Origin: Chloroflexota bacterium
GTDB taxonomy: Bacteria; Chloroflexota; Limnocylindria; Limnocylindrales; CSP1-4
NCBI GenBank assembly: GCA_034435355.1
Contig: DAOTXE010000002.1
Span: 1-59,371 of the forward strand
DNA: 59,371 nt
Reading direction: 5' to 3'
The notes beneath the pieces are model-generated. The model was not told where the DNA came from, ran no database searches, and saw nothing but the letters and a program-made list of their open reading frames with translations. A program made the position numbers and the translations under genes. This document shows, piece after piece, positions 1 through 59,371 of the stretch (positions are counted from its first letter, which is position 1; every line of letters begins with the position of its first letter).

Positions 1-91
1 CCCGATCGCGATCGAGATCGGGCAGCGCTTCGCGATCCGCGAGGGTGGCCGAACCGTCGGCGCCGGCGCGATCGTGAGCATCGTCGAGTAG
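1..91 (+). CDS. tuf: Elongation factor Tu, 3' end (partial)
   Basis: Frame from nt 2 reads [29 protein letters not shown], matching the EF-Tu C-terminal [14 protein letters not shown] motif; directly upstream of rpsJ. Confidence 0.95.
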
Positions 92-95
92 CCCG

Positions 96-404
96 ATGCC
101 CAAGCAGCGGATCCGGATCCGGCTCAAGGCATACGACCATCGCCTGTTGGATCAGTCGGCGGCCCAGATCGTCGAGACTGCCCAGCGGACCGGCGCCGAC
201 GTCGTTGGACCCGTGCCGCTCCCGACGCGGATCGAGAAGTTCACGGTGCTCCGTTCGCCGTTCATCGACAAGGACAGCCGGGAGCAGTTCGAGATCCGGA
301 CCCACAAGCGTCTCGTCGACATCCTCGACCCGTCGGCCAAGACGGTCGACGCCCTGATGCGCCTCTCGCTCGCGGCGGGAGTCGACATCGAGATCAAGAT
401 GTGA
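96..404 (+). CDS. rpsJ: 30S ribosomal protein S10
   Basis: [14 protein letters not shown]...GPVPLPT...[15 protein letters not shown]. Confidence 0.99.
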
Positions 405-444
405 TGAATCACCACGAACCTCGCGTTGGCGCCGGGTGGCGGCC

Positions 445-1053
445 ATGAGCATCGGTTTGATCGGCCGCAAGGTCGGCATGACCCAGGTCTTCCAGCCCGA
501 CGGCACCATGATCCCGGTGAGCGTGGTGTCGGTCGTGCCGAACACCGTGACGCGCCTGCGGACCCCGGAGCGGGACGGCTATACCGCGGTGCAGCTCGGA
601 ACCGAGCCCGCTAGGAAGCTGACCAAGCCCGAGGCGGGCCAGCTCAAGGAGCTTCCCCAGGTCGCCGTGATCCGGGAGTTCCGCCTCGAGGATGCCTCGA
701 ACTACGCCGTCGGACAGACGCTCGACGTCAACCTGTTCGCGGCCGGCGACGTCGTCCACGTCACCGGTACCTCGAAGGGGAAGGGCTTCGCCGGCAACAT
801 CAAGCGAAACAACTTCCACCGCGGCCCGAAGACGCACGGCTCGGACCACCATCGAGCCCCCGGCTCGATCGGGCCGGGCACGACGCCCGGGCGCGTCTAT
901 CGCGGCATGCGCATGGCGGGCCACATGGGCGACGAGCGCGTCACGGTCAAGAAGCTCAGCGTCGTGCGCGTCGATCCCGAGCGCAACCTTCTCCTCGTCA
1001 AGGGGTCCGTACCGGGAGCGCCGCACGCACTCGTCCTCGTGAGGAAGGCCTGA
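445..1053 (+). CDS. rplC: 50S ribosomal protein L3
   Basis: [37 protein letters not shown]; ATG at 445 preferred over GTG at 436. Confidence 0.98.
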
Positions 1054-1055
1054 CC

Positions 1056-1679
1056 ATGCCGCAGACCACGCTCTATGCCCGGACGGGCGAGGCGATCGGG
1101 ACCGTGGAGCTCTCCGACGAGCTCTTCGACGCGCCGATCAACGCCGCCGTCCTCCACCAGGTCGTGACGGCGCAGCTCGCGGGCCGCCGGCTCGGAACCA
1201 GTGACACCAAGACACGCGGCGAGGTTGCCGGCGGCGGCAAGAAGCCGTATCGCCAGAAGGGAACCGGCCGGGCTCGCCAGGGCTCGCGACGCGCACCCCA
1301 CTTCACGGGCGGCGGCGTCGTCTTCGGGCCACATCCGCGCTCGTACGCCCAGCGCCTGCCCCGCAAGATGAAGCGCCTCGCGCTGCGCGGTGCGCTCACC
1401 GCGAAGCTCGGCGGGGATGCGATCCGGGTCCTCGACGCGTTCGGGCTCGAAGCGATCCGGACGAGGGAGCTGCTCGGCGTCCTGGAGAACCTCAAGGTGG
1501 CCGGCCGCGTGCTCATCGTCGCGCCGGCGCGCGACGAGCGCCTCGACCTGTCGGCCCGGAACCTGCCCCGGGTCGCGGTCCTGCTCGCGGACTCGCTGAA
1601 TGTGGTGGACCTGCTCAACGCGGACACGATCGTGATCGAACAGCCGGCCCTCGCCCGCCTCGAGGAGGTCTACGCATGA
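1056..1679 (+). CDS. rplD: 50S ribosomal protein L4
   Basis: [27 protein letters not shown] motif; S10 operon position. Confidence 0.98.
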
Positions 1680-1978
1680 CCCTGACCGCCCACGAGGTCA
1701 TCGTCCGTCCGATCATCAGCGAGAAGTCGATGGACGTCTCCGGCCACGGGAAGTACACGTTCGAGGTTCACGGCGACGCGTCGAAGATCCAGGTGAAGGC
1801 CGCCGTCGAGGAGCTCTTCAAGGTCCAGGTCACGGCGGTCAACGTCCTGACGACGAAGGCCAAGGAGAAGCGCCGCGGGACCAAGCGCGGCCGGATCACG
1901 GGTTGGACCACGCCCTGGCGCAAAGCGATCGTGACGCTCGCCGCCGGCCAGAAGATCGAATTCTTCGAGGGGGTGTAG
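1676..1978 (+). CDS. rplW: 50S ribosomal protein L23
   Basis: [34 protein letters not shown]. Confidence 0.97.
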
Positions 1979-1980
1979 CG

Positions 1981-2811
1981 ATGCCGCTGCGGAGCTACAA
2001 GCCAACCTCGGCCGGCCGCCGGTTCATGACCCGGTCGACGTTCGAGGAGATCACCACCAAGGAGCCCTACAAGCCCCTCCTGGAGCCGAAGAAGCGCGGC
2101 TCGGGCCGCAACAACCAGGGCCGGCTCACCGTTCGCCATCGGGGCGGCGGCGAGAAGCAGCACTACCGGATCATCGATTTCAAGCGCGACAAGATCGGGG
2201 TCCCCGCCAGGATCGCGACCGTCGAGTACGACCCGAACCGGTCGGCCCGCATCGGCCTCCTTCACTACCGGGACGGGGAGAAGCGGTACATGCTCCTGCC
2301 CCACGGCCTCAAGGTGGGCGACCTGGTGGTTGCCGGCCCCGACGCGGAGGCCCGGGTGGGGAACGCCCTGCCGCTGGCCACGATCCCGCTCGGCACGACC
2401 ATCCACAACATCGAGCTCATCCCGGGCAAGGGCGGTCAGATCGTCCGCTCCGCGGGCGGCGCGGCACAGCTCCTCGCCAAGGAAGGCGACTACGCCACGG
2501 TCCGGCTTCCCTCCGGGGAGATGCGCCGGGTGCCGCTGCGCTGCGTGGCGACGATCGGGCAGGTATCGAACCTCGATCACGAGAACCAGAGCCTCGGGAA
2601 GGCGGGCCGCGCCCGCCACATGGGCCTGCGCCCGGAGACCCGAGGCGTCGCGATGACCCCGCGCGACCACCCGCACGGCGGTGGCGAGGGCAAGTCTCCC
2701 ACCGGGATGCCCCCCAAGACGCCGTGGGGCAAGCCGGCGATGGGCTACCGGACGCGGCGCGGGACGAAGGCGGATCGCCTGATCGTCCGGTCGCGGCACC
2801 GCCAGGCATAG
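1981..2811 (+). CDS. rplB: 50S ribosomal protein L2
   Basis: [44 protein letters not shown]; true ATG at 1981 within ORF 1903-2811. Confidence 0.99.
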
Positions 2812-2824
2812 GAGGAGCGGAAGC

Positions 2825-3109
2825 ATGTCGCGTTCGGTCAAGAAAGGGCCGTTCGTCGAGGCGCGGCTCCTCGGCCGCGTCCAGGAGATGAACAAGAAGA
2901 ACGAGCGGAAGATCGTGCGCACGTGGTCGCGCGCGTCGGTCGTCTTTCCGGACTTCATCGGGCACACGATCGCGGTCTACAACGGCCGCAAGCACGTGCC
3001 CGTCTACGTCACCGAGAACATGGTCGGTCACCGCCTGGGCGAGTTTGCCCCGACCCGCACCTTCCGCGGGCACGACAAGAAGACCGACCGTTCCACGGCC
3101 GTGCGGTAG
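2825..3109 (+). CDS. rpsS: 30S ribosomal protein S19
   Basis: [32 protein letters not shown]. Confidence 0.99.
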
Positions 3110-3120
3110 GGGACCAGATC

Positions 3121-3459
3121 GTGCGCGTTTCCGCCACTGCCAAGTACCTCCGCGGGTCAACCCGCAAGGCGAACCTCGTCACCTCGGCCATCCGTGGACG
3201 CCGGGTCGAGGACGCGAGCGCGATCCTGCGCTTCATGCCCCAGGGCGCCGCGCGCGACGTCGCGCGCGTGCTCGCGAGCGCGACCGCGAACGCCGAGAAC
3301 AACCACAACCTCGCGGCGGAGGACCTCGTGATCGTGGAGGCCCACGCCAACGAGGGCCCCACCCTGAAGCGCTGGAAGCCACGCGCCCAGGGACGGGCCT
3401 TCGCCATCCACAAGCCGATGACCCACATCACCATCGTCCTCGAAGAGCGGGAGGCCTGA
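3121..3459 (+). CDS. rplV: 50S ribosomal protein L22
   Basis: GTG start: [19 protein letters not shown]...ANAENNH...[17 protein letters not shown]. Confidence 0.97.
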
Positions 3460-3460
3460 G

Positions 3461-4150
3461 ATGGGACACAAGGTCCACCCGTACGGCTTCCGCCTCGGGA
3501 TCAGCCGCACCTGGTCCGCGAAGTGGTATGCGGACAAGGAATACGCGACGCTGCTCCAGGAAGACCTGGCCGTGCGCAAGCTCATCGAGCGACGCCTCGC
3601 CAACGCGAGCGTCGGCGGCGTCGAGATCGAACGCGGCATCAACTACGTGACGGTGACGATCCACACGGCCAAACCGGGCATCGTGATCGGCAAGGGCGGC
3701 ACGAACGTCGAGATCCTCCGCAAGCAGATCGGCGATCTCACGAAGCCGCGCAAAGTGAAGCTCGAGATCAAGGAGATCCGCCAGCCGGAGCTCGATGCGT
3801 ATCTCGTGGCCGCCAATGTTGCCCAGCAGCTGAGCCGCCGGATCGCGTTCCGGAAGGCGATGAAGCAGGCGATCCAGCGGACCATGAAGGTGGGGGCAAA
3901 GGGCGTCAAGATCGCCGTCGCCGGCCGCCTCGGCGGCTCGGAGATGGCTCGTCGCGAGTGGGACCGCGAGGGTCGCATCCCGCTGGGCACGCTCCGCGCG
4001 GACATCAGCTACGGCTACGTCCTGTCCCGGACGACCTACGGCACGATCGGCGTGAAGGTCTGGATCTACCGCGGTGACCACCCCGACCAGCGGGTCGCCC
4101 GGCCGGCCGCCGCCCAGGCTGCCGCACCCGTCGCGGCCACGGGAGCGTGA
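3461..4150 (+). CDS. rpsC: 30S ribosomal protein S3
   Basis: [46 protein letters not shown]. Confidence 0.99.
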
Positions 4151-4154
4151 CGCC

Positions 4155-4574
4155 ATGCTGATGCCGCGCCGCGTCAAGCACCGCAAGGTCATGCGGGGCC
4201 GGATGGCAGGCATGTCCAAGGGCGGGACGGCTGTCTCATTCGGAGAGTTCGGCCTCATCACCCTCGAGCCTGCCTGGATCACGAGCCGCCAGATCGAGGC
4301 GGCCCGGCGCGCGATGACCCGCTCGGTCAAGCGCGGCGGCAAGATCTGGATCCGGATCTTCCCGGACAAGCCGGCGACCAAGAAGCCGGCGGAGACCCGG
4401 ATGGGCTCCGGCAAGGGCGCCCCGGACCACTGGGTTGCCGTCGTGCGGCCCGGCCGGATCCTCTTCGAGATGGCGGGAGTCGACCGCGAGCAGGCCGTCG
4501 AGGCGATGCGCCTGGCCAGCCATAAGCTGCCGGTCGCGACGCGCTTCATCGTCAAGGAGGAGGAGAGCGCGTGA
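4155..4574 (+). CDS. rplP: 50S ribosomal protein L16
   Basis: [31 protein letters not shown]. Confidence 0.99.
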
Positions 4575-4777
4575 TCGACATCGACAAGCTGCGCGCCCTG
4601 ACCGACGCGGAGCTGGACCAGGCGCTCAACGACGCGAAGCGCGACCTCTGGCAGGCCCGTTTCGAGCTCGCGACGCGCCAGCTGAAGGACTACACGGCGA
4701 TCTCGGGCTCGCGCCGGACGATCGCCCGGATCCTCACCGTCCGCCACGAGCGCAAGCTCCTGGACAAGAGCGCGTAG
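4571..4777 (+). CDS. rpmC: 50S ribosomal protein L29
   Basis: Size and position between rplP and rpsQ; [10 protein letters not shown] motif. Confidence 0.95.
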
Positions 4778-4787
4778 GGGGCCCGGC

Positions 4788-5168
4788 ATGGCAGGAGCAA
4801 CACACGTGCAGGGCAATCGCAAGACCAAGGTCGGGCGCGTCGTCAGCGACAGCATGGACAAGACGATCGTCGTCTCCGTAGAGCGCCTGACGCGCCACCC
4901 GCTCTACAAGCGGGTGGTCCGGGCGTCCAGCAAGTTCGCGGCGCACGACGAGCTCAACGCCGCCCGCGTGGGCGACACGGTCCTCATCGAGGAGTCGCGA
5001 CCGCTCTCGCGCACGAAGCGCTGGCGGCTCGTCGAGGTCGTCTCGCGGGCCGGCGAGGATCGGCCCTCGGAGCTCGTCGCCGAGGAGTCGGCGACGACCG
5101 AGGCGATTCACGCCGCGGCGCACCCGGGCAGGGCGCATGCCGGGGCCGGGGAGGAGACCGAGGCGTGA
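4788..5168 (+). CDS. rpsQ: 30S ribosomal protein S17 with C-terminal extension
   Basis: [33 protein letters not shown]. Confidence 0.98.
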
Positions 5169-5533
5169 TCCAGCAGCAGACCCGCCTCCGCGTGGCGGAC
5201 AACACGGGCGCGCGCGTGATCCAGTGCATCCGGATCATGGGCCGCTCGCGGGCGACCACCGCGGAAGTCGGCGACGTGATCGTCGCCAGCGTCAAGCAGG
5301 CGATTCCGAATGCGGCCGTCAAGAAGGGTGATGTCGTGCGTGCGGTCGTGGTTCGCACGGCCAAGGAGTACGGCCGGCCGGATGGCAGCTACATCCGCTT
5401 CGACGAGAACGCCGCCGTCCTGATCAACAACCAGGGCAACCCGCGTGGGACGCGGATCTTCGGCCCGGTCGCCCGCGAGCTCCGCGATCGGAACTACATG
5501 AAGATCGTCTCACTCGCACCGGAGGTGCTCTGA
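5165..5533 (+). CDS. rplN: 50S ribosomal protein L14
   Basis: [49 protein letters not shown]. Confidence 0.99.
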
Positions 5534-5534
5534 G

Positions 5535-5936
5535 ATGGCCCGTGCCGTCGCACCCCGGGTGACCAAGGTGCCCGAGATCCGCAAGGGTGACACGATCCTC
5601 CTGCTCGGCGGCAAGGACGCCGGCAAGCGTGGGACCGTCGAGCGCGTCGACCGGCCCCTGACGCCCGGCACGCCCTACCGCGTGGTGGTCGAGGGGCTGA
5701 ACATCGCCAAGCGGCACACCAAGCCGCGCCCCCGGATGAACCAGAACGATCGCGTGCCGCAGATGCAACAGGGCGGCATCGTCGAGAAGCCGCTCCCGAT
5801 CGCCGTGGGCAAGGTCATGCTCGTCTGCCCGCGCTGCGACCAGCCGACGCGGATCCGCCATCTTCTCCTGGAGAGCGGGGCGAGCGTGCGTGCCTGCGGC
5901 CGCTGCGGCCAGCCGGTGGAGGTGAAGGGCGCGTGA
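5535..5936 (+). CDS. rplX: 50S ribosomal protein L24
   Basis: [18 protein letters not shown] motif, VVVEGLN..KRH; C-terminal CPRC...CGRC. Confidence 0.96.
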
Positions 5937-6475
5937 GCAGCAACCTGAAGGGGCGCTACGCGACCGAGGTCGTGCCCGCGCTCACCAAGCAGTTCGCCTA
6001 CCGGAACCCGATGCAGGTCCCGCGTCTCGAGAAGATCGTGGTCAACATCGGGCTCGGCGAGGCGCTCACGAACGCCAAGGCGGTCGACGCCGCGGTCGGC
6101 GACCTGGCCGCCATCACGGGCCAGAAGCCGATCGTCACCAAGGCCAAGCGCTCCATCGCCCAGTTCCGTCTCCGGACGGGCAACACGATCGGGGCGAAGG
6201 TGACCCTCCGCGGCGAGCGGATGTGGGACTTCCTTGAGCGCCTGACCGTCCTGGCGCTTCCGCGCATCCGCGACTTCCGGGGGATCCCCGCCAAGTCGTT
6301 CGACGGGCGTGGCAACTACAGCCTCGGGATGCGCGAGCAGCTCGCGTTCCCCGAGATCGATTACGACAAGGTCGACCGTCTCCGCGGGCTGGAGATCAGC
6401 ATCGTGACGACGGCGAAGACCGACGAGGAGTCCCGGAAGCTTCTGGAACTCCTCGGCATGCCCTTCGCCGGCTAG
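5933..6475 (+). CDS. rplE: 50S ribosomal protein L5
   Basis: [39 protein letters not shown]. Confidence 0.99.
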
Positions 6476-6491
6476 CGCGGGGAGGAGGATC

Positions 6492-6677
6492 ATGGCCAAG
6501 AAGTCGTTGATTGCAAAGGCGAAGCGAACGCCTCGGCACAAGGTGCAGGCGTACCACCGGTGCACGCTGTGCGGCCGGCCCCGCGCCTACATGCGCCGGT
6601 TTGCGCTCTGCCGCATCTGCTTCCGGGAGCGCGCCCTCGCGGGCGAGGTCCCGGGCGTGACGAAGTCGAGCTGGTGA
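6492..6677 (+). CDS. rpsZ: 30S ribosomal protein S14, Zn-binding type Z (61 aa)
   Basis: [10 protein letters not shown]...LCRICFRE...PGVTKSSW (two CxxC). Confidence 0.97.
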
Positions 6678-6684
6678 GCCGACG

Positions 6685-7083
6685 ATGAACGTCTCCGATC
6701 CGATCGCGGACATGCTCACGCGCATCCGCAACGCGTCGCGGGCCCACCACCTCGAAGTGGTCGTGCCGGCGTCGCGGGTCAAGCGCGAGATCGCGCGCAT
6801 CCTCGTCGACGAGGGCTTCATCGCCTCCTTCAGCGAGGGCCGTGACGGCGTGCATCCCGTCATCACGCTCAACCTCAAGTACGTCGACGGCAAGGCGTCG
6901 GTCTTGTCCGGACTCAAGCGCATCAGCAAGCCCGGGCTCCGCGTCTACGCCCGCAAGACGGACATCCCCCGGGTCCTCGGTGGCCTGGGCATCGTCATCG
7001 TCAGCACCAGCCAGGGGATCATGACCGGCGCGCAGGCTCGCAAGGCCCAGCTCGGCGGCGAAGTCCTCGCCTACGTCTGGTAA
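6685..7083 (+). CDS. rpsH: 30S ribosomal protein S8
   Basis: [35 protein letters not shown]. Confidence 0.99.
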
Positions 7084-7094
7084 GGGAGAAGGCG

Positions 7095-7646
7095 ATGTCG
7101 CGTATCGGCCGCCAGCCGATCCCCGTGCCCGCGGGGGTCGAGGTCCGTCTCGACGGCCCGGTCATCACCGTCACGGGCCCGAAGGGAACCCTGACCCGCT
7201 CGCTCCCGGCCGCGATGACCGTGGAGGCCGGGGAGGGCAGCCTGCTCGTCACGCGTCCGTCCGACCTCAAGCAGCACAAGCAGCTCCATGGGCTGACCCG
7301 GACGCTCGTCGCCAACATGGTCGAGGGTGTCACGGCCGGCTATCGCAAGAGCCTCGAGATCACCGGCGTCGGCTACCGCGCCCAGAAGGTCGGCGACAGG
7401 CTGCAGCTCAACCTTGGGTACAGCCACCCCGTCGAGATCGTCCCGCCGGACGGGATCAGCTTCGAGGTCGAAAGCCCGATCAAGCTGGCCGTCCTGGGAA
7501 TCGACAAGGAGCTCGTCGGCCAGGTTGCCGCCCGTGTCCGGGCTACCCGGAAGCCGGAGCCATACAAGGGCAAGGGCGTCCGCTACTCGGGCGAGGTGAT
7601 CCGCCGCAAGGCCGGCAAGGCCGGCAAGATCGGCGGAAAGAAGTAA
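7095..7646 (+). CDS. rplF: 50S ribosomal protein L6
   Basis: [28 protein letters not shown]. Confidence 0.99.
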
Positions 7647-7662
7647 CGGAAGGACGACCACG

Positions 7663-8025
7663 ATGACGAAGGCCGCCACGCGCGGCGCCGCCCGGCAGAA
7701 ACGGCACGAGCGGATTCGCCTCCGGCTGGAGGGGACGTCCGCGCGGCCGCGCCTTGCGGTCTACCGCAGCCTCAACCACATCTACGCACAGGTGATCGAC
7801 GACGCAGCCGGTCGCACCCTCGCCGCCGCGTCCTCCCTCGAGCCGGAGCTCAAGGGCGGGAAGCAGACGAAGGTCGACGAGGCGAAGGTGGTCGGACGCC
7901 TGGTCGCCGAGCGGGCCCGCACCGCCGGAGTCGCGCAGGTCGTCTTCGACCGAGCCGGGTATCGCTACCACGGCCGGGTCAAGACGCTTGCCGACGCCGC
8001 GCGGGAAGCCGGTCTCGACTTCTAG
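7663..8025 (+). CDS. rplR: 50S ribosomal protein L18
   Basis: [33 protein letters not shown]. Confidence 0.99.
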
Positions 8026-8041
8026 GAGGAGCAGACCGCCA

Positions 8042-8575
8042 GTGGCCAGGATCGATCCCGCAAAACTCACGCTCGAGGAGCGTGTCGTCCAGATCAACCG
8101 CGTCGCCAAGGTCGTCAAGGGCGGGCGCCGCTTCAGCTTCTCCGCGGTCGTCATCGTCGGTGACGGCCAGGGCCACGTCGGTGCGGGGCTCGGGAAGGCC
8201 GGCGAGGTCCCCGAGGCGATTCGCAAGGGCGTCGAGGACGCCAAGAAGAACCTCATCCGGATCCCGACCGTGGGGACCACGATCCCGCACGAGGTGCGCG
8301 CGGAATACGCAGCCGCCAAGGTGCTGCTGAAACCCGCCTCCCAGGGGACGGGTGTCATCGCCGGTGGCTCGGTCCGCTCCGTGGTGGAGGCTGCCGGCAT
8401 CCGCGACATCCTCTCCAAGGTCCACGGGTCGACGAACCCGGTCAACGTCGTCCGCGCCACGATCGAGGCGCTCCGCACTCTCGCGTCCGCGGAGCAGGTC
8501 TCGGCACGTCGGGGCGTGCCGGTCCGCCTGTTCGTGGCCGGCCAGCCGGCCGGGGAGGCCAGCGATGGCAGGTAG
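8042..8575 (+). CDS. rpsE: 30S ribosomal protein S5
   Basis: GTG start; [36 protein letters not shown]. Confidence 0.98.
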
Positions 8576-8774
8576 TCTGCGGGTGACCCAGGTCAAGAGC
8601 ATGATCAGCCACATCGCCCGGAATCGGGGCACCATCAAGGCGCTGGGGCTTCACCGGATCGGGGACACCGTCGTGGTGCCGGACAACGAGGCGACGCGCG
8701 GGATGGTCCGGGCGGTCCGCTTCCTCGTCGAGGTCGAGGAGCTCCCCACGACGGTGACAGAGGAGACCCGATGA
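8565..8774 (+). CDS. rpmD: 50S ribosomal protein L30
   Basis: ATG at 8565: [10 protein letters not shown]...[11 protein letters not shown]...RGMV. Confidence 0.95.
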
Positions 8775-9328
8775 AGCTGCACGACCTGCGGCCCGCGGAG
8801 GGTGCGCACACCGCCAAGACCCGGGTTGGGCGTGGGATCGCCGCCGGCAAGGGCAAGACCGCTGGACGAGGCACCAAGGGGCAGAAGTCCCGCGCGGGCA
8901 GCTCCATCCCGACCTGGTTCGAGGGCGGCCAGACCCCGCTCCACATCCGGATCCCGAAGCTCCATGGATTCCGCAACATCAACCGGATCGAGTTCGAGGT
9001 CGTGAACGTGGGCGCCATCAGCGCCGCGATCGAGCTCGGCCGGCTCCCGTCAGGCGACCTGCCCGGAGGGTCGAAGGAGTCCGCGCCTGCGCCGGTCACG
9101 GTGAACCAGGAGCTGCTCCGCATGGCCGGTCTCGTGCGGACGCTCGACAAGCCTCTCAAGATCCTTGGTGGCGGCGACGCCGGGCACCCGATGTTCGTGG
9201 TCGCGGATGCGTTCACCAGGAGCGCTCGCGAGAAGATCGAGGCGGCCGGTGGGACGGTTCAGGTGATCGAGATCCCGACGACCCTGCTCGCCGCCATCGG
9301 CGTCGAGCCGCCGGCCGACGCGGACTGA
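8771..9328 (+). CDS. rplO: 50S ribosomal protein L15
   Basis: RVGRGIAAGKGKTAGRGTKGQKSR, FEGGQTPL. Confidence 0.98.
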   Translation: MKLHDLRPAEGAHTAKTRVGRGIAAGKGKTAGRGTKGQKSRAGSSIPTWFEGGQTPLHIRIPKLHGFRNINRIEFEVVNVGAISAAIELGRLPSGDLPGGSKESAPAPVTVNQELLRMAGLVRTLDKPLKILGGGDAGHPMFVVADAFTRSAREKIEAAGGTVQVIEIPTTLLAAIGVEPPADAD

Positions 9329-9340
9329 CGCGGCCCGGCC

Positions 9341-10624
9341 GTGTTCGACTCCATCCTCAACGCCTTCCGGGCGCCGGACATCCGGCGCCGGATCCTGTTC
9401 GTCCTGGGCGCCCTGATCGTCTTCCGGGCGCTTGCTCACGTCCCCGTCCCCGGCGCCGATCCCACCAAGCTCGCCGCCTTCTTCAACGGCAACGCGCTCT
9501 TCGGCCTGCTGGACCTGTTCTCCGGCGGCGGCCTGTCGCGGTTCTCGGTGGTGGGCCTGGGCGTCAACCCCTACATCAACGCGTCGATCATCATGCAGTT
9601 GATGACCGGCGTCGTGCCCGCCCTCACCGCGCTCCAGCGCGAGGGAGAGTACGGCCGCAACAAGATCAACCAGTACACGCGCTACCTGTCGGTCCCGCTC
9701 GCGATTCTCCAGAGCTACGGGTTCCTGGCTGTCCTCAACCAGGCGGGCGTGCTCAACACGAACTTCGACCTGGCCTCGTTCGCGACGCTCACCCAGATCA
9801 TCACCCTGACTGCCGGATCGATCCTCCTGATGTGGATCGGCGAGCTCATCACCGAGAAGGGGATCGGCAACGGGATCAGCTTCATCATCTTCGCCGGCAT
9901 CGTGGGCCGTGTTCCGCAGGCGATCGGGACCTTCCTCGACTCGCCCAATGTTCCGGCCCTCGCGATCTTCGCGATCTTCGCGATCTTCGCCATTGCCGCA
10001 ATCGTCTTCATCACCGAGGGCCAGCGGCGCATCCCGATCCAGTACGCGAGCCGGGTGCGCGGCAGGCGGATGTACCAGGGCGGGACGACGTTCCTGCCCC
10101 TGCGGGTCAACCAGGCCGGCGTCATCCCGATCATCTTCGCGGTGAGCATCCTGCTCTTCCCCAGCCAGATCGCCGGCTACTTCGCCCAGAGCCAGGTGTC
10201 GATCGTCAAGCAGGTCGCCACGTTCTTCGTGAACACGTTCGGCCCGTCGAACCTCGTCGTGTATGGCTCGCTCTACTTCCTCCTGACGGTCGGCTTCACC
10301 TACTTCTACACGGCCTTCACATTCAAGCCGGACGAGACCGCGGAGCAGCTCCGCAAGAACGGGGGCTTCATCCCGGGCATCCGGCCGGGGCGGCCCACCC
10401 AGGACTACCTCGCCCGCGTCGTGAACCGGATCACGGTCGCCGGGGCGCTCTTCCTCGGCGCCGTCGCCGTTGCCCCCTACGCGTTCCAGGCCTTCATCCC
10501 GGGCCTTGCCGGGCTCTCCCTCGGTGGCACGAGCATCCTGATCGTCGTGTCGGTGGTCGTCGAGACGATGAAGCAGCTGGAGGCTCAGCTGATGATGCGG
10601 AACTACGAGGGTTTCATCCGATGA
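9341..10624 (+). CDS. secY: Preprotein translocase subunit SecY
   Basis: GVNPYINASIIMQL, WIGELITEKGIGNGIS, RVNQAGVIPIIFA, GFIPGIRPG, YEGF. Confidence 0.99.
   Translation: MFDSILNAFRAPDIRRRILFVLGALIVFRALAHVPVPGADPTKLAAFFNGNALFGLLDLFSGGGLSRFSVVGLGVNPYINASIIMQLMTGVVPALTALQREGEYGRNKINQYTRYLSVPLAILQSYGFLAVLNQAGVLNTNFDLASFATLTQIITLTAGSILLMWIGELITEKGIGNGISFIIFAGIVGRVPQAIGTFLDSPNVPALAIFAIFAIFAIAAIVFITEGQRRIPIQYASRVRGRRMYQGGTTFLPLRVNQAGVIPIIFAVSILLFPSQIAGYFAQSQVSIVKQVATFFVNTFGPSNLVVYGSLYFLLTVGFTYFYTAFTFKPDETAEQLRKNGGFIPGIRPGRPTQDYLARVVNRITVAGALFLGAVAVAPYAFQAFIPGLAGLSLGGTSILIVVSVVVETMKQLEAQLMMRNYEGFIR
9961..9990 (+). repeat. 9-bp tandem repeat (CGCGATCTT)x3 inside secY
   Basis: cgcgatctt cgcgatctt cgcgatctt cgc, encoding AIF-AIF-AIF in a transmembrane helix. 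Confidence 0.85.
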
Positions 10625-10643
10625 GCGCGAACCGGGCGCCTCG

Positions 10644-11315
10644 ATGAGAATCCTGATCCTGCTCGGCGCCCCGGGTGCCGGGAAGGGAACCCAGGCCCAC
10701 GTCCTCTCGCGTCACCTCGGCCTGCCCCGGCTCGCAACCGGGGACCTCTTCCGGGCGGCGGCCCGAGACGGCACCCCGCTCGGGCGCGAAGCCCAGGGCT
10801 ACATGGAGCGCGGTGATCTGGTTCCCGACGAGATCACCGTCGGCATGCTGCTCGAGCGGCTGGCGGCCCCGGACGCCGCGCGGGGAGCCATCCTCGACGG
10901 TTTTCCCCGCAACCGCCCACAGGCGGAAGCGCTCGACCGGGCGCTCGCGGGCCGGGGGGCCAGGGTCGACCGGGCCCTGCTCGTCGACGTCCCGCCCGAG
11001 GAGCTGCTCCGGCGCCTGACCGGGCGCTGGCTGTGCGTGGCGGCCGGCCACATCTACCACGAGACGGCCCACCCACCCCGTGTCCCGGGTATCTGCGACA
11101 TCGATGGATCGGCCCTCGTCCAGCGCGACGACGACCGCCCGGAGGTCGTCAAGGCCCGGCTGGAGAAGCAGCTCGGTGCCCTGTCCGACGTCGTCGAGCA
11201 CTACCGCGCTGCCGGCGTGCTCGATGCCGTCGACGGCCGCCGGCCCATCGCCGCCGTCACGGCCGACCTGCTCGACGCGATCGAGCCGCTCCCGTACTGG
11301 CGAGGCCACGCGTGA
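10644..11315 (+). CDS. adk: Adenylate kinase
   Basis: GAPGAGKGTQA P-loop, GDLVPDE, LDGFPR, QRDDD. Confidence 0.98.
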   Translation: MRILILLGAPGAGKGTQAHVLSRHLGLPRLATGDLFRAAARDGTPLGREAQGYMERGDLVPDEITVGMLLERLAAPDAARGAILDGFPRNRPQAEALDRALAGRGARVDRALLVDVPPEELLRRLTGRWLCVAAGHIYHETAHPPRVPGICDIDGSALVQRDDDRPEVVKARLEKQLGALSDVVEHYRAAGVLDAVDGRRPIAAVTADLLDAIEPLPYWRGHA

Positions 11316-12058
11316 TCACGCGCCGCTCGACCGCGGAGATCGCGGTCATGCGTCGGGCCGGGCGCCTCGTGGCCGAGGTCCTTGGCCTCGTCGAGGAAGC
11401 GCTGCGGCCGGGCGTGTCGACTGCCCACCTTGACCGGATCGCCGAGGACCACATCCGGAAGGCCGGCGGGACACCGTCGTTCAAGGGCTATTTCGGCTAC
11501 CCGTCGTCGATCTGCATCTCGATCGACCGCGAGGTGGTGCACGGGATCCCGGGCGACCGGATCGTCGGTGACGGCCAGGTCGTCTCGATCGACGCGGGAG
11601 CGATCATCGATGGCTACCACGGCGACGCGGCCCGGACCGTCATCGTGGGCGACGTCCCGCAGCCGGTCCGTGACCTCGTCGCGACCACGCGGCTCGGCCT
11701 CGAGGCGGGCATTGCCGCCGCCACCGCCGGCAACCGCATCTGGGACATCTCGGCGGCCGTCGAGGACGTCGCCCTGGCCCGCGGCTACGGTGTCGTCCGG
11801 CCGTACGTGGGCCACGGGATCGGCACGGAGATGCACGAGGATCCGCAGGTCCCGAACTACCGCACCAGGACGAGGGGGATCGAGCTGGCGCCGGGCATCT
11901 GCCTCGCGATCGAGCCGATGTTCACCCTGGGAAGTGCCGACGTCGAGACGCTCGCCGATGGCTGGACGGTTGTCACCCGCGACGGTTCCGTCGCGGCTCA
12001 CTTCGAGGACTCGATCGCCGTCACCGCGGACGGCCCCGAGATCCTCACCAGGCTGTAG
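11312..12058 (+). CDS. map: Methionine aminopeptidase type I
   Basis: GTG at 11312 overlaps the adk stop; VVHGIP, DAGA..DGYHGD, GHGIG..MHEDP, AIEPM, AHFED. Confidence 0.97.
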
Positions 12059-12074
12059 CGGCCGGCGCCGGAGG

Positions 12075-12103
12075 TTGCTGGAATCGGCCAGAGTTGATAC
12101 GCT
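12075..12103 (+). promoter_or_regulatory. Putative sigma70-type promoter upstream of infA
   Basis: TTGCTG-17nt-TACGCT with extended -10 TG at 12095-96. Confidence 0.55.
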
Positions 12104-12164
12104 ACGCGTTCGTGTGTCGGCTCCGGCCGTCGCGCGGCTGCGAGCAGGAACGCCAGGGAGCACG

Positions 12165-12383
12165 TTGGGCAAGAAGGACGCGATCGAAGTCGAGGGAACT
12201 GTCCTCGAGCCGCTGCCGAACACGATGTTCGCCGTGGAGCTCGAGAACGGCCACCGCGTTCTTGCCCATATCAGCGGGAAGCTCCGGATGAATTTCATCC
12301 GGATCCTGCCGGGCGACCGGGTCCGCGTCGAACTGTCTCCATACGACCTCACCCGGGGTCGGATCACGTACCGGCTGAAGTAG
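12165..12383 (+). CDS. infA: Translation initiation factor IF-1
   Basis: TTG start after GGGAG; [36 protein letters not shown]. Confidence 0.97.
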
Positions 12384-12409
12384 CCGGCACCCAGCGCGAA
12401 GGAAGTCCG

Positions 12410-12523
12410 TTGAAAGTCCGAGCCTCGGTGAAGGCCCGTTGCGACAACTGCAAGGTGATCCGCCGCCACGGGACCGTGATGGTCATCTGCGCCAACCCCA
12501 AGCACAAGCAGCGGCAGGGCTGA
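12410..12523 (+). CDS. rpmJ: 50S ribosomal protein L36, Zn-ribbon type (37 aa; absent from the ORF track)
   Basis: Hand translation from TTG: [37 protein letters not shown]. Confidence 0.97.
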
Positions 12524-12527
12524 TCGA

Positions 12528-12899
12528 ATGGCACGGATCTCCGGTATCGACATCCCGCGCGAGAAGCGCGTCGAAGTCGCCCTGACCTATATCTTCGGCA
12601 TCGGGCTGCCGACCAGCCAGAAGATCCTCCAGCAGACGAACATCAACCCCGACACCCGGGTCCGCGATCTCACCGAGGAACAGGTGACCCGGCTTCGCGA
12701 GCTGATCGACCGGCGCTTCAAGGTCGAAGGCGACCTCCGGCGCGAAGTGGCGCTGAACATCAAGCGCCTCATCGAGATCGGCTCCTACCGCGGGCTCCGT
12801 CATCGGCGGAACCTGCCGGTCCGGGGCCAGCGGACGAAGACCAACGCTCGCCAGCGTCGCGGACCGAAGAAGACGGTCGGCGCTCGGCGCAAGAAGTAA
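12528..12899 (+). CDS. rpsM: 30S ribosomal protein S13
   Basis: [40 protein letters not shown]. Confidence 0.99.
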
Positions 12900-12918
12900 A
12901 GAGGGACGAGCCGAACGT

Positions 12919-13314
12919 ATGGCCGATCGGAAGCGCGCAACCAAGCAGCGCAGGCGGGAGCGCAAGAACGTGCCCGTCGGGCACGTGCACATCCAGGCGA
13001 CCTTCAACAACACCATCGTGACGATCACGGACCTCAGCGGGGCCGTGATCAGCTGGGGGTCGGCCGGGATCGTCGGGTTCAAGGGCTCCCGCAAGAGCAC
13101 GCCGTATGCCGCCGCGCTGTCCGCGGACGCCGCTGCCAAGAAGGCGATGGAGCACGGGATGCGCTCCGTCGAGGTCTACGTGAAGGGACCCGGCGCCGGC
13201 CGCGAGCAGGCAATCCGCTCGCTCCAGACCGCCGGGCTCGAGGTCACCGCCATCACCGACGTCACGCCCATCCCCCACAACGGCTGCCGCCCGCCGAAGC
13301 GGCGCCGCGTGTAG
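12919..13314 (+). CDS. rpsK: 30S ribosomal protein S11
   Basis: [46 protein letters not shown]. Confidence 0.99.
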
Positions 13315-13328
13315 CCGGGAGAGGCACC

Positions 13329-13955
13329 ATGGCTCGCTACACCGGTCCCGTCTGCCGCCTCTGCCGCCGCGAGGGCGCCAAGCTCTTCCTGAAGGGCTCG
13401 CGCTGCTACACCAAGAAGTGCGCCTTCGAACGGCGCCCGACACCACCCGGCCAGCATGGCGTCCGCCGCCGCAAGGTCGGCGACTACGGGCTTCAGCTGC
13501 GCGAGAAGCAGAAGGTCCGCCGCATCTATCGCGTCCTCGAGCGCCAGTTCCACAACTACTTCGAGGAAGCCGAATCCCGTCCGGGCGTGACGGGCGAGAA
13601 CCTGCTCCGGATCCTCGAGCTCCGGCTCGACAACGTCGTCTTCCGGCTCGGCATCGCGGCCTCGCGTGACCATGCGCGGCAGCTCGTCTCGCACGGCCAC
13701 TTTGCCGTCAACGGGCGCCCAACCAACGTTCCCTCGTACCACTGCAAGCCGGGTGACCGGATCGAGGTTCGTGCCTCGAGGCGCGAGCGCGAGCCGTTCA
13801 AGGCGGTCAGCGAGGCGCTGCGCTCGGGCCAGGTCCCGGAGTGGCTGACGCTGGACCCGGCAACCTTCACGGGCACGATCGTCACTGCCCCGCGCCGCGA
13901 CCAGATGCCGCTCGAGCTCAACGAGCAGCTCGTGGTCGAGTACTACTCGAGGTAG
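13329..13955 (+). CDS. rpsD: 30S ribosomal protein S4 (Cys-containing, Zn type)
   Basis: [47 protein letters not shown]. Confidence 0.99.
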
Positions 13956-13965
13956 CCCCGCCCCC

Positions 13966-14967
13966 ATGATCGAACTCGACGCCACGACCCAGATCGAGCC
14001 CGTCGCCGAACAGGGCTCGTACGCGAAATACGAGGCAAGCCCGCTCCCCGCGGGCTACGGGGTGACCCTCGGGAACGCGCTCCGGCGCGTCCTGCTTTCC
14101 TCCCTCGAGGGGGCGGCGGTCACCTCGATCCAGATCCGCGACGTCTTCCACGAGTTCACCACGATCCCGGGCGTCAAGGAGGACGTGACCCAGATCGTCC
14201 TCAACGTCAAGCGGCTGCGCCTGCGCAGCTTCGCCGCCCACCCGATCCAGCTCAAGCTGGTGAAGTCGGGGGCGGGCCGGGTGACCGCCGCTGACATCGT
14301 GGAGTCTGCGGACGTCGAGGTCATCAACCCGGATCTCGTCCTCATGACGCTCGACAGTGACGACGTGACCATCGAGATCGACCTCACCGTCGAGCGCGGG
14401 GTCGGCTATCTCGCGGCGGAACGGCCGGAAGGCCTGCCGATCGGCGTCATCCCCGTCGACGCGATCTTCACGCCCGTCCGCAAGGTGAACTTCACGGTCG
14501 AGAACACCCGCGTGGGCCAGATGACCAACTACGACAAGCTGACCCTGGAGATCGAGACCGACGGCACGATCAGCCCGGAGGACGCGCTGGCCAAGTCGGC
14601 CGACATCCTCGTCCGCCAGTTCTCCCTGTTCGCCAATGTCGGCACTGCGGCGGTCGCGGCGAGCCCCGCCGGGGGCGTCCCGCAGATCCCGGCGAACATG
14701 CTCGAGATGCCGATTGAGGAGCTCGACCTCCCGATGCGGGCCTACAACTCGCTCAAGCGCAACAACATCGTGAAGGTGAGCCAGCTGCTTCAGCTCACGG
14801 ATGATGATCTTCTGCGGATGCGCAACTTCGGGAAGAAGTCGCTCGACGAGATGAAGGAGCGGCTTCGGATGCGTGGCTTCCTGGTCCCCGAGACCGATTC
14901 CAGCGACCTCGACGGGATCGACGAGAGCGGCGACGAGCCGTTCGGCGACGAGTCCGAGGAGGTCTGA
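13966..14967 (+). CDS. rpoA: RNA polymerase alpha subunit
   Basis: GYGVTLGNALRRVLLSS, HEFTTIPGVKED, IPVDAIFTPV, NFGKKSL. Confidence 0.99.
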   Translation: MIELDATTQIEPVAEQGSYAKYEASPLPAGYGVTLGNALRRVLLSSLEGAAVTSIQIRDVFHEFTTIPGVKEDVTQIVLNVKRLRLRSFAAHPIQLKLVKSGAGRVTAADIVESADVEVINPDLVLMTLDSDDVTIEIDLTVERGVGYLAAERPEGLPIGVIPVDAIFTPVRKVNFTVENTRVGQMTNYDKLTLEIETDGTISPEDALAKSADILVRQFSLFANVGTAAVAASPAGGVPQIPANMLEMPIEELDLPMRAYNSLKRNNIVKVSQLLQLTDDDLLRMRNFGKKSLDEMKERLRMRGFLVPETDSSDLDGIDESGDEPFGDESEEV

Positions 14968-14970
14968 GCG

Positions 14971-15324
14971 ATGCGCCACCAGGTCAGCGGTCGGAAGCTC
15001 GGCCGCCTGCAGGGCCCCCGGCTCTCGCTCTACGGGAACCTGATCGTGTCGGTGCTCCGCTACGAGAAGGTGATGACGACCGAGGCGAAGGCCAAGGAGA
15101 TCCGCCCCCAGGTGGAGCGGATGATCACGCTCGCCAAGCGGGGCGACCTCAGCGCCCGGCGCACGGTCGTGGCCGAGCTCCCCGACGAGCCCCTCGTCAT
15201 CAAGAAGCTGTTCGATGAGATCGCCCCGAAATACGCCGAGCGGACCTCCGGGTACACCCGGATCACGCATCTCGGGAACCGGAACGGTGACAGGGCCCCG
15301 ATCGTCCAGCTCGAGCTGCTCTGA
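14971..15324 (+). CDS. rplQ: 50S ribosomal protein L17
   Basis: MRHQ..GRKLGR, TTEAKAKE, LITLAK-like, GYTRI, RNGDRAP. Confidence 0.98.
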   Translation: MRHQVSGRKLGRLQGPRLSLYGNLIVSVLRYEKVMTTEAKAKEIRPQVERMITLAKRGDLSARRTVVAELPDEPLVIKKLFDEIAPKYAERTSGYTRITHLGNRNGDRAPIVQLELL

Positions 15325-15334
15325 TCAACCTCCA

Positions 15335-15352
15335 GGCGCCCGAGAGGGCGCC
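15335..15352 (+). promoter_or_regulatory. GNRA-capped hairpin between rplQ and truA overlapping the truA ribosome-binding site
   Basis: GGCGCCC-GAGA-GGGCGCC perfect 7-bp stem ending 3 nt before the truA GTG. Confidence 0.55.
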
Positions 15353-15355
15353 CTC

Positions 15356-16111
15356 GTGCGGTTGCGCGCACGGGTCGAATACGACGGCACGGACTTCGCC
15401 GGGTTCCAGCTCCAGCTGGCGGCACGGACGGTCCAGGGAGAACTCGAAGCCGCGCTCGGCACCCTCTCCGGCGGTCGCCGGGTCCGGGTCGACGCGGCGG
15501 GACGCACCGACGCCGGGGTGCACGCAACGGGCCAGGTGATCGCGTTCAACTGGACCGGGCGGCTCACGGTTGCGGAGCTCGGCAGGGCGCTGGACGCGCT
15601 GCTGCCGGTGGATGTCGCAGTTCGCGACCTCCGCCGGGCCCCGATCGGGTTTCGCCCACGCTACGCGGCGCGGTACCGGGACTACCGCTACACCGTCTGG
15701 AACGGGCCGCGAAGCCCGCTTCGCGAGCGATCGGCGTTCGGGGTGCGGGTCCCGCTCGACACCGCCGCGATGGCGCGGGCCGGGTCGGTCCTCGTGGGCC
15801 GGCACGACTTCACGGCATTCGGGGCGGCAAACCGCCAGCCGGTTCGGACCCTTCACGGGGTCCGGGTGCGGCGGGAAGGTAGCCTCGTGACGGTCGACGT
15901 GCGCGGGGACGCCTTCCTGCGGCAGATGGTGCGACGGATCGTCGCGGCGCTCCTGCTGGTGGGCCGGGGCGAGGTCGGGGAGACGGCGGTGGCCGAGGCG
16001 CTCGCGTCGCGGCGGCCGGCCTTCAACGGGGCAGTCGCCCCGGCGAAGGGGCTGTGCCTGCGGCGGGTCGTCATGGGGCGGAGCGCCAGGGAGATGAACG
16101 GAGACACATGA
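15356..16111 (+). CDS. truA: tRNA pseudouridine(38-40) synthase TruA
   Basis: VEYDGTDFAGFQ, AAGRTDAGVHATGQV, GRHDF, FLRQMVR, APAKGL. Confidence 0.96.
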   Translation: MRLRARVEYDGTDFAGFQLQLAARTVQGELEAALGTLSGGRRVRVDAAGRTDAGVHATGQVIAFNWTGRLTVAELGRALDALLPVDVAVRDLRRAPIGFRPRYAARYRDYRYTVWNGPRSPLRERSAFGVRVPLDTAAMARAGSVLVGRHDFTAFGAANRQPVRTLHGVRVRREGSLVTVDVRGDAFLRQMVRRIVAALLLVGRGEVGETAVAEALASRRPAFNGAVAPAKGLCLRRVVMGRSAREMNGDT

Positions 16112-16539
16112 CCGCGAAGACGTACACGCTCCGGGAGGCGGAGATCGAGCGACGCTGGTACGTCGTCGACGCGACGGACGAGACGCTCGGCCGCCTCGCG
16201 ACGCGGATCGCCCGCGTCCTCGTGGGCAAGCACAAGCCGACCTACACGCCCAACCTGGACGGCGGTGATCACGTGATCGTGCTCAACGCTGCCAGGGTGG
16301 CCGTCAGCCGCGACAAGCTCGACTCGAAGATCTACCCTCGCCACAGCGGCTACCCGCAGGGGTACAAGGAGGAGACGCTCGGGCACCTGATGGAGCGCCG
16401 GCCCGAGGAGGCCGTCCGCAGGGCGGTCAAGGGGATGGTTCCCCACACGCGCCTGGGCGCCCAGCAGCTGCGCAAGCTCAAGATCTATGCCGGCCCGGAC
16501 CACCCGCACCAGGCCCAGCGGCCGGAACCGCTGGCCTGA
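16108..16539 (+). CDS. rplM: 50S ribosomal protein L13
   Basis: [35 protein letters not shown]. Confidence 0.98.
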
Positions 16540-16555
16540 CGAGGAGCACGCCCAC

Positions 16556-16954
16556 ATGACCACCCCTCTCTTCTTTCACGGGACCGGGCGCCGCAAGACG
16601 GCGATCGCCCGAGTTCGCCTCATTCCCGGCGAGGGTGAGATCATCGTGAACGGCCGCTCCCTGGACCAGCACTTCGGGAACGCAATCCCCGAAGGAGAGC
16701 TGCGCATGCCGTTCCGAGTGACGGGCACCGAGGGTCGTTTCAACGCGCTGATCAAGGTCGAGGGCGGCGGGGTCACCGGCCAGGCCGGTGCCATCCGCCA
16801 CGGGATCGCCCGCGCCCTGCTGATGGTCGATCCCGAAGGCAATCGCATCCCGCTCCGCCAGGCCGGCTTCCTGACCCGCGACCCGCGCATGAAGGAGCGC
16901 AAGAAGTACGGGCTGAAGCGAGCCCGCAAGGCGCCGCAGTACACGAAGCGCTGA
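16556..16954 (+). CDS. rpsI: 30S ribosomal protein S9
   Basis: [53 protein letters not shown]. Confidence 0.99.
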
Positions 16955-16959
16955 GCCGC

Positions 16960-16981
16960 CGGGTGCCCGTTCGGGCACCCG
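16960..16981 (+). terminator. Hairpin after rpsI, probable terminator of the r-protein superoperon
   Basis: cgggtgcccg-tt-cgggcacccg perfect inverted repeat 5 nt after the stop; no U-tract. Confidence 0.55.
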
Positions 16982-17009
16982 CAACCGCCTCGAGGGGCTC
17001 GGTGGGAGC

Positions 17010-17954
17010 ATGACCGACCCACTCTTCGATCGCTACCGCGAGGCCCTCCGGACCGGCCACGTGGCCGGCCTCCGCGGCCGGCTCGAGGATGCCGCCGCCT
17101 CGTACCAAGAAGCCGCCCGGCTCGCCCCGGACCGCGCGGTCCCCCGCGCCGCGCTTGGGGCAATCGAGCTCCGACTGGGCCAGCCCGAGCTGGCCCTCGC
17201 GAGCTTCGATGCGGCGCTTACGCTCTCTCCGGTGGACGACGCCGCGCTCCTCGGCCGTGCCCAGGCGCTCGTCGTTCTCGAGCGACCGGACGACGCCGCC
17301 GGGACCTTCGACTCGCTCGCCGACGCTCGCCGCGCGGCCGGCAAGCACGCGGATGCCGGCGACGCGTTCCGGCGCGCCATGGAGATCCAGCCGACAACGG
17401 CCCGCCACGCGCGCTACCAGGAGCTGGTCGACGAGCTCCGCCAGCAGGTCGGCGATGCCGAGGCGGAGCGGGCGCTCGCCCGCGCACTCCGCTTCCTCGA
17501 GACGGCGCCCGGGTCGGACGAGCCACCGGTCGAGCCTGCGCCCCCCAATGCGTTCGAGGTGGTCGAGGCACCCCCGGCGTCGCCCGCTCCGGAGGTGGAG
17601 CGTGACGGCGACGTGCTCCTCGGCGCAGCCGACGAGGCCGAGGCACGCGGAGACGGACCCAGCGTGGTGGCGGCCGCGATCGGCGCCGCCCGCGCATTCC
17701 GGGCCGCGGGCCACGCCGCGGCGGCGCTCGATGCATGCGATCGCGGCCTGGCGTCGCGGCCGGACGACGTGGGCCTCCACCTGCTGATCGCCGAGCTGCG
17801 CCTGGAGCGGGGAGCGCTCGGGCCGGCGGCAGACACGTATCGCAAGCTTCTCCGACTGGCGGACATCGACGGCGACGCGGCAACCCGCGAGCGCGTCTTC
17901 GCCGCTGCCCGCCGGGCGTTCCCGGACGATCCAGGCTTCGCCCCTGCCGCCTGA
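17010..17954 (+). CDS. Tetratricopeptide-repeat protein of unknown function
   Basis: GGGAG RBS; repeated A/L helical patterns (AAASYQEAARLAPD, ALASFDAALTLSPVD, AGDAFRRAMEIQP); Pro-rich linker; second TPR block. Confidence 0.8.
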   Translation: MTDPLFDRYREALRTGHVAGLRGRLEDAAASYQEAARLAPDRAVPRAALGAIELRLGQPELALASFDAALTLSPVDDAALLGRAQALVVLERPDDAAGTFDSLADARRAAGKHADAGDAFRRAMEIQPTTARHARYQELVDELRQQVGDAEAERALARALRFLETAPGSDEPPVEPAPPNAFEVVEAPPASPAPEVERDGDVLLGAADEAEARGDGPSVVAAAIGAARAFRAAGHAAAALDACDRGLASRPDDVGLHLLIAELRLERGALGPAADTYRKLLRLADIDGDAATRERVFAAARRAFPDDPGFAPAA

Positions 17955-18061
17955 GGCCCGGGACGACCTGCGGCAGTTCGCCGGGAGCCGGGATCTGGAC
18001 GGATGGCAGCCCGCCCGGACGTTCGAGCCCGGACCGGGAGGTCGGAGCACGGGTTCCCCGG

Positions 18062-18070
18062 TGCTACACT
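18062..18070 (+). promoter_or_regulatory. Extended -10 promoter element for cdaA
   Basis: TG-C-TACACT, 9 nt before the ATG at 18080. Confidence 0.5.
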
Positions 18071-18079
18071 CAGCGGAAG

Positions 18080-19054
18080 ATGTCGCAGCTCCTCGGGTCG
18101 CTGGTCGGACAGGTTCGACCGATCACGCTCGCCGACATCGGGATCACCGCGCTCGTCATCTACTGGCTTTTCAGCCTGATCCGGGGGACCCGCGCGGTCC
18201 GTCTCGTGATCGGCGTCAGCGTGATCCTGGTGATCTACGCCGTCGCCCAGGCCGTGGGGCTGCGCCTCTTCACGCAGCTCCTGCAGGCGGGCACCGTCGT
18301 CGGCCTGTTCGCGCTCGTGGTCGTCTTCCAGCCCGAGCTCCGCCGCGCCCTCGAACGGATCGGGCGGGTCGGCTCGTTCGCCTGGCTCCTCTCGCCCGCC
18401 GACCAGCGGCAGGCCGAGCTCGTTGCTGCCGCCATCGCACGCGCCTCGACCCACCTCGCGGCGGCACGTTTCGGTGCCCTGATCGTCGTGGAACGGGAGA
18501 CCGGGCTCGAGGAGATCGCCGAGACCGGCGTGATGGTCCACGGCGACCTGTCCGCCGACCTCCTCGAGGCGATCTTCACGCCCCGCGGGGCGCTCCACGA
18601 TGGCGCGGTGATCATCCGTGGCGGGACGATCGTCGCGGCGGGTGCCGTGCTCCCGCTCGCAGAGACGACGCTCCAGGTGGAGCGCTTCGGGACGCGCCAT
18701 CGGGCGGCCCTCGGGATCACCGAGCAGACCGATGCCCTGGTGGTCGTCGTCTCCGAGGAGACCGGGCAGGCGAGCCTCGTCGAGCGGGCACGCATCCGGC
18801 GAAACCTCGACGAGCCCGAGCTCGTCCGCGCGATCGTCGCGTCGATGGTGCCGGAGCGGGCCGGGGGCGGCGCGTTCCGCGGGCGGCTGTCGTCGCGTCC
18901 GGGCAGCGGCGCGGTCGCGCCGGGGCCCGGTGCCCTTCGGCGTGCCGCGCTCGCCGCGCGCGGGCGCGCGGTCCGCCGCGGCGATGCGCCGATCCCGAAG
19001 GCCGGCGACGCCCGCGACGAGACCGACCAGGCTGCCGCGGGGGTGGGTCGCTGA
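18080..19054 (+). CDS. cdaA: Diadenylate cyclase CdaA (DisA_N/DAC domain, N-terminal TM helices)
   Basis: VVFQPELRRALERIG, LHDGAVII (DGA), GTRHRAALGITE (RHR), VVSEETG. Confidence 0.95.
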   Translation: MSQLLGSLVGQVRPITLADIGITALVIYWLFSLIRGTRAVRLVIGVSVILVIYAVAQAVGLRLFTQLLQAGTVVGLFALVVVFQPELRRALERIGRVGSFAWLLSPADQRQAELVAAAIARASTHLAAARFGALIVVERETGLEEIAETGVMVHGDLSADLLEAIFTPRGALHDGAVIIRGGTIVAAGAVLPLAETTLQVERFGTRHRAALGITEQTDALVVVVSEETGQASLVERARIRRNLDEPELVRAIVASMVPERAGGGAFRGRLSSRPGSGAVAPGPGALRRAALAARGRAVRRGDAPIPKAGDARDETDQAAAGVGR

Positions 19055-19059
19055 TCGCC

Positions 19060-20313
19060 GTGCGCCGGTTCATTGGCTTCGTCTTCCGCAACTGGCCGCT
19101 CAAGCTCGCGGCCGTCCTCCTCGCGACGCTGCTCTATGCGGGTCTGATCGTCTCGGCCAGCGCCGAGACGTTCCCCGGCCGGATCCCGATCCAGGTGCTG
19201 AACCAGCCCGGCAATGCGTTCATCATCGGCAATCTCGACGACGTCACCTCGATTCGCTATCTCGCTGTCGGGACCAACCGGCCTGCAGTGACGACGGCCA
19301 GCTTCACCGCCACGATCGACCTCTCCGGCGTGCCGGTGGCAGCTGGGTCGCCGCCGGTGAGCGTGCCGGTCATCGTCCGCGCGACGGACCCGGGCAACAT
19401 CCAGGTCATCGACTACAGCCCGTCGCGGATCCAGGTCCGGCTCGATCCGCTCGTCAGCAAGTCGGTGCCGGTGCAGGTGGACCACGGGACGGTCCCGGCC
19501 GGCCTGGACGTGCGCGAGCCGGTCGTTTCGCAGGACAGCGTGACGGTCTCGGGTCCCGAGTCGTCCGTGGTGCTGGTGGCCGTCGCCCAGGCGCGCGTGC
19601 TGATCCAGCCGTCCGGGATCGACATCAACCAGGCGGTGGACCTCGTGGCGGTCGATGCGCGCGGCGACGTGGTCCCCACGGTCGAGCTGCAGCCGAGCTC
19701 CGTCCGGGTGACGATCCAGATCGGCAGCCAGCTCTCGACGCGGGCCCTGCCCGTGAACCCCGTCCTGGCCGGCACCCCGGATCCGTCGGTGGCGATCACC
19801 GGGGTCGAGGCCGCACCGCTGCTCGTGACGGTCGAGGGCGAGTCGGCGCTGCTCTCGACACTCGTGAACGTCGACACGAAGCCCGTCTCGATCGCCGGCG
19901 CGACCTCGGACGTCGTCGCGGACGTCCAGCTCGACCTGCCCCCGGGAGTGACCGCCCTGGACGTCACCACCGTTCGGGTCACGGCGTCGGTGAGCCCGCA
20001 GCTCGGCACGCGGTCGTTCCAGGTTGGGGTCGTCCTCCGCAACGCGGACCCGGCGATGACCTACGACGTCGGCTCGGGGCAGATCCTCGTGACCGTCGGC
20101 GGCCCGCTCGGTGCGCTCGACGCGCTCGATGGGTCCACCCTCCTGGCGAGCGTCGACGTGAGCGGGCTCGGTCCCGGCACACACGCGGTGTTCCCGGAGG
20201 TCAGCGTTCCCGGCAGCCTGTCGGTGAGCGCGCTCTCGCCCCCGGAGCTCACCCTGGTCGTGACGCAACCCGGCGCGACCCCGGGGCCATCCGCTCCTCC
20301 TGTGGTGCCCTGA
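19060..20313 (+). CDS. cdaR: CdaR/YbbR-like regulator of CdaA
   Basis: N-terminal RNWPLKLAAVLLATLL TM signature, then repeated beta-rich YbbR-like units (VTVSGPES, VTVEGES, VTVGGP); follows cdaA. Confidence 0.85.
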   Translation: MRRFIGFVFRNWPLKLAAVLLATLLYAGLIVSASAETFPGRIPIQVLNQPGNAFIIGNLDDVTSIRYLAVGTNRPAVTTASFTATIDLSGVPVAAGSPPVSVPVIVRATDPGNIQVIDYSPSRIQVRLDPLVSKSVPVQVDHGTVPAGLDVREPVVSQDSVTVSGPESSVVLVAVAQARVLIQPSGIDINQAVDLVAVDARGDVVPTVELQPSSVRVTIQIGSQLSTRALPVNPVLAGTPDPSVAITGVEAAPLLVTVEGESALLSTLVNVDTKPVSIAGATSDVVADVQLDLPPGVTALDVTTVRVTASVSPQLGTRSFQVGVVLRNADPAMTYDVGSGQILVTVGGPLGALDALDGSTLLASVDVSGLGPGTHAVFPEVSVPGSLSVSALSPPELTLVVTQPGATPGPSAPPVVP

Positions 20314-20315
20314 CG

Positions 20316-21647
20316 ATGGGACGGCTCTTCGGGACGGACGGGATCCGCGGCGTGGCCAACGTGGACCTGCGGCCGACGGTCGCGTATGGGCTGGGGAGGG
20401 CAGTCGCCCACGCGCTCGTCGGCCCCGGAGGGAGCCTGGTGGTGGGGCGTGACACGCGGCGATCGGGGCAGATGTTCGTGGCCGCCATCGCGGCCGGTGC
20501 AGCAAGCCTCGGTGCCGATGTGCACGACGCCGGCGTTCTCCCCACGCCCGCGCTCGCCTTCCTTGCGGGAGCGGCGTCGTTCTCCGCCGGCATCATGGTG
20601 TCCGCCTCCCACAACCCGGCCGACGACAACGGGCTCAAGGTGCTCGACGGGCGGGGCCTCAAGCTCGATGACGCCGAGGAGGACCGGTTGGAGCAGCTCA
20701 TCTGGCGGACCGAGGAGCTGGGTGGCCCGCGGAACGGCGGCATCGGGCGGCTGGTCGAGGCGTCTGCGCTCGTCGATCGCTACCGCGCCGACCGCCTCCG
20801 CCTCGCCGCCGCCACGCCGTGCAACCTGCACCTCGTGCTCGATTGTGCAAACGGCTCCGGCGGCGTGACAGCCCCGGAGGTCCTGGCCGCAACGGGCGCA
20901 AGGGTGGAGGTCCTCCACAACGACCCGGATGGCGAGAACATCAACGTCGGGTGTGGCGCCACCGCGCCGGCCGACCTGGCCGAGCAGGTGGTCGCTCGCG
21001 GAGCCGACCTCGGCTTCGCGCTCGACGGCGATGCCGACCGGCTCGTCGTCGTCGACCGGCTGGGTCGGGTCGTCGACGGCGACCAGCTGCTCGGGCTCTG
21101 CGCCCTCGACCGACTGGGCCGCGGCCGGCTCGCCGGCGGGATCCTCGTCGTCACGGTGCTCTCCAACGGCGGCCTGGAGGCGGCGCTGGGCGCGGCGGGC
21201 GGGCAGGTCGTCCGGACACCGGTCGGCGACAAGTACATCCTCGAGGGGATGCAGGTGACCGGCGCCAGCCTCGGCGGCGAGAAGAGCGGCCACGTCATCA
21301 TCCTCGACCACGCGACGTCGGGAGACGGGGTGGTGACCGCCCTCGAGGTCCTCGGGATCGTGGGCCGGATCGGCCGGCCGATCGACGAGCTCGCGTCGCA
21401 GATCCCACTCTTCCCGCAGGAGCAGCGAGCCGTCCACGTCCGCCACAAGGAGCAATGGGAGGCGGATCCCGAGCTCCGGCGCGCGATCGCGCAGGCAGAG
21501 GCACGCCTGGAGGCTGGCGGGCGGGTCCTCGTCCGCCCGTCGGGCACGGAGCCGGCGCTTCGCGTGATGGTGGAGGGACCCGACGCGGCGCTGGTGGCGT
21601 CGCTCGCGGACGAGATCGCAGGCCTCGCGCTCGACCGCCTAAACTAG
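20316..21647 (+). CDS. glmM: Phosphoglucosamine mutase
   Basis: MGRLFGTDGIRG, SASHNP, DGDADR, GGEKSGH, VRPSGTEP. Confidence 0.97.
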   Translation: MGRLFGTDGIRGVANVDLRPTVAYGLGRAVAHALVGPGGSLVVGRDTRRSGQMFVAAIAAGAASLGADVHDAGVLPTPALAFLAGAASFSAGIMVSASHNPADDNGLKVLDGRGLKLDDAEEDRLEQLIWRTEELGGPRNGGIGRLVEASALVDRYRADRLRLAAATPCNLHLVLDCANGSGGVTAPEVLAATGARVEVLHNDPDGENINVGCGATAPADLAEQVVARGADLGFALDGDADRLVVVDRLGRVVDGDQLLGLCALDRLGRGRLAGGILVVTVLSNGGLEAALGAAGGQVVRTPVGDKYILEGMQVTGASLGGEKSGHVIILDHATSGDGVVTALEVLGIVGRIGRPIDELASQIPLFPQEQRAVHVRHKEQWEADPELRRAIAQAEARLEAGGRVLVRPSGTEPALRVMVEGPDAALVASLADEIAGLALDRLN

Positions 21648-21695
21648 CCCCACGGCCATCGAGGTCCGGTCGGCGCAGCGGAGGCACTCGACGGC

Positions 21696-23525
21696 ATGTG
21701 CGGCATCGTGGGGTACACGGGTCCCAGGGCGGCGGGACCGATCCTGCTGGAGGGGCTCCGGCGCCTGGAGTATCGCGGCTACGACTCGGCCGGCATCGCG
21801 CTGGTCACCGAGTCGGGCGAGCTCTTCGTCGAGAAGCGGGCGGGCAAGCTCGTCAACCTCCGGACGGCGCTCCTCGACCGGACTCCCAACGCCGGGATCG
21901 GCCTTGCCCACACGCGCTGGGCGACCCATGGGCGCCCGAACGACCTGAACGCCCATCCGCACGTCGATTGCACGGGTTCCATCACCGTCATCCACAACGG
22001 CATCATCGAGAACTTCCGAGAGCTTCGGGACGGGCTGGAGGCGCGCGGGCACGTGCTCGCCTCCGACACCGACACGGAGGCCCTGGCGCACCTGGTGGAG
22101 GAGGCCTACGCCGGCGATCTCGCGGATGCCGTCCGCTCCGCGCTCGCCCGGGTCGAGGGCGCCTACGCGGTCGCCGTCATGCACCGCGGCGAGCCCAACC
22201 GGCTCGTCGGGGCCCGGCAGAATGTGCCGCTCGTGGTGGGGATCGGGGACGGTGAGGCGTTCCTCGCCTCCGACGTCGCGGCGATCCTGGCCCACACGGA
22301 CCGGGTGATCTTCCTCGCCGAGGGAGACGTCGTCGATATCCGGCCCGCGCAGGTGACGATCACGGCCGTGGACGGGACGCCCCGCGAGCGCCCCGTGACG
22401 CGGGTGGACTGGACGCCGGAGGCCGCCGAGAAGGGCGGCTTCGCGCACTTCATGCTCAAGGAGATCCACGAGCAGCCCCAGGCGCTGCGCCAGTGCCTGG
22501 CCGGCCGGCTCGGGCCGGCGGGCACCGTCCGGACCGACGAGCTGGCGGACATTGCCGGCCTGCTGGCGAACGTCGACCGCGTCGAGTTCGTGGCCTGCGG
22601 GAGCGCGTCCTACGCGTCGCTGGTCGGCGCGGCAGCGGTGCAGGAATGGACCGGCCTGCCGGCCCGCGTCACCGTGGGGTCGGAGTTCCGGTACAGCCCG
22701 CCGCCGCTCAGCCCGCGGACCCTCGTGATCGCCGTCACCCAGTCCGGCGAGACGGCCGACACGATCGCCCCGACCCGGCTCGCGCGCGAGCGGGGCTGTC
22801 CGGTCATCGCCGTGACCAACACCGTGGGTTCGGCGATCACCCGGGAGGCCAACGCGGTTCTCTATCTCCAGGCGGGTCCCGAGGTCGCCGTCGCCGCCTC
22901 GAAGACGTTCACGACCCAGGTCCTCACGCTGGTCCTCGTGGCAGCCCAGATCGCGCGCATCCGCGGCACGCTCGACCGGGGAACCGAGACGCAGCTCGTG
23001 CGGGATCTCCGGGCGCTTCCCGAGGCGGCCCAGCGCGCGCTCGATGCGGCCAACGGCGTCGCCGCGATCGCGCGCCGGTACGTAGGCTCGCGGGGCTTCA
23101 TGTTCGTGGGCCGCGGCTACACGTACCCGACCGCGATGGAGGGCGCCCTGAAGCTCAAGGAGGTCAGCTACCTGCACGCGGAGGGCTACGCCGCCGGCGA
23201 GCTCAAGCACGGCCCGATCAGCCTCCTCGACGCGGAATGCCCGCTGGTCGCCGTGGCGACCCGCTCGGCCGTCTACGAGAAGCTGGTCAGCAACATCATG
23301 GAGGGCCGGGCTCGCGACGCGCGGGTGATCGCGATCGCGACCGAGGGCGACGACCAGGTCGCGCGGTTCGCCGACGACATCCTGTGGGTGCCGCCGACGC
23401 ACGAGACGCTCGGGCCGATCCTGGCGATCATCCCGCTCCAGCTGTTCGCCTACCATGCCGCGGTTGCCCGCGGAACCGACGTCGACCAGCCCCGCAACCT
23501 GGCCAAGTCGGTCACGGTCGAGTAG
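21696..23525 (+). CDS. glmS: Glutamine--fructose-6-phosphate aminotransferase
   Basis: MCGIVG, EYRGYDSAG, HTRWATHG, TQSGETADT, ELKHGP, DVDQPRNLAKSVTVE. Confidence 0.99.
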   Translation: MCGIVGYTGPRAAGPILLEGLRRLEYRGYDSAGIALVTESGELFVEKRAGKLVNLRTALLDRTPNAGIGLAHTRWATHGRPNDLNAHPHVDCTGSITVIHNGIIENFRELRDGLEARGHVLASDTDTEALAHLVEEAYAGDLADAVRSALARVEGAYAVAVMHRGEPNRLVGARQNVPLVVGIGDGEAFLASDVAAILAHTDRVIFLAEGDVVDIRPAQVTITAVDGTPRERPVTRVDWTPEAAEKGGFAHFMLKEIHEQPQALRQCLAGRLGPAGTVRTDELADIAGLLANVDRVEFVACGSASYASLVGAAAVQEWTGLPARVTVGSEFRYSPPPLSPRTLVIAVTQSGETADTIAPTRLARERGCPVIAVTNTVGSAITREANAVLYLQAGPEVAVAASKTFTTQVLTLVLVAAQIARIRGTLDRGTETQLVRDLRALPEAAQRALDAANGVAAIARRYVGSRGFMFVGRGYTYPTAMEGALKLKEVSYLHAEGYAAGELKHGPISLLDAECPLVAVATRSAVYEKLVSNIMEGRARDARVIAIATEGDDQVARFADDILWVPPTHETLGPILAIIPLQLFAYHAAVARGTDVDQPRNLAKSVTVE

Positions 23526-23534
23526 CCCGTCATC

Positions 23535-24077
23535 ATGACGGACGGGCAGGTCCCCGAGGGGACCGCGGAGCTGGGGCTCGACATCATCCGTGTCGGGCGG
23601 ATCCGGGATGCTCTGGCTCGCTTCGGAGAGCGGTTCGTTCGGCGCGTCCTGACGCCGGCCGAGTCCGCCTACGTCCGTGGTCGCCCCGAGACGCTCGCCG
23701 GCCGGTGGGCCGCCAAGGAGGCGGTCAGCAAGGTGCTGGGGCTCGGCGTGCGGGGGATCGGCTGGCTCGACATCGAGATCGAACGGCTGCCCACGGGGCA
23801 GCCCGCGGTCCGGCTCCACGGACGGGCCGCGGCCCGTGCGGACCAGCTCGGGCTGGCGCGGATCGCGGTCAGCATCACCCACGAACGGGAGTACGCGCTG
23901 GCGATCGCGTTCGGGGTGCGCACCGCCGGGGGTCGCTACGTCTTCCCGCCGGACATCGAGGAGCGGCTCGGCGAGCGCGAGGCGGCGCTGCTGCGCAGGA
24001 TGGAGCGCATCCGGGGGCTGGGTCGGGACGCCGCAGCCCTCGCCCGGACGGCCGGGGAGGTGAGCCAGGATGCCTGA
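23535..24077 (+). CDS. acpS: Holo-ACP synthase with C-terminal extension
   Basis: GLDII, RFVRRVLT.AE, AGRWAAKEAVSK.LG, GQP.V, VSITHE. Confidence 0.92.
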   Translation: MTDGQVPEGTAELGLDIIRVGRIRDALARFGERFVRRVLTPAESAYVRGRPETLAGRWAAKEAVSKVLGLGVRGIGWLDIEIERLPTGQPAVRLHGRAAARADQLGLARIAVSITHEREYALAIAFGVRTAGGRYVFPPDIEERLGEREAALLRRMERIRGLGRDAAALARTAGEVSQDA

Positions 24078-25074
24078 CACACAAGCCGCTTCACCGGCCG
24101 GCGTGCCCACCGCCGAGCGCCTCGACGATCGGAGCGCCGGCCTCCTCCTGCCCGAGCGGCCCGGTCGCGGGCACAAGGGCACGTTCGGCAAGCTGCTCGT
24201 GATCGCCGGCTCGCTCGACTACGCGGGAGCGGCGCTCCTCGTCTGCCAGGCGGCAGGTCGGGTCGGCACCGGGCTCGTCACGCTGGCGGTGCCCGAGTCG
24301 CTGCAGCCCCTCTTCGCAGCAAAGGTCGTCGAGGCCACCACGCTCGCGCTCGTCGAGGACGACGTCGAGGAGGTCGACCCGGAGCCCGCCCTGGCGCGGA
24401 TCCTCGACCACGAGCACGACGCGCTCGTCGTCGGGCCAGGGCTCCGGCCCTCGCTCGCCACCGCCGAGCTGATCCGGGGCATCCTCGCGGCCGGCGCGGG
24501 CGACGATGCCAGCCCTGCGGTCGTCGACGCCGAGGCCCTCCGCTCGCTCGCGGCGGAGGACGGCTGGTGGGAAGGGGTCGTGCGCTCGTGCGTCCTCACG
24601 CCGCACGTCGGCGAGTTTCGCCGCCTGCGGGCGGCCGGCCGTCTCGGCCCGGCCGACGACGGGGACCTGGCCGGCGACGACGCGGCGCGCCTCGGGGCAG
24701 CCCGCGACGCGGCTCGTACCTGGGGCCACGTCGTGGTCCTGAAGGGGGCCCACACCGTGATTGCGGCCCCGGATGGCGCCGCTGCCGTCGCGACGTTCGA
24801 GAACCCGGCGCTCGCCACCGGCGGCACCGGCGACGTTCTCGCGGGGACGATCGGTGGCCTGCTCGCCCAGGGGCTTGCCCCGTATGCAGCGGCGCGGCTC
24901 GGCGTCCATCTCCACGGGATGGCTGGGGAGGCCGTGCGAAATCGCGTGGGGGATGCCGGGCTCCTCGCAGGCGACCTGCCGCTCGAGGTCGCGCGCGCCC
25001 GGCATCGCCTGACTGTCGACGCGGCCCGGCGGGCCGGCGTCGGAATGCTGGGGTTCGGGCGGCCCGCCGAATGA
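24070..25074 (+). CDS. nnrD: ADP-dependent NAD(P)H-hydrate dehydratase (stand-alone, no epimerase domain)
   Basis: HKGTFG..LVIAGS..YAGAA, VVGPGL, VVDAEAL, LTPHVGEF, VVLKGA, LATGGTGDVLAG. Confidence 0.93.
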   Translation: MPDTQAASPAGVPTAERLDDRSAGLLLPERPGRGHKGTFGKLLVIAGSLDYAGAALLVCQAAGRVGTGLVTLAVPESLQPLFAAKVVEATTLALVEDDVEEVDPEPALARILDHEHDALVVGPGLRPSLATAELIRGILAAGAGDDASPAVVDAEALRSLAAEDGWWEGVVRSCVLTPHVGEFRRLRAAGRLGPADDGDLAGDDAARLGAARDAARTWGHVVVLKGAHTVIAAPDGAAAVATFENPALATGGTGDVLAGTIGGLLAQGLAPYAAARLGVHLHGMAGEAVRNRVGDAGLLAGDLPLEVARARHRLTVDAARRAGVGMLGFGRPAE

Positions 25075-26405
25075 CGGACCCGCGCCCGCCGATCGAGGCG
25101 CGCCTCCGGGACGCGGGCCTCCCGCCGCTGCCGCGCACGGCGTGGCTCGAGATCGACCTGGAGCGGCTCGCGGGGAACGTGCGGGCGATCCTGGGTGCGC
25201 TCCCCGCGGGCACGCGTCTCGAGGCAGTCGTGAAGGCGAACGGCTACGGCCACGGGGCCGTCCCGGTCGCGGGCGCCGCCCTGGCAGCGGGCGCGCACGG
25301 CCTGTGCGTCGCGACGCTCGACGAAGCGCTCGAGCTCCGGGCCGCCGGCCTCCTGGCGCCGGTGCTCGTGCTGTTCCCGATCCCGCCGGACGGAGTCGCA
25401 GAGGCAGCCCGAGCGGGGATCGCGCTGGCGGCCGGCGACGCCGTGCTCTGGGGGCGCTCCCTGGCCGCCTATTCCCGCGCTCGCCGGCAGGCGCGCGGGC
25501 ACCTCGGCGACCTCGCCGTCCATCTCGGGATCGAGACCGGGCTGGGCCGCGACGGTCTCCAAGCGGACGAGGCGGTGGCTGCGGCTCGGGCGCTTGCGGG
25601 TGCGCCCGGGATCCGGCTCGCGGGGGCGTGGTCGCACCTCCAGGCGCCCGAGGATGCCGCCCGCACGGCTCGCCAGGTGGACCGTTTCGAGGCTGCGCTG
25701 CGCGCCCTCGCGGATGCCGGCCACCCGGCCCCGCAGCGTCACCTCCTGGCGTCTGGCGGCCTCCTCGCGGCATTGCGATACGTCGGGGGCGAGCACCCGG
25801 TCTTCGATGGCCTGCGGGTCGGGCTCGCGCTGTACGGGATCGCGCCGGACGGGCTTCGCTGCAGCGAGGCAGCGGCGCGCATCGCGCCCGCGCTGCAGCC
25901 CGTCCTCTCGCTCCTGGCGCGCCCGGTCAGGGTTGCCGACCTTCCTGCCGGCGCCGGCGTCGGCTACGGGCCGAGCTTCGTGACAGGCCGGGCCAGCCGG
26001 ATCGCGACGCTCCCCGTCGGATATGCCGACGGCTGGGTCAGGGTTCTCGGGAACCGCGCGACGGCGCTCGTCCGTGGGCAGCGTGTCCCGCTCGTGGGGA
26101 CCGTCGCCATGGACGCCGTGATGGCAGATGTGACCGACGTGCCCGGCTCGCCGGTCACGCCGGACGACGAGTTCGTCCTCCTCGGCGAGCAGGGCGGCCA
26201 CCGGATCACCGCTCAGGAGCTGGCGCAGGAGCGCACCACGATCAGCTGGGAGGTGGTCGCCGTGATGTCTGCCCGCCTGCCCCGGGTGTACACTGCGCCG
26301 GCCGAGCCGGTCGGCATCCGCACGCTCACCAGGAACCGGGGGCCATGGCAGACATCGCGCTCTGGAACGGCGACATCTGCGACCTCGAGGTGGACGCGAT
26401 CGTGA
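25071..26405 (+). CDS. alr: Alanine racemase
   Basis: ATG at 25071; WLEIDL, AVVKANGYGHG (PLP Lys), ETGLGRDG, VGYG, PVGYADG, GTVAMD, TISWEV..RLPRVY. Confidence 0.95.
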   Translation: MTDPRPPIEARLRDAGLPPLPRTAWLEIDLERLAGNVRAILGALPAGTRLEAVVKANGYGHGAVPVAGAALAAGAHGLCVATLDEALELRAAGLLAPVLVLFPIPPDGVAEAARAGIALAAGDAVLWGRSLAAYSRARRQARGHLGDLAVHLGIETGLGRDGLQADEAVAAARALAGAPGIRLAGAWSHLQAPEDAARTARQVDRFEAALRALADAGHPAPQRHLLASGGLLAALRYVGGEHPVFDGLRVGLALYGIAPDGLRCSEAAARIAPALQPVLSLLARPVRVADLPAGAGVGYGPSFVTGRASRIATLPVGYADGWVRVLGNRATALVRGQRVPLVGTVAMDAVMADVTDVPGSPVTPDDEFVLLGEQGGHRITAQELAQERTTISWEVVAVMSARLPRVYTAPAEPVGIRTLTRNRGPWQTSRSGTATSATSRWTRS

Positions 26406-26875
26406 GTCCCGCCAGCCCGAATCTCTGGATGGCGACGGGCGTCGCGGGCGCGATCAAGCGCCGGGGTGGCGACGCCATCGAGTTCGCGGCCGTCCGGCAG
26501 GGGCCGATCGGCGTGGGCGACGCGATCGTGACGGGCGGTGGCTCGCTCGCCGCGCGCTGGGTGATCCACGCGGTCTCGCTCGACTCGTCACGCCGGACGG
26601 ACGCCGCGGCGATCGATCGCGCGGTCCGCGGTGCGTTCGCCCGGGCCCGTGAGATCGGAGCGGAGACGCTCGCGCTCCCGGCGCTCGGGACGGGTGTCGG
26701 CGGCTTCCCGCTACCCGAGGCCGCCCGCGTGACGGTCAGGGCCGTGCGCGACGAGATGGCTCGCTCGCCGGGGCTCAAGCGTGTGACGCTTGCCCTGCGG
26801 GGCCTCGCCACGTACGAGGCATTCCGCGCCGCGATCGCGGCCACCGATGGGGCGCCGATCGGATCCCGGGCATGA
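26345..26875 (+). CDS. Macrodomain (ADP-ribose-binding) protein
   Basis: GDICDLEVDAIV, GVAGAIKRRGG, GDAIVTGGGSL, VIHAV, ALPALGTGVGGFP. Confidence 0.88.
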   Translation: MADIALWNGDICDLEVDAIVSPASPNLWMATGVAGAIKRRGGDAIEFAAVRQGPIGVGDAIVTGGGSLAARWVIHAVSLDSSRRTDAAAIDRAVRGAFARAREIGAETLALPALGTGVGGFPLPEAARVTVRAVRDEMARSPGLKRVTLALRGLATYEAFRAAIAATDGAPIGSRA

Positions 26876-27162
26876 TTGTTCCTTTCCCCCCCGGCGAGGA
26901 GCAGCGCACGGCGCTTGTCGAAGAAGTCGCGCGCGAGATCCAGCTGCGCGGCATGACCGGGCCGGCCGTCCTCTTCCTGCACGCGAGCATGCCCGACGGC
27001 GGCCTCGCCGGCAGCGCGATGACGTTCTTCGACCCGCTCCTGCGCCAGCTTTTCGGGGGCGACAATGCGCCTGCAAGCGCACTCCTGGCGGACGAGGCAG
27101 GGATCGAGCAACTGATCGACCGGCTCGAGGAGCTTGACGAGGAGTCGGTCTGGGACGCGTGA
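26872..27162 (+). CDS. Small conserved hypothetical protein (96 aa)
   Basis: Overlaps both neighbours by 4 nt; RGMTGPAVLFL...FFDPLL...IEQLIDRLEE amphipathic pattern. Confidence 0.75.
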   Translation: MIVPFPPGEEQRTALVEEVAREIQLRGMTGPAVLFLHASMPDGGLAGSAMTFFDPLLRQLFGGDNAPASALLADEAGIEQLIDRLEELDEESVWDA

Positions 27163-28883
27163 GCCCAGCCGGGTTGATGCCTCCCACGCTTCCCGCCGAT
27201 CCCGTCCCCGATCCGGCACAGGCCGCTCCGGCGATGTCCTGGCGCGACTCCCTCCGGCCGGCCGGCGGCCGGCCGGAGGCCTTCGTGGCGCTCGATCGTG
27301 GGACCGCGACGCTCGCCGGATCGATCGTCGGGCGTGTCGACGGTCGCTGGCGCCTCCTGGCGGCGACGGCGCTCCCGGCCGGCAGCGACCCGGGCGCCCT
27401 CCTCGGCCTCCTCGTCGAGCGGTACCGCTCGGCCGATCCGGTCCTTGCCGAGAACACGCTCGGCCGCCCCGCGGGTGACCTCGCGTCGGTCGAGGGCTGG
27501 CCGCAGCTCGTCGCGCTGAGCACGCCCGCGGCGACGATCGCCGTCATCGCCGCCACCGACCGGACGCGCGCGCGGCTCGAGGAGGCTGCGCTCGGGGCCG
27601 GTTGGAACGTCGTCGGGGGGAGCGCCGAGCGGACGGACCCGCTGGCGCTTACCCGGTTCGCGACCCGGCCGGACGTGGATGCCCTCCTCATCGGGGTGTC
27701 CGATCCCCCGGACGCCGACGAGCGGGAGCTGGCCGCGGAACTGGCAGTCGCGGGGGCCGGGATCGCCGTGCGCCGACCGGGCCTGCGCGTCTTCCTCTCG
27801 GGCAGCGTCCCGGATGCGCCGTTGCACGACGTCCTGCGCGACCCGGTGACGGTCCCGCTCGCGGCACCCCCACGCATGCCCGGCGAGGTGGCTCCTGCCA
27901 GCCTGCGCCTCGGGCTGGCGGTCGCTCGCCGGGGCCCCCGCGACGGCCGGGCCGCCTTGGCCGCGGCCGCAGGATCGCTTGCCCGCGTGCTGGGGCTCCG
28001 GGTCGAGGTGCTCGATGTCGGGGTCTCCGGGGCGGCGCGCATCTTGGCGTCGCCCCGCCCGGGGAGCGACGGTGGGATCGTCGCGGACGTTCGGATGCTC
28101 GAGGTACCCGGCGCCGCGCTCTTCCGGGTCGATCGGCCCGGGACGGTCGAACGCATCGACCACTGGTTCACCTCGGGCCTCGACCGGGCCCGCCTTCGCG
28201 ACCGGCTTGCCGAGCTCACGCTCGCCCCGTGGAGCGATCTCGACGGGGACGGGGCGCTCCTGCGGGCGGCTGCCCTTCGCGCGGCCCTGGAGCGCCTGCT
28301 CGAGGCCAGCGGGCCCACGCTCGGGGACGATGGCGTGGACCTCGTCGTCGGCACGGGCGGGGCGTGGTCCGCGCTTCCCGGCCCCGCGGCGGCCCACGTC
28401 GTCGCCGACGTGATCCGCCGGCCGGGAGCGATGCAGGTGGCGGTCGACCACGCGCGGCTCCTGGGCCCGATCGGGACGATCGCCGACGACGCCGAGCGGG
28501 ACGCGCTGTGTGCCGATCTCGCCGAGGACGCGCTCCTGCGGCTCGGGACCATCGTGACGCCGCGGGGCCTGCGAGCGAACCGCGCGACGGGACACCTTGA
28601 GATCACCTCCGGCGGCGTGCACGCAGATGTCGATCTCGTGGCCGGCGGCCTCACGCTCGTGGACCTCCCTCCGGGGGCGCGCGGGACGGCCGAGCTGACG
28701 TTTCGCGGCGCCGCCGAGCTCGGCGTGCGCGGGCGCCGCTTCCAGGTCGAGGTGACCGGCGGCCTTGCGGGGCTGGTGCTCGACCTCCGGGACGTCCCGC
28801 TCCGGCTCCCGGAACGCCCCGATCGTCGCCGCGAGATCCTGACCACCTGGGAGCATGCACTCTGGCCGGAGCGCGAGGCGTGA
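27159..28883 (+). CDS. GlmL/MutL (glutamate mutase L)-like ASKHA-fold protein, divergent
   Basis: ALDRGTAT..GRWRLLAA N-terminus, second LDVG motif, DLVVGTGG, AVDH..LL..IG, GGLAGLVLDLRDVPLRLPE; family recognised by eye, no search run. Confidence 0.65.
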   Translation: MSPAGLMPPTLPADPVPDPAQAAPAMSWRDSLRPAGGRPEAFVALDRGTATLAGSIVGRVDGRWRLLAATALPAGSDPGALLGLLVERYRSADPVLAENTLGRPAGDLASVEGWPQLVALSTPAATIAVIAATDRTRARLEEAALGAGWNVVGGSAERTDPLALTRFATRPDVDALLIGVSDPPDADERELAAELAVAGAGIAVRRPGLRVFLSGSVPDAPLHDVLRDPVTVPLAAPPRMPGEVAPASLRLGLAVARRGPRDGRAALAAAAGSLARVLGLRVEVLDVGVSGAARILASPRPGSDGGIVADVRMLEVPGAALFRVDRPGTVERIDHWFTSGLDRARLRDRLAELTLAPWSDLDGDGALLRAAALRAALERLLEASGPTLGDDGVDLVVGTGGAWSALPGPAAAHVVADVIRRPGAMQVAVDHARLLGPIGTIADDAERDALCADLAEDALLRLGTIVTPRGLRANRATGHLEITSGGVHADVDLVAGGLTLVDLPPGARGTAELTFRGAAELGVRGRRFQVEVTGGLAGLVLDLRDVPLRLPERPDRRREILTTWEHALWPEREA

Positions 28884-29896
28884 GCAACGGACTGGAGCTC
28901 GTCCCAGCCCGGGCGTTCCTCGACCCTCGTCCGCGTGTCCGGCTCGAGCTGCAGCCGGGCGATCGCCTGGTTGCAGCGGCCGGCGAGGCCGTCAGCACCG
29001 GCGACGTGCTCGCCGAGCGGATCCGCGACCCTCGGCTCGTCGAGGTGCCCATGCCGCGGACGGCTGCCGACCAGGTCGTGCCGCTGCCCGGCACGTGGCT
29101 GCCCGTCCAGCACGCGCGCGGCGGCCGTCGCGTGGGCGCGCCCGCCGGGGAGCTCCTCTTCGAGCATGCCGGCCGCCGCCGTCTTGTGACGGGCGCCCAC
29201 CTCGACCTCCTTCATGCCCCCGGCGACGGCCGCATCGTCGCGGTGGAGCCCGGGGCCTCCGTCGTGCTCGACTTCGACGGGCCGGGCCTGTTCGCGACCG
29301 AGCTCCTCGGGCAGCCCACCTCGGGTCGATTGGTTCTCCTCCCCGACGAGTCCGACCCACGCCTCGCGATGGACATCGCGCTCGCCGGCGCGGTGGTGGT
29401 CGTCCCGGGCCGCGTCGACGCGGAGGCGCTCATACGAGCCCGCGCGATGGGGATTCACGGGGCGATCGTTGCGTCGCTCGCCGAGCGCGATCGGCGTGAC
29501 CTCGCGGCGTCAGCGGCCCGACAACAGGCTGGGCTTCACCGCCTGGCCCCCTTCGGCGTGCTGGTGCTGGGTGGGTTCCTCCGCCGCATGCTCCCGGCGG
29601 CCATCCGGGCCGTGCTCGAAGCGATCGCGGGCGACGTGGTCGGCCTGGTCGGCGATCCGCCCCTGCTGCTCCTGCCGCCGCGGAGCGTGCTGCCGATGCC
29701 GGCGCCGGACCGCCTGCTGGTTCGGGGCGGCCCCGAGGCCGGTCGAGAGGGCGGCTGGCTCGGGCCGGGCGGCTACCGGCGCCTCCGGGGCGGCGTCGCG
29801 TCGGAGACGGGACTCGTCGCCCTCGACGACGGACGGACGGTGGCAATCCCGATCGGGGACCTGGAGCGGTTCGTCGTCGCCACCCCGGGCGGCTAG
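28880..29896 (+). CDS. Hypothetical protein with barrel-sandwich-hybrid-like and C-terminal KOW/SH3-like segments
   Basis: PGDRLVAAAGEAVSTGDVLA and APGDGRIVAV (biotinyl/lipoyl-like half motifs), EALIRARAMGIHGAIV, VALDDGRTVAIP. Confidence 0.6.
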   Translation: MSNGLELVPARAFLDPRPRVRLELQPGDRLVAAAGEAVSTGDVLAERIRDPRLVEVPMPRTAADQVVPLPGTWLPVQHARGGRRVGAPAGELLFEHAGRRRLVTGAHLDLLHAPGDGRIVAVEPGASVVLDFDGPGLFATELLGQPTSGRLVLLPDESDPRLAMDIALAGAVVVVPGRVDAEALIRARAMGIHGAIVASLAERDRRDLAASAARQQAGLHRLAPFGVLVLGGFLRRMLPAAIRAVLEAIAGDVVGLVGDPPLLLLPPRSVLPMPAPDRLLVRGGPEAGREGGWLGPGGYRRLRGGVASETGLVALDDGRTVAIPIGDLERFVVATPGG

Positions 29897-29905
29897 GCGC
29901 TGCGG

Positions 29906-30376
29906 ATGACCACCTACCCGCACGTGCTCAGCCTCACCGCTCTCGACGCCGCCGCGACGCGTGCCGTCGGCGAGCGCCTGGGGGCATCAGCCGCAGCCGG
30001 CGACGTCATCGCGCTGACCGGGCCACTCGGGGCCGGCAAGACGGAGCTCGCCCGGGGGATCGCCCAAGGGCTCGACGTCGCCGGTCCGGTCAGCTCGCCG
30101 ACCTTCGTTCTCGTTGCCGAGCACGAGGGACGTCTGCCGCTCTTCCACGTGGACGGCTATCGTCTCGCCGGTCCCGAGGACGCGCTCGCCGCGGGGCTCC
30201 TCGACGAGCGGGGAGCCGAGGGGGTCACCGTGGTGGAGTGGGCCGAGCGCCTCGAGATTGCCCTGCCGGCTGGACGGCTCGAGATCCGGATCGACGGAGC
30301 GGGCGACGACCCCAGGACGCTTGCCTGCCGGGCGACCGACGCCCGCCACGCGCGCCTGCTGGAGTCGCTGAGATGA
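29906..30376 (+). CDS. tsaE: t6A biosynthesis ATPase TsaE
   Basis: LTGPLGAGKT, VSSPTF, HVDGYRL, VVEWAE. Confidence 0.97.
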   Translation: MTTYPHVLSLTALDAAATRAVGERLGASAAAGDVIALTGPLGAGKTELARGIAQGLDVAGPVSSPTFVLVAEHEGRLPLFHVDGYRLAGPEDALAAGLLDERGAEGVTVVEWAERLEIALPAGRLEIRIDGAGDDPRTLACRATDARHARLLESLR

Positions 30377-31086
30377 CGGCCCGCCGGGCGAGCGGCCTGC
30401 TCCTCGCGATCGACACGGCCACCGCCCGGGTCGTGCTGGCCCTCGGAACCGGCGCTGGAACGCTGCTCGCGGCGGAGACGTGGATGGCCGGCCATCGCCA
30501 CGTCGAGGAGCTCCTGCCGCGTCTCGAGGCACTGCTCGAGGACCAGGGGCTGGATCGGGAGGCGCTCGCCGGAATGGCGGGGATCGTCGTCGGGACCGGC
30601 CCGGGTGCCTTCACCGGACTCCGCGTCGGGCTCGCGACGGCGAAGGCTCTCGCAGTCGCGCTCCGCATGCCGCTCGCCGCGGTCGGGACCGGGGTCGCGC
30701 TCCTCGCCGCGGCCGAAGCGGCCGATCCCACGGTCCCCGCGGAGCGGCTCGTGCTTCTCCTGCCCGCGGGTCCTGGGAGTCGCTACCTGGTGACGCCCAC
30801 CGGCACGCGGCTTGTCACCGAAGCCGGCCCGCTCGACCTGCCCCCCGACGCGGTGATCGTGGCGGTGGACCTCCCCGGGCGAGCGCCGGATCTCGCGCTG
30901 GCCCGCGGCGCGGCCGCCCTGGACCAGCTTCCGGGAATCCTCCTGCGGCTCGGCGCCGCAAAGCTCTCCGCGGGATCGGCCGACGATCCCGCGGGTGTCG
31001 TGCCGGAATACGTGTCCCTGCCGCGTGGCGCGCATGCAGCCCCGCCCGCAGAGGCGGTGACGCCGTGGTCGCCCGGCCCCCGGTGA
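30373..31086 (+). CDS. tsaB: t6A biosynthesis protein TsaB
   Basis: LLAIDTAT, HVEELLP, VGTGPGAFTGLRVG. Confidence 0.92.
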   Translation: MTARRASGLLLAIDTATARVVLALGTGAGTLLAAETWMAGHRHVEELLPRLEALLEDQGLDREALAGMAGIVVGTGPGAFTGLRVGLATAKALAVALRMPLAAVGTGVALLAAAEAADPTVPAERLVLLLPAGPGSRYLVTPTGTRLVTEAGPLDLPPDAVIVAVDLPGRAPDLALARGAAALDQLPGILLRLGAAKLSAGSADDPAGVVPEYVSLPRGAHAAPPAEAVTPWSPGPR

Positions 31087-31631
31087 GGCTCGTGATCGAG
31101 CCGATGACCTTCGACGACCTGCCGGCGGTGCAGGAGATCGAGCGCGCCAGCTTCACGACTCCCTGGCCTGCCCACGCCTACCAGGCCGAGCTGGAGACGA
31201 ACAAGCTCGCCCGCTACCTCGTCGTGCGCGCGGGGCGCGAGGTGGTCGCCTACGCGGGGATCTGGCTGCTGGTGGACGAGGCGCATATCACGACCTTCGC
31301 GGTCGCGCCCGCGTGGCGCAGGCAACGCGTCGGGGAGCGCCTCCTCATCGCCGTCCTCGACCTGTCCATGGCGCGGGGGGCGCGCGAAGCGACGCTCGAG
31401 GTTCGCCTCTCCAACCTTCCGGCGCGCCGCCTCTACGAGAAGTACGGCTTCCGGCCGGTCGGCATCCGGCCGCGCTACTACAGCGACGACCACGAGGACG
31501 CGCTGATCATGACCACCGAGCCGCTCCGGTCGCCCGCGATGCGGGCCCTCCTGGCGGACCTCGGCGCCGAGCTGGCAGCGCTCCCCGATCCGGAGCCGCC
31601 CGCCGGCCCGCCGACCCAGGCCGCGCCATGA
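31065..31631 (+). CDS. rimI: Ribosomal-protein alanine N-acetyltransferase
   Basis: IE..SFTTPW, DEAHITTFAV..WRRQRVG, TLEVRLSN..ARRLYEKYGF..GIRPRYY..EDALIM; start uncertain. Confidence 0.93.
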   Translation: MVARPPVRLVIEPMTFDDLPAVQEIERASFTTPWPAHAYQAELETNKLARYLVVRAGREVVAYAGIWLLVDEAHITTFAVAPAWRRQRVGERLLIAVLDLSMARGAREATLEVRLSNLPARRLYEKYGFRPVGIRPRYYSDDHEDALIMTTEPLRSPAMRALLADLGAELAALPDPEPPAGPPTQAAP

Positions 31632-32830
31632 GCGGCCGCGCGTCGCTGGTGCTCGCGATCGAGTCGTCCTGCGACGAGACCGGGGTCGCTCTCGTCGCCG
31701 GCGGGCGCCGGATCCTGGCCCAGTCCGTGGCCAGCCAGATCGCGCTCCACGCCCCCGCCGGCGGGATCGTGCCCGAGGTTGCCGCGCGCGCTCACCTGCG
31801 CTGGATCGTGCCGGCGCTCACGGACGTCCTCGACACGGCGGGCGTTGGGATCTCCGAGGTCGACGCGATTGCCGTGACCGCCGGCCCCGGCCTCGCCGGG
31901 TCGCTCCTGGTGGGCATCGCCTTCGCGAAGACGCTCGCCTGGGCCCACGGGCGTCCGCTCGTCGGCGTCAACCACCTCGAGGGACACCTCTACGCCGCAT
32001 GGCTTCTGGACCCGGACGAGCCGGAGCGGCCGGCGCCGCCCTTCCCGCTCGTAGCGCTGGTTGCCTCGGGCGGACACACCTTCCTCGTGGAGATGCGCGA
32101 GCACATCGCCTACCGGCTCCTGGGGGAGACCGTCGACGACGCGGCCGGCGAGGCGTTCGACAAGGCCGGCCGCCTGCTCGGCCTCGGGTACCCGGGCGGG
32201 CCCGCGATTGCGGCGGCGGCGGCGGACGCACGCCGACGCGACGTTCCGCTGCCCCGGGCCTGGCTCGGACCGTCGTACGACTTCAGCTTCTCGGGCCTGA
32301 AGACGGCGCTGCGTCGCGCGGTGGAATCGGAGCTGGCCGCGGCCGGCCGGCCGGCCAGCGATGCGGGCGGGCGTCTCGACGCGGAACGGGTCTCGGAGCT
32401 GGCCTGGGGTGTCCAGGAAGCGATCGTCGACGTGCTGGCCACGAAGACCCTGCGCTCGGCCGACGAGACCGCCGCCCGGGCGATCGTGCTGGGCGGCGGC
32501 GTCGCCTCGAACGTGGCCCTCCGCGAGCGCATCGCGGCCGGGTCCGCTGCCCGTGGCCTGCCTCTCTTCGTGCCGCGTCCCGGCCTCTGCACGGACAACG
32601 GGGCGATGATCGGGGCGGCGGGCTGGCAGCGGTTCGCTGCCGGCGAGCGTGCCGGCCGCGACCTCGGGGCGCGGCCGGCCTGGCCGCTGGTCCGTCCGGC
32701 GGGCGCCCCGGACTCCCGACGCCCGCCCCGCAGGGGAGCCGCCGGGCGCGCGTACGAGGCCGCCCTGGCGGCCGAGCGGGACGCTGCCGGCCGGACGTCG
32801 ATCGCGACGACGCGCGGTGGCCTCCGGTGA
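31628..32830 (+). CDS. tsaD: tRNA N6-adenosine threonylcarbamoyltransferase TsaD
   Basis: LAIESSCDETG, GGIVPEVAARAH, GPGLAGSL, VNHLEGH, SGGHT, DDAAGEAFDK, DFSFSGLKTA, CTDNGAMI. Confidence 0.98.
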   Translation: MSGRASLVLAIESSCDETGVALVAGGRRILAQSVASQIALHAPAGGIVPEVAARAHLRWIVPALTDVLDTAGVGISEVDAIAVTAGPGLAGSLLVGIAFAKTLAWAHGRPLVGVNHLEGHLYAAWLLDPDEPERPAPPFPLVALVASGGHTFLVEMREHIAYRLLGETVDDAAGEAFDKAGRLLGLGYPGGPAIAAAAADARRRDVPLPRAWLGPSYDFSFSGLKTALRRAVESELAAAGRPASDAGGRLDAERVSELAWGVQEAIVDVLATKTLRSADETAARAIVLGGGVASNVALRERIAAGSAARGLPLFVPRPGLCTDNGAMIGAAGWQRFAAGERAGRDLGARPAWPLVRPAGAPDSRRPPRRGAAGRAYEAALAAERDAAGRTSIATTRGGLR

Positions 32831-33786
32831 GCGCGGTGCGCCTGGACCCGGGCGAGATCCGCCGGACGCTCCGCGCGGCCGGCCTGCGTCCGCAGCGGCG
32901 CTTCAGCCAGAACTTCCTGGTCGATGTCGAGGTGCTCGAAGCGATCCTCGAGGAAGCGAAGCCGGCGGCCGGCAGGACGGTCCTCGAGATCGGGCCCGGC
33001 CTGGGGATCCTCACCGGCGGCCTGCTCGGCGCCGGGGCCGCGGTCACCGCGGTGGAGCTCGACCGCGGGATGGTGGAGCACCTCGCCGCGACATTCGCCG
33101 CCGCGATTGCCGCCGCCGGCGACGGGCCGCCCCCGCCGGCTGCGGCCCCTCCCGGATCGCTCCGCCTCGTTGCCGGCGACGTGCTCGAGACCGACCTGGC
33201 GGGCCTCGTCGAGGCGCCGTTCGATGTCGTCGCAAACCTGCCGTATCACGTCACGAGCCCGATCCTGCACCGGCTCCTGGGCGCGGAGCCACGTCCCGAG
33301 CGCTGTGTCCTGATGCTCCAGCGGGAGGTCGCGGAGCGGGTTGCCGCGCGCCCGGGCGCGATGAGCTACCTGTCCGTCTTCGTCCAGTACCAGGCGGCCG
33401 CGGCAGTCGTTCACCTCGTCCCGAGGGATGCCTTCGAGCCCGCCCCGGCGGTCGACTCCGCGGTCGTCTCGCTGGACGTGCGGGCCGCCGGCGAGCCGGG
33501 TCGCCTCCCCCCGGAGATGGAGGACCATCTCTGGCGGCTGGTGCAGGCCGGCTTCCGGGAGCGCCGGAAGATGCTGCGAAACGTCCTCGGCCGGCAGCTC
33601 CCGCTGAGTCAGGAGCGCGTGGACGGGGCGCTCGCCCAGACGGGCATCGAGGGTGATCGGCGCCCGCAGACCCTGTCGGTGGCCGATTGGATCAGGCTGC
33701 TCGGCGCGCTCGGGCCGCTGCCGCCCGACGCCAGGGGTCGTCGCGACGGCGCCGGCCCCCGCCGCGGCGCCGGCCGCGCCACGTGA
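32827..33786 (+). CDS. rsmA: 16S rRNA m6,2A dimethyltransferase RsmA/KsgA
   Basis: FSQNFL, VLEIGPGLGILT, VELD, VVANLPYHVTSP, LMLQREVAER, FEPAPAVDSAV, QRRK-like RERRK. Confidence 0.96.
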   Translation: MSAVRLDPGEIRRTLRAAGLRPQRRFSQNFLVDVEVLEAILEEAKPAAGRTVLEIGPGLGILTGGLLGAGAAVTAVELDRGMVEHLAATFAAAIAAAGDGPPPPAAAPPGSLRLVAGDVLETDLAGLVEAPFDVVANLPYHVTSPILHRLLGAEPRPERCVLMLQREVAERVAARPGAMSYLSVFVQYQAAAAVVHLVPRDAFEPAPAVDSAVVSLDVRAAGEPGRLPPEMEDHLWRLVQAGFRERRKMLRNVLGRQLPLSQERVDGALAQTGIEGDRRPQTLSVADWIRLLGALGPLPPDARGRRDGAGPRRGAGRAT

Positions 33787-33796
33787 ACGGCGCGCG

Positions 33797-34843
33797 ATGA
33801 ACGACGGGCTGCGTCGCCTGACGCCGGCGGTGCGCCTCGCCCCGGCCAAGCTCAACCTCACGCTCGGGGTCACGGGCCGCCGCGATGACGGCTTCCACGC
33901 GCTCCACTCGGTCATGGTGCCGCTCGAGATCGCGGACCGGCTCGCGCTCGCGAACGGCTTCGCGCCCGGGGACCGCCTCCACGTCACCGGTCCGGAAGCG
34001 GTCTACCTCGGCCCGCCCGACCGCAACCTCGTCATGCGCGCGATCGGCGCGGCGCGGGACGCCTGCCGTGCGCAGTCCGTCGACCTGCCGCTGCCCGCAC
34101 TTGCCGCTCGACTCGAGAAGCGGATCCCGGTCGCGGCGGGCCTCGGGGGCGGCAGCAGCGATGCAGCGGCGGCGCTCGACGCGGCGCTCGAGGCGTGGGG
34201 TGCGGGGGAAGCGCTGTCGCCATCGGACCGGGCGTCCGTCGCGGCCGGCCTGGGGTCGGACGTGCCGTTCTTCCTGGCGGGCGGCTGGGCCCTGGTCGAA
34301 GGCCGCGGCGAGCGGGTCACGCGGCTGCCCGCGCCGCGCGGCCCGGCGCCGGCCGTGCTGCTCGTGACGCCCGGGCTGGCGGTCTCGACCAGCGCCGTCT
34401 TCGCATCCTACGCCGGCGGAATTCGGCCGGCGCCGGGAGCCGCGCTGGCCTCGTCGCGCCACCTCGCGGCCGAGCTGGCCGCCGGGATGACGGCTGCAAC
34501 GTTCGCCCAGCGAGCGGGGATCCTTGCCGTCGCGAACGACCTGGCGCTGGCCACGGCCGCGATCGTTCCCCGGCTCGTGCCGTTCCGGCGCGCCCTTGGA
34601 CGTCTCCTCGGGCGGCCCGCCGGTCAATCCGGGTCGGGCCCGACGCTCTGGGTCCTCTATCCTTCCATCGAGGACGCGGAGTCGGCCGCGTCGCTCGTCC
34701 GGGAAGCGCTGGCCACGGGTGACATCGTCGCCCCGGGCGAGCGGCCCGCCTTCATCGTGGCGACGAGGATCGTCGTCGACGTCCCGGCCGCGTCCGCCAC
34801 GAGTGAGTCGCCAGACGCGCACATTCACCGGGGAGGAACCTGA
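33797..34843 (+). CDS. ispE: 4-diphosphocytidyl-2-C-methyl-D-erythritol kinase
   Basis: APAKLNLTL.V.GRRDDGFH.L.SV, KRIPVAAGLGGGSSDAA, LGSDVPFF, SGSGPT. Confidence 0.95.
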   Translation: MNDGLRRLTPAVRLAPAKLNLTLGVTGRRDDGFHALHSVMVPLEIADRLALANGFAPGDRLHVTGPEAVYLGPPDRNLVMRAIGAARDACRAQSVDLPLPALAARLEKRIPVAAGLGGGSSDAAAALDAALEAWGAGEALSPSDRASVAAGLGSDVPFFLAGGWALVEGRGERVTRLPAPRGPAPAVLLVTPGLAVSTSAVFASYAGGIRPAPGAALASSRHLAAELAAGMTAATFAQRAGILAVANDLALATAAIVPRLVPFRRALGRLLGRPAGQSGSGPTLWVLYPSIEDAESAASLVREALATGDIVAPGERPAFIVATRIVVDVPAASATSESPDAHIHRGGT

Positions 34844-35229
34844 TGTCCCGCATCGCCATCTCGACCTCGCACGCTCCGGCCGCCATCGGGCCGTACAGCC
34901 AGGCGATCCGCTCCGACGGCCTCCTGTTCTGCTCGGGCCAGCTCGGTCTGGATCCCGCGACCGGCGACCTCGTGGCCGGCGACGTCGCGGCCCAGGCCGG
35001 CCAGGCGCTGCGCAATCTCTCCGCCGTGCTCGAGGTGGCCGGCCTGACGTTCGCGGACGTGGTGAAGACGACGATCTTCCTCGCCGATATGGCGGACTTC
35101 GCGACCGTCAACGGGGTGTACGGGCGCGTCGTCACGGACCCTCCGCCGGCGCGCTCGACCGTCGCCGTCGCCGCGCTGCCGAAGGGCGGCCTCGTTGAGA
35201 TCGAGGCGATCGCGCGACTCGCCGCCTGA
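34843..35229 (+). CDS. ridA: RidA family enamine/imine deaminase
   Basis: APAAIGPYSQA, SGQLG, VVKTTIFL, PPARS, LPKG.LVEIE. Confidence 0.95.
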   Translation: MSRIAISTSHAPAAIGPYSQAIRSDGLLFCSGQLGLDPATGDLVAGDVAAQAGQALRNLSAVLEVAGLTFADVVKTTIFLADMADFATVNGVYGRVVTDPPPARSTVAVAALPKGGLVEIEAIARLAA

Positions 35230-35267
35230 TGGACCACGTGGCGAGGCGGGCCGGCCGCCGGCCGTGT

Positions 35268-35297
35268 TTGACACGTCCGTCGCGCGGAACCTACGCT
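35268..35297 (+). promoter_or_regulatory. sigma70-type promoter for glmU
   Basis: Perfect TTGACA, 18-nt spacer, TACGCT. Confidence 0.65.
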
Positions 35298-35310
35298 CTC
35301 GTGAACCCAG

Positions 35311-36921
35311 ATGCCCACTGAGCAACCCAGTCCGCGCGGTGCACGCGCGGAACCCGCTCCCGAGGTCCCGCCGTCGCAGGACCGGGAGATCGAGTCCGCC
35401 CCCCCGATGAAGATGCGGCCCACCCCCAGCCTCGCCGGACACGCGGAAGCCGCCCGGAGCGACGGGCCGGTTGCCGTGGTGCTCGCCGGCGGCCTGGGAA
35501 CCCGGATGCGGTCCTCGCTGCCGAAGCTGCTCCACCCGCTCTGCGGTCGACCGATGCTGGCGTATGTCGTCGCGGCCGCGCGCGCCGCGACCGGACGCGA
35601 TCCCGTCGTGGTGACCTCGCCCGCGACGGCCGCGGTGCGCGACGCGTTCCCGGCCGGGATGTTCTTCGCGCTCCAGGAGCACCCCGACGGGTCGGGCGAC
35701 GCCGTCCGCGCGGCCCTGCGGGCCGTTCCCGCCGACGCGCGCGAGGTGGTCGTGCTCAATGGCGACGTTCCGCTTGTCGAGCCCCATATCGTCGGAGATC
35801 TGCTCGAGCGCCGGCGCAGTGCGCAGGCAGCCATCGCGCTCGTCACGTTCGAGGCCTGGGAAGCCGGCTCGCTGGGCCGCGTGATCCGGACGCCCGACGG
35901 TGAGCGGGTCGCACGGCTCGTCGAGGCGAGCGACGCGAGCGCCGACGAGCTCGCCGTCAGCGAGGTGAACGCCGGGCTCTACGCGTTCGATGCCGCCTGG
36001 CTCCGGGCAGCGATCGGGCGCCTGACGCCGTCCGGGGCCACCGGCGAGTACTACGTCACGCAGCTCGTCGACCTCGCGGTGGCGGACGGGCGGGTCGTGG
36101 TCGCCCACGAGGTGCCCGACGACGGCTCGCTCACCGGGATCAACGATCGAGCCCAGCTCGCCGAGGCGACCGTCATGCTGCGGGAGCGCATCAACCTCGG
36201 CTGGCTCCGGGCCGGGGTCACGATGCACGACCCGGCGACCGCGTACATCGATGCCGACGTGGACCTGGCGCCCGACGTCACCCTCGAGGCGAACGTGACC
36301 CTGCGCGGACGGACGCGGGTGGCGGAGGGGAGCGTGATCGGCTCGGGGAGCCAGCTCGTCGACAGCACCGTCGGACCCCGGTGCCGGATCTGGGCCAGCG
36401 TCCTCGAGCGGGCCAGCGTGGAGGAGGGGAGCACGGTCGGGCCCTTCAGTCACCTTCGCCCGGGCAGCTCGATCGGGCCGAACGTCGAGCTGGGCAACTT
36501 CGCGGAGGTGAAGAACAGCCGCCTCGAGCGCGGCGTGAAGCAGCACCATGTCAGCTACATGGGCGATGCGCATGTCGGCGCGGGCACGAACATCGGCGCA
36601 GGAACGATCACCGCCAACTACGACGGCGTCACCAAGCACCACACGGAGATTGGGGAGGGGGTCTTCCTGGGCGTCGACACGATGCTCCGCGCGCCCGTCA
36701 CGATCGGTGACGGGGCCAAGACGGGTGCCGGCGCGGTCGTCACGCGCGACGTCCCGCCCGGGACTCTGGCCGTGGGCGTGCCCGCCCGGATCCGCGAGAT
36801 CCGTTCGCCGGGGGCAGGCGCCGCGCAGGCCGATCTCGCGCCGCCGGACGATGCCACTCCGCCGGCCGACGCGCCCGCCGGGTCCCCCGCGGCTGGCCCA
36901 GGGCCGGCGACCGGGCGCTGA
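35311..36921 (+). CDS. glmU: Bifunctional UDP-GlcNAc pyrophosphorylase / GlcN-1-P acetyltransferase
   Basis: VLAGGLGTRMRS.LPKLLH, NGDVPL, GEYY, GINDR, GPFSHLRP, GNFAEVK, HVSYMGDA, GAGTITANYDG; start uncertain. Confidence 0.97.
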   Translation: MPTEQPSPRGARAEPAPEVPPSQDREIESAPPMKMRPTPSLAGHAEAARSDGPVAVVLAGGLGTRMRSSLPKLLHPLCGRPMLAYVVAAARAATGRDPVVVTSPATAAVRDAFPAGMFFALQEHPDGSGDAVRAALRAVPADAREVVVLNGDVPLVEPHIVGDLLERRRSAQAAIALVTFEAWEAGSLGRVIRTPDGERVARLVEASDASADELAVSEVNAGLYAFDAAWLRAAIGRLTPSGATGEYYVTQLVDLAVADGRVVVAHEVPDDGSLTGINDRAQLAEATVMLRERINLGWLRAGVTMHDPATAYIDADVDLAPDVTLEANVTLRGRTRVAEGSVIGSGSQLVDSTVGPRCRIWASVLERASVEEGSTVGPFSHLRPGSSIGPNVELGNFAEVKNSRLERGVKQHHVSYMGDAHVGAGTNIGAGTITANYDGVTKHHTEIGEGVFLGVDTMLRAPVTIGDGAKTGAGAVVTRDVPPGTLAVGVPARIREIRSPGAGAAQADLAPPDDATPPADAPAGSPAAGPGPATGR

Positions 36922-38270
36922 TGGATCTCGTCGTCCAGCTCGGCGTCATCGTCGTCCTGACCCTGCTGGAGGGGTTCTTCGTCGCTGCCGAGATCGCGCT
37001 CGTCTCGATCCGCCACAGCCGTGTGGACCAGCTCGTGGACGAGGGGGATCGCGCCGCGCGGCGGGTCCGCGGGCTGCTCGAGAACCCGGCGCGCTTCCTG
37101 GCCGTCTCCCAGCTCGGCCTCACGTTGCTCGGGTTCTTCGCCTCGGCGTTTGCGGCCGTCAGCCTTGCGGACGGCCTTGCTTCGTTGCTGGTCCGGGTCG
37201 ACGCGCTGCGCGACGGCGCCCACGCGATCTCCCTCGTCATCGTCACGATCGTCATTGCCCTCTTCACGATCGTCTTCGCCGAGCTGGTTCCGAAGACCCT
37301 TGCGCTCGCCCACACGGAGCGATTCGCCTTGTCCCTCGCGCAACCGATCGAGGTGATCGCCCGTGTTCTGAGCCCGGTGATCAGCCTCCTGACCGGGCTG
37401 ACCAGGGCCGTCGCAGGCCTCTTCGGGGCGCGCGTTTCCGCGGACGCCCAGATCAGCGCCGAGGAGCTGAAGCTGATCGTGGAGCGCGGCGGCGAGCAGG
37501 GCGTCCTCGAGGCCGAGGAGGAGCAGATGATCAACGCGGTCATCGAGCTCGGCGAGCGACGCGTCCACGAGGTGATGGTCCCCCGGATCGACATCGTGGG
37601 CCTCGACGTCGACGGGACGTTCGAGGAGGCCGTGGACCGCATCATCGCCGAGGGCCACAGCCGGTTGCCCGTCTGGGAGCGTTCGGTCGACCAGGTCGTC
37701 GGGATCCTGTACGCGAAGGATCTTCTGCCCTTCCTCAAGGAGGCATCCGCCGAGCCGCCGCCGATCCGCGCCCTTCTCCGAACGCCCCTCTTTGTCCCCG
37801 AGTCGATCACGATCGACGACCTTCTGCGCCAGCTCCAGGGCCGCAAGGTCCATCTCGCCGTCGTCCTCGACGAGTACGGGGGGACCGCCGGGCTCGTCAC
37901 GATCGAGGACCTCCTCGAGGAGATCGTGGGCGAGATTCAGGACGAGTACGACGTCGAGGAGCCGATGGTCGTTCGGCTCGACGACGACCGGGCGCGGATC
38001 GACGGGCGTGCATCGGTCGACGAGCTCGGGGAGCTCTGGGACGACCTCGACGTCGACGCGCTCCTGGAAGACCGGGAGGAGTACGACACGCTGGGCGGCT
38101 TGCTCTTCCACCGGATCGGCGGTGTCCCGAAGCCCGGCGACCAGGTCCGCGTCGGCGCGCTCACCTTGACCGTGGAGACGACCGACGGGCGGCGTGCCGG
38201 GAAGGTCCTTGCCGTCCGCGAGCGCCCGGATGCCGAGCAGGGCAACGATTCAGGCGACGCCGACCACTGA
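36921..38270 (+). CDS. HlyC/CorC (CNNM-CBS-CorC) family membrane protein
   Basis: FFVAAEIALV, ELVPKTLA, EVMVPR, HSRLPV, VVLDEYGGTAGLVTIEDLLEEIVGEIQDEYD, TLGG. Confidence 0.95.
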   Translation: MDLVVQLGVIVVLTLLEGFFVAAEIALVSIRHSRVDQLVDEGDRAARRVRGLLENPARFLAVSQLGLTLLGFFASAFAAVSLADGLASLLVRVDALRDGAHAISLVIVTIVIALFTIVFAELVPKTLALAHTERFALSLAQPIEVIARVLSPVISLLTGLTRAVAGLFGARVSADAQISAEELKLIVERGGEQGVLEAEEEQMINAVIELGERRVHEVMVPRIDIVGLDVDGTFEEAVDRIIAEGHSRLPVWERSVDQVVGILYAKDLLPFLKEASAEPPPIRALLRTPLFVPESITIDDLLRQLQGRKVHLAVVLDEYGGTAGLVTIEDLLEEIVGEIQDEYDVEEPMVVRLDDDRARIDGRASVDELGELWDDLDVDALLEDREEYDTLGGLLFHRIGGVPKPGDQVRVGALTLTVETTDGRRAGKVLAVRERPDAEQGNDSGDADH

Positions 38271-38294
38271 TCGTCGGCCGCCCGGCTTCCTCGC

Positions 38295-39317
38295 TCAGGC
38301 CGAGATCACGCTCCGCATGATCTGCACGAGTTGCTCCCGCGCCTCGGGCTGGACGACGCCCGCCGCGTCGAGGGCGGCGATTGCCTCGTCGCGGTGACGC
38401 CGGGCCTCCCGCCGCGTGTACTCCTGGGCGCCGGTGCGGTCCACGATGGCCATCGCTTCCGCGATCTCCGACGCAGTGGGTTCGGGATTGGCGTAGAGCG
38501 CCAGGAGTCGCGCCCGGTCGACCGGGGTCGCCTGCTCCAGCGCGTAGATCACCGGCAGCGTCTTCTTGTGCTTGGCGAGGTCGGACGGCTCCTTGCCCGT
38601 CGCCTGCTCGCGGCCCCAGATCCCCAGGAGGTCGTCGTTGAGCTGGAAGGCGAGCCCGAGCGCCCAGCCGAACTCGCGGTAGCGAGCGATCACGGACTCG
38701 TCGTCGGTGGCGAGGAGGGCGCCGGCCTCGATGCTCGCCGAGATGAGCGCGGCGGTCTTGCGGCCGATCATGTCGAAGTAGAGGTCCACGCTCATGGGCG
38801 TGTCGTGCTCGCTCGTCCAGATGTCGATGTACTGCCCCTCGCAGAGCGCCAGGCAGGTGTCGTCGTAGAGCCGCATCAGGCGGAGCACCTTCGCGTCGGA
38901 GAAGCCGAGCGACGTGAGGCGGTGGAGCGCGATGCGCGACAGGACGAACACCGCGTCGCCGGTGTTGATCGCCTGCGGGATCCCGTTCACGGTCCAGAGC
39001 GTCGCCCGGTGGCGGCGCTCGCGGTCGCGGTCCTCGATGTCGTCGTGGATCAGGCTGAAGTTGTGTCCGAGCTCGACGGCCGCCGCCCCCGGGAGCGCGC
39101 GCTCCCAGGTCCCGGTGATCGACGCGTAAGCGAGAAGCCCGAGGAGTGGGCGCAGCCGCTTGCCCGACGACCCGGAGCCGTCCAGCCCCAGGTGGTAGCG
39201 CACCATCGCGTACATGCCGTGGGTGGTCGGGTCGCGGTCGACCACGAGCCGGAGGATCTCTTCCTCGACGGCAGCGGTCAGCTCGGGGATGTCGAGCGAG
39301 ACGGGCGAGGAGGGCAC
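38295..39317 (-). CDS. idsA: Short-chain polyprenyl (FPP/GGPP) diphosphate synthase
   Basis: GKRLRP, FARM LIHDDIED..RR, AINTGD, GQY.D, KTAAL, SARM FQLNDD, KKTLP. Confidence 0.93.
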   Translation of the reverse strand: MPSSPVSLDIPELTAAVEEEILRLVVDRDPTTHGMYAMVRYHLGLDGSGSSGKRLRPLLGLLAYASITGTWERALPGAAAVELGHNFSLIHDDIEDRDRERRHRATLWTVNGIPQAINTGDAVFVLSRIALHRLTSLGFSDAKVLRLMRLYDDTCLALCEGQYIDIWTSEHDTPMSVDLYFDMIGRKTAALISASIEAGALLATDDESVIARYREFGWALGLAFQLNDDLLGIWGREQATGKEPSDLAKHKKTLPVIYALEQATPVDRARLLALYANPEPTASEIAEAMAIVDRTGAQEYTRREARRHRDEAIAALDAAGVVQPEAREQLVQIMRSVISA

Positions 39318-39324
39318 GGGCAGG

Positions 39325-39333
39325 ATGATAGCA
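39325..39333 (-). promoter_or_regulatory. Extended -10 for idsA (probably leaderless)
   Basis: Minus-strand TG-C-TATCAT followed 7 nt later by the GTG start at 39317. Confidence 0.6.
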
Positions 39334-39421
39334 ACCTCGATGCTGCCGGCCGGAGGCTGGGCGGGCCGTCGGTGCCGGCGAATGACGGCCGGTTGTTGTT
39401 CGTGCCGCCCGGGCGGACGGA

Positions 39422-39430
39422 TGCTACCGT
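39422..39430 (+). promoter_or_regulatory. Extended -10 for recO (probably leaderless)
   Basis: TG-C-TACCGT followed 6 nt later by the GTG start at 39437. Confidence 0.55.
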
Positions 39431-39436
39431 GCGGAC

Positions 39437-40237
39437 GTGCCCGGCCGTCGCCTTTACGTCACCGATGCGATCGTCCTGTCGCGCTTCGATTTCGGCGAGG
39501 CCGACCGGATCCTGACGCTCCTGACGCCGGAGCTCGGGAAGATCAAGGCGATCGCGAAGGGGATCCGGCGTCCGACGAGCCGGATCGGCGGGGCCCTGGA
39601 GCCGCTCGCCGAGCTGCGCGTCCAGCTGGCGAAGGGGCGCACCTTCGACGTCGTCACCCAGGTCACCATGCGGCACACGTGGCTGGGGCTGCGCGACCGG
39701 CTCGAGGTGACCGCGACCGCCTGGTACTGCGCCGAGCTGGCCGAGCGCTCGCTCGAGGAGCGGACGGCCGCCCAGCCGGTCTACCTCCTCCTCCGGCGCA
39801 CGTACGAGCTCCTCGATGCGGGGATGGCGCCCGCCCGGGTCGCGCGCTGGTTCGAGATGAGGCTCTGCGACGAGCTCGGCGTCCGGCCCGAGGTGGATCA
39901 CTGCGTCGAATGCGACCGGCTGCTTGCCCCCGACGACGCCGTCCGCTGGATTCCGTCGCTCGGGGGTGCCCTCTGCGCCGACCACCCGGGTCCCTCGGCG
40001 ATGGCAGCCGGGCTCTCCACCGAGGCGCTCAAGGTGCTCAAGGCCTACCAGCGCATGGACGTCGAGGCGCTTGCCGGGCTTCGCCTGCCCCCGGCCGTCG
40101 AGCGCGAGGTCGAGGAGCAGCTCGGGGCATTCGTCCGCCACGTGATGGAGCGCGACACGCGCTCGCGCCGGTTCCTCGAGGAGGTCCGGGCCGGGTACGG
40201 GAGTCGCGCGGTGTCGAGCCTGCCCGCGTCGGGGTAG
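39437..40237 (+). CDS. recO: DNA repair protein RecO
   Basis: DFGEADRILTLLT.ELGKI.AIAKG.R, LEP, Zn finger CVEC...GGALC. Confidence 0.95.
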   Translation: MPGRRLYVTDAIVLSRFDFGEADRILTLLTPELGKIKAIAKGIRRPTSRIGGALEPLAELRVQLAKGRTFDVVTQVTMRHTWLGLRDRLEVTATAWYCAELAERSLEERTAAQPVYLLLRRTYELLDAGMAPARVARWFEMRLCDELGVRPEVDHCVECDRLLAPDDAVRWIPSLGGALCADHPGPSAMAAGLSTEALKVLKAYQRMDVEALAGLRLPPAVEREVEEQLGAFVRHVMERDTRSRRFLEEVRAGYGSRAVSSLPASG

Positions 40238-40359
40238 GGGAGGTCGCCGGGCCGGGCCGTGGGCAGGAGCCAGTCGCGGTCCGGACGTCTGCTACGATCC
40301 GCGGGACCATCCTCCCGCCCGCGCCTGCCACGCGCGGGCCCCTCGTGGAGCTGCATCCC

Positions 40360-41772
40360 GTGACCGACCTGCCGTCCGATCCGAACGCCGTCGCGCCGTC
40401 CGTCGCCGACCTCGAGACCATCGTGAGCCTCTCCAAGCGCCGTGGCTTCGTCTTCCCCTCGTCGGAGATCTACGGCGGCATCAACGCCGTCTGGGACTAC
40501 GGGCCGCTCGGGGTGGAGCTCAAGAACAACGTCAAGCGCGCCTGGTGGCGGGCGATGGTCCAGGGTCGTGACGAGATCGTCGGGCTCGACTCGGGGATCC
40601 TCATGCACCCCCAGATCTGGGTCACCTCCGGCCACGTGGCCGAGTTCAACGACCCGATGGTCGAGTGTGCGACCTGCAAGCGCAGGTTCCGGGTCGACGA
40701 GTTCGCCGGCACGGAGGACCTTGGGCCGAAGGACCTGCTCGACCCGGCGATCATCGCGCGCCTCGGCCTGGTGTGCCCCAACGATGGCGGCCCGCTCGGA
40801 GCGCCCCGGCGCTTCAACCTCATGCTGAAGACCTTTCTCGGCCCCGTCGAGGACGAGGCGGCGGTCGTCTACCTGCGGCCGGAGACGGCCCAGGGCATCT
40901 ATGTCAACTATCGGAACGTGCGCGACACCGCGCGCAAGAAAGTGCCGTTCGGGATCGCCCAGATCGGCAAGGCGTTCCGCAACGAGATCAGCCCCGGGAA
41001 CTTCGTCTTCAGGATGCGCGAGTTCGAGCAGATGGAGATGCAGTACTTCGTCCGGCCCGAGACCGCCGCGGAGTACTTCGAAGCCTGGCTGCCGCAGCGC
41101 AGGGCCTGGTACGAGGCCTATGGCGTGGCGCCCGAGCGGCTCCGATTCCGCGAGCACCGCCCCGATGAGCTGGCGCACTACGCGAAGAAGGCCATCGACG
41201 TCGAGTACCGCTTCCCGTTCGGCTGGAAGGAGCTCGAGGGCATCCACAACCGCGGCGACTGGGACCTGGGCCGCCACTCCAAGGAGTCGGGCGAGAACCT
41301 GGAGTACTTCGACCAGGCAACCGGCGAGCACTTCATCCCCTGGATCGTCGAGACGTCGGCAGGTGCCGACCGCGCCGCCTTCACCTTCCTGATCGACGCC
41401 TACCGCGAGGAGGAGGTCCGGGGCGAGAAGCGGGTCGTGCTGGGGTTCCATCCGGATCTCGCGCCGTACAAGGTCGCCGTGCTGCCGCTCCTCAAGAAGC
41501 GTCCCGAGATCGTCGAGCTCTGCCACCGGATCAAGGACGACCTCAAGCGGTACACGATGGCCGTCTACGACGACACGGCCGCAATCGGCAAGCTCTACCG
41601 CCGCCAGGACGAGATCGGCACGCCGTGGTGCGTCACGGTGGACGTTGACTCGCTCGCGGACGGCAACGTCACGGTCCGCGATCGCGATGCCATGACCCAG
41701 GAGCGGATCTCCGCTGGTCAGGTCACGCGCTACATCACCGACAAGCTGGACGCCGCCCTCCCCCGCCTGTAA
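40360..41772 (+). CDS. glyQS: Glycine--tRNA ligase, homodimeric alpha2 type
   Basis: KRRGF..SSEIYGG, DYGPLG.ELK, YLRPETAQGI, GKAFRNEI, REFEQME, ELAHYA, IVETSAGADR, YRRQDEIGTP; GTG after GGAG. Confidence 0.97.
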   Translation: MTDLPSDPNAVAPSVADLETIVSLSKRRGFVFPSSEIYGGINAVWDYGPLGVELKNNVKRAWWRAMVQGRDEIVGLDSGILMHPQIWVTSGHVAEFNDPMVECATCKRRFRVDEFAGTEDLGPKDLLDPAIIARLGLVCPNDGGPLGAPRRFNLMLKTFLGPVEDEAAVVYLRPETAQGIYVNYRNVRDTARKKVPFGIAQIGKAFRNEISPGNFVFRMREFEQMEMQYFVRPETAAEYFEAWLPQRRAWYEAYGVAPERLRFREHRPDELAHYAKKAIDVEYRFPFGWKELEGIHNRGDWDLGRHSKESGENLEYFDQATGEHFIPWIVETSAGADRAAFTFLIDAYREEEVRGEKRVVLGFHPDLAPYKVAVLPLLKKRPEIVELCHRIKDDLKRYTMAVYDDTAAIGKLYRRQDEIGTPWCVTVDVDSLADGNVTVRDRDAMTQERISAGQVTRYITDKLDAALPRL

Positions 41773-41776
41773 CGGC

Positions 41777-41810
41777 CGTAGCAGCCGCCCGGCGTCGGGG
41801 GGCTGCTACG
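41777..41810. terminator. Inverted repeat between convergent glyQS and nfnB (likely bidirectional terminator)
   Basis: cgtagcagcc ...14 nt... ggctgctacg, 10-bp perfect stem. Confidence 0.7.
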
Positions 41811-43347
41811 CCTGGTGCGCGGCGGCCGCCGGGGAGGTCGAGAGCGCCTCGTCCGCCGGCGGGTACTCCCCGCGCAGCCAGGCCTCGATGGAGCCGGCGG
41901 CGCGCTTGCCGTCGCCCATCGCCAGGATCACGGTTGCGGCCCCGCGCACGATGTCGCCGCCCGCGAAGACCCCCGGGAGCGACGCCATGCCGTGCTCGTC
42001 CGTGACGATGTAGCCCTCCTTGTTCAGGGCGAGATCGGGCTCGGACGCGGTGAGCAGTGGGTTCGAGCGCGTCCCGATGGCGACCACGACCATCTCGCAG
42101 TCGATGACGAACTCGGAGCCCGCGATCGGGATCGGGCGGCGCCGGCCGGACGCGTCGGGCTCGCCCAGCTCCATCCGGATGCACCGGATCCCCGTGACCC
42201 AGCGGTTCTCGTCGCCGATCACCTCGAGCGGGGCGACCTGCAGCTCGAAGCGGATTCCCTCCTGCTCGGCGTGATGGACTTCCTCGACGCGGGCGGGCAG
42301 CTCGGCCATGCCGCGCCGGTAGACGATCGTCGCCTCGTCGGCCCCGAGCCGCTTGGCGGTCCGCACGGAGTCTATCGCGACGTTCCCGCCGCCGACGACC
42401 ACGACCCGGTGGCCGCGCAGGACGGGCGTGTCCGACTCCGGGTTCCACGCACCCATCAGGTTGACGCGGGTCAGGTACTCGTTGGCCGAGTAGACGCCCT
42501 TGTAGTTCTCGCCGGGCACGTTCATGAACACCGGCAGCCCGGCCCCGACGGCGAGGAAGACCGCGTCGAACCGGTCGCGCAGCTCCCGCAGGGTGTAGGT
42601 TCGCCCGATGATCGCGTTCGTCTCGATCTTCACGCCGGCCGACTGCAGCCGGTCCACCTCCTGCTGGACGATGTCCTTGGGGAGCCGGAACTCGGGGATC
42701 CCGTAGATGAGGACGCCGCCGGCGGCGTGGAAGGCCTCGAAGACGGTCACGTCGTGGCCCTTCTTGACCAGCTCACCGGCCGCCGTGAGGCCCGCCGGGC
42801 CCGAGCCGACGATGGCCACCGAGCGCCCGGAGGTGGTCTCCGGGTCGGGCTTCGAACGCTCCGGGTGGGCCATCGCCCAGTCGGCCACGAACCGCTCGAG
42901 GGAGCCGATCGCGACCGAGGCGCCCTTCTTGGCCCGGACGCAGCGTCCCTCGCACTGGATCTCCTGGGGACAGACCCGCCCGGTGACGCAGGGGAGTGCG
43001 TTGTCGTCGAGCAGCGACGCCGCCGCCCCGTCCATGTCCCCCACGCGGAGCCGCTCGATGAAGAGCGGGATGTTCACGCGCACGGGGCAGCCTTCGATGC
43101 AGACCGGGTTCTTGCACTGGAGGCAGCGTTCGGCCTCGAGCATCGCGAGCTGCTGGGAGTAGCCCAGGTTCACCTCGCGGAAGTTGGCCGCACGCAGGAG
43201 CGCGTTCTGCTCGGGCATGTGGGTACGGTCGATCGTCATCCGTTCCTTCGGGAGGAGCGGATGGTCGAATGCCGGGGTGAAGGCCGGCTCGCCGTGGGAC
43301 GCGCCCGGCTCCTCGATTCGAGGGTCCGGGTTCGGCTGGTCGGTCAT
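41806..43347 (-). CDS. nfnB: NfnB/SudA-type large subunit (GltD-like; NADPH, FAD, 2x[4Fe-4S])
   Basis: EAERCLQCKNPVCIEGCP, GRVCPQE.QCE..C, IVGSGPAGL, GGVL.YGIPEFRLPK, VVVGGGNVA.D, FAGGDIVRG; ATG at 43347. Confidence 0.9.
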   Translation of the reverse strand: MTDQPNPDPRIEEPGASHGEPAFTPAFDHPLLPKERMTIDRTHMPEQNALLRAANFREVNLGYSQQLAMLEAERCLQCKNPVCIEGCPVRVNIPLFIERLRVGDMDGAAASLLDDNALPCVTGRVCPQEIQCEGRCVRAKKGASVAIGSLERFVADWAMAHPERSKPDPETTSGRSVAIVGSGPAGLTAAGELVKKGHDVTVFEAFHAAGGVLIYGIPEFRLPKDIVQQEVDRLQSAGVKIETNAIIGRTYTLRELRDRFDAVFLAVGAGLPVFMNVPGENYKGVYSANEYLTRVNLMGAWNPESDTPVLRGHRVVVVGGGNVAIDSVRTAKRLGADEATIVYRRGMAELPARVEEVHHAEQEGIRFELQVAPLEVIGDENRWVTGIRCIRMELGEPDASGRRRPIPIAGSEFVIDCEMVVVAIGTRSNPLLTASEPDLALNKEGYIVTDEHGMASLPGVFAGGDIVRGAATVILAMGDGKRAAGSIEAWLRGEYPPADEALSTSPAAAAHQA

Positions 43348-44282
43348 GCGATGCGGTTTCCAGCGGCCGCGGCCGCCTCCTGTCTCTCGGCGGCGCTCGC
43401 GATTCCCGGGATCAGGCACGGCCCGGCGGCGGCCTCCCCGGCTCCTCCTGACTCCGTGGCCGCGGCGCGGCGGTGCGCGACCTCGAGGGCACGTGCCTCG
43501 AAGTCCCGGTAGGTACCCAGCCGGTCGGCGAGCTCGCGGAAGTCGACCTGGTGGGCATCGAACTCGGGTCCGTCCACGCAGGCGTAGACGGTCTTCCCGC
43601 CGACGGCCACCCGGCAGCCGCCGCACATCCCCGTTCCGTCCAGCATGATCGCGTTGAGCGAGGCAAAGGTCGGGACACCGTACGGGCGGGTCAGCTCGGC
43701 AACCGCCCGCATCATGGGGACCGGGCCGACGGCGTACACGGCGTCCACGCCACCGGCCTCGATCACGTCGCGGAGGGCGTCCGTGACGAAGCCGTGCCTC
43801 CCGTAGCTCCCGTCGTCGGTGCAGGTGATGACGTCGCCGGCGCGCCGGAGCTCGTCCTCGAAGATGACCCACTCCCTGGAGCGGCCGCCGATCACGCTGA
43901 TCACCTCGACGCCGTTGGCAGCGAGCCCGAGCGCGATCGGGTGGACCACGGCCGTCCCGACGCCGCCGCCGACGCACACCACGCGTCCGTGCTCGAGCAG
44001 CTCCGTCGCCCTGCCGAGAGGACCGGCAACGTCGGCGATCGCCTCGCCCGGTTGGAGGGCCACGAGGTCCTCGGTGCTCTTGCCGACGGCCTGGATGACG
44101 AGCGTGATCGTGCCCCGCCCGGGGTCGGCATCGGCGATCGTGAGCGGGATCCGCTCGGCGCCGGGGGCGCGATGGACGATCACGAACTGGCCTGGCTGGC
44201 GAATCTCCGCGATGCGGGGCGCCTCGATCACGAGGCGCGTCACGTTGGGGGAGAGCTGGGTCCGCTCGATGACGGTGTGCAT
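43344..44282 (-). CDS. nfnA: NfnA/SudB-type small subunit (FAD, NAD, [2Fe-2S])
   Basis: PGQFVI, ERIPLTIAD, DVAGPLG, VGGGVG, GPVPMM, IMLDGTGMCGGCRV...ACVDGPEFD. Confidence 0.92.
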   Translation of the reverse strand: MHTVIERTQLSPNVTRLVIEAPRIAEIRQPGQFVIVHRAPGAERIPLTIADADPGRGTITLVIQAVGKSTEDLVALQPGEAIADVAGPLGRATELLEHGRVVCVGGGVGTAVVHPIALGLAANGVEVISVIGGRSREWVIFEDELRRAGDVITCTDDGSYGRHGFVTDALRDVIEAGGVDAVYAVGPVPMMRAVAELTRPYGVPTFASLNAIMLDGTGMCGGCRVAVGGKTVYACVDGPEFDAHQVDFRELADRLGTYRDFEARALEVAHRRAAATESGGAGEAAAGPCLIPGIASAAERQEAAAAAGNRIA

Positions 44283-44463
44283 GGAAACTCCGGGTCTGGT
44301 GCGATGTTGGCACCATGATGCGCGTCCTGCAGGATTCGATCCATGCGCAAGGGTGCATGGATCTCGGGCCGAATGTCACACGCCCGCCGGGCCTCGGGCC
44401 AACCCTGCGGCGGGCGCGGTTCGGCCGGCCCGGCTTCCCGGGCGTGGGTTCGCCCGCGCGACC

Positions 44464-44673
44464 TCAGGCGGAGATGGCCGCCGCGGCCGCGGCCGGGATG
44501 ATCGCCTCGGTCGGGCAGATCTCGACGCCGACGCAGCCGCCCGAGGTGACGCAATCGCCGCAGATCTCGGGATCCACGACGTACACGTCGTCCGCCTTCG
44601 AGATGGCCCCGCAGGGGCACTCGGGCTCGCAGTTCCCGCACCCGATGCAGTCGTCCGTGATCGTGCTGGCCAT
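44464..44673 (-). CDS. 2x[4Fe-4S] ferredoxin (69 aa)
   Basis: AGGAG RBS; CIGCGNCEPECP and CGDC-x5-C-x5-CP. Confidence 0.88.
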   Translation of the reverse strand: MASTITDDCIGCGNCEPECPCGAISKADDVYVVDPEICGDCVTSGGCVGVEICPTEAIIPAAAAAAISA

Positions 44674-44716
44674 GTCCTCGCTCCTGCTGACTGGCCGGGC
44701 CGGAGCCCGGAGCCGC

Positions 44717-45154
44717 CTAGACGGCCGCGGCGGCAGTGCCGCCGGTCGCGTCGCCCGGGCCGGGGGGACCGCCGGCCGTGGGCTGCTGTTGGTGCCACTC
44801 CTGGTGCCCGGGGCGCGGGTCGCCCGGGGCCCCGGAGCGGACGTGAACGTGGGGCGCATCCATCGACATCCGGAGGCTGTCCTTGTTGCAGAGGTCGACA
44901 CACACGCCGCAGGCGATGCAGCGGAGCTGCTCGATCGCGAAATACCGATCCTCGCGCGAGCAGGTGAGCGCGACCGTCGGGCAGCGACGCGCGCACAGGC
45001 CGCAGAAGACGCAGGTGTCGATATCGAATTCGAGCGTCCCCCGGGTGCCCGCAAAGTGCGGACGCGTCTCCGTCGGGTAGCGGCGGGTCACCGGGCGGGA
45101 GACCAGGTTCCGCAGCGATCGTCCGACCATCGGCAGGTTGAAGGGGTTCGCCAT
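44717..45154 (-). CDS. echF: Ech hydrogenase subunit F (NuoI-like, 2x[4Fe-4S])
   Basis: PVTRRYP, RGTLEFD, CVFCGLCARRCP, CIACGVCVDLC. Confidence 0.9.
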   Translation of the reverse strand: MANPFNLPMVGRSLRNLVSRPVTRRYPTETRPHFAGTRGTLEFDIDTCVFCGLCARRCPTVALTCSREDRYFAIEQLRCIACGVCVDLCNKDSLRMSMDAPHVHVRSGAPGDPRPGHQEWHQQQPTAGGPPGPGDATGGTAAAAV

Positions 45155-45155
45155 C

Positions 45156-46241
45156 TCAGCGCTCCGTGCAGCTGATGCAGGGGTCGATGGTCATGATGAT
45201 GTTCGGGACGTCCGCCAGGTCGCAGCCCTTCACGAGCTTGATCATCGCCGGGATGTTGGCGAAGGTCGGCGTGCGCGCACGGAAGCGCTCGAGGTACTTC
45301 GTGCCGTTCGCCCGGATGTAGTAGATGACCTCGCCGCGGGGCTGCTCGAGCCGCTCGAACGTCTCGCCGGTCGGCAGGCCACGCACCTTGACCTCGATCG
45401 GGAGGCCGTCGCCCCTCGGCATTCGGGCCACCGCCTGGCGGATGAGGTCGATCGATTGCGAGATCTCGCGGACCCGGACGACCACCCGGGCCAGGCAGTC
45501 CCCGGCCGTCTCGAGCACGGGTGAGAAGTCGAGGCGGTCGTACAGGTGCGTGCCGGACAGGCGGGTGTCCAGCGGGATGCCGGAGGCGCGGGCCATCGGG
45601 CCGACCGCGTCGACGGCATGCGCGTCCTCCCGGCTCAGGATCCCCACTCCGGACAGACGGTGGCGGATCGACGGGTCGGTCTCGAAGATCCGGGCGGTCT
45701 CGGCGAAGCCGGCCCCGAGCTCCTCCAGCCGGGTGACGATCGCCGCGAGCTCGCTGTCCGAAATGTCGCGGCGCACGCCGCCGATCCGGTTGACGGAGAA
45801 GATGATGCGGCCGCCGGTCGTCTTCTCGAAGATGTCGAGGACGGCCTCGCGCGTTCGCCAGCAGTGCATGAAGAGATTCTCGAAGCCGAAGGCATCCGCG
45901 CCGAGGCCCAGCCACAGCAGGTGGCTGTGGATCCGTGACATCTCGGCCCAGATGAGGCGCAACCAGCTCGCGCGCTCCGGGACCTCCACGGACATGATCT
46001 TCTCCATCGCGACGGCGTACCCCATGCCGTGCATGAAGCTGCAGATGCCGCAGATCCGCTCCACGACGTAGCCGAACTCGGTGAACTCGACCCGCTCGAC
46101 GAGCGCCTCCAGGCCACGGTGGATGTAGCCGATGGTGGGAATGGCGTCCACCACCTTCTCGTCCTCGAGGACGAGGTCGAGCACGATCGGCTCGGGCAGC
46201 ACCGGGTGCTGCGGGCCCATGGGCACGACGGTCCGTTTCAT
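45156..46241 (-). CDS. echE: Ech hydrogenase large catalytic [NiFe] subunit
   Basis: GPQHPVLPEP, GYIHRGLE, L1 ERICGICS, EQPRGE, RTPT, L2 DPCISCTER with no C-terminal extension. Confidence 0.93.
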   Translation of the reverse strand: MKRTVVPMGPQHPVLPEPIVLDLVLEDEKVVDAIPTIGYIHRGLEALVERVEFTEFGYVVERICGICSFMHGMGYAVAMEKIMSVEVPERASWLRLIWAEMSRIHSHLLWLGLGADAFGFENLFMHCWRTREAVLDIFEKTTGGRIIFSVNRIGGVRRDISDSELAAIVTRLEELGAGFAETARIFETDPSIRHRLSGVGILSREDAHAVDAVGPMARASGIPLDTRLSGTHLYDRLDFSPVLETAGDCLARVVVRVREISQSIDLIRQAVARMPRGDGLPIEVKVRGLPTGETFERLEQPRGEVIYYIRANGTKYLERFRARTPTFANIPAMIKLVKGCDLADVPNIIMTIDPCISCTER

Positions 46242-46651
46242 GCCTTGTTCCCCGCCCCTTCATGTTTCGGGGGTGCGTCGGTCCTTCCGAGGGCGTCCAG
46301 TCGGGCCCGGATCGCGCTGGGCGCGAAGGGCACGATGCTCGAGGTCTTGTAGAGCTGGCCCCGCAGGTCGAGCCCGATCCCCGTCACGGTCACGCCGAAG
46401 AGCTCCCGGATCTCGTTCTCGTAGAGGAACGCCGCGCCGAAGAAAGCCGAGACGCTCGGGACCTCCTCGCCGGGCAGGACCTGCACGCGCAGGTGCTCGA
46501 GGGTCCGGCCCCGCGCGAACGACCAGCTGATATCGACGGCGCCATGCTCGAGGCCCTCCGCGGGGAGAACGCTCGTGGCGTTGATGATGGCCAGCCTCCA
46601 GCCGTCGGCATGGTAGGTGCCCACCCGGGCGAGAAATGCTTCCCTGTCCAT
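46238..46651 (-). CDS. echD: Ech hydrogenase subunit D (NuoC-like)
   Basis: VPSVSAFFGAAFLYENEIRELFGV; position between echC and echE. Confidence 0.85.
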   Translation of the reverse strand: MDREAFLARVGTYHADGWRLAIINATSVLPAEGLEHGAVDISWSFARGRTLEHLRVQVLPGEEVPSVSAFFGAAFLYENEIRELFGVTVTGIGLDLRGQLYKTSSIVPFAPSAIRARLDALGRTDAPPKHEGAGNKA

Positions 46652-47085
46652 CAGGCGCTCCGCTTCCGCTTCTGCTCGAGCGCCGCGATGCCGGAGACCA
46701 CGCCGTCGATGATGCTTTCTGGCCGGGCGGCGCAGCCGGGGACGTAGACGTCCACCGGGACCACCTGGTCGATGCCGCCCTGGATGTTGTAGGCGCGGGC
46801 GAAGATGCCGCCCGAGCAGGCGCAGGCCCCGACCGCGACGACGACCTTCGGATCGGGCATCTGCCGGTAGAGGTTCTGGATGATCTCGATGTTCCGTTCG
46901 TTCACGCTGCCCGTCACGAGCAGGATGTCCGCGTGCTTCGGGTTGCCGGTGTTCACGATCCCGAAGCGCTCGACGTCGTAGAGCGGCGTCAGGCAGGCCA
47001 GGACCTCGATGTCGCAGCCGTTGCAGCTGGATCCGTCGTAGTGGAGGATCCAGGGGGAACGCTTGAAGAGGGACACCGGCTTCAC
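46651..47085 (-). CDS. echC: Ech hydrogenase small subunit C (NuoB-like)
   Basis: SPWILHYDGSSCNGCDIE, NPKHADILLVTG, VGACACSGG, YVPGCAARPE; start is GTG at 47085 or 47076. Confidence 0.92.
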   Translation of the reverse strand: MKPVSLFKRSPWILHYDGSSCNGCDIEVLACLTPLYDVERFGIVNTGNPKHADILLVTGSVNERNIEIIQNLYRQMPDPKVVVAVGACACSGGIFARAYNIQGGIDQVVPVDVYVPGCAARPESIIDGVVSGIAALEQKRKRSA

Positions 47086-47936
47086 CTGCCCAGGAGGAAG
47101 AGCGCGAGGACGTTGCCGCCCGTGAACAGCAGCGTGACTGCCCACGTGGAGCGAAGCACGAGCTGCCACTTGGCCCGCGAAGTCGAGTTGTCGACAAGGA
47201 CCTCGAGACCGTAGGCGACCACGAAGGCGAGCAGCCCGAGCGGCACGCTCCAGTTGAAGAAGAGGACGACGAACGCGCACAGGAGCGCGGACTCGTACCA
47301 GTGGGCGATCTCGACGTAGGCGAGCAGGCGCCCCGACATGTCCGACGTCAGCCCGCTGACCAGCTCCTGGTGGGGGTGGTGGGAGGTCGAGATGTCGAAC
47401 GGCGACTTGCGCAGCTTGATGGTCGCCACGAACAGGAAGGCCAGGAGCACGCCGGGAAGCTCCAGCGCGACGAGCACGGGCGAGGCGAGGACGCCCCCGA
47501 ACGTGCTCGCACCGGTCACCTTGCAGATGGCCGCCAGCATGAGGATGAAGAACGGTTCCGAGGCCAGCAGGACGACAAGCTCGCGCTCGGCGCCCGCGAA
47601 GCTGTAGGGCGAGTTGACCGAGCCGGCCGCGAGGACGAGGCAGAGGGCCGCAAGGGCGAACACGAAGGCGATGAAGATCAGGTCGGTGCCCCCCAGGGCG
47701 AGCGCGCCTGCCGCGGCCATGAACCCGACATGTCCGAGGAGGAGCGGCTCCACCACCGGGTTGATCCGCCGCGCCTGCTTCTCGAACAGCTTGCCCACGT
47801 CATAGAACGGCTGCAGCAGCGGCGGCCCGACGCGGCCCTGCATCCGGGCGCTCACGATCCGGTCGACCCCGGCGAGGAGGCCGCCGAAGAGCGGGCCGAC
47901 GACGACGAAGAGCAGGCTGTAGACGATCGGGCTCAT
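47082..47936 (-). CDS. echB: Ech hydrogenase membrane subunit B (NuoH-like)
   Basis: DRIVSARMQGRVGPPLLQPFYDV.KL, SPYS..GAERE, KLRKSPFDIS..HQELV.G. Confidence 0.92.
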   Translation of the reverse strand: MSPIVYSLLFVVVGPLFGGLLAGVDRIVSARMQGRVGPPLLQPFYDVGKLFEKQARRINPVVEPLLLGHVGFMAAAGALALGGTDLIFIAFVFALAALCLVLAAGSVNSPYSFAGAERELVVLLASEPFFILMLAAICKVTGASTFGGVLASPVLVALELPGVLLAFLFVATIKLRKSPFDISTSHHPHQELVSGLTSDMSGRLLAYVEIAHWYESALLCAFVVLFFNWSVPLGLLAFVVAYGLEVLVDNSTSRAKWQLVLRSTWAVTLLFTGGNVLALFLLGR

Positions 47937-49864
47937 GCGCGCAGCACCATGCCGACCACGACCATCGCGGTGAGGATGGCCCCGCAGAGGACGACTCCGG
48001 CGCGGAAGACCAGCGCGCCGTCGATCACGCCCTCGAGGTAGTAGTTGCGCAGGGTCACGGTCCGCGTCCCGCCCAGCGCGGCACCCATCAGGTGGCTCGC
48101 GTTCGCCGTGCGCCCGCTCGTGTAGAAGTCGGCGAGGTCGTAGTCCTCTCGTCTCGAGGCCCACAGCGCGAGCGCCGGCAGGAAGAGGACCGCGGCGAGC
48201 ATGACGACCACCATGGCCGGGCTGAGGGCGAGGAAGACCCGCGGCGTCGCGGCGAATGCCTCGAGTGCGTACGGCCCGACCACATGGTCGGAGATCCACC
48301 CGAGGCCCGCGGCCACGCCGATCACGCCGACGGCGAGGACGATCTCGGAGAACCACTCGTAGCGCGTGACGCGGTCCTCGACGGAGCGCTCGTACGGCTC
48401 GATGGCGCGCATCGAGAGGATCTTGATCAGGAGCTTGCCCCAGTAGAAGATCGTCAGCGAGCTGCCGAAGGCCATGATGATGAGGAAGGCGGCGCCCGCG
48501 AAACCGGGGACCTCGAGGAACGCGCGGATCGCGGTCCACTTCGCGACCACGATGCCGAACGGCGCGATGAACATGCCGGCGATCCCCGTCAGGGCCAGGA
48601 CGCTCGCCCGCGGCATGCGGCTGAGCAGGGTGTCGAAGTTTTCCATGTCCTTGGTGTAGAGCCGGTTCTCCAGGGTTCCCACGACGAGGAACAGGAGCGC
48701 CTTGGCCACCGCGTGGAAGATCACGATCATCACGCCCACCCAGACCAGCTCGGGTGTGCCGATCCCGGCGCACCCCACGATCAGGCCGAGGCTCCCGATC
48801 GTGGAGTAGGCGAGCACTTTCTTCGTGTTCCGCTCGGTCACCGCCACCATCGAGGCGAAGAGGAACGTGAGCAGGCCGACGAACGCGACCAGCGTGCCGA
48901 CGGCCGACCCCGCCATGGCCGGCGAGAGGCGCAGTAGCAGGAAGACGCCGGCCTTGACCATGGTGCTCGAATGGAGCAGGGCCGAGGTGGGGGAGGGTGC
49001 GTACATCGCACCGAGGAGCCACGACGAGAAGGGCATCTGGGCGCTCTTCGTGATCCCGGCCAGGGAGAGCAGCGCGATCGCCGGGAGGAGCGCCGACCCT
49101 GCCGGTCCGGCGGTCAGCCTGGCCAGGTCCATGCCGTCGGGCTGGCCGGCCAGCAGAAGCATGGCCACCGAAAAGCCCAGCCCGCCGAGCAGGTTCATGT
49201 TGAGCGCGTCGAAGGCATAGCCGATCGTCTCCTCCGTCCGCGTGTAGCCGATCAGGAGGAACGAGCAGATGGTCGTGATCTCCCAGAACACGCTCATCAT
49301 CGGGAGATCATTGGAGACGACCAGCCCGAACATTGCCCCGAGGAACAGGAACAGGAGGAAGAAGAAGGAGGTGCGCCGGCCACGGATCATCGGGTTCGCG
49401 CGCTGGTAATCGCGCATGTACCCGAGCGCATGGATGCAGATCAGCGGCCCCACGATCCCGATCACCAGGACCATCACCATGGTCAGGCGGTCGAACCAGA
49501 AAAGCCGCGCCGGGTCCGACGCCGGCAAGTGGCCGCCCAGGTCCAGGTAGAGCGCGATCCCCAGCTGGGCGAGGGCCATGATCGGTGCAACCACGCGCCC
49601 GTTCTGCAGGCTGACCACCACGACGAAGACGGCGATGGCCGCCTCCGCCACGAGCACCAGGTGACCGGGCGTGAAGCCGCCCGGCAGCCCGAAGAAGATC
49701 GCATCGCCGTTGCCGAAGGTGAAGACGGTCAGCAGCGACGCCGCAGCCACAACGACGCACGCACCGACGACGATGGCATTCCGAAGGGCGCCCTGGGTGA
49801 CGACGAGCAGCCCACCGCTGATGACGAGCGGGAAGGCGACCAGGACGACCACGAGCGCGCTCAT
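47933..49864 (-). CDS. echA: Ech hydrogenase antiporter-like membrane subunit A (NuoL/MrpA-like)
   Basis: HALGYM..Y, WEITTICSFLLIGY, KSAQMPFSSWLLGAM.APSPTSALLHSSTMVKAG, KKVLAYST, FHAVAKALLF. Confidence 0.92.
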   Translation of the reverse strand: MSALVVVLVAFPLVISGGLLVVTQGALRNAIVVGACVVVAAASLLTVFTFGNGDAIFFGLPGGFTPGHLVLVAEAAIAVFVVVVSLQNGRVVAPIMALAQLGIALYLDLGGHLPASDPARLFWFDRLTMVMVLVIGIVGPLICIHALGYMRDYQRANPMIRGRRTSFFFLLFLFLGAMFGLVVSNDLPMMSVFWEITTICSFLLIGYTRTEETIGYAFDALNMNLLGGLGFSVAMLLLAGQPDGMDLARLTAGPAGSALLPAIALLSLAGITKSAQMPFSSWLLGAMYAPSPTSALLHSSTMVKAGVFLLLRLSPAMAGSAVGTLVAFVGLLTFLFASMVAVTERNTKKVLAYSTIGSLGLIVGCAGIGTPELVWVGVMIVIFHAVAKALLFLVVGTLENRLYTKDMENFDTLLSRMPRASVLALTGIAGMFIAPFGIVVAKWTAIRAFLEVPGFAGAAFLIIMAFGSSLTIFYWGKLLIKILSMRAIEPYERSVEDRVTRYEWFSEIVLAVGVIGVAAGLGWISDHVVGPYALEAFAATPRVFLALSPAMVVVMLAAVLFLPALALWASRREDYDLADFYTSGRTANASHLMGAALGGTRTVTLRNYYLEGVIDGALVFRAGVVLCGAILTAMVVVGMVLRA

Positions 49865-49891
49865 CTCAGGCGCACCGTGTCCCGTCCGGCA

Positions 49892-50281
49892 TCAGTGCGC
49901 CGCCTCGAGGAGATGGTCCACCTCGTAGACGAGGACGTCCGGCGAGACCGGCTTCTCCATGAAGCGTGCGACGGGTATCCATCCGTCGTCCCGGTCCTGG
50001 GCGGCAAGCTCGCGGGCCGAGATGAACTCGTCCACCCGGCTGAGCATGATCAGCGACAACCCGGGGAAGTCGCGGGCGAACTTTCGGGCAAGGTCGAAGC
50101 CTGCTGTCGTCCCGTCTAGCATCGCCTCGAGGACGACGAGATCGGGCGTCTCGCGCCGCGTGGCGGCGAGCCCGTCGGCCGTCGTCCGGGCCGTGGCCAC
50201 GGCATGTCCGTCCGCCTCCAGAGCGGCCCTGTTCCGCGCGACCAGGTCCGCGTCGTCGTCCACCAGAAGGATGTGTGCCAT
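49892..50281 (-). CDS. Single-domain response regulator receiver with Glu at the phospho-acceptor position
   Basis: ILLVDDD, PDLVVLE (E52 where Asp is canonical), IMLS, MEKP. Confidence 0.85.
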   Translation of the reverse strand: MAHILLVDDDADLVARNRAALEADGHAVATARTTADGLAATRRETPDLVVLEAMLDGTTAGFDLARKFARDFPGLSLIMLSRVDEFISARELAAQDRDDGWIPVARFMEKPVSPDVLVYEVDHLLEAAH

Positions 50282-50485
50282 GTCCCGTCCAGGCCCGGGG
50301 GCCGCCCGGCGCCATCAACTCCCGCGTCCACGGCCCACTCGGCCGCTTGGACTGCCGTGCTGTGCCAATCGACAGGGTATCCACCCGGCCGCGTTTGGCC
50401 GCTTGTAGATCGGCCCCTCGACACGTGCCGGACGGCCCGACATGGACGGGCCGAGTCGTCCGGGGGCCGATCGGGCGGGGCACGC

Positions 50486-50491
50486 TACGAT
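50486..50491 (+). promoter_or_regulatory. -10 element for hypA (probably leaderless)
   Basis: TACGAT followed 7 nt later by GTG-CAC-GAG (MHE). Confidence 0.45.
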
Positions 50492-50498
50492 GCTGAGC

Positions 50499-50843
50499 GT
50501 GCACGAGTTCTCGATCGCCGAGGCGCTGGCCGCCCAGGTGCAGCGCCACGCGCCACCATCCGGGCGCGTGCGTGAGGTGGAAATCTGCGTCGGCGCGCTT
50601 CGCGGGCTGGAGCCGGACGCGCTCCGGATGTGCTGGGACGCCGTGACCCACGGCACGCCCCTCGAGGGTTCGGTCCTGCAGGTCGACCTCCGCCCGTGGT
50701 CCATCACCTGCTCGACCTGCGGTCGCACGTGGACCAGCCCGGTCCCGTTCGTCGCCTGCGCCTGCGGAGACCCGGCGCCGAAGCCGTCCGCCGGGGACGA
50801 GCTCGACCTGGTCGCGCTCACCGTCGAGGCCGAGGAGGATTGA
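50499..50843 (+). CDS. hypA: Hydrogenase nickel metallochaperone HypA
   Basis: N-terminal MHEFSIA, VGALRGLEP..L, CSTC...CAC, GDELDL. Confidence 0.9.
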   Translation: MHEFSIAEALAAQVQRHAPPSGRVREVEICVGALRGLEPDALRMCWDAVTHGTPLEGSVLQVDLRPWSITCSTCGRTWTSPVPFVACACGDPAPKPSAGDELDLVALTVEAEED

Positions 50844-50844
50844 G

Positions 50845-51534
50845 ATGCCCGAGGCCGGGAAGACCACCCGGGTCCCGCTCGTGGAGCGGGTGCTGGAGGC
50901 GAACGACGAGGTCGCCGCTGCGAACCGTGCCCAGCTGGAGCGACGGGGGATCTTCTCGGTCGACCTGATCGGGTCGCCCGGGAGCGGCAAGACGGCGCTT
51001 CTCGAGGCGACCCTCCGCGCACTGCACGGACGGCGGCGCCCGGCCGTCCTCGTCGGAGACCTCGCGACCCGCCGGGACGGAGACCGCCTCGCCCGATGGT
51101 GCGACCAGGTTGTCCAGATTTCGACCGGCCAGGGCTGTCACCTGGAGGCGAACCAGGTCCGGGACGCGCTCGCCGGGATCGACCTGGGCGCCGTTGACCT
51201 GCTCTTCATCGAGAACGTGGGGAACCTGATCTGCCCGGTCGGCTTCGACCTGGGCCAGTCCACCAAGGTCGGCCTGTTCAGTCTCACCGAGGGCGACGAC
51301 AAGGCGGCCAAGCACCCCTACCTGGTCGAGGAAGCCGACCTCATCCTGCTCAACAAGGTCGACCTCCTGCCCTACCTTTCGTTCGACCGGTCGTTCTTCG
51401 AGGGGGACGTTCGGCTGCTGAACCCCCGGGTCCCAGTCCTCGGCGTCTCCGCGACGACCGGAGAGGGGCTGGACGCGTGGCTCGCCTGGCTGGAGCGAGG
51501 CCCGCTCGCTGGTCCTGCATCGGCCGGCAGCTGA
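50845..51534 (+). CDS. hypB: Hydrogenase nickel-insertion GTPase HypB
   Basis: GSPGSGKT, GDL, CHLEA, IENVGNLICP, EGDDK..KHP, NKVD, SATTGEG. Confidence 0.97.
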   Translation: MPEAGKTTRVPLVERVLEANDEVAAANRAQLERRGIFSVDLIGSPGSGKTALLEATLRALHGRRRPAVLVGDLATRRDGDRLARWCDQVVQISTGQGCHLEANQVRDALAGIDLGAVDLLFIENVGNLICPVGFDLGQSTKVGLFSLTEGDDKAAKHPYLVEEADLILLNKVDLLPYLSFDRSFFEGDVRLLNPRVPVLGVSATTGEGLDAWLAWLERGPLAGPASAGS

Positions 51535-51972
51535 CGCCGGCGGGCCGGATTTCGCTCGCGGCGCGATCGCGCCAGCCATGTCCGGAGGCAGGCCCGTCGA
51601 GAGCCGTCCGGGCCTGCATCCGGGGCCGACTGGCACTGGCCGCCCGGGCTGCCCGGGAGCGATCGTCGGTCGCAGTTAGACGTGGCGGATCGGGCCGTAC
51701 ACCGTGGGAGCCAGGACACGCCGGCAGGGCGGCGGTGTAAGCCGATCCGATCAGAGTGGCAGGTGCCCGGATCGATCTGACCGGCGGCTCGCGTCACCCA
51801 CGCTGGACCAGGCCGTCGGCTCAGGGCGTCCCTCCTTCCCGGGTCGTGCGCTGCGCGCCATGTGCGCGGAGCACGCGTGGCGTGGAGGCGAAGATGGCCC
51901 TCTCGATCGACGGCGGGCGACGGGCGTCCTGGGCGCCTGACGGCTCAATCCCGGCAGCCGGGCGGTCGTGAC

Positions 51973-52557
51973 GTGAGCACGCAGATTCGACCCGGTGCCG
52001 TCGGTCGACTCGACCACCGCTTCCTCGCCGAGGTTTCCAGCGCGGCCGGGGGCCAGTCGCGCCTGCAGATGTGCATCCAGTGCGGCACCTGCGGTGGCTC
52101 GTGCCCCTCGGCCGCGGACATGGACCACACCCCGCGGATGCTGTTCGCGATGATCCGGGCCGGGATGCGGGACGCGGTGCTCGCCAGCAACACGCCCTGG
52201 ATGTGCGTCTCGTGCCACTTCTGCGTCGTCCGCTGTCCGCAGGACGTCCACATCACCGATGTGATGTACGCCCTCAAGGGGATCGCGGCCAGGACCGGCT
52301 CCAGTCCGGATTCCAAGGCGCCCGAGTTCTCGCGCGTCTTCGTCGAGAACATCTCGACGTACGGCCGGAGCTTCGAGGTGGGCCTCGTGGCACGGCATTA
52401 CCTGCGCCACCAGGTCCGGCGGCTCCCGAGCATGGCCCCGATGGGCATCGGGATGTTCGCACGTGGTCGCATCGGGCTGATGCCCAAGCGGATCCGCGGA
52501 GTCGACGGGCTGCGTGCGATTCTCGATCGTGCCGAGGCGCTGGAGGCCGCCCAATGA
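51973..52557 (+). CDS. hdrC: Heterodisulfide reductase subunit C
   Basis: CIQCGTCGGSCP, WMCVSCHFCVVRCP; GTG start at 51973. Confidence 0.9.
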   Translation: MSTQIRPGAVGRLDHRFLAEVSSAAGGQSRLQMCIQCGTCGGSCPSAADMDHTPRMLFAMIRAGMRDAVLASNTPWMCVSCHFCVVRCPQDVHITDVMYALKGIAARTGSSPDSKAPEFSRVFVENISTYGRSFEVGLVARHYLRHQVRRLPSMAPMGIGMFARGRIGLMPKRIRGVDGLRAILDRAEALEAAQ

Positions 52558-53642
52558 ACACGTTCCTGTACTACCCGGGATGCTCGATGGAGGGCACCGC
52601 CCGGGCCTACCAGGCGTCGCTCGACGTCGTGTGCAACGTCCTCGGCGTGCGCCTGCAGGAGATCGACGACTGGAACTGCTGCGGCGCGACGGAGTACGCG
52701 GGGATCAGCCTGTTCCGGTCTCACGCCCTCATCGGGCGCAACCTCGCCCTGGCGGAGGCGCAATCGGGCTCGATCGCCGGCTCCGAGGGGGCGGCGGCCG
52801 GCGGCGTCGAGGCCGTCAAGGCGGCCGGTGAAGTGCGTGCGCGCCGCGTGGAGACGGTCGTCGCCCCCTGTAGCGCCTGCTACCTCAACCTGGCCAAGAC
52901 CGACGCCTACCTGCGCGACAATTCCGTGCTCGCCCGAGGCGTGAACGAGGCCCTCGGCGCTGCCGGCCTCCACTACACCCCGGGGGCCGTGCGGGTACGC
53001 CACCTCCTCGACGTCCTGGTCGACGATGTCGGGCTGGACGCGATCGCCGGCCGCGTGTCGCGACCGCTCAGCGGCTTGCGGGTCGCGCCCTATCTCGGCT
53101 GCATGCTCACGCGCCCGGACCTGGACGAGCGCTGGCCGATCCGCGAGCACCCGCTGGTGTTCGACCGGCTGCTCGAAGCGCTGGGCGCCGAGGTGATCGA
53201 CTTCCCGCTCAAGACCGACTGCTGCGGCGGTCACATGACGCAGATCAGCCCCGGGACCGGGTTCGAGCTCATTCGACGTCTCGTCCACGAGGCGACTGCC
53301 CGGCACGCGGACATCATGGCCACGGTCTGCCCGATGTGCCAGATGAACGTCGACGCCTACCAGGGCGAGATGAACCGGTACTTCCGGACCCATTACTCGA
53401 TGCCGATCCTGTTCTTCACGCAGCTCATGGGCCTCAGCTTCGGCGCGACCGCGAGCGAGGTGTCGATCGGGACGGAGCTCGTCGATGCGGGGCCGGCGCT
53501 CGCCCGGATCGGGATCGAGGTTCCGCAGGCGGACGTTGATGCGGCTGCTGCCGGGGCGGCCGAGGTCGCCCGCCAGGCCCGAAGCCGACGCTCCAAGGCG
53601 TTGCCGATGCCGCGAATGCCGGGCAAGGAGAACCGACCATGA
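52554..53642 (+). CDS. hdrB: Heterodisulfide reductase subunit B (two CCG domains)
   Basis: YYPGCS, DWNCCGA, PCSAC, YLGC, DCCGG, CPMCQ.N.D, ILFFTQL.GL. Confidence 0.93.
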   Translation: MNTFLYYPGCSMEGTARAYQASLDVVCNVLGVRLQEIDDWNCCGATEYAGISLFRSHALIGRNLALAEAQSGSIAGSEGAAAGGVEAVKAAGEVRARRVETVVAPCSACYLNLAKTDAYLRDNSVLARGVNEALGAAGLHYTPGAVRVRHLLDVLVDDVGLDAIAGRVSRPLSGLRVAPYLGCMLTRPDLDERWPIREHPLVFDRLLEALGAEVIDFPLKTDCCGGHMTQISPGTGFELIRRLVHEATARHADIMATVCPMCQMNVDAYQGEMNRYFRTHYSMPILFFTQLMGLSFGATASEVSIGTELVDAGPALARIGIEVPQADVDAAAAGAAEVARQARSRRSKALPMPRMPGKENRP

Positions 53643-55663
53643 GCCAGGCGGAGCGGATCGGGGTCTACATCTGCCACTGCGGGACGAACATCGCCGGCGT
53701 CGTTGACGTCGAGGCGGTCCGCGATTTCGCGGGCGACGCGCTCGCCGGACGCGGTGTCGTCGTGGCCCGGGATTCGAAGTTCATGTGCTCGAGCCTCGGA
53801 CAGGAGCTGATCGAGAAGGACATCGCCGAGCAGGGTCTGACCGGTGTGGTGGTGGGCGCCTGCTCGCCGCACATGCACGAGGCGACGTTCCGCGGTGCGT
53901 GCGCCCGCGCCGGGCTCAACCCGTACCTGTGCGAGCTGGTCTCGCTCCGCGAGCACGTCTCGTGGGTGCACACCGACCACGCCATGGCGACGGCAAAAGC
54001 GAAGGCCATCGTCACGAGCGGCGTGGAGCGGGTGCGCCAGTCGGTGCCGCTTGAGCCGATCCGGGTTCCCATCAACGCGTCGACGCTCGTCGTGGGCGGC
54101 GGCATCACCGGCATCCAGGCCGCCCTGGAGCTGGCCGACGCCGGGCATCGCGTCTATCTCGTCGAGCGCCAGGCATCGATCGGCGGCCACATGGCCCAGT
54201 TCGACAAGACCTTCCCGACGCTCGACTGCGCCGCCTGCATCCTCACCCCGCGCATGGTCACGGCCGGCAACCACCCGAACATCACGCTCATGACCTGGAG
54301 CGAGGTCGTGAACGTGTCTGGCTACGTCGGGAGCTTCTCGGTCACCGTCCGCCAGAAGGCGCGCTACGTGGACACGAGCCTGTGCACCGGCTGCGGCATC
54401 TGCGAGGAGAAATGCCCGGCGCGGGTCATCGACGATACCTTCGAGGCCGGGATCGGCTATCGCAAGGCGGTCGCCGTGCCCTTCCCCCAGGCCGTTCCCA
54501 AGTTCCCGGTCATCGACCGTGACAACTGCACCTTCTTCGAGCGTGGGACGTGCCGCGCGTGCGAGAAGCTGTGTCCGACCAACGCGATCGACTTCAACCA
54601 GCAGGACGAGCTCGTCACGTTCGAGGTCGGCAACATCGTGGTCGCGACCGGCTACGAGCTGTTCGACCCGCGCCGTGTCGAGCAGTACGGCTACGGCCGC
54701 CTGGCGAACGTGTTCACCAGCCTCGAGTTCGAGCGCCTGAGCAATGCCTCCGGGCCCACCGAGGGCCGCGTGGTCCTGCGCGACGGGGTGACCGCGCCAA
54801 AGACGGTCGGGGTCATCCACTGCGTCGGCAGCCGCGACCGCAACTACAACTCGTACTGCTCCGCCATCTGCTGCATGCAGAGCCTGAAGTTCGCGCACCT
54901 CGTGAAGGAGCGGACCGGGGCGACGGTCTACGAGTTCTACATCGACATCCGGACGCCCGGCAAGGCGTACGACGAGTTCTACCAGCGGGTCCTGGAGGAG
55001 GGGACGATCTTCGTGCGGGGTCGCGTGGCCGAGGTGAGCGACTCGCTGCGGCCCGACGAGGCGGACCAGGCCGGCCGGCTCATCATCCAGGTCGAGGATA
55101 CGCTCGCCGGGCGCCAGCGCCGTATCCCGGTCGACATGGTGGTGCTCTCGTGCGGCCTGGAGCCCGCGCACGACGCGCGGGACGTCGCCCGACTGATGGG
55201 GATCACCTGCAGCTCCGACGGCTGGATCACCGAGCGGCACCCGAAGCTCGATCCGATCGCCACCATGACCGAGGGCGTGTTCGCGGCTGGCTGCGCCACC
55301 GGCCCCAAGGACATTCCCTCATCCGTTTCCCAGGGGGCGGCGGCAGCCGCCCGGGTGCTGACGCGCATCCAGGCGGGCGAGATGCTGCTCGAGCCGGTCC
55401 GCGCCAGCGTGGATGAGACACGATGCTCCGGCTGCCGCATCTGCAACGCGATCTGTCCGTTCAATGCCATCCGGTTCCACGAGGAGACTGCGCTGTCGGA
55501 GGTGATCACGGCGCTCTGCCAGGGGTGTGGCACCTGCGTCGCCGCCTGCCCGGCCGGGGCGATCCACGGCACGGGCTTCAGTGATGCCCAGGTGCTGGCC
55601 CAGATCCGCGGGCTGCTCGCCAGCCCAGCCGTGGCGCTGCAGCGAGAGGCGGTGCTGGCATGA
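53639..55663 (+). CDS. hdrA: Heterodisulfide reductase subunit A (flavin-based bifurcating)
   Basis: GVYICHCG, VGGGITG, IGGHMAQFDKTFPTLDCAACIL, TSLEFERL, CVGSR..YCSAICCMQSLK, four ferredoxin-type Cys motifs. Confidence 0.96.
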   Translation: MSQAERIGVYICHCGTNIAGVVDVEAVRDFAGDALAGRGVVVARDSKFMCSSLGQELIEKDIAEQGLTGVVVGACSPHMHEATFRGACARAGLNPYLCELVSLREHVSWVHTDHAMATAKAKAIVTSGVERVRQSVPLEPIRVPINASTLVVGGGITGIQAALELADAGHRVYLVERQASIGGHMAQFDKTFPTLDCAACILTPRMVTAGNHPNITLMTWSEVVNVSGYVGSFSVTVRQKARYVDTSLCTGCGICEEKCPARVIDDTFEAGIGYRKAVAVPFPQAVPKFPVIDRDNCTFFERGTCRACEKLCPTNAIDFNQQDELVTFEVGNIVVATGYELFDPRRVEQYGYGRLANVFTSLEFERLSNASGPTEGRVVLRDGVTAPKTVGVIHCVGSRDRNYNSYCSAICCMQSLKFAHLVKERTGATVYEFYIDIRTPGKAYDEFYQRVLEEGTIFVRGRVAEVSDSLRPDEADQAGRLIIQVEDTLAGRQRRIPVDMVVLSCGLEPAHDARDVARLMGITCSSDGWITERHPKLDPIATMTEGVFAAGCATGPKDIPSSVSQGAAAAARVLTRIQAGEMLLEPVRASVDETRCSGCRICNAICPFNAIRFHEETALSEVITALCQGCGTCVAACPAGAIHGTGFSDAQVLAQIRGLLASPAVALQREAVLA

Positions 55664-56211
55664 GCCACGTTGCAGGCGAGCGCCCGGACGGGGCCCCCTT
55701 CGAGCCGGTGATCATCGGCTTCACGTGCAACTGGTGCAGCTACCGTGCGGCCGACCTGGCCGGGACCGCGCGCCTGAAGTACCCGCCCAACATCAGCCTC
55801 GTCCGGCTGATGTGCTCGGGACGGCTCGATCCGGCGTTCGTGCTCGAGGCGTTCGCGCGCGGCGCGGACGGCGTGCTGGTGACCGGTTGCTGGCCGGGCG
55901 ACTGCCACTACCTTGAGCAGAACTACTACGCGCTGCGCCGTTTCCAGCTGCTGAAGCGGACCATGGCCGGGCTGGGCCTGGAGGTGCAGCGCCTCAGGCT
56001 CGTGTGGGCCAGCGCTGCGGAGGGTGCGCGGCTGGCCAGCGAATTCAGCTCCTTCGTCGAGGAGGTCCGGGAGCTCGGGCCGTTGCACTGGGGCGGTGGC
56101 CCAGCGGCAGCCGGGCCCCGCTCGACGGAGCCCGAGGAGATCGCGCAAGGGGTCACGGCGGCGATCGCCGCGACGATGCCGGCCGCGGTGGCCGACGAGG
56201 TGATGGCATGA
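55660..56211 (+). CDS. mvhD: MvhD/FlpD [2Fe-2S] subunit
   Basis: FTCNWCSYRAADLAG, RLMCSGR, ADGVLVTGC.PGDCHY, WASAAEG. Confidence 0.95.
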   Translation: MSHVAGERPDGAPFEPVIIGFTCNWCSYRAADLAGTARLKYPPNISLVRLMCSGRLDPAFVLEAFARGADGVLVTGCWPGDCHYLEQNYYALRRFQLLKRTMAGLGLEVQRLRLVWASAAEGARLASEFSSFVEEVRELGPLHWGGGPAAAGPRSTEPEEIAQGVTAAIAATMPAAVADEVMA

Positions 56212-57284
56212 CGGGCGACGCGCGGCCTCGCTTCGCGATGTACTGGGGAGCCGCCTGCGGCGGCTGCGACATCGCCGTGCTCAACCTCAACGAGAAGCTG
56301 CTGGACGTGGCGGCCCGCTTCGAGATCGCGTTCTGGCCGGCCGTCGTCGACGTGAAGTACGCCGACCTCGAGGCGATGCCGGACAAGTCGATCCTGCTCA
56401 CCCTGTTCAGCGGCGGCATTCGCAACTCCGAGAACGAGGAGATCGCCCGACTGCTGCGCCGCAAGAGCCAGCTGCTTGTTGCCTTCGGTGCCTGCGCAAC
56501 CGAGGGCGGCATCCCCGGGCTGGCCAACCTGTCCAGTCCCGCCGAGATCTACGCCGCCGTTTACGACGACGGGCTCTCCACGGTGAACCCCGACGGCGTG
56601 CGCCCGGTGACACGCATGACCGTCCAGGAAGGAAAGCTCCACCTGCCGACGTTCCAGCATCTCGTCCGGACCCTGGACCAGGTGGTCCCGGTCGACTACT
56701 ACGTGCCCGGCTGCCCTCCGGAGACCGCCCGGATCGCCGAGGTCATGGACGTCGTGATGGCGGTCCTCGACGGGAAGGCCGAGCTGCCGCCGCCGGGGTC
56801 GGTCCTCGGGGCCGGCACGTCGACGGTGTGCGACGAGTGCACCCGCGAGCGGCACGAGAAGCGGCTGCCGGCGTTCGTTCGCCTCCAGTCGTTGGCGCAC
56901 GTGGACCCGAACCTGTGCCTCCTCGAGCAGGGCATCCCCTGCAACGGTCCGGCGACGCGCTCCGGTTGTGGCGCCCTCTGCCCGGCCGCGGGGGCCCAGT
57001 GCATCGGCTGCTACGGATCGGCCGACGGCACGGGCGACCAGGGCGCCCGCCTGCTGTCCGCGTTCGCCTCGATCGTCGAAGCGCGCGATCCGTTCGACAT
57101 CGACCTGGCGCTGGCGGGCATCGCCGACCCGGTGGGCCAGTTCTATCGCTTCGGGCTCGCAGCCTCGCCGTTGCGCGGGGGGCGGCATGGCGTTGCCGCG
57201 CGCGACGACGGCCTGGGGGTCGGTCCGGTCGAGCCGGCGGAGTCGGATGCCGGGCGCGAGCTCGTCGCCGGCGCGGCGAGGTAG
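56208..57284 (+). CDS. mvhG: Group 3c [NiFe]-hydrogenase small subunit
   Basis: WGAACGGCD, AFGACA..GGIPGL, VPGCPP, VCDEC, CLLEQG.PC.GPATRSGCGALCP..CIGCYG; ATG at 56208. Confidence 0.92.
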   Translation: MTGDARPRFAMYWGAACGGCDIAVLNLNEKLLDVAARFEIAFWPAVVDVKYADLEAMPDKSILLTLFSGGIRNSENEEIARLLRRKSQLLVAFGACATEGGIPGLANLSSPAEIYAAVYDDGLSTVNPDGVRPVTRMTVQEGKLHLPTFQHLVRTLDQVVPVDYYVPGCPPETARIAEVMDVVMAVLDGKAELPPPGSVLGAGTSTVCDECTRERHEKRLPAFVRLQSLAHVDPNLCLLEQGIPCNGPATRSGCGALCPAAGAQCIGCYGSADGTGDQGARLLSAFASIVEARDPFDIDLALAGIADPVGQFYRFGLAASPLRGGRHGVAARDDGLGVGPVEPAESDAGRELVAGAAR

Positions 57285-57291
57285 GAGAGCG

Positions 57292-58779
57292 ATGATGGAG
57301 CGAGTGACGATCGACCCGATCACGCGGCTCGAAGGCCACGGCCGGATCGAGATCTTCCTCGACAGCGACGGCGAGGTCGCAAACGCCTACTTCCAGGTCC
57401 CCGAGATGCGCGGCTTCGAGCGCTTCTGCGTGGGCCGGCCGGTTGAGGAGATGCCGCTGCTCACCAGCCGGATCTGCGGTGTCTGTCCGGAGGCGCACCA
57501 CATGGCGGCCGCCAAGGCTGCCGATGCCGTCTACCACGTCGATCCGCCCCGGCCTGCCAAGCTGCTTCGCGAGCTCCTGTACAGCGCGTTCTTCGTCGCC
57601 GACCACACGACCCACTTCTACGCTCTCGGTGGGCCTGACCTCGTCGTGGGGCCCGACGCCCCGGCCTCGGAGCGCAACCTGCTCGGCGTGATCCGGACCG
57701 TCGGCCTGGAGATCGGCGGGCAGGTCATCGAGGCGCGCCGGGCGGGACACCGCGTCATCGAACTCATCGGTGGCCGCAAGGTTCACCCCTGCACCGCCGT
57801 CCCGGGTGGTCTCACCAAGGGCATCACGGAGGAGGAGCGGGTTGAGATCGAGCGACTGGGCCGGTGGGCGGTCGAGTTCGGCCAGGCGAGCCTGGCCCTG
57901 TTCGACCGGCTGGTCCTGGGCAACCCGGCCTACCTCGAGCTGATCCTGGGCAACGTCTACCGCGACGAGACCTATTACATGGGTATGGTCGACCCGGCCG
58001 GGAAGGTCAACTTCTACGACGGCCGGATCCGGGTCGTCGCCCCCGATGGCGAGCTGCACGGTGAATACGCGCCGGCCGAGTACCGGGACTGGATCGCCGA
58101 GCGTGTCGAGCCCTGGACCTACCTCAAGTTCCCGTATCTCCAGCAGGTCGGCTGGAAAGGATTCGTGGACGGCAAGGACTCGGGCATCTACTGCGCCACG
58201 CCCCTGAGCCGTCTCAACGCCGCCGACGGGATGGCCACCCCACTCGCCCAGGCCGAGTACGAGCGGTTCTACTCGACCCTGGCCCCACGCGCCGCGGACG
58301 GCCGCAAGCGACTTGTCCACCAGCGGCTCGCCACGCACTGGGCTCGCCTGATCGAGCTGCTCTATGCCGCCGAGCGCTGGGTCGAGCTGGCGACCGACCC
58401 CGAGGTGGTCTCGGACAATGTCCGAACGATCCCCACCGAGGCGCCCACGAAGGGTGTCGGGACCGTCGAGGCCCCGCGAGGGACACTCACCCACCACTAC
58501 TGGACGGATGAGCGTGGAGTTCTCACCCGCGTGAACCTGGTCGTGGGGACGACGAACAACTACGCGCCGATCAGCCTGTCGGTCGCCAAGGCAGCTCGCA
58601 ACCTGATCCACCACGGGACGGTCACGGACGGGTTGCTGAACCGGATCGAGATGGCGTTCCGGTCCTATGACCCGTGCTTTGGTTGCGCGACGCATTCCCT
58701 GCCGGGCCAGATGCCGCTTGAGGTCGCGATCCGCGACGCTGACGGTCGCGTGCTCGACGTCCGTCGCCAGTTCTGCTGA
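57292..58779 (+). CDS. mvhA: Group 3c [NiFe]-hydrogenase large subunit
   Basis: IDPITRLEGHG, RGFERF, L1 SRICGVCP..H, EAPRGTL.HHY, L2 RSYDPCFGCATH plus cleavable C-terminal tail. Confidence 0.94.
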   Translation: MMERVTIDPITRLEGHGRIEIFLDSDGEVANAYFQVPEMRGFERFCVGRPVEEMPLLTSRICGVCPEAHHMAAAKAADAVYHVDPPRPAKLLRELLYSAFFVADHTTHFYALGGPDLVVGPDAPASERNLLGVIRTVGLEIGGQVIEARRAGHRVIELIGGRKVHPCTAVPGGLTKGITEEERVEIERLGRWAVEFGQASLALFDRLVLGNPAYLELILGNVYRDETYYMGMVDPAGKVNFYDGRIRVVAPDGELHGEYAPAEYRDWIAERVEPWTYLKFPYLQQVGWKGFVDGKDSGIYCATPLSRLNAADGMATPLAQAEYERFYSTLAPRAADGRKRLVHQRLATHWARLIELLYAAERWVELATDPEVVSDNVRTIPTEAPTKGVGTVEAPRGTLTHHYWTDERGVLTRVNLVVGTTNNYAPISLSVAKAARNLIHHGTVTDGLLNRIEMAFRSYDPCFGCATHSLPGQMPLEVAIRDADGRVLDVRRQFC

Positions 58780-58785
58780 TCGCCG

Positions 58786-59268
58786 ATGGCCGGGCCCACC
58801 CTGGTCATCGGCCTGGGCAACCCGATCCTGGGGGACGACGGGGTCGGCTGGCGCGTGGCCGACGAGGTCGAGCGCCGCCTGAGCGCGTACCCGTCACCGG
58901 CGCCTGCGACCGTCGAACGCCTGGCGGTGGGCGGGCTCGCCCTCATGGAACGGCTCGTCGGGTGCGATCGCGCCATCATCATCGACTCGTACCTGAGCGA
59001 CGGCGAGCCAGGAACGGTCAGGTCGTTCTCGCTCGCGGAGCTTGCGGGCCGCCCGCTCGGGTACCTCGATTCCGCCCACGACGCATCACTTGCGTCTGCC
59101 CTGGCCGCCGGCCGAGCCGTCGGCGCGCGCCTGCCGGACGACGTGGTCGTGGTCACCGTCGACACGGTGCCGCAGGACGTCTTTGACGACACGCTCACGG
59201 CGCCCGTCCAGTCGGCGGTCGACGCGGCCGCGAATGAGGTCATGGCGTTCATCGCCCGCGCGCCGTGA
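58786..59268 (+). CDS. Hydrogenase maturation endopeptidase (HybD/HycI family)
   Basis: VIGLGNPILGDDGVG, IIIDS, SAHD. Confidence 0.92.
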   Translation: MAGPTLVIGLGNPILGDDGVGWRVADEVERRLSAYPSPAPATVERLAVGGLALMERLVGCDRAIIIDSYLSDGEPGTVRSFSLAELAGRPLGYLDSAHDASLASALAAGRAVGARLPDDVVVVTVDTVPQDVFDDTLTAPVQSAVDAAANEVMAFIARAP

Positions 59269-59371
59269 CCTTCGGGGAGCCCCGGCGGTCCCGCCGGCGG
59301 TCGCCCATCCGCGGGTCCGCGCGCCGCTACGGCGGCCACCACCTTGGTCGTCGGCCAGGACAGCGCCTTCC

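Follow-up and report, generated by a model that had tools for sequence, protein, structure and literature searches.

An Ech-ferredoxin-Nfn operon lies beside an Hdr-Mvh cassette in a genome of Candidatus Limnocylindria (Chloroflexota)

In H2-dependent methyl-reducing methanogens, Mvh-Hdr is proposed to act with an energy-converting hydrogenase, bifurcating ferredoxin reduction coming first and membrane-bound ferredoxin:H+ oxidoreduction second, and methyl-coenzyme M reductase regenerates the heterodisulfide. The Ech, Nfn, and Hdr genes of Moorella thermoacetica are not known to be clustered and probably lie at separate loci. In the scheme for this bacterium as summarized in PMC5736913, the same triad that is found here (Ech, NfnAB, and there HdrABC-MvhD-MetFV) is linked via ferredoxin and H2 cycling; the Hdr module of that summary is joined to methylene-THF reductase, whereas here it is joined to a [NiFe] hydrogenase. 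A group 3c hydrogenase adjoining HdrABC has already been reported in Chloroflexi, namely in Anaerolineae and Dehalococcoidia (bioRxiv 10.1101/2021.08.23.457424), and these clusters represent the same cassette as the one described below, which differs in standing beside Ech, hypAB, and Nfn. For Nfn, the neighbors named in a review include [FeFe] hydrogenase, PFOR, and Rex, and a term search of that review gave no instance of nfn adjoining ech (PMC6405883). An earlier note on this DNA singled out the clustering of all these modules in one host as noteworthy. Our literature search found no description of this gene cluster in Limnocylindria, but the 3c-Hdr pairing in Chloroflexi and the Moorella triad were already published.

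The window analyzed here, the whole stretch of 59,371 nucleotides, carries 19 intact genes between positions 41806 and 59268, all of them strongly matched in Pfam, NCBIfam, and the PDB and complete in their metal-binding motifs. The boundaries are the stop of nfnB (41806) and the stop of a protease gene (59268); our own gene calls agree exactly with the earlier note, and the calls in this genome's NCBI record are identical except for echC (141 aa, compared with 144 aa here). The GC3 of the called frames was 0.85-0.98, composition was uniform along the locus, and the reality of the gene set is far beyond chance. As the earlier note had described, the genes form two divergent arms with intact catalytic motifs, as read from the translations: receiver-echABCDEF-fd-nfnAB on the minus strand and hypAB followed by hdrCBA-mvhDGA-protease on the plus strand. 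Every module identity that it proposed proved correct. Start/stop overlaps of 1-4 bp occur inside ech, inside nfnAB (4 bp between nfnA and nfnB), and inside hdrCBA-mvhDG. The host, a soil/peat bacterium, belongs to the class Ca. Limnocylindria, and its relatives at an EchE identity of 78-98% are MAGs of Chloroflexota / Ca. Limnocylindrales, in agreement with the phylum named previously; the sample labels of these relatives are fen, SPRUCE peat, and Chersky. Gene identities, motif integrity, operon structure, and host lineage are matters of direct observation.

Ech hydrogenase (EchABCDEF, group 4e) is known from Methanosarcina barkeri and from bacteria such as Thermoanaerobacter kivui, and the minus-strand operon matches it in the number of subunits (six) and in their order, A(NuoL)-B(NuoH)-C(NuoB)-D(NuoC)-E(NuoD)-F(NuoI). 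EchA (49864-47933, minus strand, as are all genes of this arm) is a NuoL/MrpA-like antiporter-type membrane subunit of 643 aa with Pfam Proton_antipo_M and Proton_antipo_N, and EchB (47936-47082, 284 aa) is a NuoH-like membrane subunit (Pfam NADHdh, E = 1.6e-30). The NuoB-like small subunit EchC (47085-46651, 144 aa) matched Pfam Oxidored_q6 (E = 4e-34) and an NCBIfam NuoB subfamily (139.7 bits, cutoff 116). EchD (46651-46238, 137 aa) is NuoC-like (Pfam Complex1_30kDa), and its place between echC and echE is that of the Ech order. The group 4 [NiFe] large subunit EchE (46241-45156, 361 aa; Pfam Complex1_49kDa and NiFeSe_Hases) carries both NiFe-binding CxxC motifs, RICGICSFMH and the terminal DPCISCTER, and, as in known Ech, has the Arg of the second motif as its last residue and lacks a C-terminal extension. 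EchF (45154-44717, 145 aa) is a NuoI-like 2x[4Fe-4S] subunit with 8 Cys in its translation, Pfam Fer4 families, and NuoI-type models as top NCBIfam matches. The closest solved structures to EchE (235 bits) were those of MBH (6cfw_L) and FHL (7z0s_E); its homologues at 78-94% identity bear the JGI name "ech hydrogenase subunit E", and echABCDEF loci of Methanoregula / Methanomicrobiales share 56-61% EchE identity with this locus. The locus differs from known Ech in its Chloroflexota (Limnocylindria) host, and its likeness to group 4e is one of motifs, order, and homology.

The operon also differs from known Ech at both of its ends. It opens with a gene for a single-domain response-regulator receiver (50281-49892, 129 aa; Pfam Response_reg), which precedes echA in nearly all related loci. 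When the copies were aligned with E. coli CheY in MAFFT, every Limnocylindria copy had Glu at the position of the phospho-acceptor Asp57, and the Anaeromyxobacteraceae copy had Asp there. At its other end, the operon runs on into a ferredoxin gene and nfnAB, an arrangement absent from all of the ~40 Ech loci examined outside Limnocylindria. The ferredoxin (fd; 44673-44464, 69 aa) is an 8-Cys, 2x[4Fe-4S], YfhL/FdxA-like protein with the motifs CIGCGNCEPECP and CGDCVTSGGCVGVEICP (Pfam Fer4; FdxA_fam and YfhL NCBIfam matches below their cutoffs), and its gene was found in the nearer relatives only. NfnA (44282-43344, 312 aa), the PyrK-like small subunit, contains Pfam DHODB_Fe-S_bind and FAD_binding_6 and scored 366 bits against NCBIfam NF004862 (cutoff 220) and 294 bits against NfnI of Pyrococcus furiosus (PDB 5jca_S). 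NfnB (43347-41806) contains Pfam Fer4_20 and Pyr_redox_2 and scored 571 bits against NCBIfam TIGR01316 (cutoff 471.75) and, over its full length, 510 bits against NfnB of Thermotoga maritima (PDB 4ylf_B). The pair thus resembles NfnAB of T. maritima (4YLF) and NfnI of P. furiosus (5JCA) in its two subunits, full-length matches, cluster and flavin motifs, and passed NCBIfam cutoffs, but its genes immediately follow an Ech operon with its ferredoxin gene. Since a structured gap of 181 bp separates fd from nfnA, nfnAB may form a transcript separate from ech-fd. The plus arm begins with hypA (50442-50843, 133 aa; Ni metallochaperone, Pfam HypA, E = 2e-21) and hypB (50845-51534, 229 aa; Ni-inserting GTPase, NCBIfam TIGR00073, 238 bits, cutoff 121).

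The order ppdK-(fnr)-hypBA / receiver-echABCDEF-(fd)-nfnAB / glyQS-recO recurs in ~40 species-level Limnocylindria MAGs, so the core is observed to be conserved and the contig is not chimeric. A chimera at the glyQS/nfnB junction, which the earlier note had feared, is excluded, because this junction and the entire backbone are collinear in >20 independent MAGs, including contigs with lengths from hundreds of kb up to ~3 Mb. The assembly break at the window end, marked by an N run of ~100 bases in the NCBI scaffold, might suggest that the co-location arose by misassembly or misbinning, or that decaying gene remnants are being read as a locus. This is highly improbable, given that the hypB/hdrC junction is likewise collinear, at 89-90% DNA identity, in the sister species L004 and L007, that composition does not change over the locus, and that every reading frame and motif is intact. 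The recurrent junctions in relatives and the intact frames and motifs effectively refute both chimerism and decay.

The remainder of the plus arm encodes counterparts of all six subunits of methanogen MvhADG-HdrABC, the H2:CoM-S-S-CoB/ferredoxin bifurcating complex (PDB 5ODC, 8RVU). HdrC (51973-52557, plus strand throughout, 194 aa, 2x[4Fe-4S]) has 8 Cys in its translation, as in the methanogen complex, and matched Pfam Fer4_8 and Fer4_17, with CoB_CoM_SS_C as its top NCBIfam model, below cutoff. HdrB (52554-53642, 362 aa) retains both CCG motifs (Pfam CCG, two stretches); it scored only 117 bits against PDB 5odc_B and bears a ~28-aa Ala/Gly-rich insertion within the first CCG motif, residues 71-101 having no counterpart in 5odc_B. 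HdrA (53639-55663, 674 aa), with FAD and N-terminal, inserted, and C-terminal Fe-S domains, is far less divergent from its methanogen counterparts, aligning end to end with 8rvu_a (676 bits) and 5odc_A (674 bits). Its 809 bits against NCBIfam HdrA2 fall short of the cutoff because the MvhD domain is encoded here as a protein of its own, MvhD (55660-56211, 183 aa, [2Fe-2S]; Pfam FlpD, E = 1e-48). The three-cluster small subunit MvhG (56208-57284, 358 aa; Pfam Oxidored_q6) had VhuG as its top NCBIfam match (192 bits). The group 3 [NiFe] large subunit MvhA (57295-58779, 494 aa; Pfam NiFeSe_Hases) had VhuA as its top NCBIfam match (352 bits) and methanogen MvhA as its closest solved structure (5odc_F, 376 bits); it carries RICGVCPEAHH and DPCFGCATH, the latter followed by a 27-aa C-terminal extension, and its homologues bear the JGI name "F420-non-reducing hydrogenase large subunit". 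The last gene (58786-59268, 160 aa) encodes a hydrogenase maturation endopeptidase (NCBIfam TIGR00072, 93 bits, cutoff 47; Pfam HycI) and lies 3' of mvhA in every cassette copy with downstream sequence; as EchE has no C-terminal extension, the protease serves MvhA. Compared with the methanogen system, the genes lie in one hdrCBA-mvhDGA-protease cassette, there is no methanogenesis context and no MvhB polyferredoxin, HdrB is weakly similar, and the acceptor is a putative disulfide.

The earlier note had treated this single locus as encoding one circuit, but it does not form one evolutionary or regulatory unit: only Ech-(fd)-Nfn and hypAB are conserved, and Hdr-Mvh is a 7.97-kb indel. In blastn comparisons, collinearity with seven relatives (L003, L005, L006, L010, L012, L014, and L018) stopped at 51497-51508, the end of hypB, and resumed at the window equivalent of 59472, upstream of ppdK. 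The inserted block thus spans 51505-59371 in the window and, in the source scaffold, continues beyond the window to ~59472. In the NCBI scaffold, the N run begins immediately past the last base of the window. The cassette occupies the position between hypB and ppdK only in the window and in L004 and L007, and neither the relative whose EchE is most similar nor most other Ech-bearing relatives carry it. In L025 and L029 it lies between echF and nfnA instead, and this second, independent juxtaposition suggests some selection for proximity; adjacency in two arrangements could also reflect a functional coupling tighter than shared pools. Elsewhere, the cassette is intact in unrelated contexts, with one copy beside an IS3-type transposase. 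MvhA at 69-78% identity was found in hundreds of metagenome/MAG copies named Anaerolineae, Anaerolineales, or Limnocylindrales, and this Ech adjoined the cassette in 0 of 80 such metagenome loci. Because a gap of 438 bp with a strong hairpin separates hypB from hdrC, the plus arm consists of two units.

From this gene content we infer which way electrons flow, whether H2 is cycled, and what kind of acceptor is used. The locus could encode a dedicated respiratory loop, as the earlier note proposed, in which Mvh-Hdr would oxidize 2 H2 to reduce ferredoxin and a disulfide, Ech would return H2 while pumping ions, and Nfn would tap ferredoxin for NADPH; the net reaction would be H2 + R-S-S-R' to two thiols plus an ion gradient, a bacterial counterpart to the way in which methyl-reducing methanogens conserve energy. 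Three intact enzyme systems within one 17.5-kb locus, the nearly methanogen-like HdrA, partial-reaction stoichiometries established for the methanogen enzymes (PMC5861303), and a juxtaposition that arose at least twice in the lineage at different insertion points are consistent with such a loop. We nevertheless regard it as unlikely. The "complete circuit" of the earlier note is a putative one: neither the locus nor its surroundings, where ppdK and genes for an MFS transporter and a protease are found, encode a disulfide substrate, a disulfide carrier, or a regenerating reaction, and no equivalent of methyl-coenzyme M reductase is evident. The divergence of HdrB and its interrupted CCG motif, the relatives that have Ech without the cassette, the copies of the cassette that normally occur without this Ech, and the hypB-hdrC gap, which makes co-regulation unnecessary, argue in the same direction.

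Electrons might also run toward H2 uptake, with Ech (driven by membrane potential) and Mvh-Hdr making reduced ferredoxin and Nfn using it with NADH to form NADPH. This would supply reductant for CO2 fixation or biosynthesis in litho- or mixotrophic growth, by analogy with Ech in M. barkeri. Ech and Nfn are reversible (PMC5861303), the slot beside hypB holds a ferredoxin-NADP+ reductase-like gene in many relatives, which again links ferredoxin to NADPH, and the wider lineage is reported to fix CO2 and to oxidize H2/CO aerobically (bioRxiv 10.1101/2021.08.23.457424). However, no carbon-fixation or ferredoxin-consuming genes lie within the window or 10 kb beyond, and membrane potential spent via Ech would be redundant if Mvh-Hdr reduces ferredoxin by bifurcation; we give this direction of flow little credence.

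The reading we favor, with somewhat better than even confidence, is that two systems lie side by side, a conserved Ech-ferredoxin-Nfn operon and an accessory, movable Hdr-Mvh cassette. The operon would provide an Ech-type [NiFe] hydrogenase that has six subunits, depends on ferredoxin, and translocates ions, together with a 2x[4Fe-4S] ferredoxin and NfnAB, a hub through which the pools of NAD(P)H, ferredoxin, and H2 would be tied to membrane potential. The hdrCBA-mvhDGA-protease cassette appears to be self-contained and horizontally mobile, inserted in a variable slot between hypB and ppdK. Its product is predicted to be a cytoplasmic electron-bifurcating complex that couples H2 oxidation to the reduction of ferredoxin and of a high-potential acceptor, probably a disulfide and not necessarily CoM-S-S-CoB. 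The two systems would be coupled only via common ferredoxin and H2 pools and common Ni-insertion genes.

The lineage containing Limnocylindria is reported to have few hydrogenases and to be mostly at least facultatively aerobic (bioRxiv 10.1101/2021.08.23.457424), and the anaerobic reading is therefore drawn only from the habitat of the clade and the gene content. The likeliest use would be under anoxia, in Limnocylindria of peat, wetland, and permafrost. There, electrons on reduced ferredoxin would leave as H2 via Ech, with the formation of an ion gradient, and Nfn would keep the NADH, NADPH, and ferredoxin pools in balance. All the parts are of known kinds, and the locus represents largely ordinary anaerobic redox metabolism, though tidily arranged.

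Gene calling placed 19 genes within window 41806-59268, and the names of all of them were backed by Pfam and NCBIfam. The minus strand carries nfnB, nfnA, a gene for a 69-aa ferredoxin with eight Cys, echF, echE, echD, echC, echB, echA, and a 129-aa receiver-domain gene, and the plus strand carries hypA, hypB, hdrC, hdrB, hdrA, mvhD, mvhG, mvhA, and a maturation endopeptidase gene. The window has a GC content of ~70% and a strong third-position GC bias, which was used to pick the reading frames among many spurious ORFs. The NCBI record of this genome (GCA_037443625.1, JBBINZ010000003.1) has the same gene calls except for echC, which is 141 aa there and 144 aa here, and mvhA as recorded begins one Met downstream of the 495-aa version. 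Within ech, nfnAB, and hdrCBA-mvhDG, adjacent genes share 1-4 bp. The gene set and coordinates read from the DNA in the earlier note were borne out exactly by the gene calls, Pfam, and NCBIfam, and the intact catalytic motifs that it claimed are present in the translations of EchE, MvhA, HdrB, HdrC, and EchF, the last two with two 4-Cys motifs apiece. All enzymes at the locus are ordinary members of known families.

The remaining window genes are housekeeping genes (a ribosomal protein operon, cdaA, glmS, acpS, tsaE/B, and recO), and the locus therefore lies in the core chromosome and not in an island. Two consecutive plus-strand ORFs at 27159-28883 and 28880-29896 (574 and 338 aa) score well in coding statistics and have no Pfam match; both fall in the highest-GC part of the window (75-77% vs ~69% elsewhere).

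The ech operon consists of six consecutive overlapping genes, identified by Pfam and NCBIfam as echA (NuoL), echB (NuoH), echC (NuoB), echD (NuoC), echE (NuoD), and echF (NuoI), an order identical to that of Ech. A CooMKLXUH-type (4c) hydrogenase was ruled out, as the order NuoB-NuoC-NuoD-NuoI is that of Ech and differs from the coo gene order. The EchE translation keeps both CxxC NiFe-binding motifs (RICGICSFMH and the terminal DPCISCTER), which mark it as a true hydrogenase type by sequence and not a Nuo or Ehr relative. Its nearest sequence relatives carry the name 'ech hydrogenase subunit E', and it is 56-61% identical to echE of Methanoregula/Methanomicrobiales within echABCDEF loci. The best solved relatives are the large subunits of MBH and FHL, with no Ech sequence among the PDB matches. 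The putative group labels, 4e for EchE and 3c for MvhA, draw on architecture, best matches, and source names.

The adjoining ferredoxin gene is circumstantial evidence for ferredoxin-dependent, ion-translocating H2 evolution or uptake. NfnA is PyrK-like, and NfnB is GltD-like with two [4Fe-4S] clusters (Pfam); the two subunits are encoded together with a 4-bp overlap, and both passed their NCBIfam cutoffs (NfnB, TIGR01316, 571 vs 471.75; NfnA, NF004862, 366 vs 220). NfnB matches Thermotoga NfnB over its full length (4ylf, 510 bits), as does NfnA the Pyrococcus Nfn (5jca, 294 bits), and a bifurcating transhydrogenase activity is predicted. The ferredoxin gene and nfnA are 181 bp apart (44283-44463). 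This gap has a very stable predicted fold, at -94 kcal/mol for the 181 nt as computed without a shuffled comparison, and given this fold, the transcription or regulation of nfnAB may be separate from that of ech and the ferredoxin gene.

The ech operon is headed by the receiver gene (49892-50281, minus strand). In all ~30 Limnocylindria copies aligned, Glu occupies the column of the CheY phospho-acceptor Asp57, and the copy from an Anaeromyxobacteraceae locus (L042) keeps Asp there. The column was assigned by MAFFT multiple alignment; identity between the receiver and CheY is low, and BLASTP is too weak alone. By this alignment, the protein lacks the conserved Asp of a phosphorylatable receiver domain and retains the acidic pair and the Ser/Thr and Lys signature residues. 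A QDRD(D)GW insertion is conserved ahead of the conserved Lys. The receiver may be a phosphorylation-independent pseudo-receiver.

On the plus strand, mvhA, mvhG, and mvhD adjoin hdrA, hdrB, and hdrC in the order hdrCBA-mvhDGA, with 4-bp overlaps. HdrA is of the full-length bifurcating type, with an FAD domain and N-terminal, inserted, and C-terminal Fe-S domains, and matches methanogen HdrA over its entire length (8rvu_a, 676 bits; 5odc_A, 674 bits). A sulfur-oxidizing sHdr was ruled out because the HdrA here is of the long type with ferredoxin domains and is joined to a hydrogenase. HdrB, the disulfide-reducing subunit, has two CCG motifs (Pfam CCG, two stretches), read in translation as CX31CC...CxxC and C...CC...CxxC, but is far less similar to its methanogen counterpart than HdrA (117 vs 676 bits). 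At residues 71-101 (window ~52764-52857), an Ala/Gly-rich insertion of ~28 residues lengthens the first CCG motif; it sits between the CC pair and the CxxC and is absent from methanogen HdrB. HdrB measures 362 aa here vs 335-337 aa in other Chloroflexota cassettes. The divergence of HdrB suggests a substrate other than CoM-S-S-CoB.

MvhA carries the motifs RICGVCPEAHH and DPCFGCATH, the latter followed by 27 residues. In the PDB, it is most similar to the Methanothermococcus MvhA (5odc_F, 376 bits), with the large subunit of the bifurcating NiFe-HydABCSL close behind (7t2r_D, 356), and its best NCBIfam match, VhuA, lies under the cutoff; for the group assignment, synteny with mvhD and hdr is a stronger argument than these match scores. 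Because EchE has no C-terminal extension, the protease encoded at the cassette's end is the one for MvhA.

To place the locus in its lineage, EchE was scanned against one genome per species. The scan gave 40 loci with identities of 78-98%, every one from Chloroflexota and many named Ca. Limnocylindrales; the next best match was an Anaeromyxobacteraceae MAG (70%). Clostridia made up most of the remainder (≤63%), alongside a few methanogens and a scatter of other bacteria. Sampling sites suggested by the relatives' record names are fens, SPRUCE peat, and Chersky. Comparison with the relatives' loci by tblastn and blastn revealed a conserved backbone of ppdK-(fnr)-hypBA, receiver-echABCDEF-(fd)-nfnAB, and glyQS-recO. 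A chimeric contig, feared in the earlier note at the glyQS/nfnB junction, was ruled out, as the same searches found this junction in >20 independent assemblies. The stable unit is the receiver gene, echABCDEF, often the ferredoxin gene, and nfnAB, with divergent hypAB. No nfnAB was found beside ech in any of ~40 non-Limnocylindria Ech loci, and a term search of a review on Nfn (PMC6405883) gave no mention of nfn adjoining ech genes among the terms searched. Two of the related loci (L006 and L018) are contigs of one MAG (Co_metawrap_1715), each with a full nfn-ech-hypAB backbone and with EchE 94% and 91% identical to that of the window, respectively; this MAG probably mixes two strains or species.

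The Hdr-Mvh genes are not part of this backbone. Collinearity with seven related loci (L003, L005, L006, L010, L012, L014, and L018) ends at the end of hypB (window ~51505) and restarts 5' of ppdK (window-equivalent 59472), and the 7.97 kb between these breakpoints is exactly hdrCBA-mvhDGA-protease. The locus is thus a composite of a conserved core and an accessory cassette. Only L004 and L007 match the window's arrangement, with 89-90% DNA identity across the hypB/hdrC junction, and in L003, which has the most similar EchE (98%), hypB is followed by ppdK after ~100 bp (empty slot at ~4597-4734). The slot between hypB and ppdK is variable: it holds the 8-kb cassette in the window (from 51505), L004, and L007, and a 281-aa ferredoxin-NADP+ reductase-like gene in L005, L006, L010, L012, L014, L018, L030, and L037 (in L010 at 2091-2936, identified by motifs read in translation). 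Direct repeats at both cassette ends were sought, and nothing beyond 10-nt GC-rich matches was found, which leaves no insertion scar in view. In the NCBI scaffold for this genome, a run of ~100 N bases directly follows the window's last base, 59371 (L083 ~10586-10686). The window thus stops where the assembly breaks, and it is by scaffolding that the protease gene is joined to ppdK here. Judged by the coordinates of the NCBI record, the first 16 kb of the window fall beyond it, and the window was probably taken from a different assembly of this genome.

In two further relatives (L025 and L029), the cassette occupies a second position, between echF and nfnA, and the juxtaposition of Ech and Hdr-Mvh therefore arose at least twice in the lineage, in which it is an exception. 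The protease gene stands alone right after echF in L027 (~7523-8371) and L038 (~11619-12900), 53-56% identical to that of the window; because EchE needs no protease, it looks like a relic of cassette loss.

The cassette, reported as eight genes (hdrC, B, A, mvhD, G, A, and protease), also occurs intact in unrelated neighborhoods, once beside an IS3-type transposase. In the copy beside IS3-family transposase genes (HTH_Tnp_1 and rve; L085 2999-5532), the hdrB position holds a 67-aa ORF with no CCG match and hdrA was called at 821 aa, and this copy may be disrupted. None of 80 metagenome loci with MvhA 69-78% identical to the window's (L090-L169) had a window-type Ech near the cassette. HdrC and HdrB of these cassettes are ~50-69% identical to the window's in one set and ~36-42% in the other, with HdrA ~70% identical in both sets and Mvh likewise very similar. 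These two classes suggest a swap of HdrBC, perhaps with a change of substrate. One of the 80 loci, on a sediment-metagenome contig (L091 11500-21500), lies in another island, one with several hydrogenases. Besides the Hdr-Mvh cassette, this island encodes a cNMP-binding protein, a receiver, a group 3 set resembling sulfhydrogenase, and a partial group-4-type set (a NuoD-like large subunit with NuoH-like and NuoI-like proteins and a protease).

Regulatory signals were searched for across the locus. Scans of 41.5-59.4 kb found no sigma-70-like sites and terminator-like sites only at the level of shuffled sequence, both scans being uninformative at 70% GC. The 438-bp gap between hypB and hdrC contains a hairpin with 26-nt arms. 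An Rfam scan of the whole window gave no matches, and so no riboswitch is indicated in this gap 5' of hdrC. A comparison of the receiver/hypA and hypB/hdrC gaps for shared operator-like repeats found only short chance-like matches and, after hypB, a single hairpin.

By established enzymology (PMC5861303), from which the roles at this locus are inferred, Ech converts reduced ferredoxin to H2 and back while translocating ions, Nfn links NADPH to ferredoxin plus NADH, and in Mvh-Hdr, H2 reduces ferredoxin and a high-potential disulfide together. With the observed gene identities, motifs, operon structure, host, conserved core, and accessory cassette in view, we consider it fairly probable that the locus combines a conserved Ech-ferredoxin-Nfn redox hub with, in a few species, an accessory H2-oxidizing bifurcating cassette. 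The hub would probably vent reductant as H2 and sustain the membrane potential under anoxia, and the cassette would draw on the same pools of ferredoxin and H2 and on the same Ni-insertion genes. The earlier note had proposed a closed H2-cycling loop, in which H2 and a disulfide give thiols and an ion gradient. The module identities and motifs behind that proposal stand, and such a loop is thermodynamically sensible; however, the cassette is accessory and does not form a single unit with the core, and the loop requires a continuously regenerated disulfide, for which neither the locus nor the next 10 kb (including ppdK, an MFS transporter, and a trypsin-like protease) holds a supplier. The divergence of HdrB also argues against CoM-S-S-CoB, and a closed loop appears unlikely. 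Operation as a reductant supply, from H2 through ferredoxin to NADPH, is in our judgment improbable.

An interesting reading is that a peat and wetland clade of Limnocylindria runs a genuine bacterial hydrogen:disulfide respiration, with Mvh-Hdr and Ech-ferredoxin-Nfn as an H2-cycling loop. Energy would then be conserved via a non-methanogenic thiol/disulfide couple regenerated by some further reaction, the repeated independent docking of the cassette by ech would reflect selection for the loop, and the receiver, with its Glu substitution, would serve the system as a constitutive subunit or regulator. We grade this reading as distinctly unlikely.

Group 3c hydrogenases adjoining HdrABC are already known in Chloroflexi, and the Limnocylindria class, part of a lineage with few hydrogenases, has been described as mostly aerobic and hydrogenase-poor (bioRxiv 10.1101/2021.08.23.457424). 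The same triad of Ech, Nfn, and an HdrABC-MvhD-type complex makes up the energy scheme of Moorella thermoacetica (summarized in PMC5736913), and in other uncultured bacteria, Mvh-Hdr has been inferred to feed ferredoxin to a membrane complex (PMC12590816). In the literature on Limnocylindria/Ellin6529 hydrogenases and on group 4e and 3c in Chloroflexota, we found no description of the Limnocylindria ech-fd-nfnAB operon or of its association with Hdr-Mvh. The modest novelty lies in an Ech-ferredoxin-Nfn operon that is specific to the lineage and includes an atypical receiver, and in a mobile Hdr-Mvh cassette, which landed twice beside this operon.

For bacteria without CoM synthesis and methanogenesis, the literature leaves the role of Mvh-Hdr open (PMC8092238). 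The cassette bears on the long-standing question of what bacterial HdrABC complexes reduce, to which the locus gives no answer. Through the ech-fd-nfnAB operon, Ech and Nfn are clearly linked at the genetic level, and this link is biochemically testable. The hub was found in ~40 species-level genomes, many from fens, peat, and permafrost by record names. If the redox-hub reading is true, a sizeable clade of Limnocylindria would have a conserved membrane-coupled ferredoxin/H2/NAD(P)H hub, and in soils that emit methane, these bacteria would be candidates for producing or recycling H2.

Follow-up and report, generated by a model that had tools for sequence, protein, structure and literature searches.

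A methanogen-type MvhADG–HdrABC operon in a Chloroflexota bacterium, with intact redox sites and an altered HdrB cleft

The window analyzed here, a DNA stretch of 59,371 nucleotides, is contig C2 of the high-GC genome of a soil or freshwater Chloroflexota bacterium of the Limnocylindria type; the genome is 94% complete and comprises 96 contigs. It carries a methanogen-type, H2-splitting operon that is contiguous and intact, in the order hdrC–hdrB–hdrA–mvhD–mvhG–mvhA (Table 1). Start and stop codons overlap as ATGA at four junctions (hdrC/hdrB, hdrB/hdrA, hdrA/mvhD, and mvhD/mvhG); the six Hdr and Mvh genes are translationally coupled. Upstream of them lies hypAB, and a gene for a maturation protease follows. 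The initial annotation had placed HdrABC at 52554-55663, a span that does hold hdrB and hdrA but leaves hdrC outside, upstream of it. A divergent arm on the opposite strand includes Ech-type genes; Ech genes adjoin the operon in just 3 of 81 related loci and are therefore not a feature of the family.

Table 1. Positions of the genes, motifs, and sequence elements discussed in the text
Feature	Position	Strand	Remarks
Divergent arm (context only)	41806-50281	-	Receiver protein, Ech-type membrane hydrogenase subunits, small ferredoxin, NfnA-like and NfnB-like genes
NfnA-like gene of divergent arm	43344-44282	-	
Small ferredoxin of divergent arm	44464-44673	-	
hypA	50442-50843	+	Nickel insertion for hydrogenase; Pfam HypA E 2e-21
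hypB	50845-51534	+	Nickel insertion for hydrogenase; TIGR00073 E 9e-71, above cut-off
Operon hdrC to mvhA	51973-58779	+	
hdrC	51973-52557	+	194 aa; Fer4 dicluster families
hdrB	52554-53642	+	362 aa; Pfam CCG twice; 5odc_B E 1e-32
HdrB Ala/Gly-rich insertion, about residues 71-98	52764-52847	+	Loop between CC and CxxC of first CCG motif
CCGGHMTQ signature of bacterial HdrB clade	53220-53243	+	Replaces CCGAGGGVR of methanogen HdrB
HdrB C-terminal extension past methanogen HdrB end	53508-53639	+	Basic stretch; invariant LPMP at 53601-53612
hdrA	53639-55663	+	674 aa; FAD and Fe-S subunit; 5ODC_A E 3e-201
HdrA E365 codon	54731-54733		
HdrA K417 codon	54887-54889		
mvhD	55660-56211	+	[2Fe-2S] linker subunit; Pfam FlpD E 1e-48, full length
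mvhG	56208-57284	+	Hydrogenase small subunit; Oxidored_q6; VhuG model E 1e-56
mvhA	57292-58779	+	[NiFe] large subunit; best PDB match 5odc_F (MvhA), E 3e-111
Hydrogenase maturation endopeptidase	58786-59268	+	TIGR00072 E 1e-26, above cut-off

All six MvhADG–HdrABC subunit types are encoded together at the locus, the same six as in the methanogen MvhAGD–HdrABC complex (Methanothermococcus thermolithotrophicus, 5ODC/5ODR; also 8RVU, 7BKB, and 9SFI). HdrC has two CxxCxxCxxxC ferredoxin motifs (C34–C44 and C78–C88), and its top PDB matches are the HdrC chains 8rvv_C and 5odc_C. MvhA shares the Ni-Fe motifs of the methanogen enzyme, RICGVC (residue 62) and DPCFGCATH (residue 462), and also has the cleavable tail. 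HdrA aligns end to end with 5ODC_A (residues 5-661), and the two residues that the initial annotation singled out are both kept: E365, in SLEFERL, matches E356 of 5ODC_A, and K417, in QSLKF, matches K409. The glutamate is reportedly associated with the bifurcating FAD. The lysine is the partner of FAD N5 in the methanogen protein (PMC6405883). Judged by these features, the locus probably encodes a bacterial MvhADG–HdrABC complex, in which a group 3c [NiFe] hydrogenase is combined with a heterodisulfide-reductase module.

The redox sites of HdrB are likewise complete. Both CCG motifs and their flanking cysteines had been described as retained, and 10 of 10 cluster cysteines are indeed present, as in methanogen HdrB, in the patterns C10-x31-C42C43-x62-C106xxC109 and C183-x39-C223C224-x34-C259xxC262; the Pfam CCG model matches twice, and these domains carry the ligands of two noncubane [4Fe-4S] clusters. 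An AF2 model (mean pLDDT 84) superimposes on 5odc_B and 7bkb_B with TMt values of 0.92-0.93 and an rmsd of 1.8-2.0 Å (TMt 0.93 to 5odc_B). The first motif is longer than the family norm of CC-x37-CxxC because of an Ala/Gly-rich insertion of ~26 residues, which we rejected as a functional element, as its sequence is variable, it is found only in the closest relatives, and its pLDDT is 54-68. Two further differences from methanogen HdrB are a two-residue deletion after the second CC, within CCGGHMTQ, and a C-terminal extension of about 44 residues containing LPMP; methanogen chains stop at about query residue 318, and the extension is modeled with low confidence.

The operon is not a curiosity of one genome. 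Its gene order is kept in the best 80 related loci, all of them from metagenome-assembled genomes, where the conserved genes are those of the operon itself and, in 27 of 80, a cNMP-binding protein; no carrier gene is among the conserved neighbors of these 80 loci. The closest database relatives bear the names Limnocylindria, Chloroflexi, Anaerolineae, and Dormibacterota, and a motif search of genome stretches showed that 600 or more species genomes, from Chloroflexota, Dormibacterota, and neighboring groups, encode the CCGGHMTQ type of HdrB. With the same operon in hundreds of related genomes, the locus is therefore an unexceptional example of a familiar type. The combination of HdrABC with a group 3c [NiFe] hydrogenase has been described in the Chloroflexi supergroup (bioRxiv 10.1101/2021.08.23.457424), and Mvh with Hdr in the Anaerolineae genome RBG-2 (PMC3971608), the same gene association in the same phylum-level group. 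Those papers appear to report gene presence only, to which we add a residue-level comparison of the HdrB cleft and tests of substrate candidates.

It is the cleft that sets this HdrB apart. In 5ODR, CoB is bound by R14, R201, and R240, and the CoM site includes G46 and G198 (PMC13261682). A comparison with the Methanothermococcus structure, which the initial annotation had proposed, finds the three CoB-binding arginines replaced by Thr15, Thr229, and Ala268; the mapping rests on a HMMER alignment to PDB sequences. In the CoM site, G46 is replaced by an invariant glutamate, E47, and the equivalent of G198, G226, alone is kept. Alignment to 5odc_B places the loss of the CoB-carboxylate ligand, Arg201 to Thr229, at the CCGGHMTQ site, and column counts show that the cleft substitutions recur in 64-69 of 69 relatives. 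Because the CoB-binding arginines are replaced, a substrate other than CoM-S-S-CoB is to be expected.

Several candidate acceptors have to be weighed. The first possibility, which we consider unlikely, is that the high-potential electrons leave HdrBC for an acceptor that is not a thiol, for example an organic acid or a quinone (of the SdhE or MFR-anchor type); other CCG-domain proteins have acceptors of this kind. The best NCBIfam match of HdrB is in fact the methylmenaquinol:fumarate reductase anchor SdhE, at 153.5 bits versus 149.3 for the HdrB model, both below cut-off; the anion-binding arginines are lost from the cleft; and the basic, clade-specific tail with its invariant LPMP could mediate docking to a membrane or a partner. 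CCG domains occur elsewhere in the genome only in GlpC, which is encoded in a glpK–glpABC cluster; that location led us to reject a second CCG protein as a thiol oxidase. A precedent for caution is the Moorella-type MetFV–HdrABC–MvhD complex, whose disulfide acceptor is not established (Table 1 of PMC5861303), so that intact CCG motifs are no proof of disulfide chemistry. That complex has metF and metV adjoining and no hydrogenase, whereas the neighbors here are mvhG, mvhA, and hypAB, and neither MetF nor MetV is among the annotated genes at 35.3-59.3 kb. Against a non-thiol acceptor, both the overall fold and the cluster ligands match HdrB, a membrane or quinone-binding subunit is neither part of the operon nor conserved nearby, and the tail combines a low-confidence prediction with no known function.

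A second possibility is that the acceptor is protein-bound sulfur, as a persulfide or mixed disulfide on the TusE-like DsrC homologue (C52), TusA (C67 and C69), or DsrE (C69). The initial annotation had reported no carrier gene in the window. None lies on C2, but DsrC-, TusA-, and GcvH-family genes lie on C52, C67, C69, and C5; since the genome encodes such genes elsewhere (one DsrC-family gene, three TusA, one DsrE, and one GcvH, all outside the window), their absence from the window says little. In sulfate reducers, DsrC-linked Hdr systems (FlxABCD–HdrABC and DsrMK) provide examples of bacterial HdrABC-type modules with a non-CoM/CoB acceptor. Those systems lead one to expect DsrAB and a DsrC with two C-terminal cysteines. 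Here, by contrast, the genome search for DsrC that had been proposed as a check did return a family member, but it is of the TusE type, with a single cysteine and the ending PNPKTCLD, and it does not track HdrB. Lacking CysB, it cannot form the intramolecular (tri)sulfide of the DsrC type. DsrA was not found in the genome (94% complete), nor was AprA in the genome search. Of the 121 class genomes, just 3 encode a member of the DsrC family and 13 encode HdrB, the present genome being the sole one with both; searches of the remaining 12 HdrB-positive genomes turned up no DsrC-family gene. On these grounds, we rejected DsrC as the substrate.

In favor of the sulfur-relay proteins, the DsrC-family gene adjoins a cysteine desulfurase, the TusA genes are three in number, and C69 holds a cluster in the order ArsR–DsrE–TusA–MvhD/HdrA–HdrA–QmoC-like. 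A QmoC-like gene is present in 9 of 13 HdrB-positive class genomes versus 17 of 121 overall. This class-level overlap overstates the link, however, because related genomes are not independent, and in a sample of the phylum the QmoC-like gene accompanies the orthologous HdrB in just 8 of 21 genomes; the DsrE–TusA–HdrA–HdrA–QmoC-like cluster was accordingly rejected as an obligate partner. A carrier gene is, moreover, conserved at none of the 80 related operons. Taken with the single-cysteine DsrC homologue, these observations make protein-bound sulfur on the relay proteins an improbable acceptor.

Third, the disulfide could be that of lipoate attached to a protein, either GcvH or some other lipoyl protein, as proposed for sHdr–LbpA, a sulfur-oxidizing Hdr-like system (bioRxiv 10.1101/2023.12.18.572138). 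DsrE, TusA, and HdrA-like genes are present here too, and the genome does have a GcvH gene. In contrast to sHdr–LbpA, there is one HdrB here and no hdrC1B1A–hyp–hdrC2B2 layout with paired HdrB1 and HdrB2, a hydrogenase is attached, and there is no dedicated GcvH-like lipoate-binding protein. The sole GcvH sits inside a glycine-cleavage operon (gcvT-H-PA-PB) as a housekeeping copy, which led us to reject a dedicated lipoyl carrier. Exactly one GcvH is found in this genome and in every one of the ten further genomes of the class that have the close type of HdrB, HdrB-negative genomes are likewise single-copy, and neither a lipoate ligase nor a carrier is among the conserved neighbors. Lipoate is thus very unlikely, and the acceptor is probably neither DsrC nor a dedicated lipoyl protein. 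Finally, database names such as “CoB--CoM heterodisulfide reductase subunit B family protein” and the matches to HdrA, HdrB, and HdrC models would make the enzyme a genuine CoM-S-S-CoB reductase. That reading is barely credible, given that the NCBIfam Hdr equivalog scores are all below their curated cut-offs, that the three arginines are missing, that neither McrA nor ComA (mcrA and comA being expected in methanogen hosts) was found in a search of this 94% complete genome, and that the host is a Chloroflexota bacterium. As judged from sequence, the acceptor is not CoM-S-S-CoB, and the name “CoB--CoM heterodisulfide reductase” misleads for this HdrB clade.

A search of the genome for thiol biosynthesis genes, also proposed in the initial annotation, found no markers for glutathione, mycothiol, bacillithiol, or ergothioneine (GshA, GCS2, MshC, BshC, and EgtB); the MshC model gave one match only, below cut-off and at a level reached by every control genome. 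This result counts against the account preferred below.

The explanation that we prefer is a thiol-type acceptor without a dedicated carrier gene. If the complex works like its structurally solved methanogen homologue, MvhA would split H2, and the electrons would reach the FAD of HdrA by way of MvhG and MvhD. Bifurcation at this FAD would send one branch to ferredoxin, and the other would run via HdrC to the two noncubane clusters of HdrB, which would reduce an acceptor of higher potential. This acceptor may be a thiol/disulfide or sulfane-sulfur compound, candidates being a small, ubiquitous disulfide or persulfide and a thiol protein of housekeeping function. A carrier-free acceptor is suggested because the surroundings of the operon in 80 relatives share no further conserved gene and none of the carriers tested follows its distribution; we infer a ubiquitous thiol, in other words, by arguing from a missing partner gene. 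Together with the neighboring Ech and Nfn genes, the complex would allow electrons to move between the H2, ferredoxin, and NAD(P)H pools of the cell, and it may also run backwards, making H2. Taken as a whole, the complex, its homology-based mechanism, and the carrier-free acceptor form an account that we think more likely than not to be right. The earlier proposal of a functional reductase in a non-methanogen holds in that the redox sites are intact and the host is no methanogen; among the carriers tested for its substrate (DsrC, TusA, DsrE, and GcvH), none was supported.

Which disulfide Hdr acts on outside methanogens is a question already recognized in the literature and not peculiar to this locus. 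It is a standing question in anaerobic bioenergetics, which the locus narrows but does not answer. The narrowing applies to one very large bacterial clade, in which the CoB arginines are lost clade-wide, DsrC and dedicated lipoyl carriers do not track the operon, and no partner gene is conserved. With neither CoB arginines nor a tracking carrier or partner gene to go by, it will take enzyme work on a culturable bacterium with this operon, not further inspection of gene neighborhoods, to answer the question. It is conceivable, although we hold it tentatively and lean against it, that the HdrB clade defined by CCGGHMTQ, E47, and LPMP reduces a kind of acceptor not yet linked to any Hdr, which may be a new low-molecular-weight thiol made by these bacteria or sulfane sulfur in free form. 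If this is true, widespread soil and freshwater bacteria would run an uncharacterized H2-driven redox cycle.

The hydrogenase and heterodisulfide reductase genes of the window (G+C ~70%) form a real, intact and well conserved operon. ATGA start/stop overlaps occur at four consecutive junctions, from hdrC/hdrB through mvhD/mvhG, so hdrC-B-A-mvhD-G-A is read as a single translationally coupled unit. The stretch 52554-55663, labeled HdrABC in the initial annotation, covers hdrB and hdrA and leaves hdrC just upstream. A divergent arm on the minus strand encodes a receiver protein, Ech-type membrane hydrogenase subunits, a small ferredoxin and NfnA-like and NfnB-like genes. There, an ORF of 857 codons (window 41806-44379) is partly spurious, with NfnB/GltD-like domains in its C-terminal half, and another frame encodes the NfnA-like protein, with a FAD_binding_6 and a DHODB Fe-S domain, at 43344-44282. 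HdrA and MvhD (window 53639-56211) together fit the NCBIfam model of fused Methanosarcina HdrA2 (model positions 1-643 and 647-773) more closely than they fit class I methanogen HdrA models; unlike the fused HdrA2, they are separate genes sharing an ATGA overlap.

Genes of the operon and its accessory functions, in window coordinates
Feature	Position	Strand
hypA	50442-50843	+
hypB	50845-51534	+
hdrC	51973-52557	+
hdrB	52554-53642	+
hdrA	53639-55663	+
mvhD	55660-56211	+
mvhG	56208-57284	+
mvhA	57292-58779	+
hydrogenase maturation endopeptidase	58786-59268	+

The cofactor sites are retained, as the initial annotation had claimed for the CCG motifs of HdrB with their flanking Cys and for the Glu and Lys of HdrA. 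HdrB has 11 cysteines, 10 of them in two CCG motifs, C10-x31-C42C43-x62-C106xxC109 and C183-x39-C223C224-x34-C259xxC262. The x62 spacer (family norm x37) results from an Ala/Gly-rich insertion of ~26 residues that is confined to the closest relatives, varies in sequence among them and is modeled with low confidence (pLDDT 54-68). The AlphaFold model of HdrB has a mean pLDDT of 84; superposed on 5odc_B and 7bkb_B, it reaches TM 0.92-0.93 at an rmsd of 1.8-2.0 A. HdrA aligns over its full length with solved methanogen HdrA chains (5ODC_A, E 3e-201). Its E365, the second Glu of SLEFERL, aligns with E356 of 5ODC_A, a residue whose role is reportedly described by Wagner et al. 2017. Its K417, the Lys of QSLKF, aligns with K409, the FAD N5 partner in methanogen HdrA (PMC6405883). 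MvhA has the motifs RICGVC and DPCFGCATH; among solved structures it is closest to MvhA of 5ODC. All required ligands and subunits are encoded, in coupled genes. By homology with the solved methanogen complex, MvhA would oxidize H2, MvhG and MvhD would relay electrons to the HdrA flavin, and the flavin would bifurcate them between ferredoxin and, through HdrC, the two noncubane clusters of HdrB.

In the substrate cleft of 5ODR, a structure of the Methanothermococcus complex, Gly46 and Gly198 contact the CoM sulfonate through their backbone NH, Arg201 contacts the CoB carboxylate, and Arg14 and Arg240 contact the CoB phosphate (PMC13261682); each of these arginines occurs in the three methanogen HdrB sequences aligned. 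The cleft comparison proposed in the initial annotation was made by sequence alignment, in which the N-terminal part of HdrB has a weak overall score yet is cysteine-anchored with high posterior values, and it finds the CoB-binding arginines replaced: Arg14 by Thr15, Arg201 by Thr229 (within CCGGHMTQ, two residues shorter than methanogen CCGAGGGVR) and Arg240 by Ala268. Gly46 becomes Glu47, and Gly198 is kept as Gly226. The same columns in 69 relatives hold S/T (64/69), T/S (68/69), A/L (66/69) and, at Gly46, E (69/69), indicating that the metal sites are retained whereas the CoM-S-S-CoB determinants are lost clade-wide. The sole positive charge nearby is at position 17, where 60 of the 69 have R or K. 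The clade thus appears unable to bind coenzyme B in the known way, and the loss of three arginines together with the invariant Glu would argue against a strongly anionic substrate.

As the operon is neither flanked nor tracked by a partner gene, we favor an acceptor already owned by any such bacterium; this could be a housekeeping thiol protein or else a small disulfide or persulfide of common occurrence. When flanks of up to 10 kb per side were compared in 80 related loci, no widely conserved neighbor was found beyond the operon itself. A cNMP-binding protein of 155 residues follows the protease in 27/80, mainly in Anaerolineae (for example, L021:16585-17052, one of these loci), and is absent from the window; other recurrent neighbors (transketolase, glucose-6-phosphate dehydrogenase, an IscA-type protein) have housekeeping roles and come from a single Anaerolineae subgroup. 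The search for thiol biosynthesis genes and DsrC suggested by the initial annotation covered a genome of 2.43 Mb in 96 contigs, 94% complete: the markers BshC (bacillithiol), EgtB (ergothioneine) and GCS2 and GshA (glutathione) were not found, and a DsrC-family gene with a single Cys was. The sole match to the MshC model was under cut-off, at a score level that every control genome also reached.

Several other acceptors can be considered. First, an acceptor other than a thiol, of the kind used by other CCG proteins, is unlikely; it would be consistent with HdrB matching an SdhE anchor model equally to the HdrB model (both under cut-off) and with a clade-specific basic C-terminal tail. This extension (window 53508-53639, ~44 residues), which methanogen HdrB lacks, combines an acidic/Ala-rich stretch that varies, a basic one and LPMP, invariant in 69/69 aligned relatives, and looks like a short docking motif. 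Apart from HdrB, the genome has a single CCG protein, GlpC, encoded in a glpK-glpABC cluster.

Second, sulfur bound to a TusA, DsrE or TusE-like carrier is quite unlikely as the acceptor. The absence of carrier genes noted earlier is true of the window, and DsrC-family, TusA and GcvH genes lie elsewhere in the genome. There are three TusA genes and one DsrE, the latter in an ArsR-DsrE-TusA-MvhD/HdrA-HdrA-QmoC-like cluster (C69:405-7440, L002) with an ArsR-type regulator, an MvhD-like domain joined to HdrA-like sequence (586 aa), a second HdrA-like protein (687 aa) and a QmoC-like HdrC/HdrE fusion (539 aa). This Qmo-like complex has sulfur carriers and no HdrB, and AprA gave only a weak match far under cut-off in the 94% complete genome. 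The QmoC-like gene occurs in 17/121 class genomes and 9/13 HdrB-positive ones, an overlap that may reflect shared ancestry or lifestyle, related genomes not being independent samples; with only 8/21 phylum genomes with orthologous HdrB carrying it, it is not an obligate partner. The QmoC-like matches in relatives read through 1-5 TGA codons in their N-terminal part, so two genes are probably present there. A further cluster (C67:25100-28400; L087:3117-6407), with an ArsR-family regulator, a TusA of 90 aa, a protein of 373 aa whose C-terminal part is a TusA domain and whose N-terminal part has no assignment, and a sulfide:quinone-reductase (SQR)/FCSD-like flavoprotein, looks like one for sulfide or persulfide handling.

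DsrC is likewise unlikely. DsrC proper is defined by a second Cys ten residues upstream, which the TusE-type homologue (113 aa; C52:18600-21600, L001) lacks; its single Cys is close to the C-terminus (...PNPKTCLD). The family occurs in 3/121 class genomes, coinciding with the 13 HdrB-positive genomes only in the source genome; DsrA was not found in the 94% complete genome. The gene is preceded by one for a xanthine-dehydrogenase-family molybdoprotein and followed directly by one for a class-V aminotransferase (cysteine desulfurase type), and the locus may relay sulfur for the thiolation of cofactors or tRNA and not serve energy metabolism.

Third, a dedicated lipoyl protein is unlikely, and lipoyl-GcvH itself very improbable: the single GcvH lies within gcvT-gcvH-gcvPA-gcvPB and is single-copy in the source genome and in 10/10 further class genomes whose HdrB is of the close type; HdrB-negative genomes likewise have one copy. 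Finally, true CoM-S-S-CoB reduction is practically out of the question, as the cleft indicates that the acceptor is not this heterodisulfide and McrA and ComA were not found in the 94% complete genome.

The operon is very widespread. By name, its closest protein and locus matches belong to Candidatus Limnocylindria, Chloroflexi/Chloroflexota, Anaerolineae and Candidatus Dormibacterota; a protein search puts the relatives at more than 7,500 as a lower bound (E<=1e-10), and a motif scan of species-representative genomes gave at least 600 matches. Nevertheless, the sample counts make it a patchy accessory trait: HdrB homologues occur in 13/121 class genomes (11 of the close type, source genome counted) across 7/34 genera, and in 75/301 phylum genomes, with the orthologous type in 21/301 (E<=1e-90, 55-66% identity). 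Six unpublished genomes (G067, G106, G091, G112, G096, G087) are counted in the class sample and contribute to denominators only (0/6 HdrB-positive, one GcvH match each). Two class genomes, G038 and G062, have an HdrB of another type (~40% identical), in G038 within an open frame of 1018 codons with one TAG. The G038 genome also has two GcvH-like genes, and the Hdr system here may be a separate one with a possible link to lipoyl proteins.

For the Chloroflexi supergroup, HdrABC ahead of group 3c hydrogenases has been described (bioRxiv 10.1101/2021.08.23.457424), and a 2013 model of the Anaerolineae genome RBG-2 already included Mvh and Hdr (PMC3971608). The substrate question of Hdr outside methanogens is likewise published and not special to this locus; what we add is that the carriers usually proposed do not co-occur with HdrB in the genomes sampled, together with the residue-level statement on the cleft. 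Besides Ech and Mvh, three further group-3-like [NiFe] hydrogenase small/large pairs (C8:10098-12045, C8:20212-22343 and C7:3650-5688; 29-40% identity to MvhA) make the set unusually rich for a 2.4-Mb genome. Ech adjoins the operon in only 3/81 loci. With Ech alongside, an H2-to-acceptor redox loop could in principle conserve energy via ferredoxin or, run in reverse, dispose of electrons as H2.
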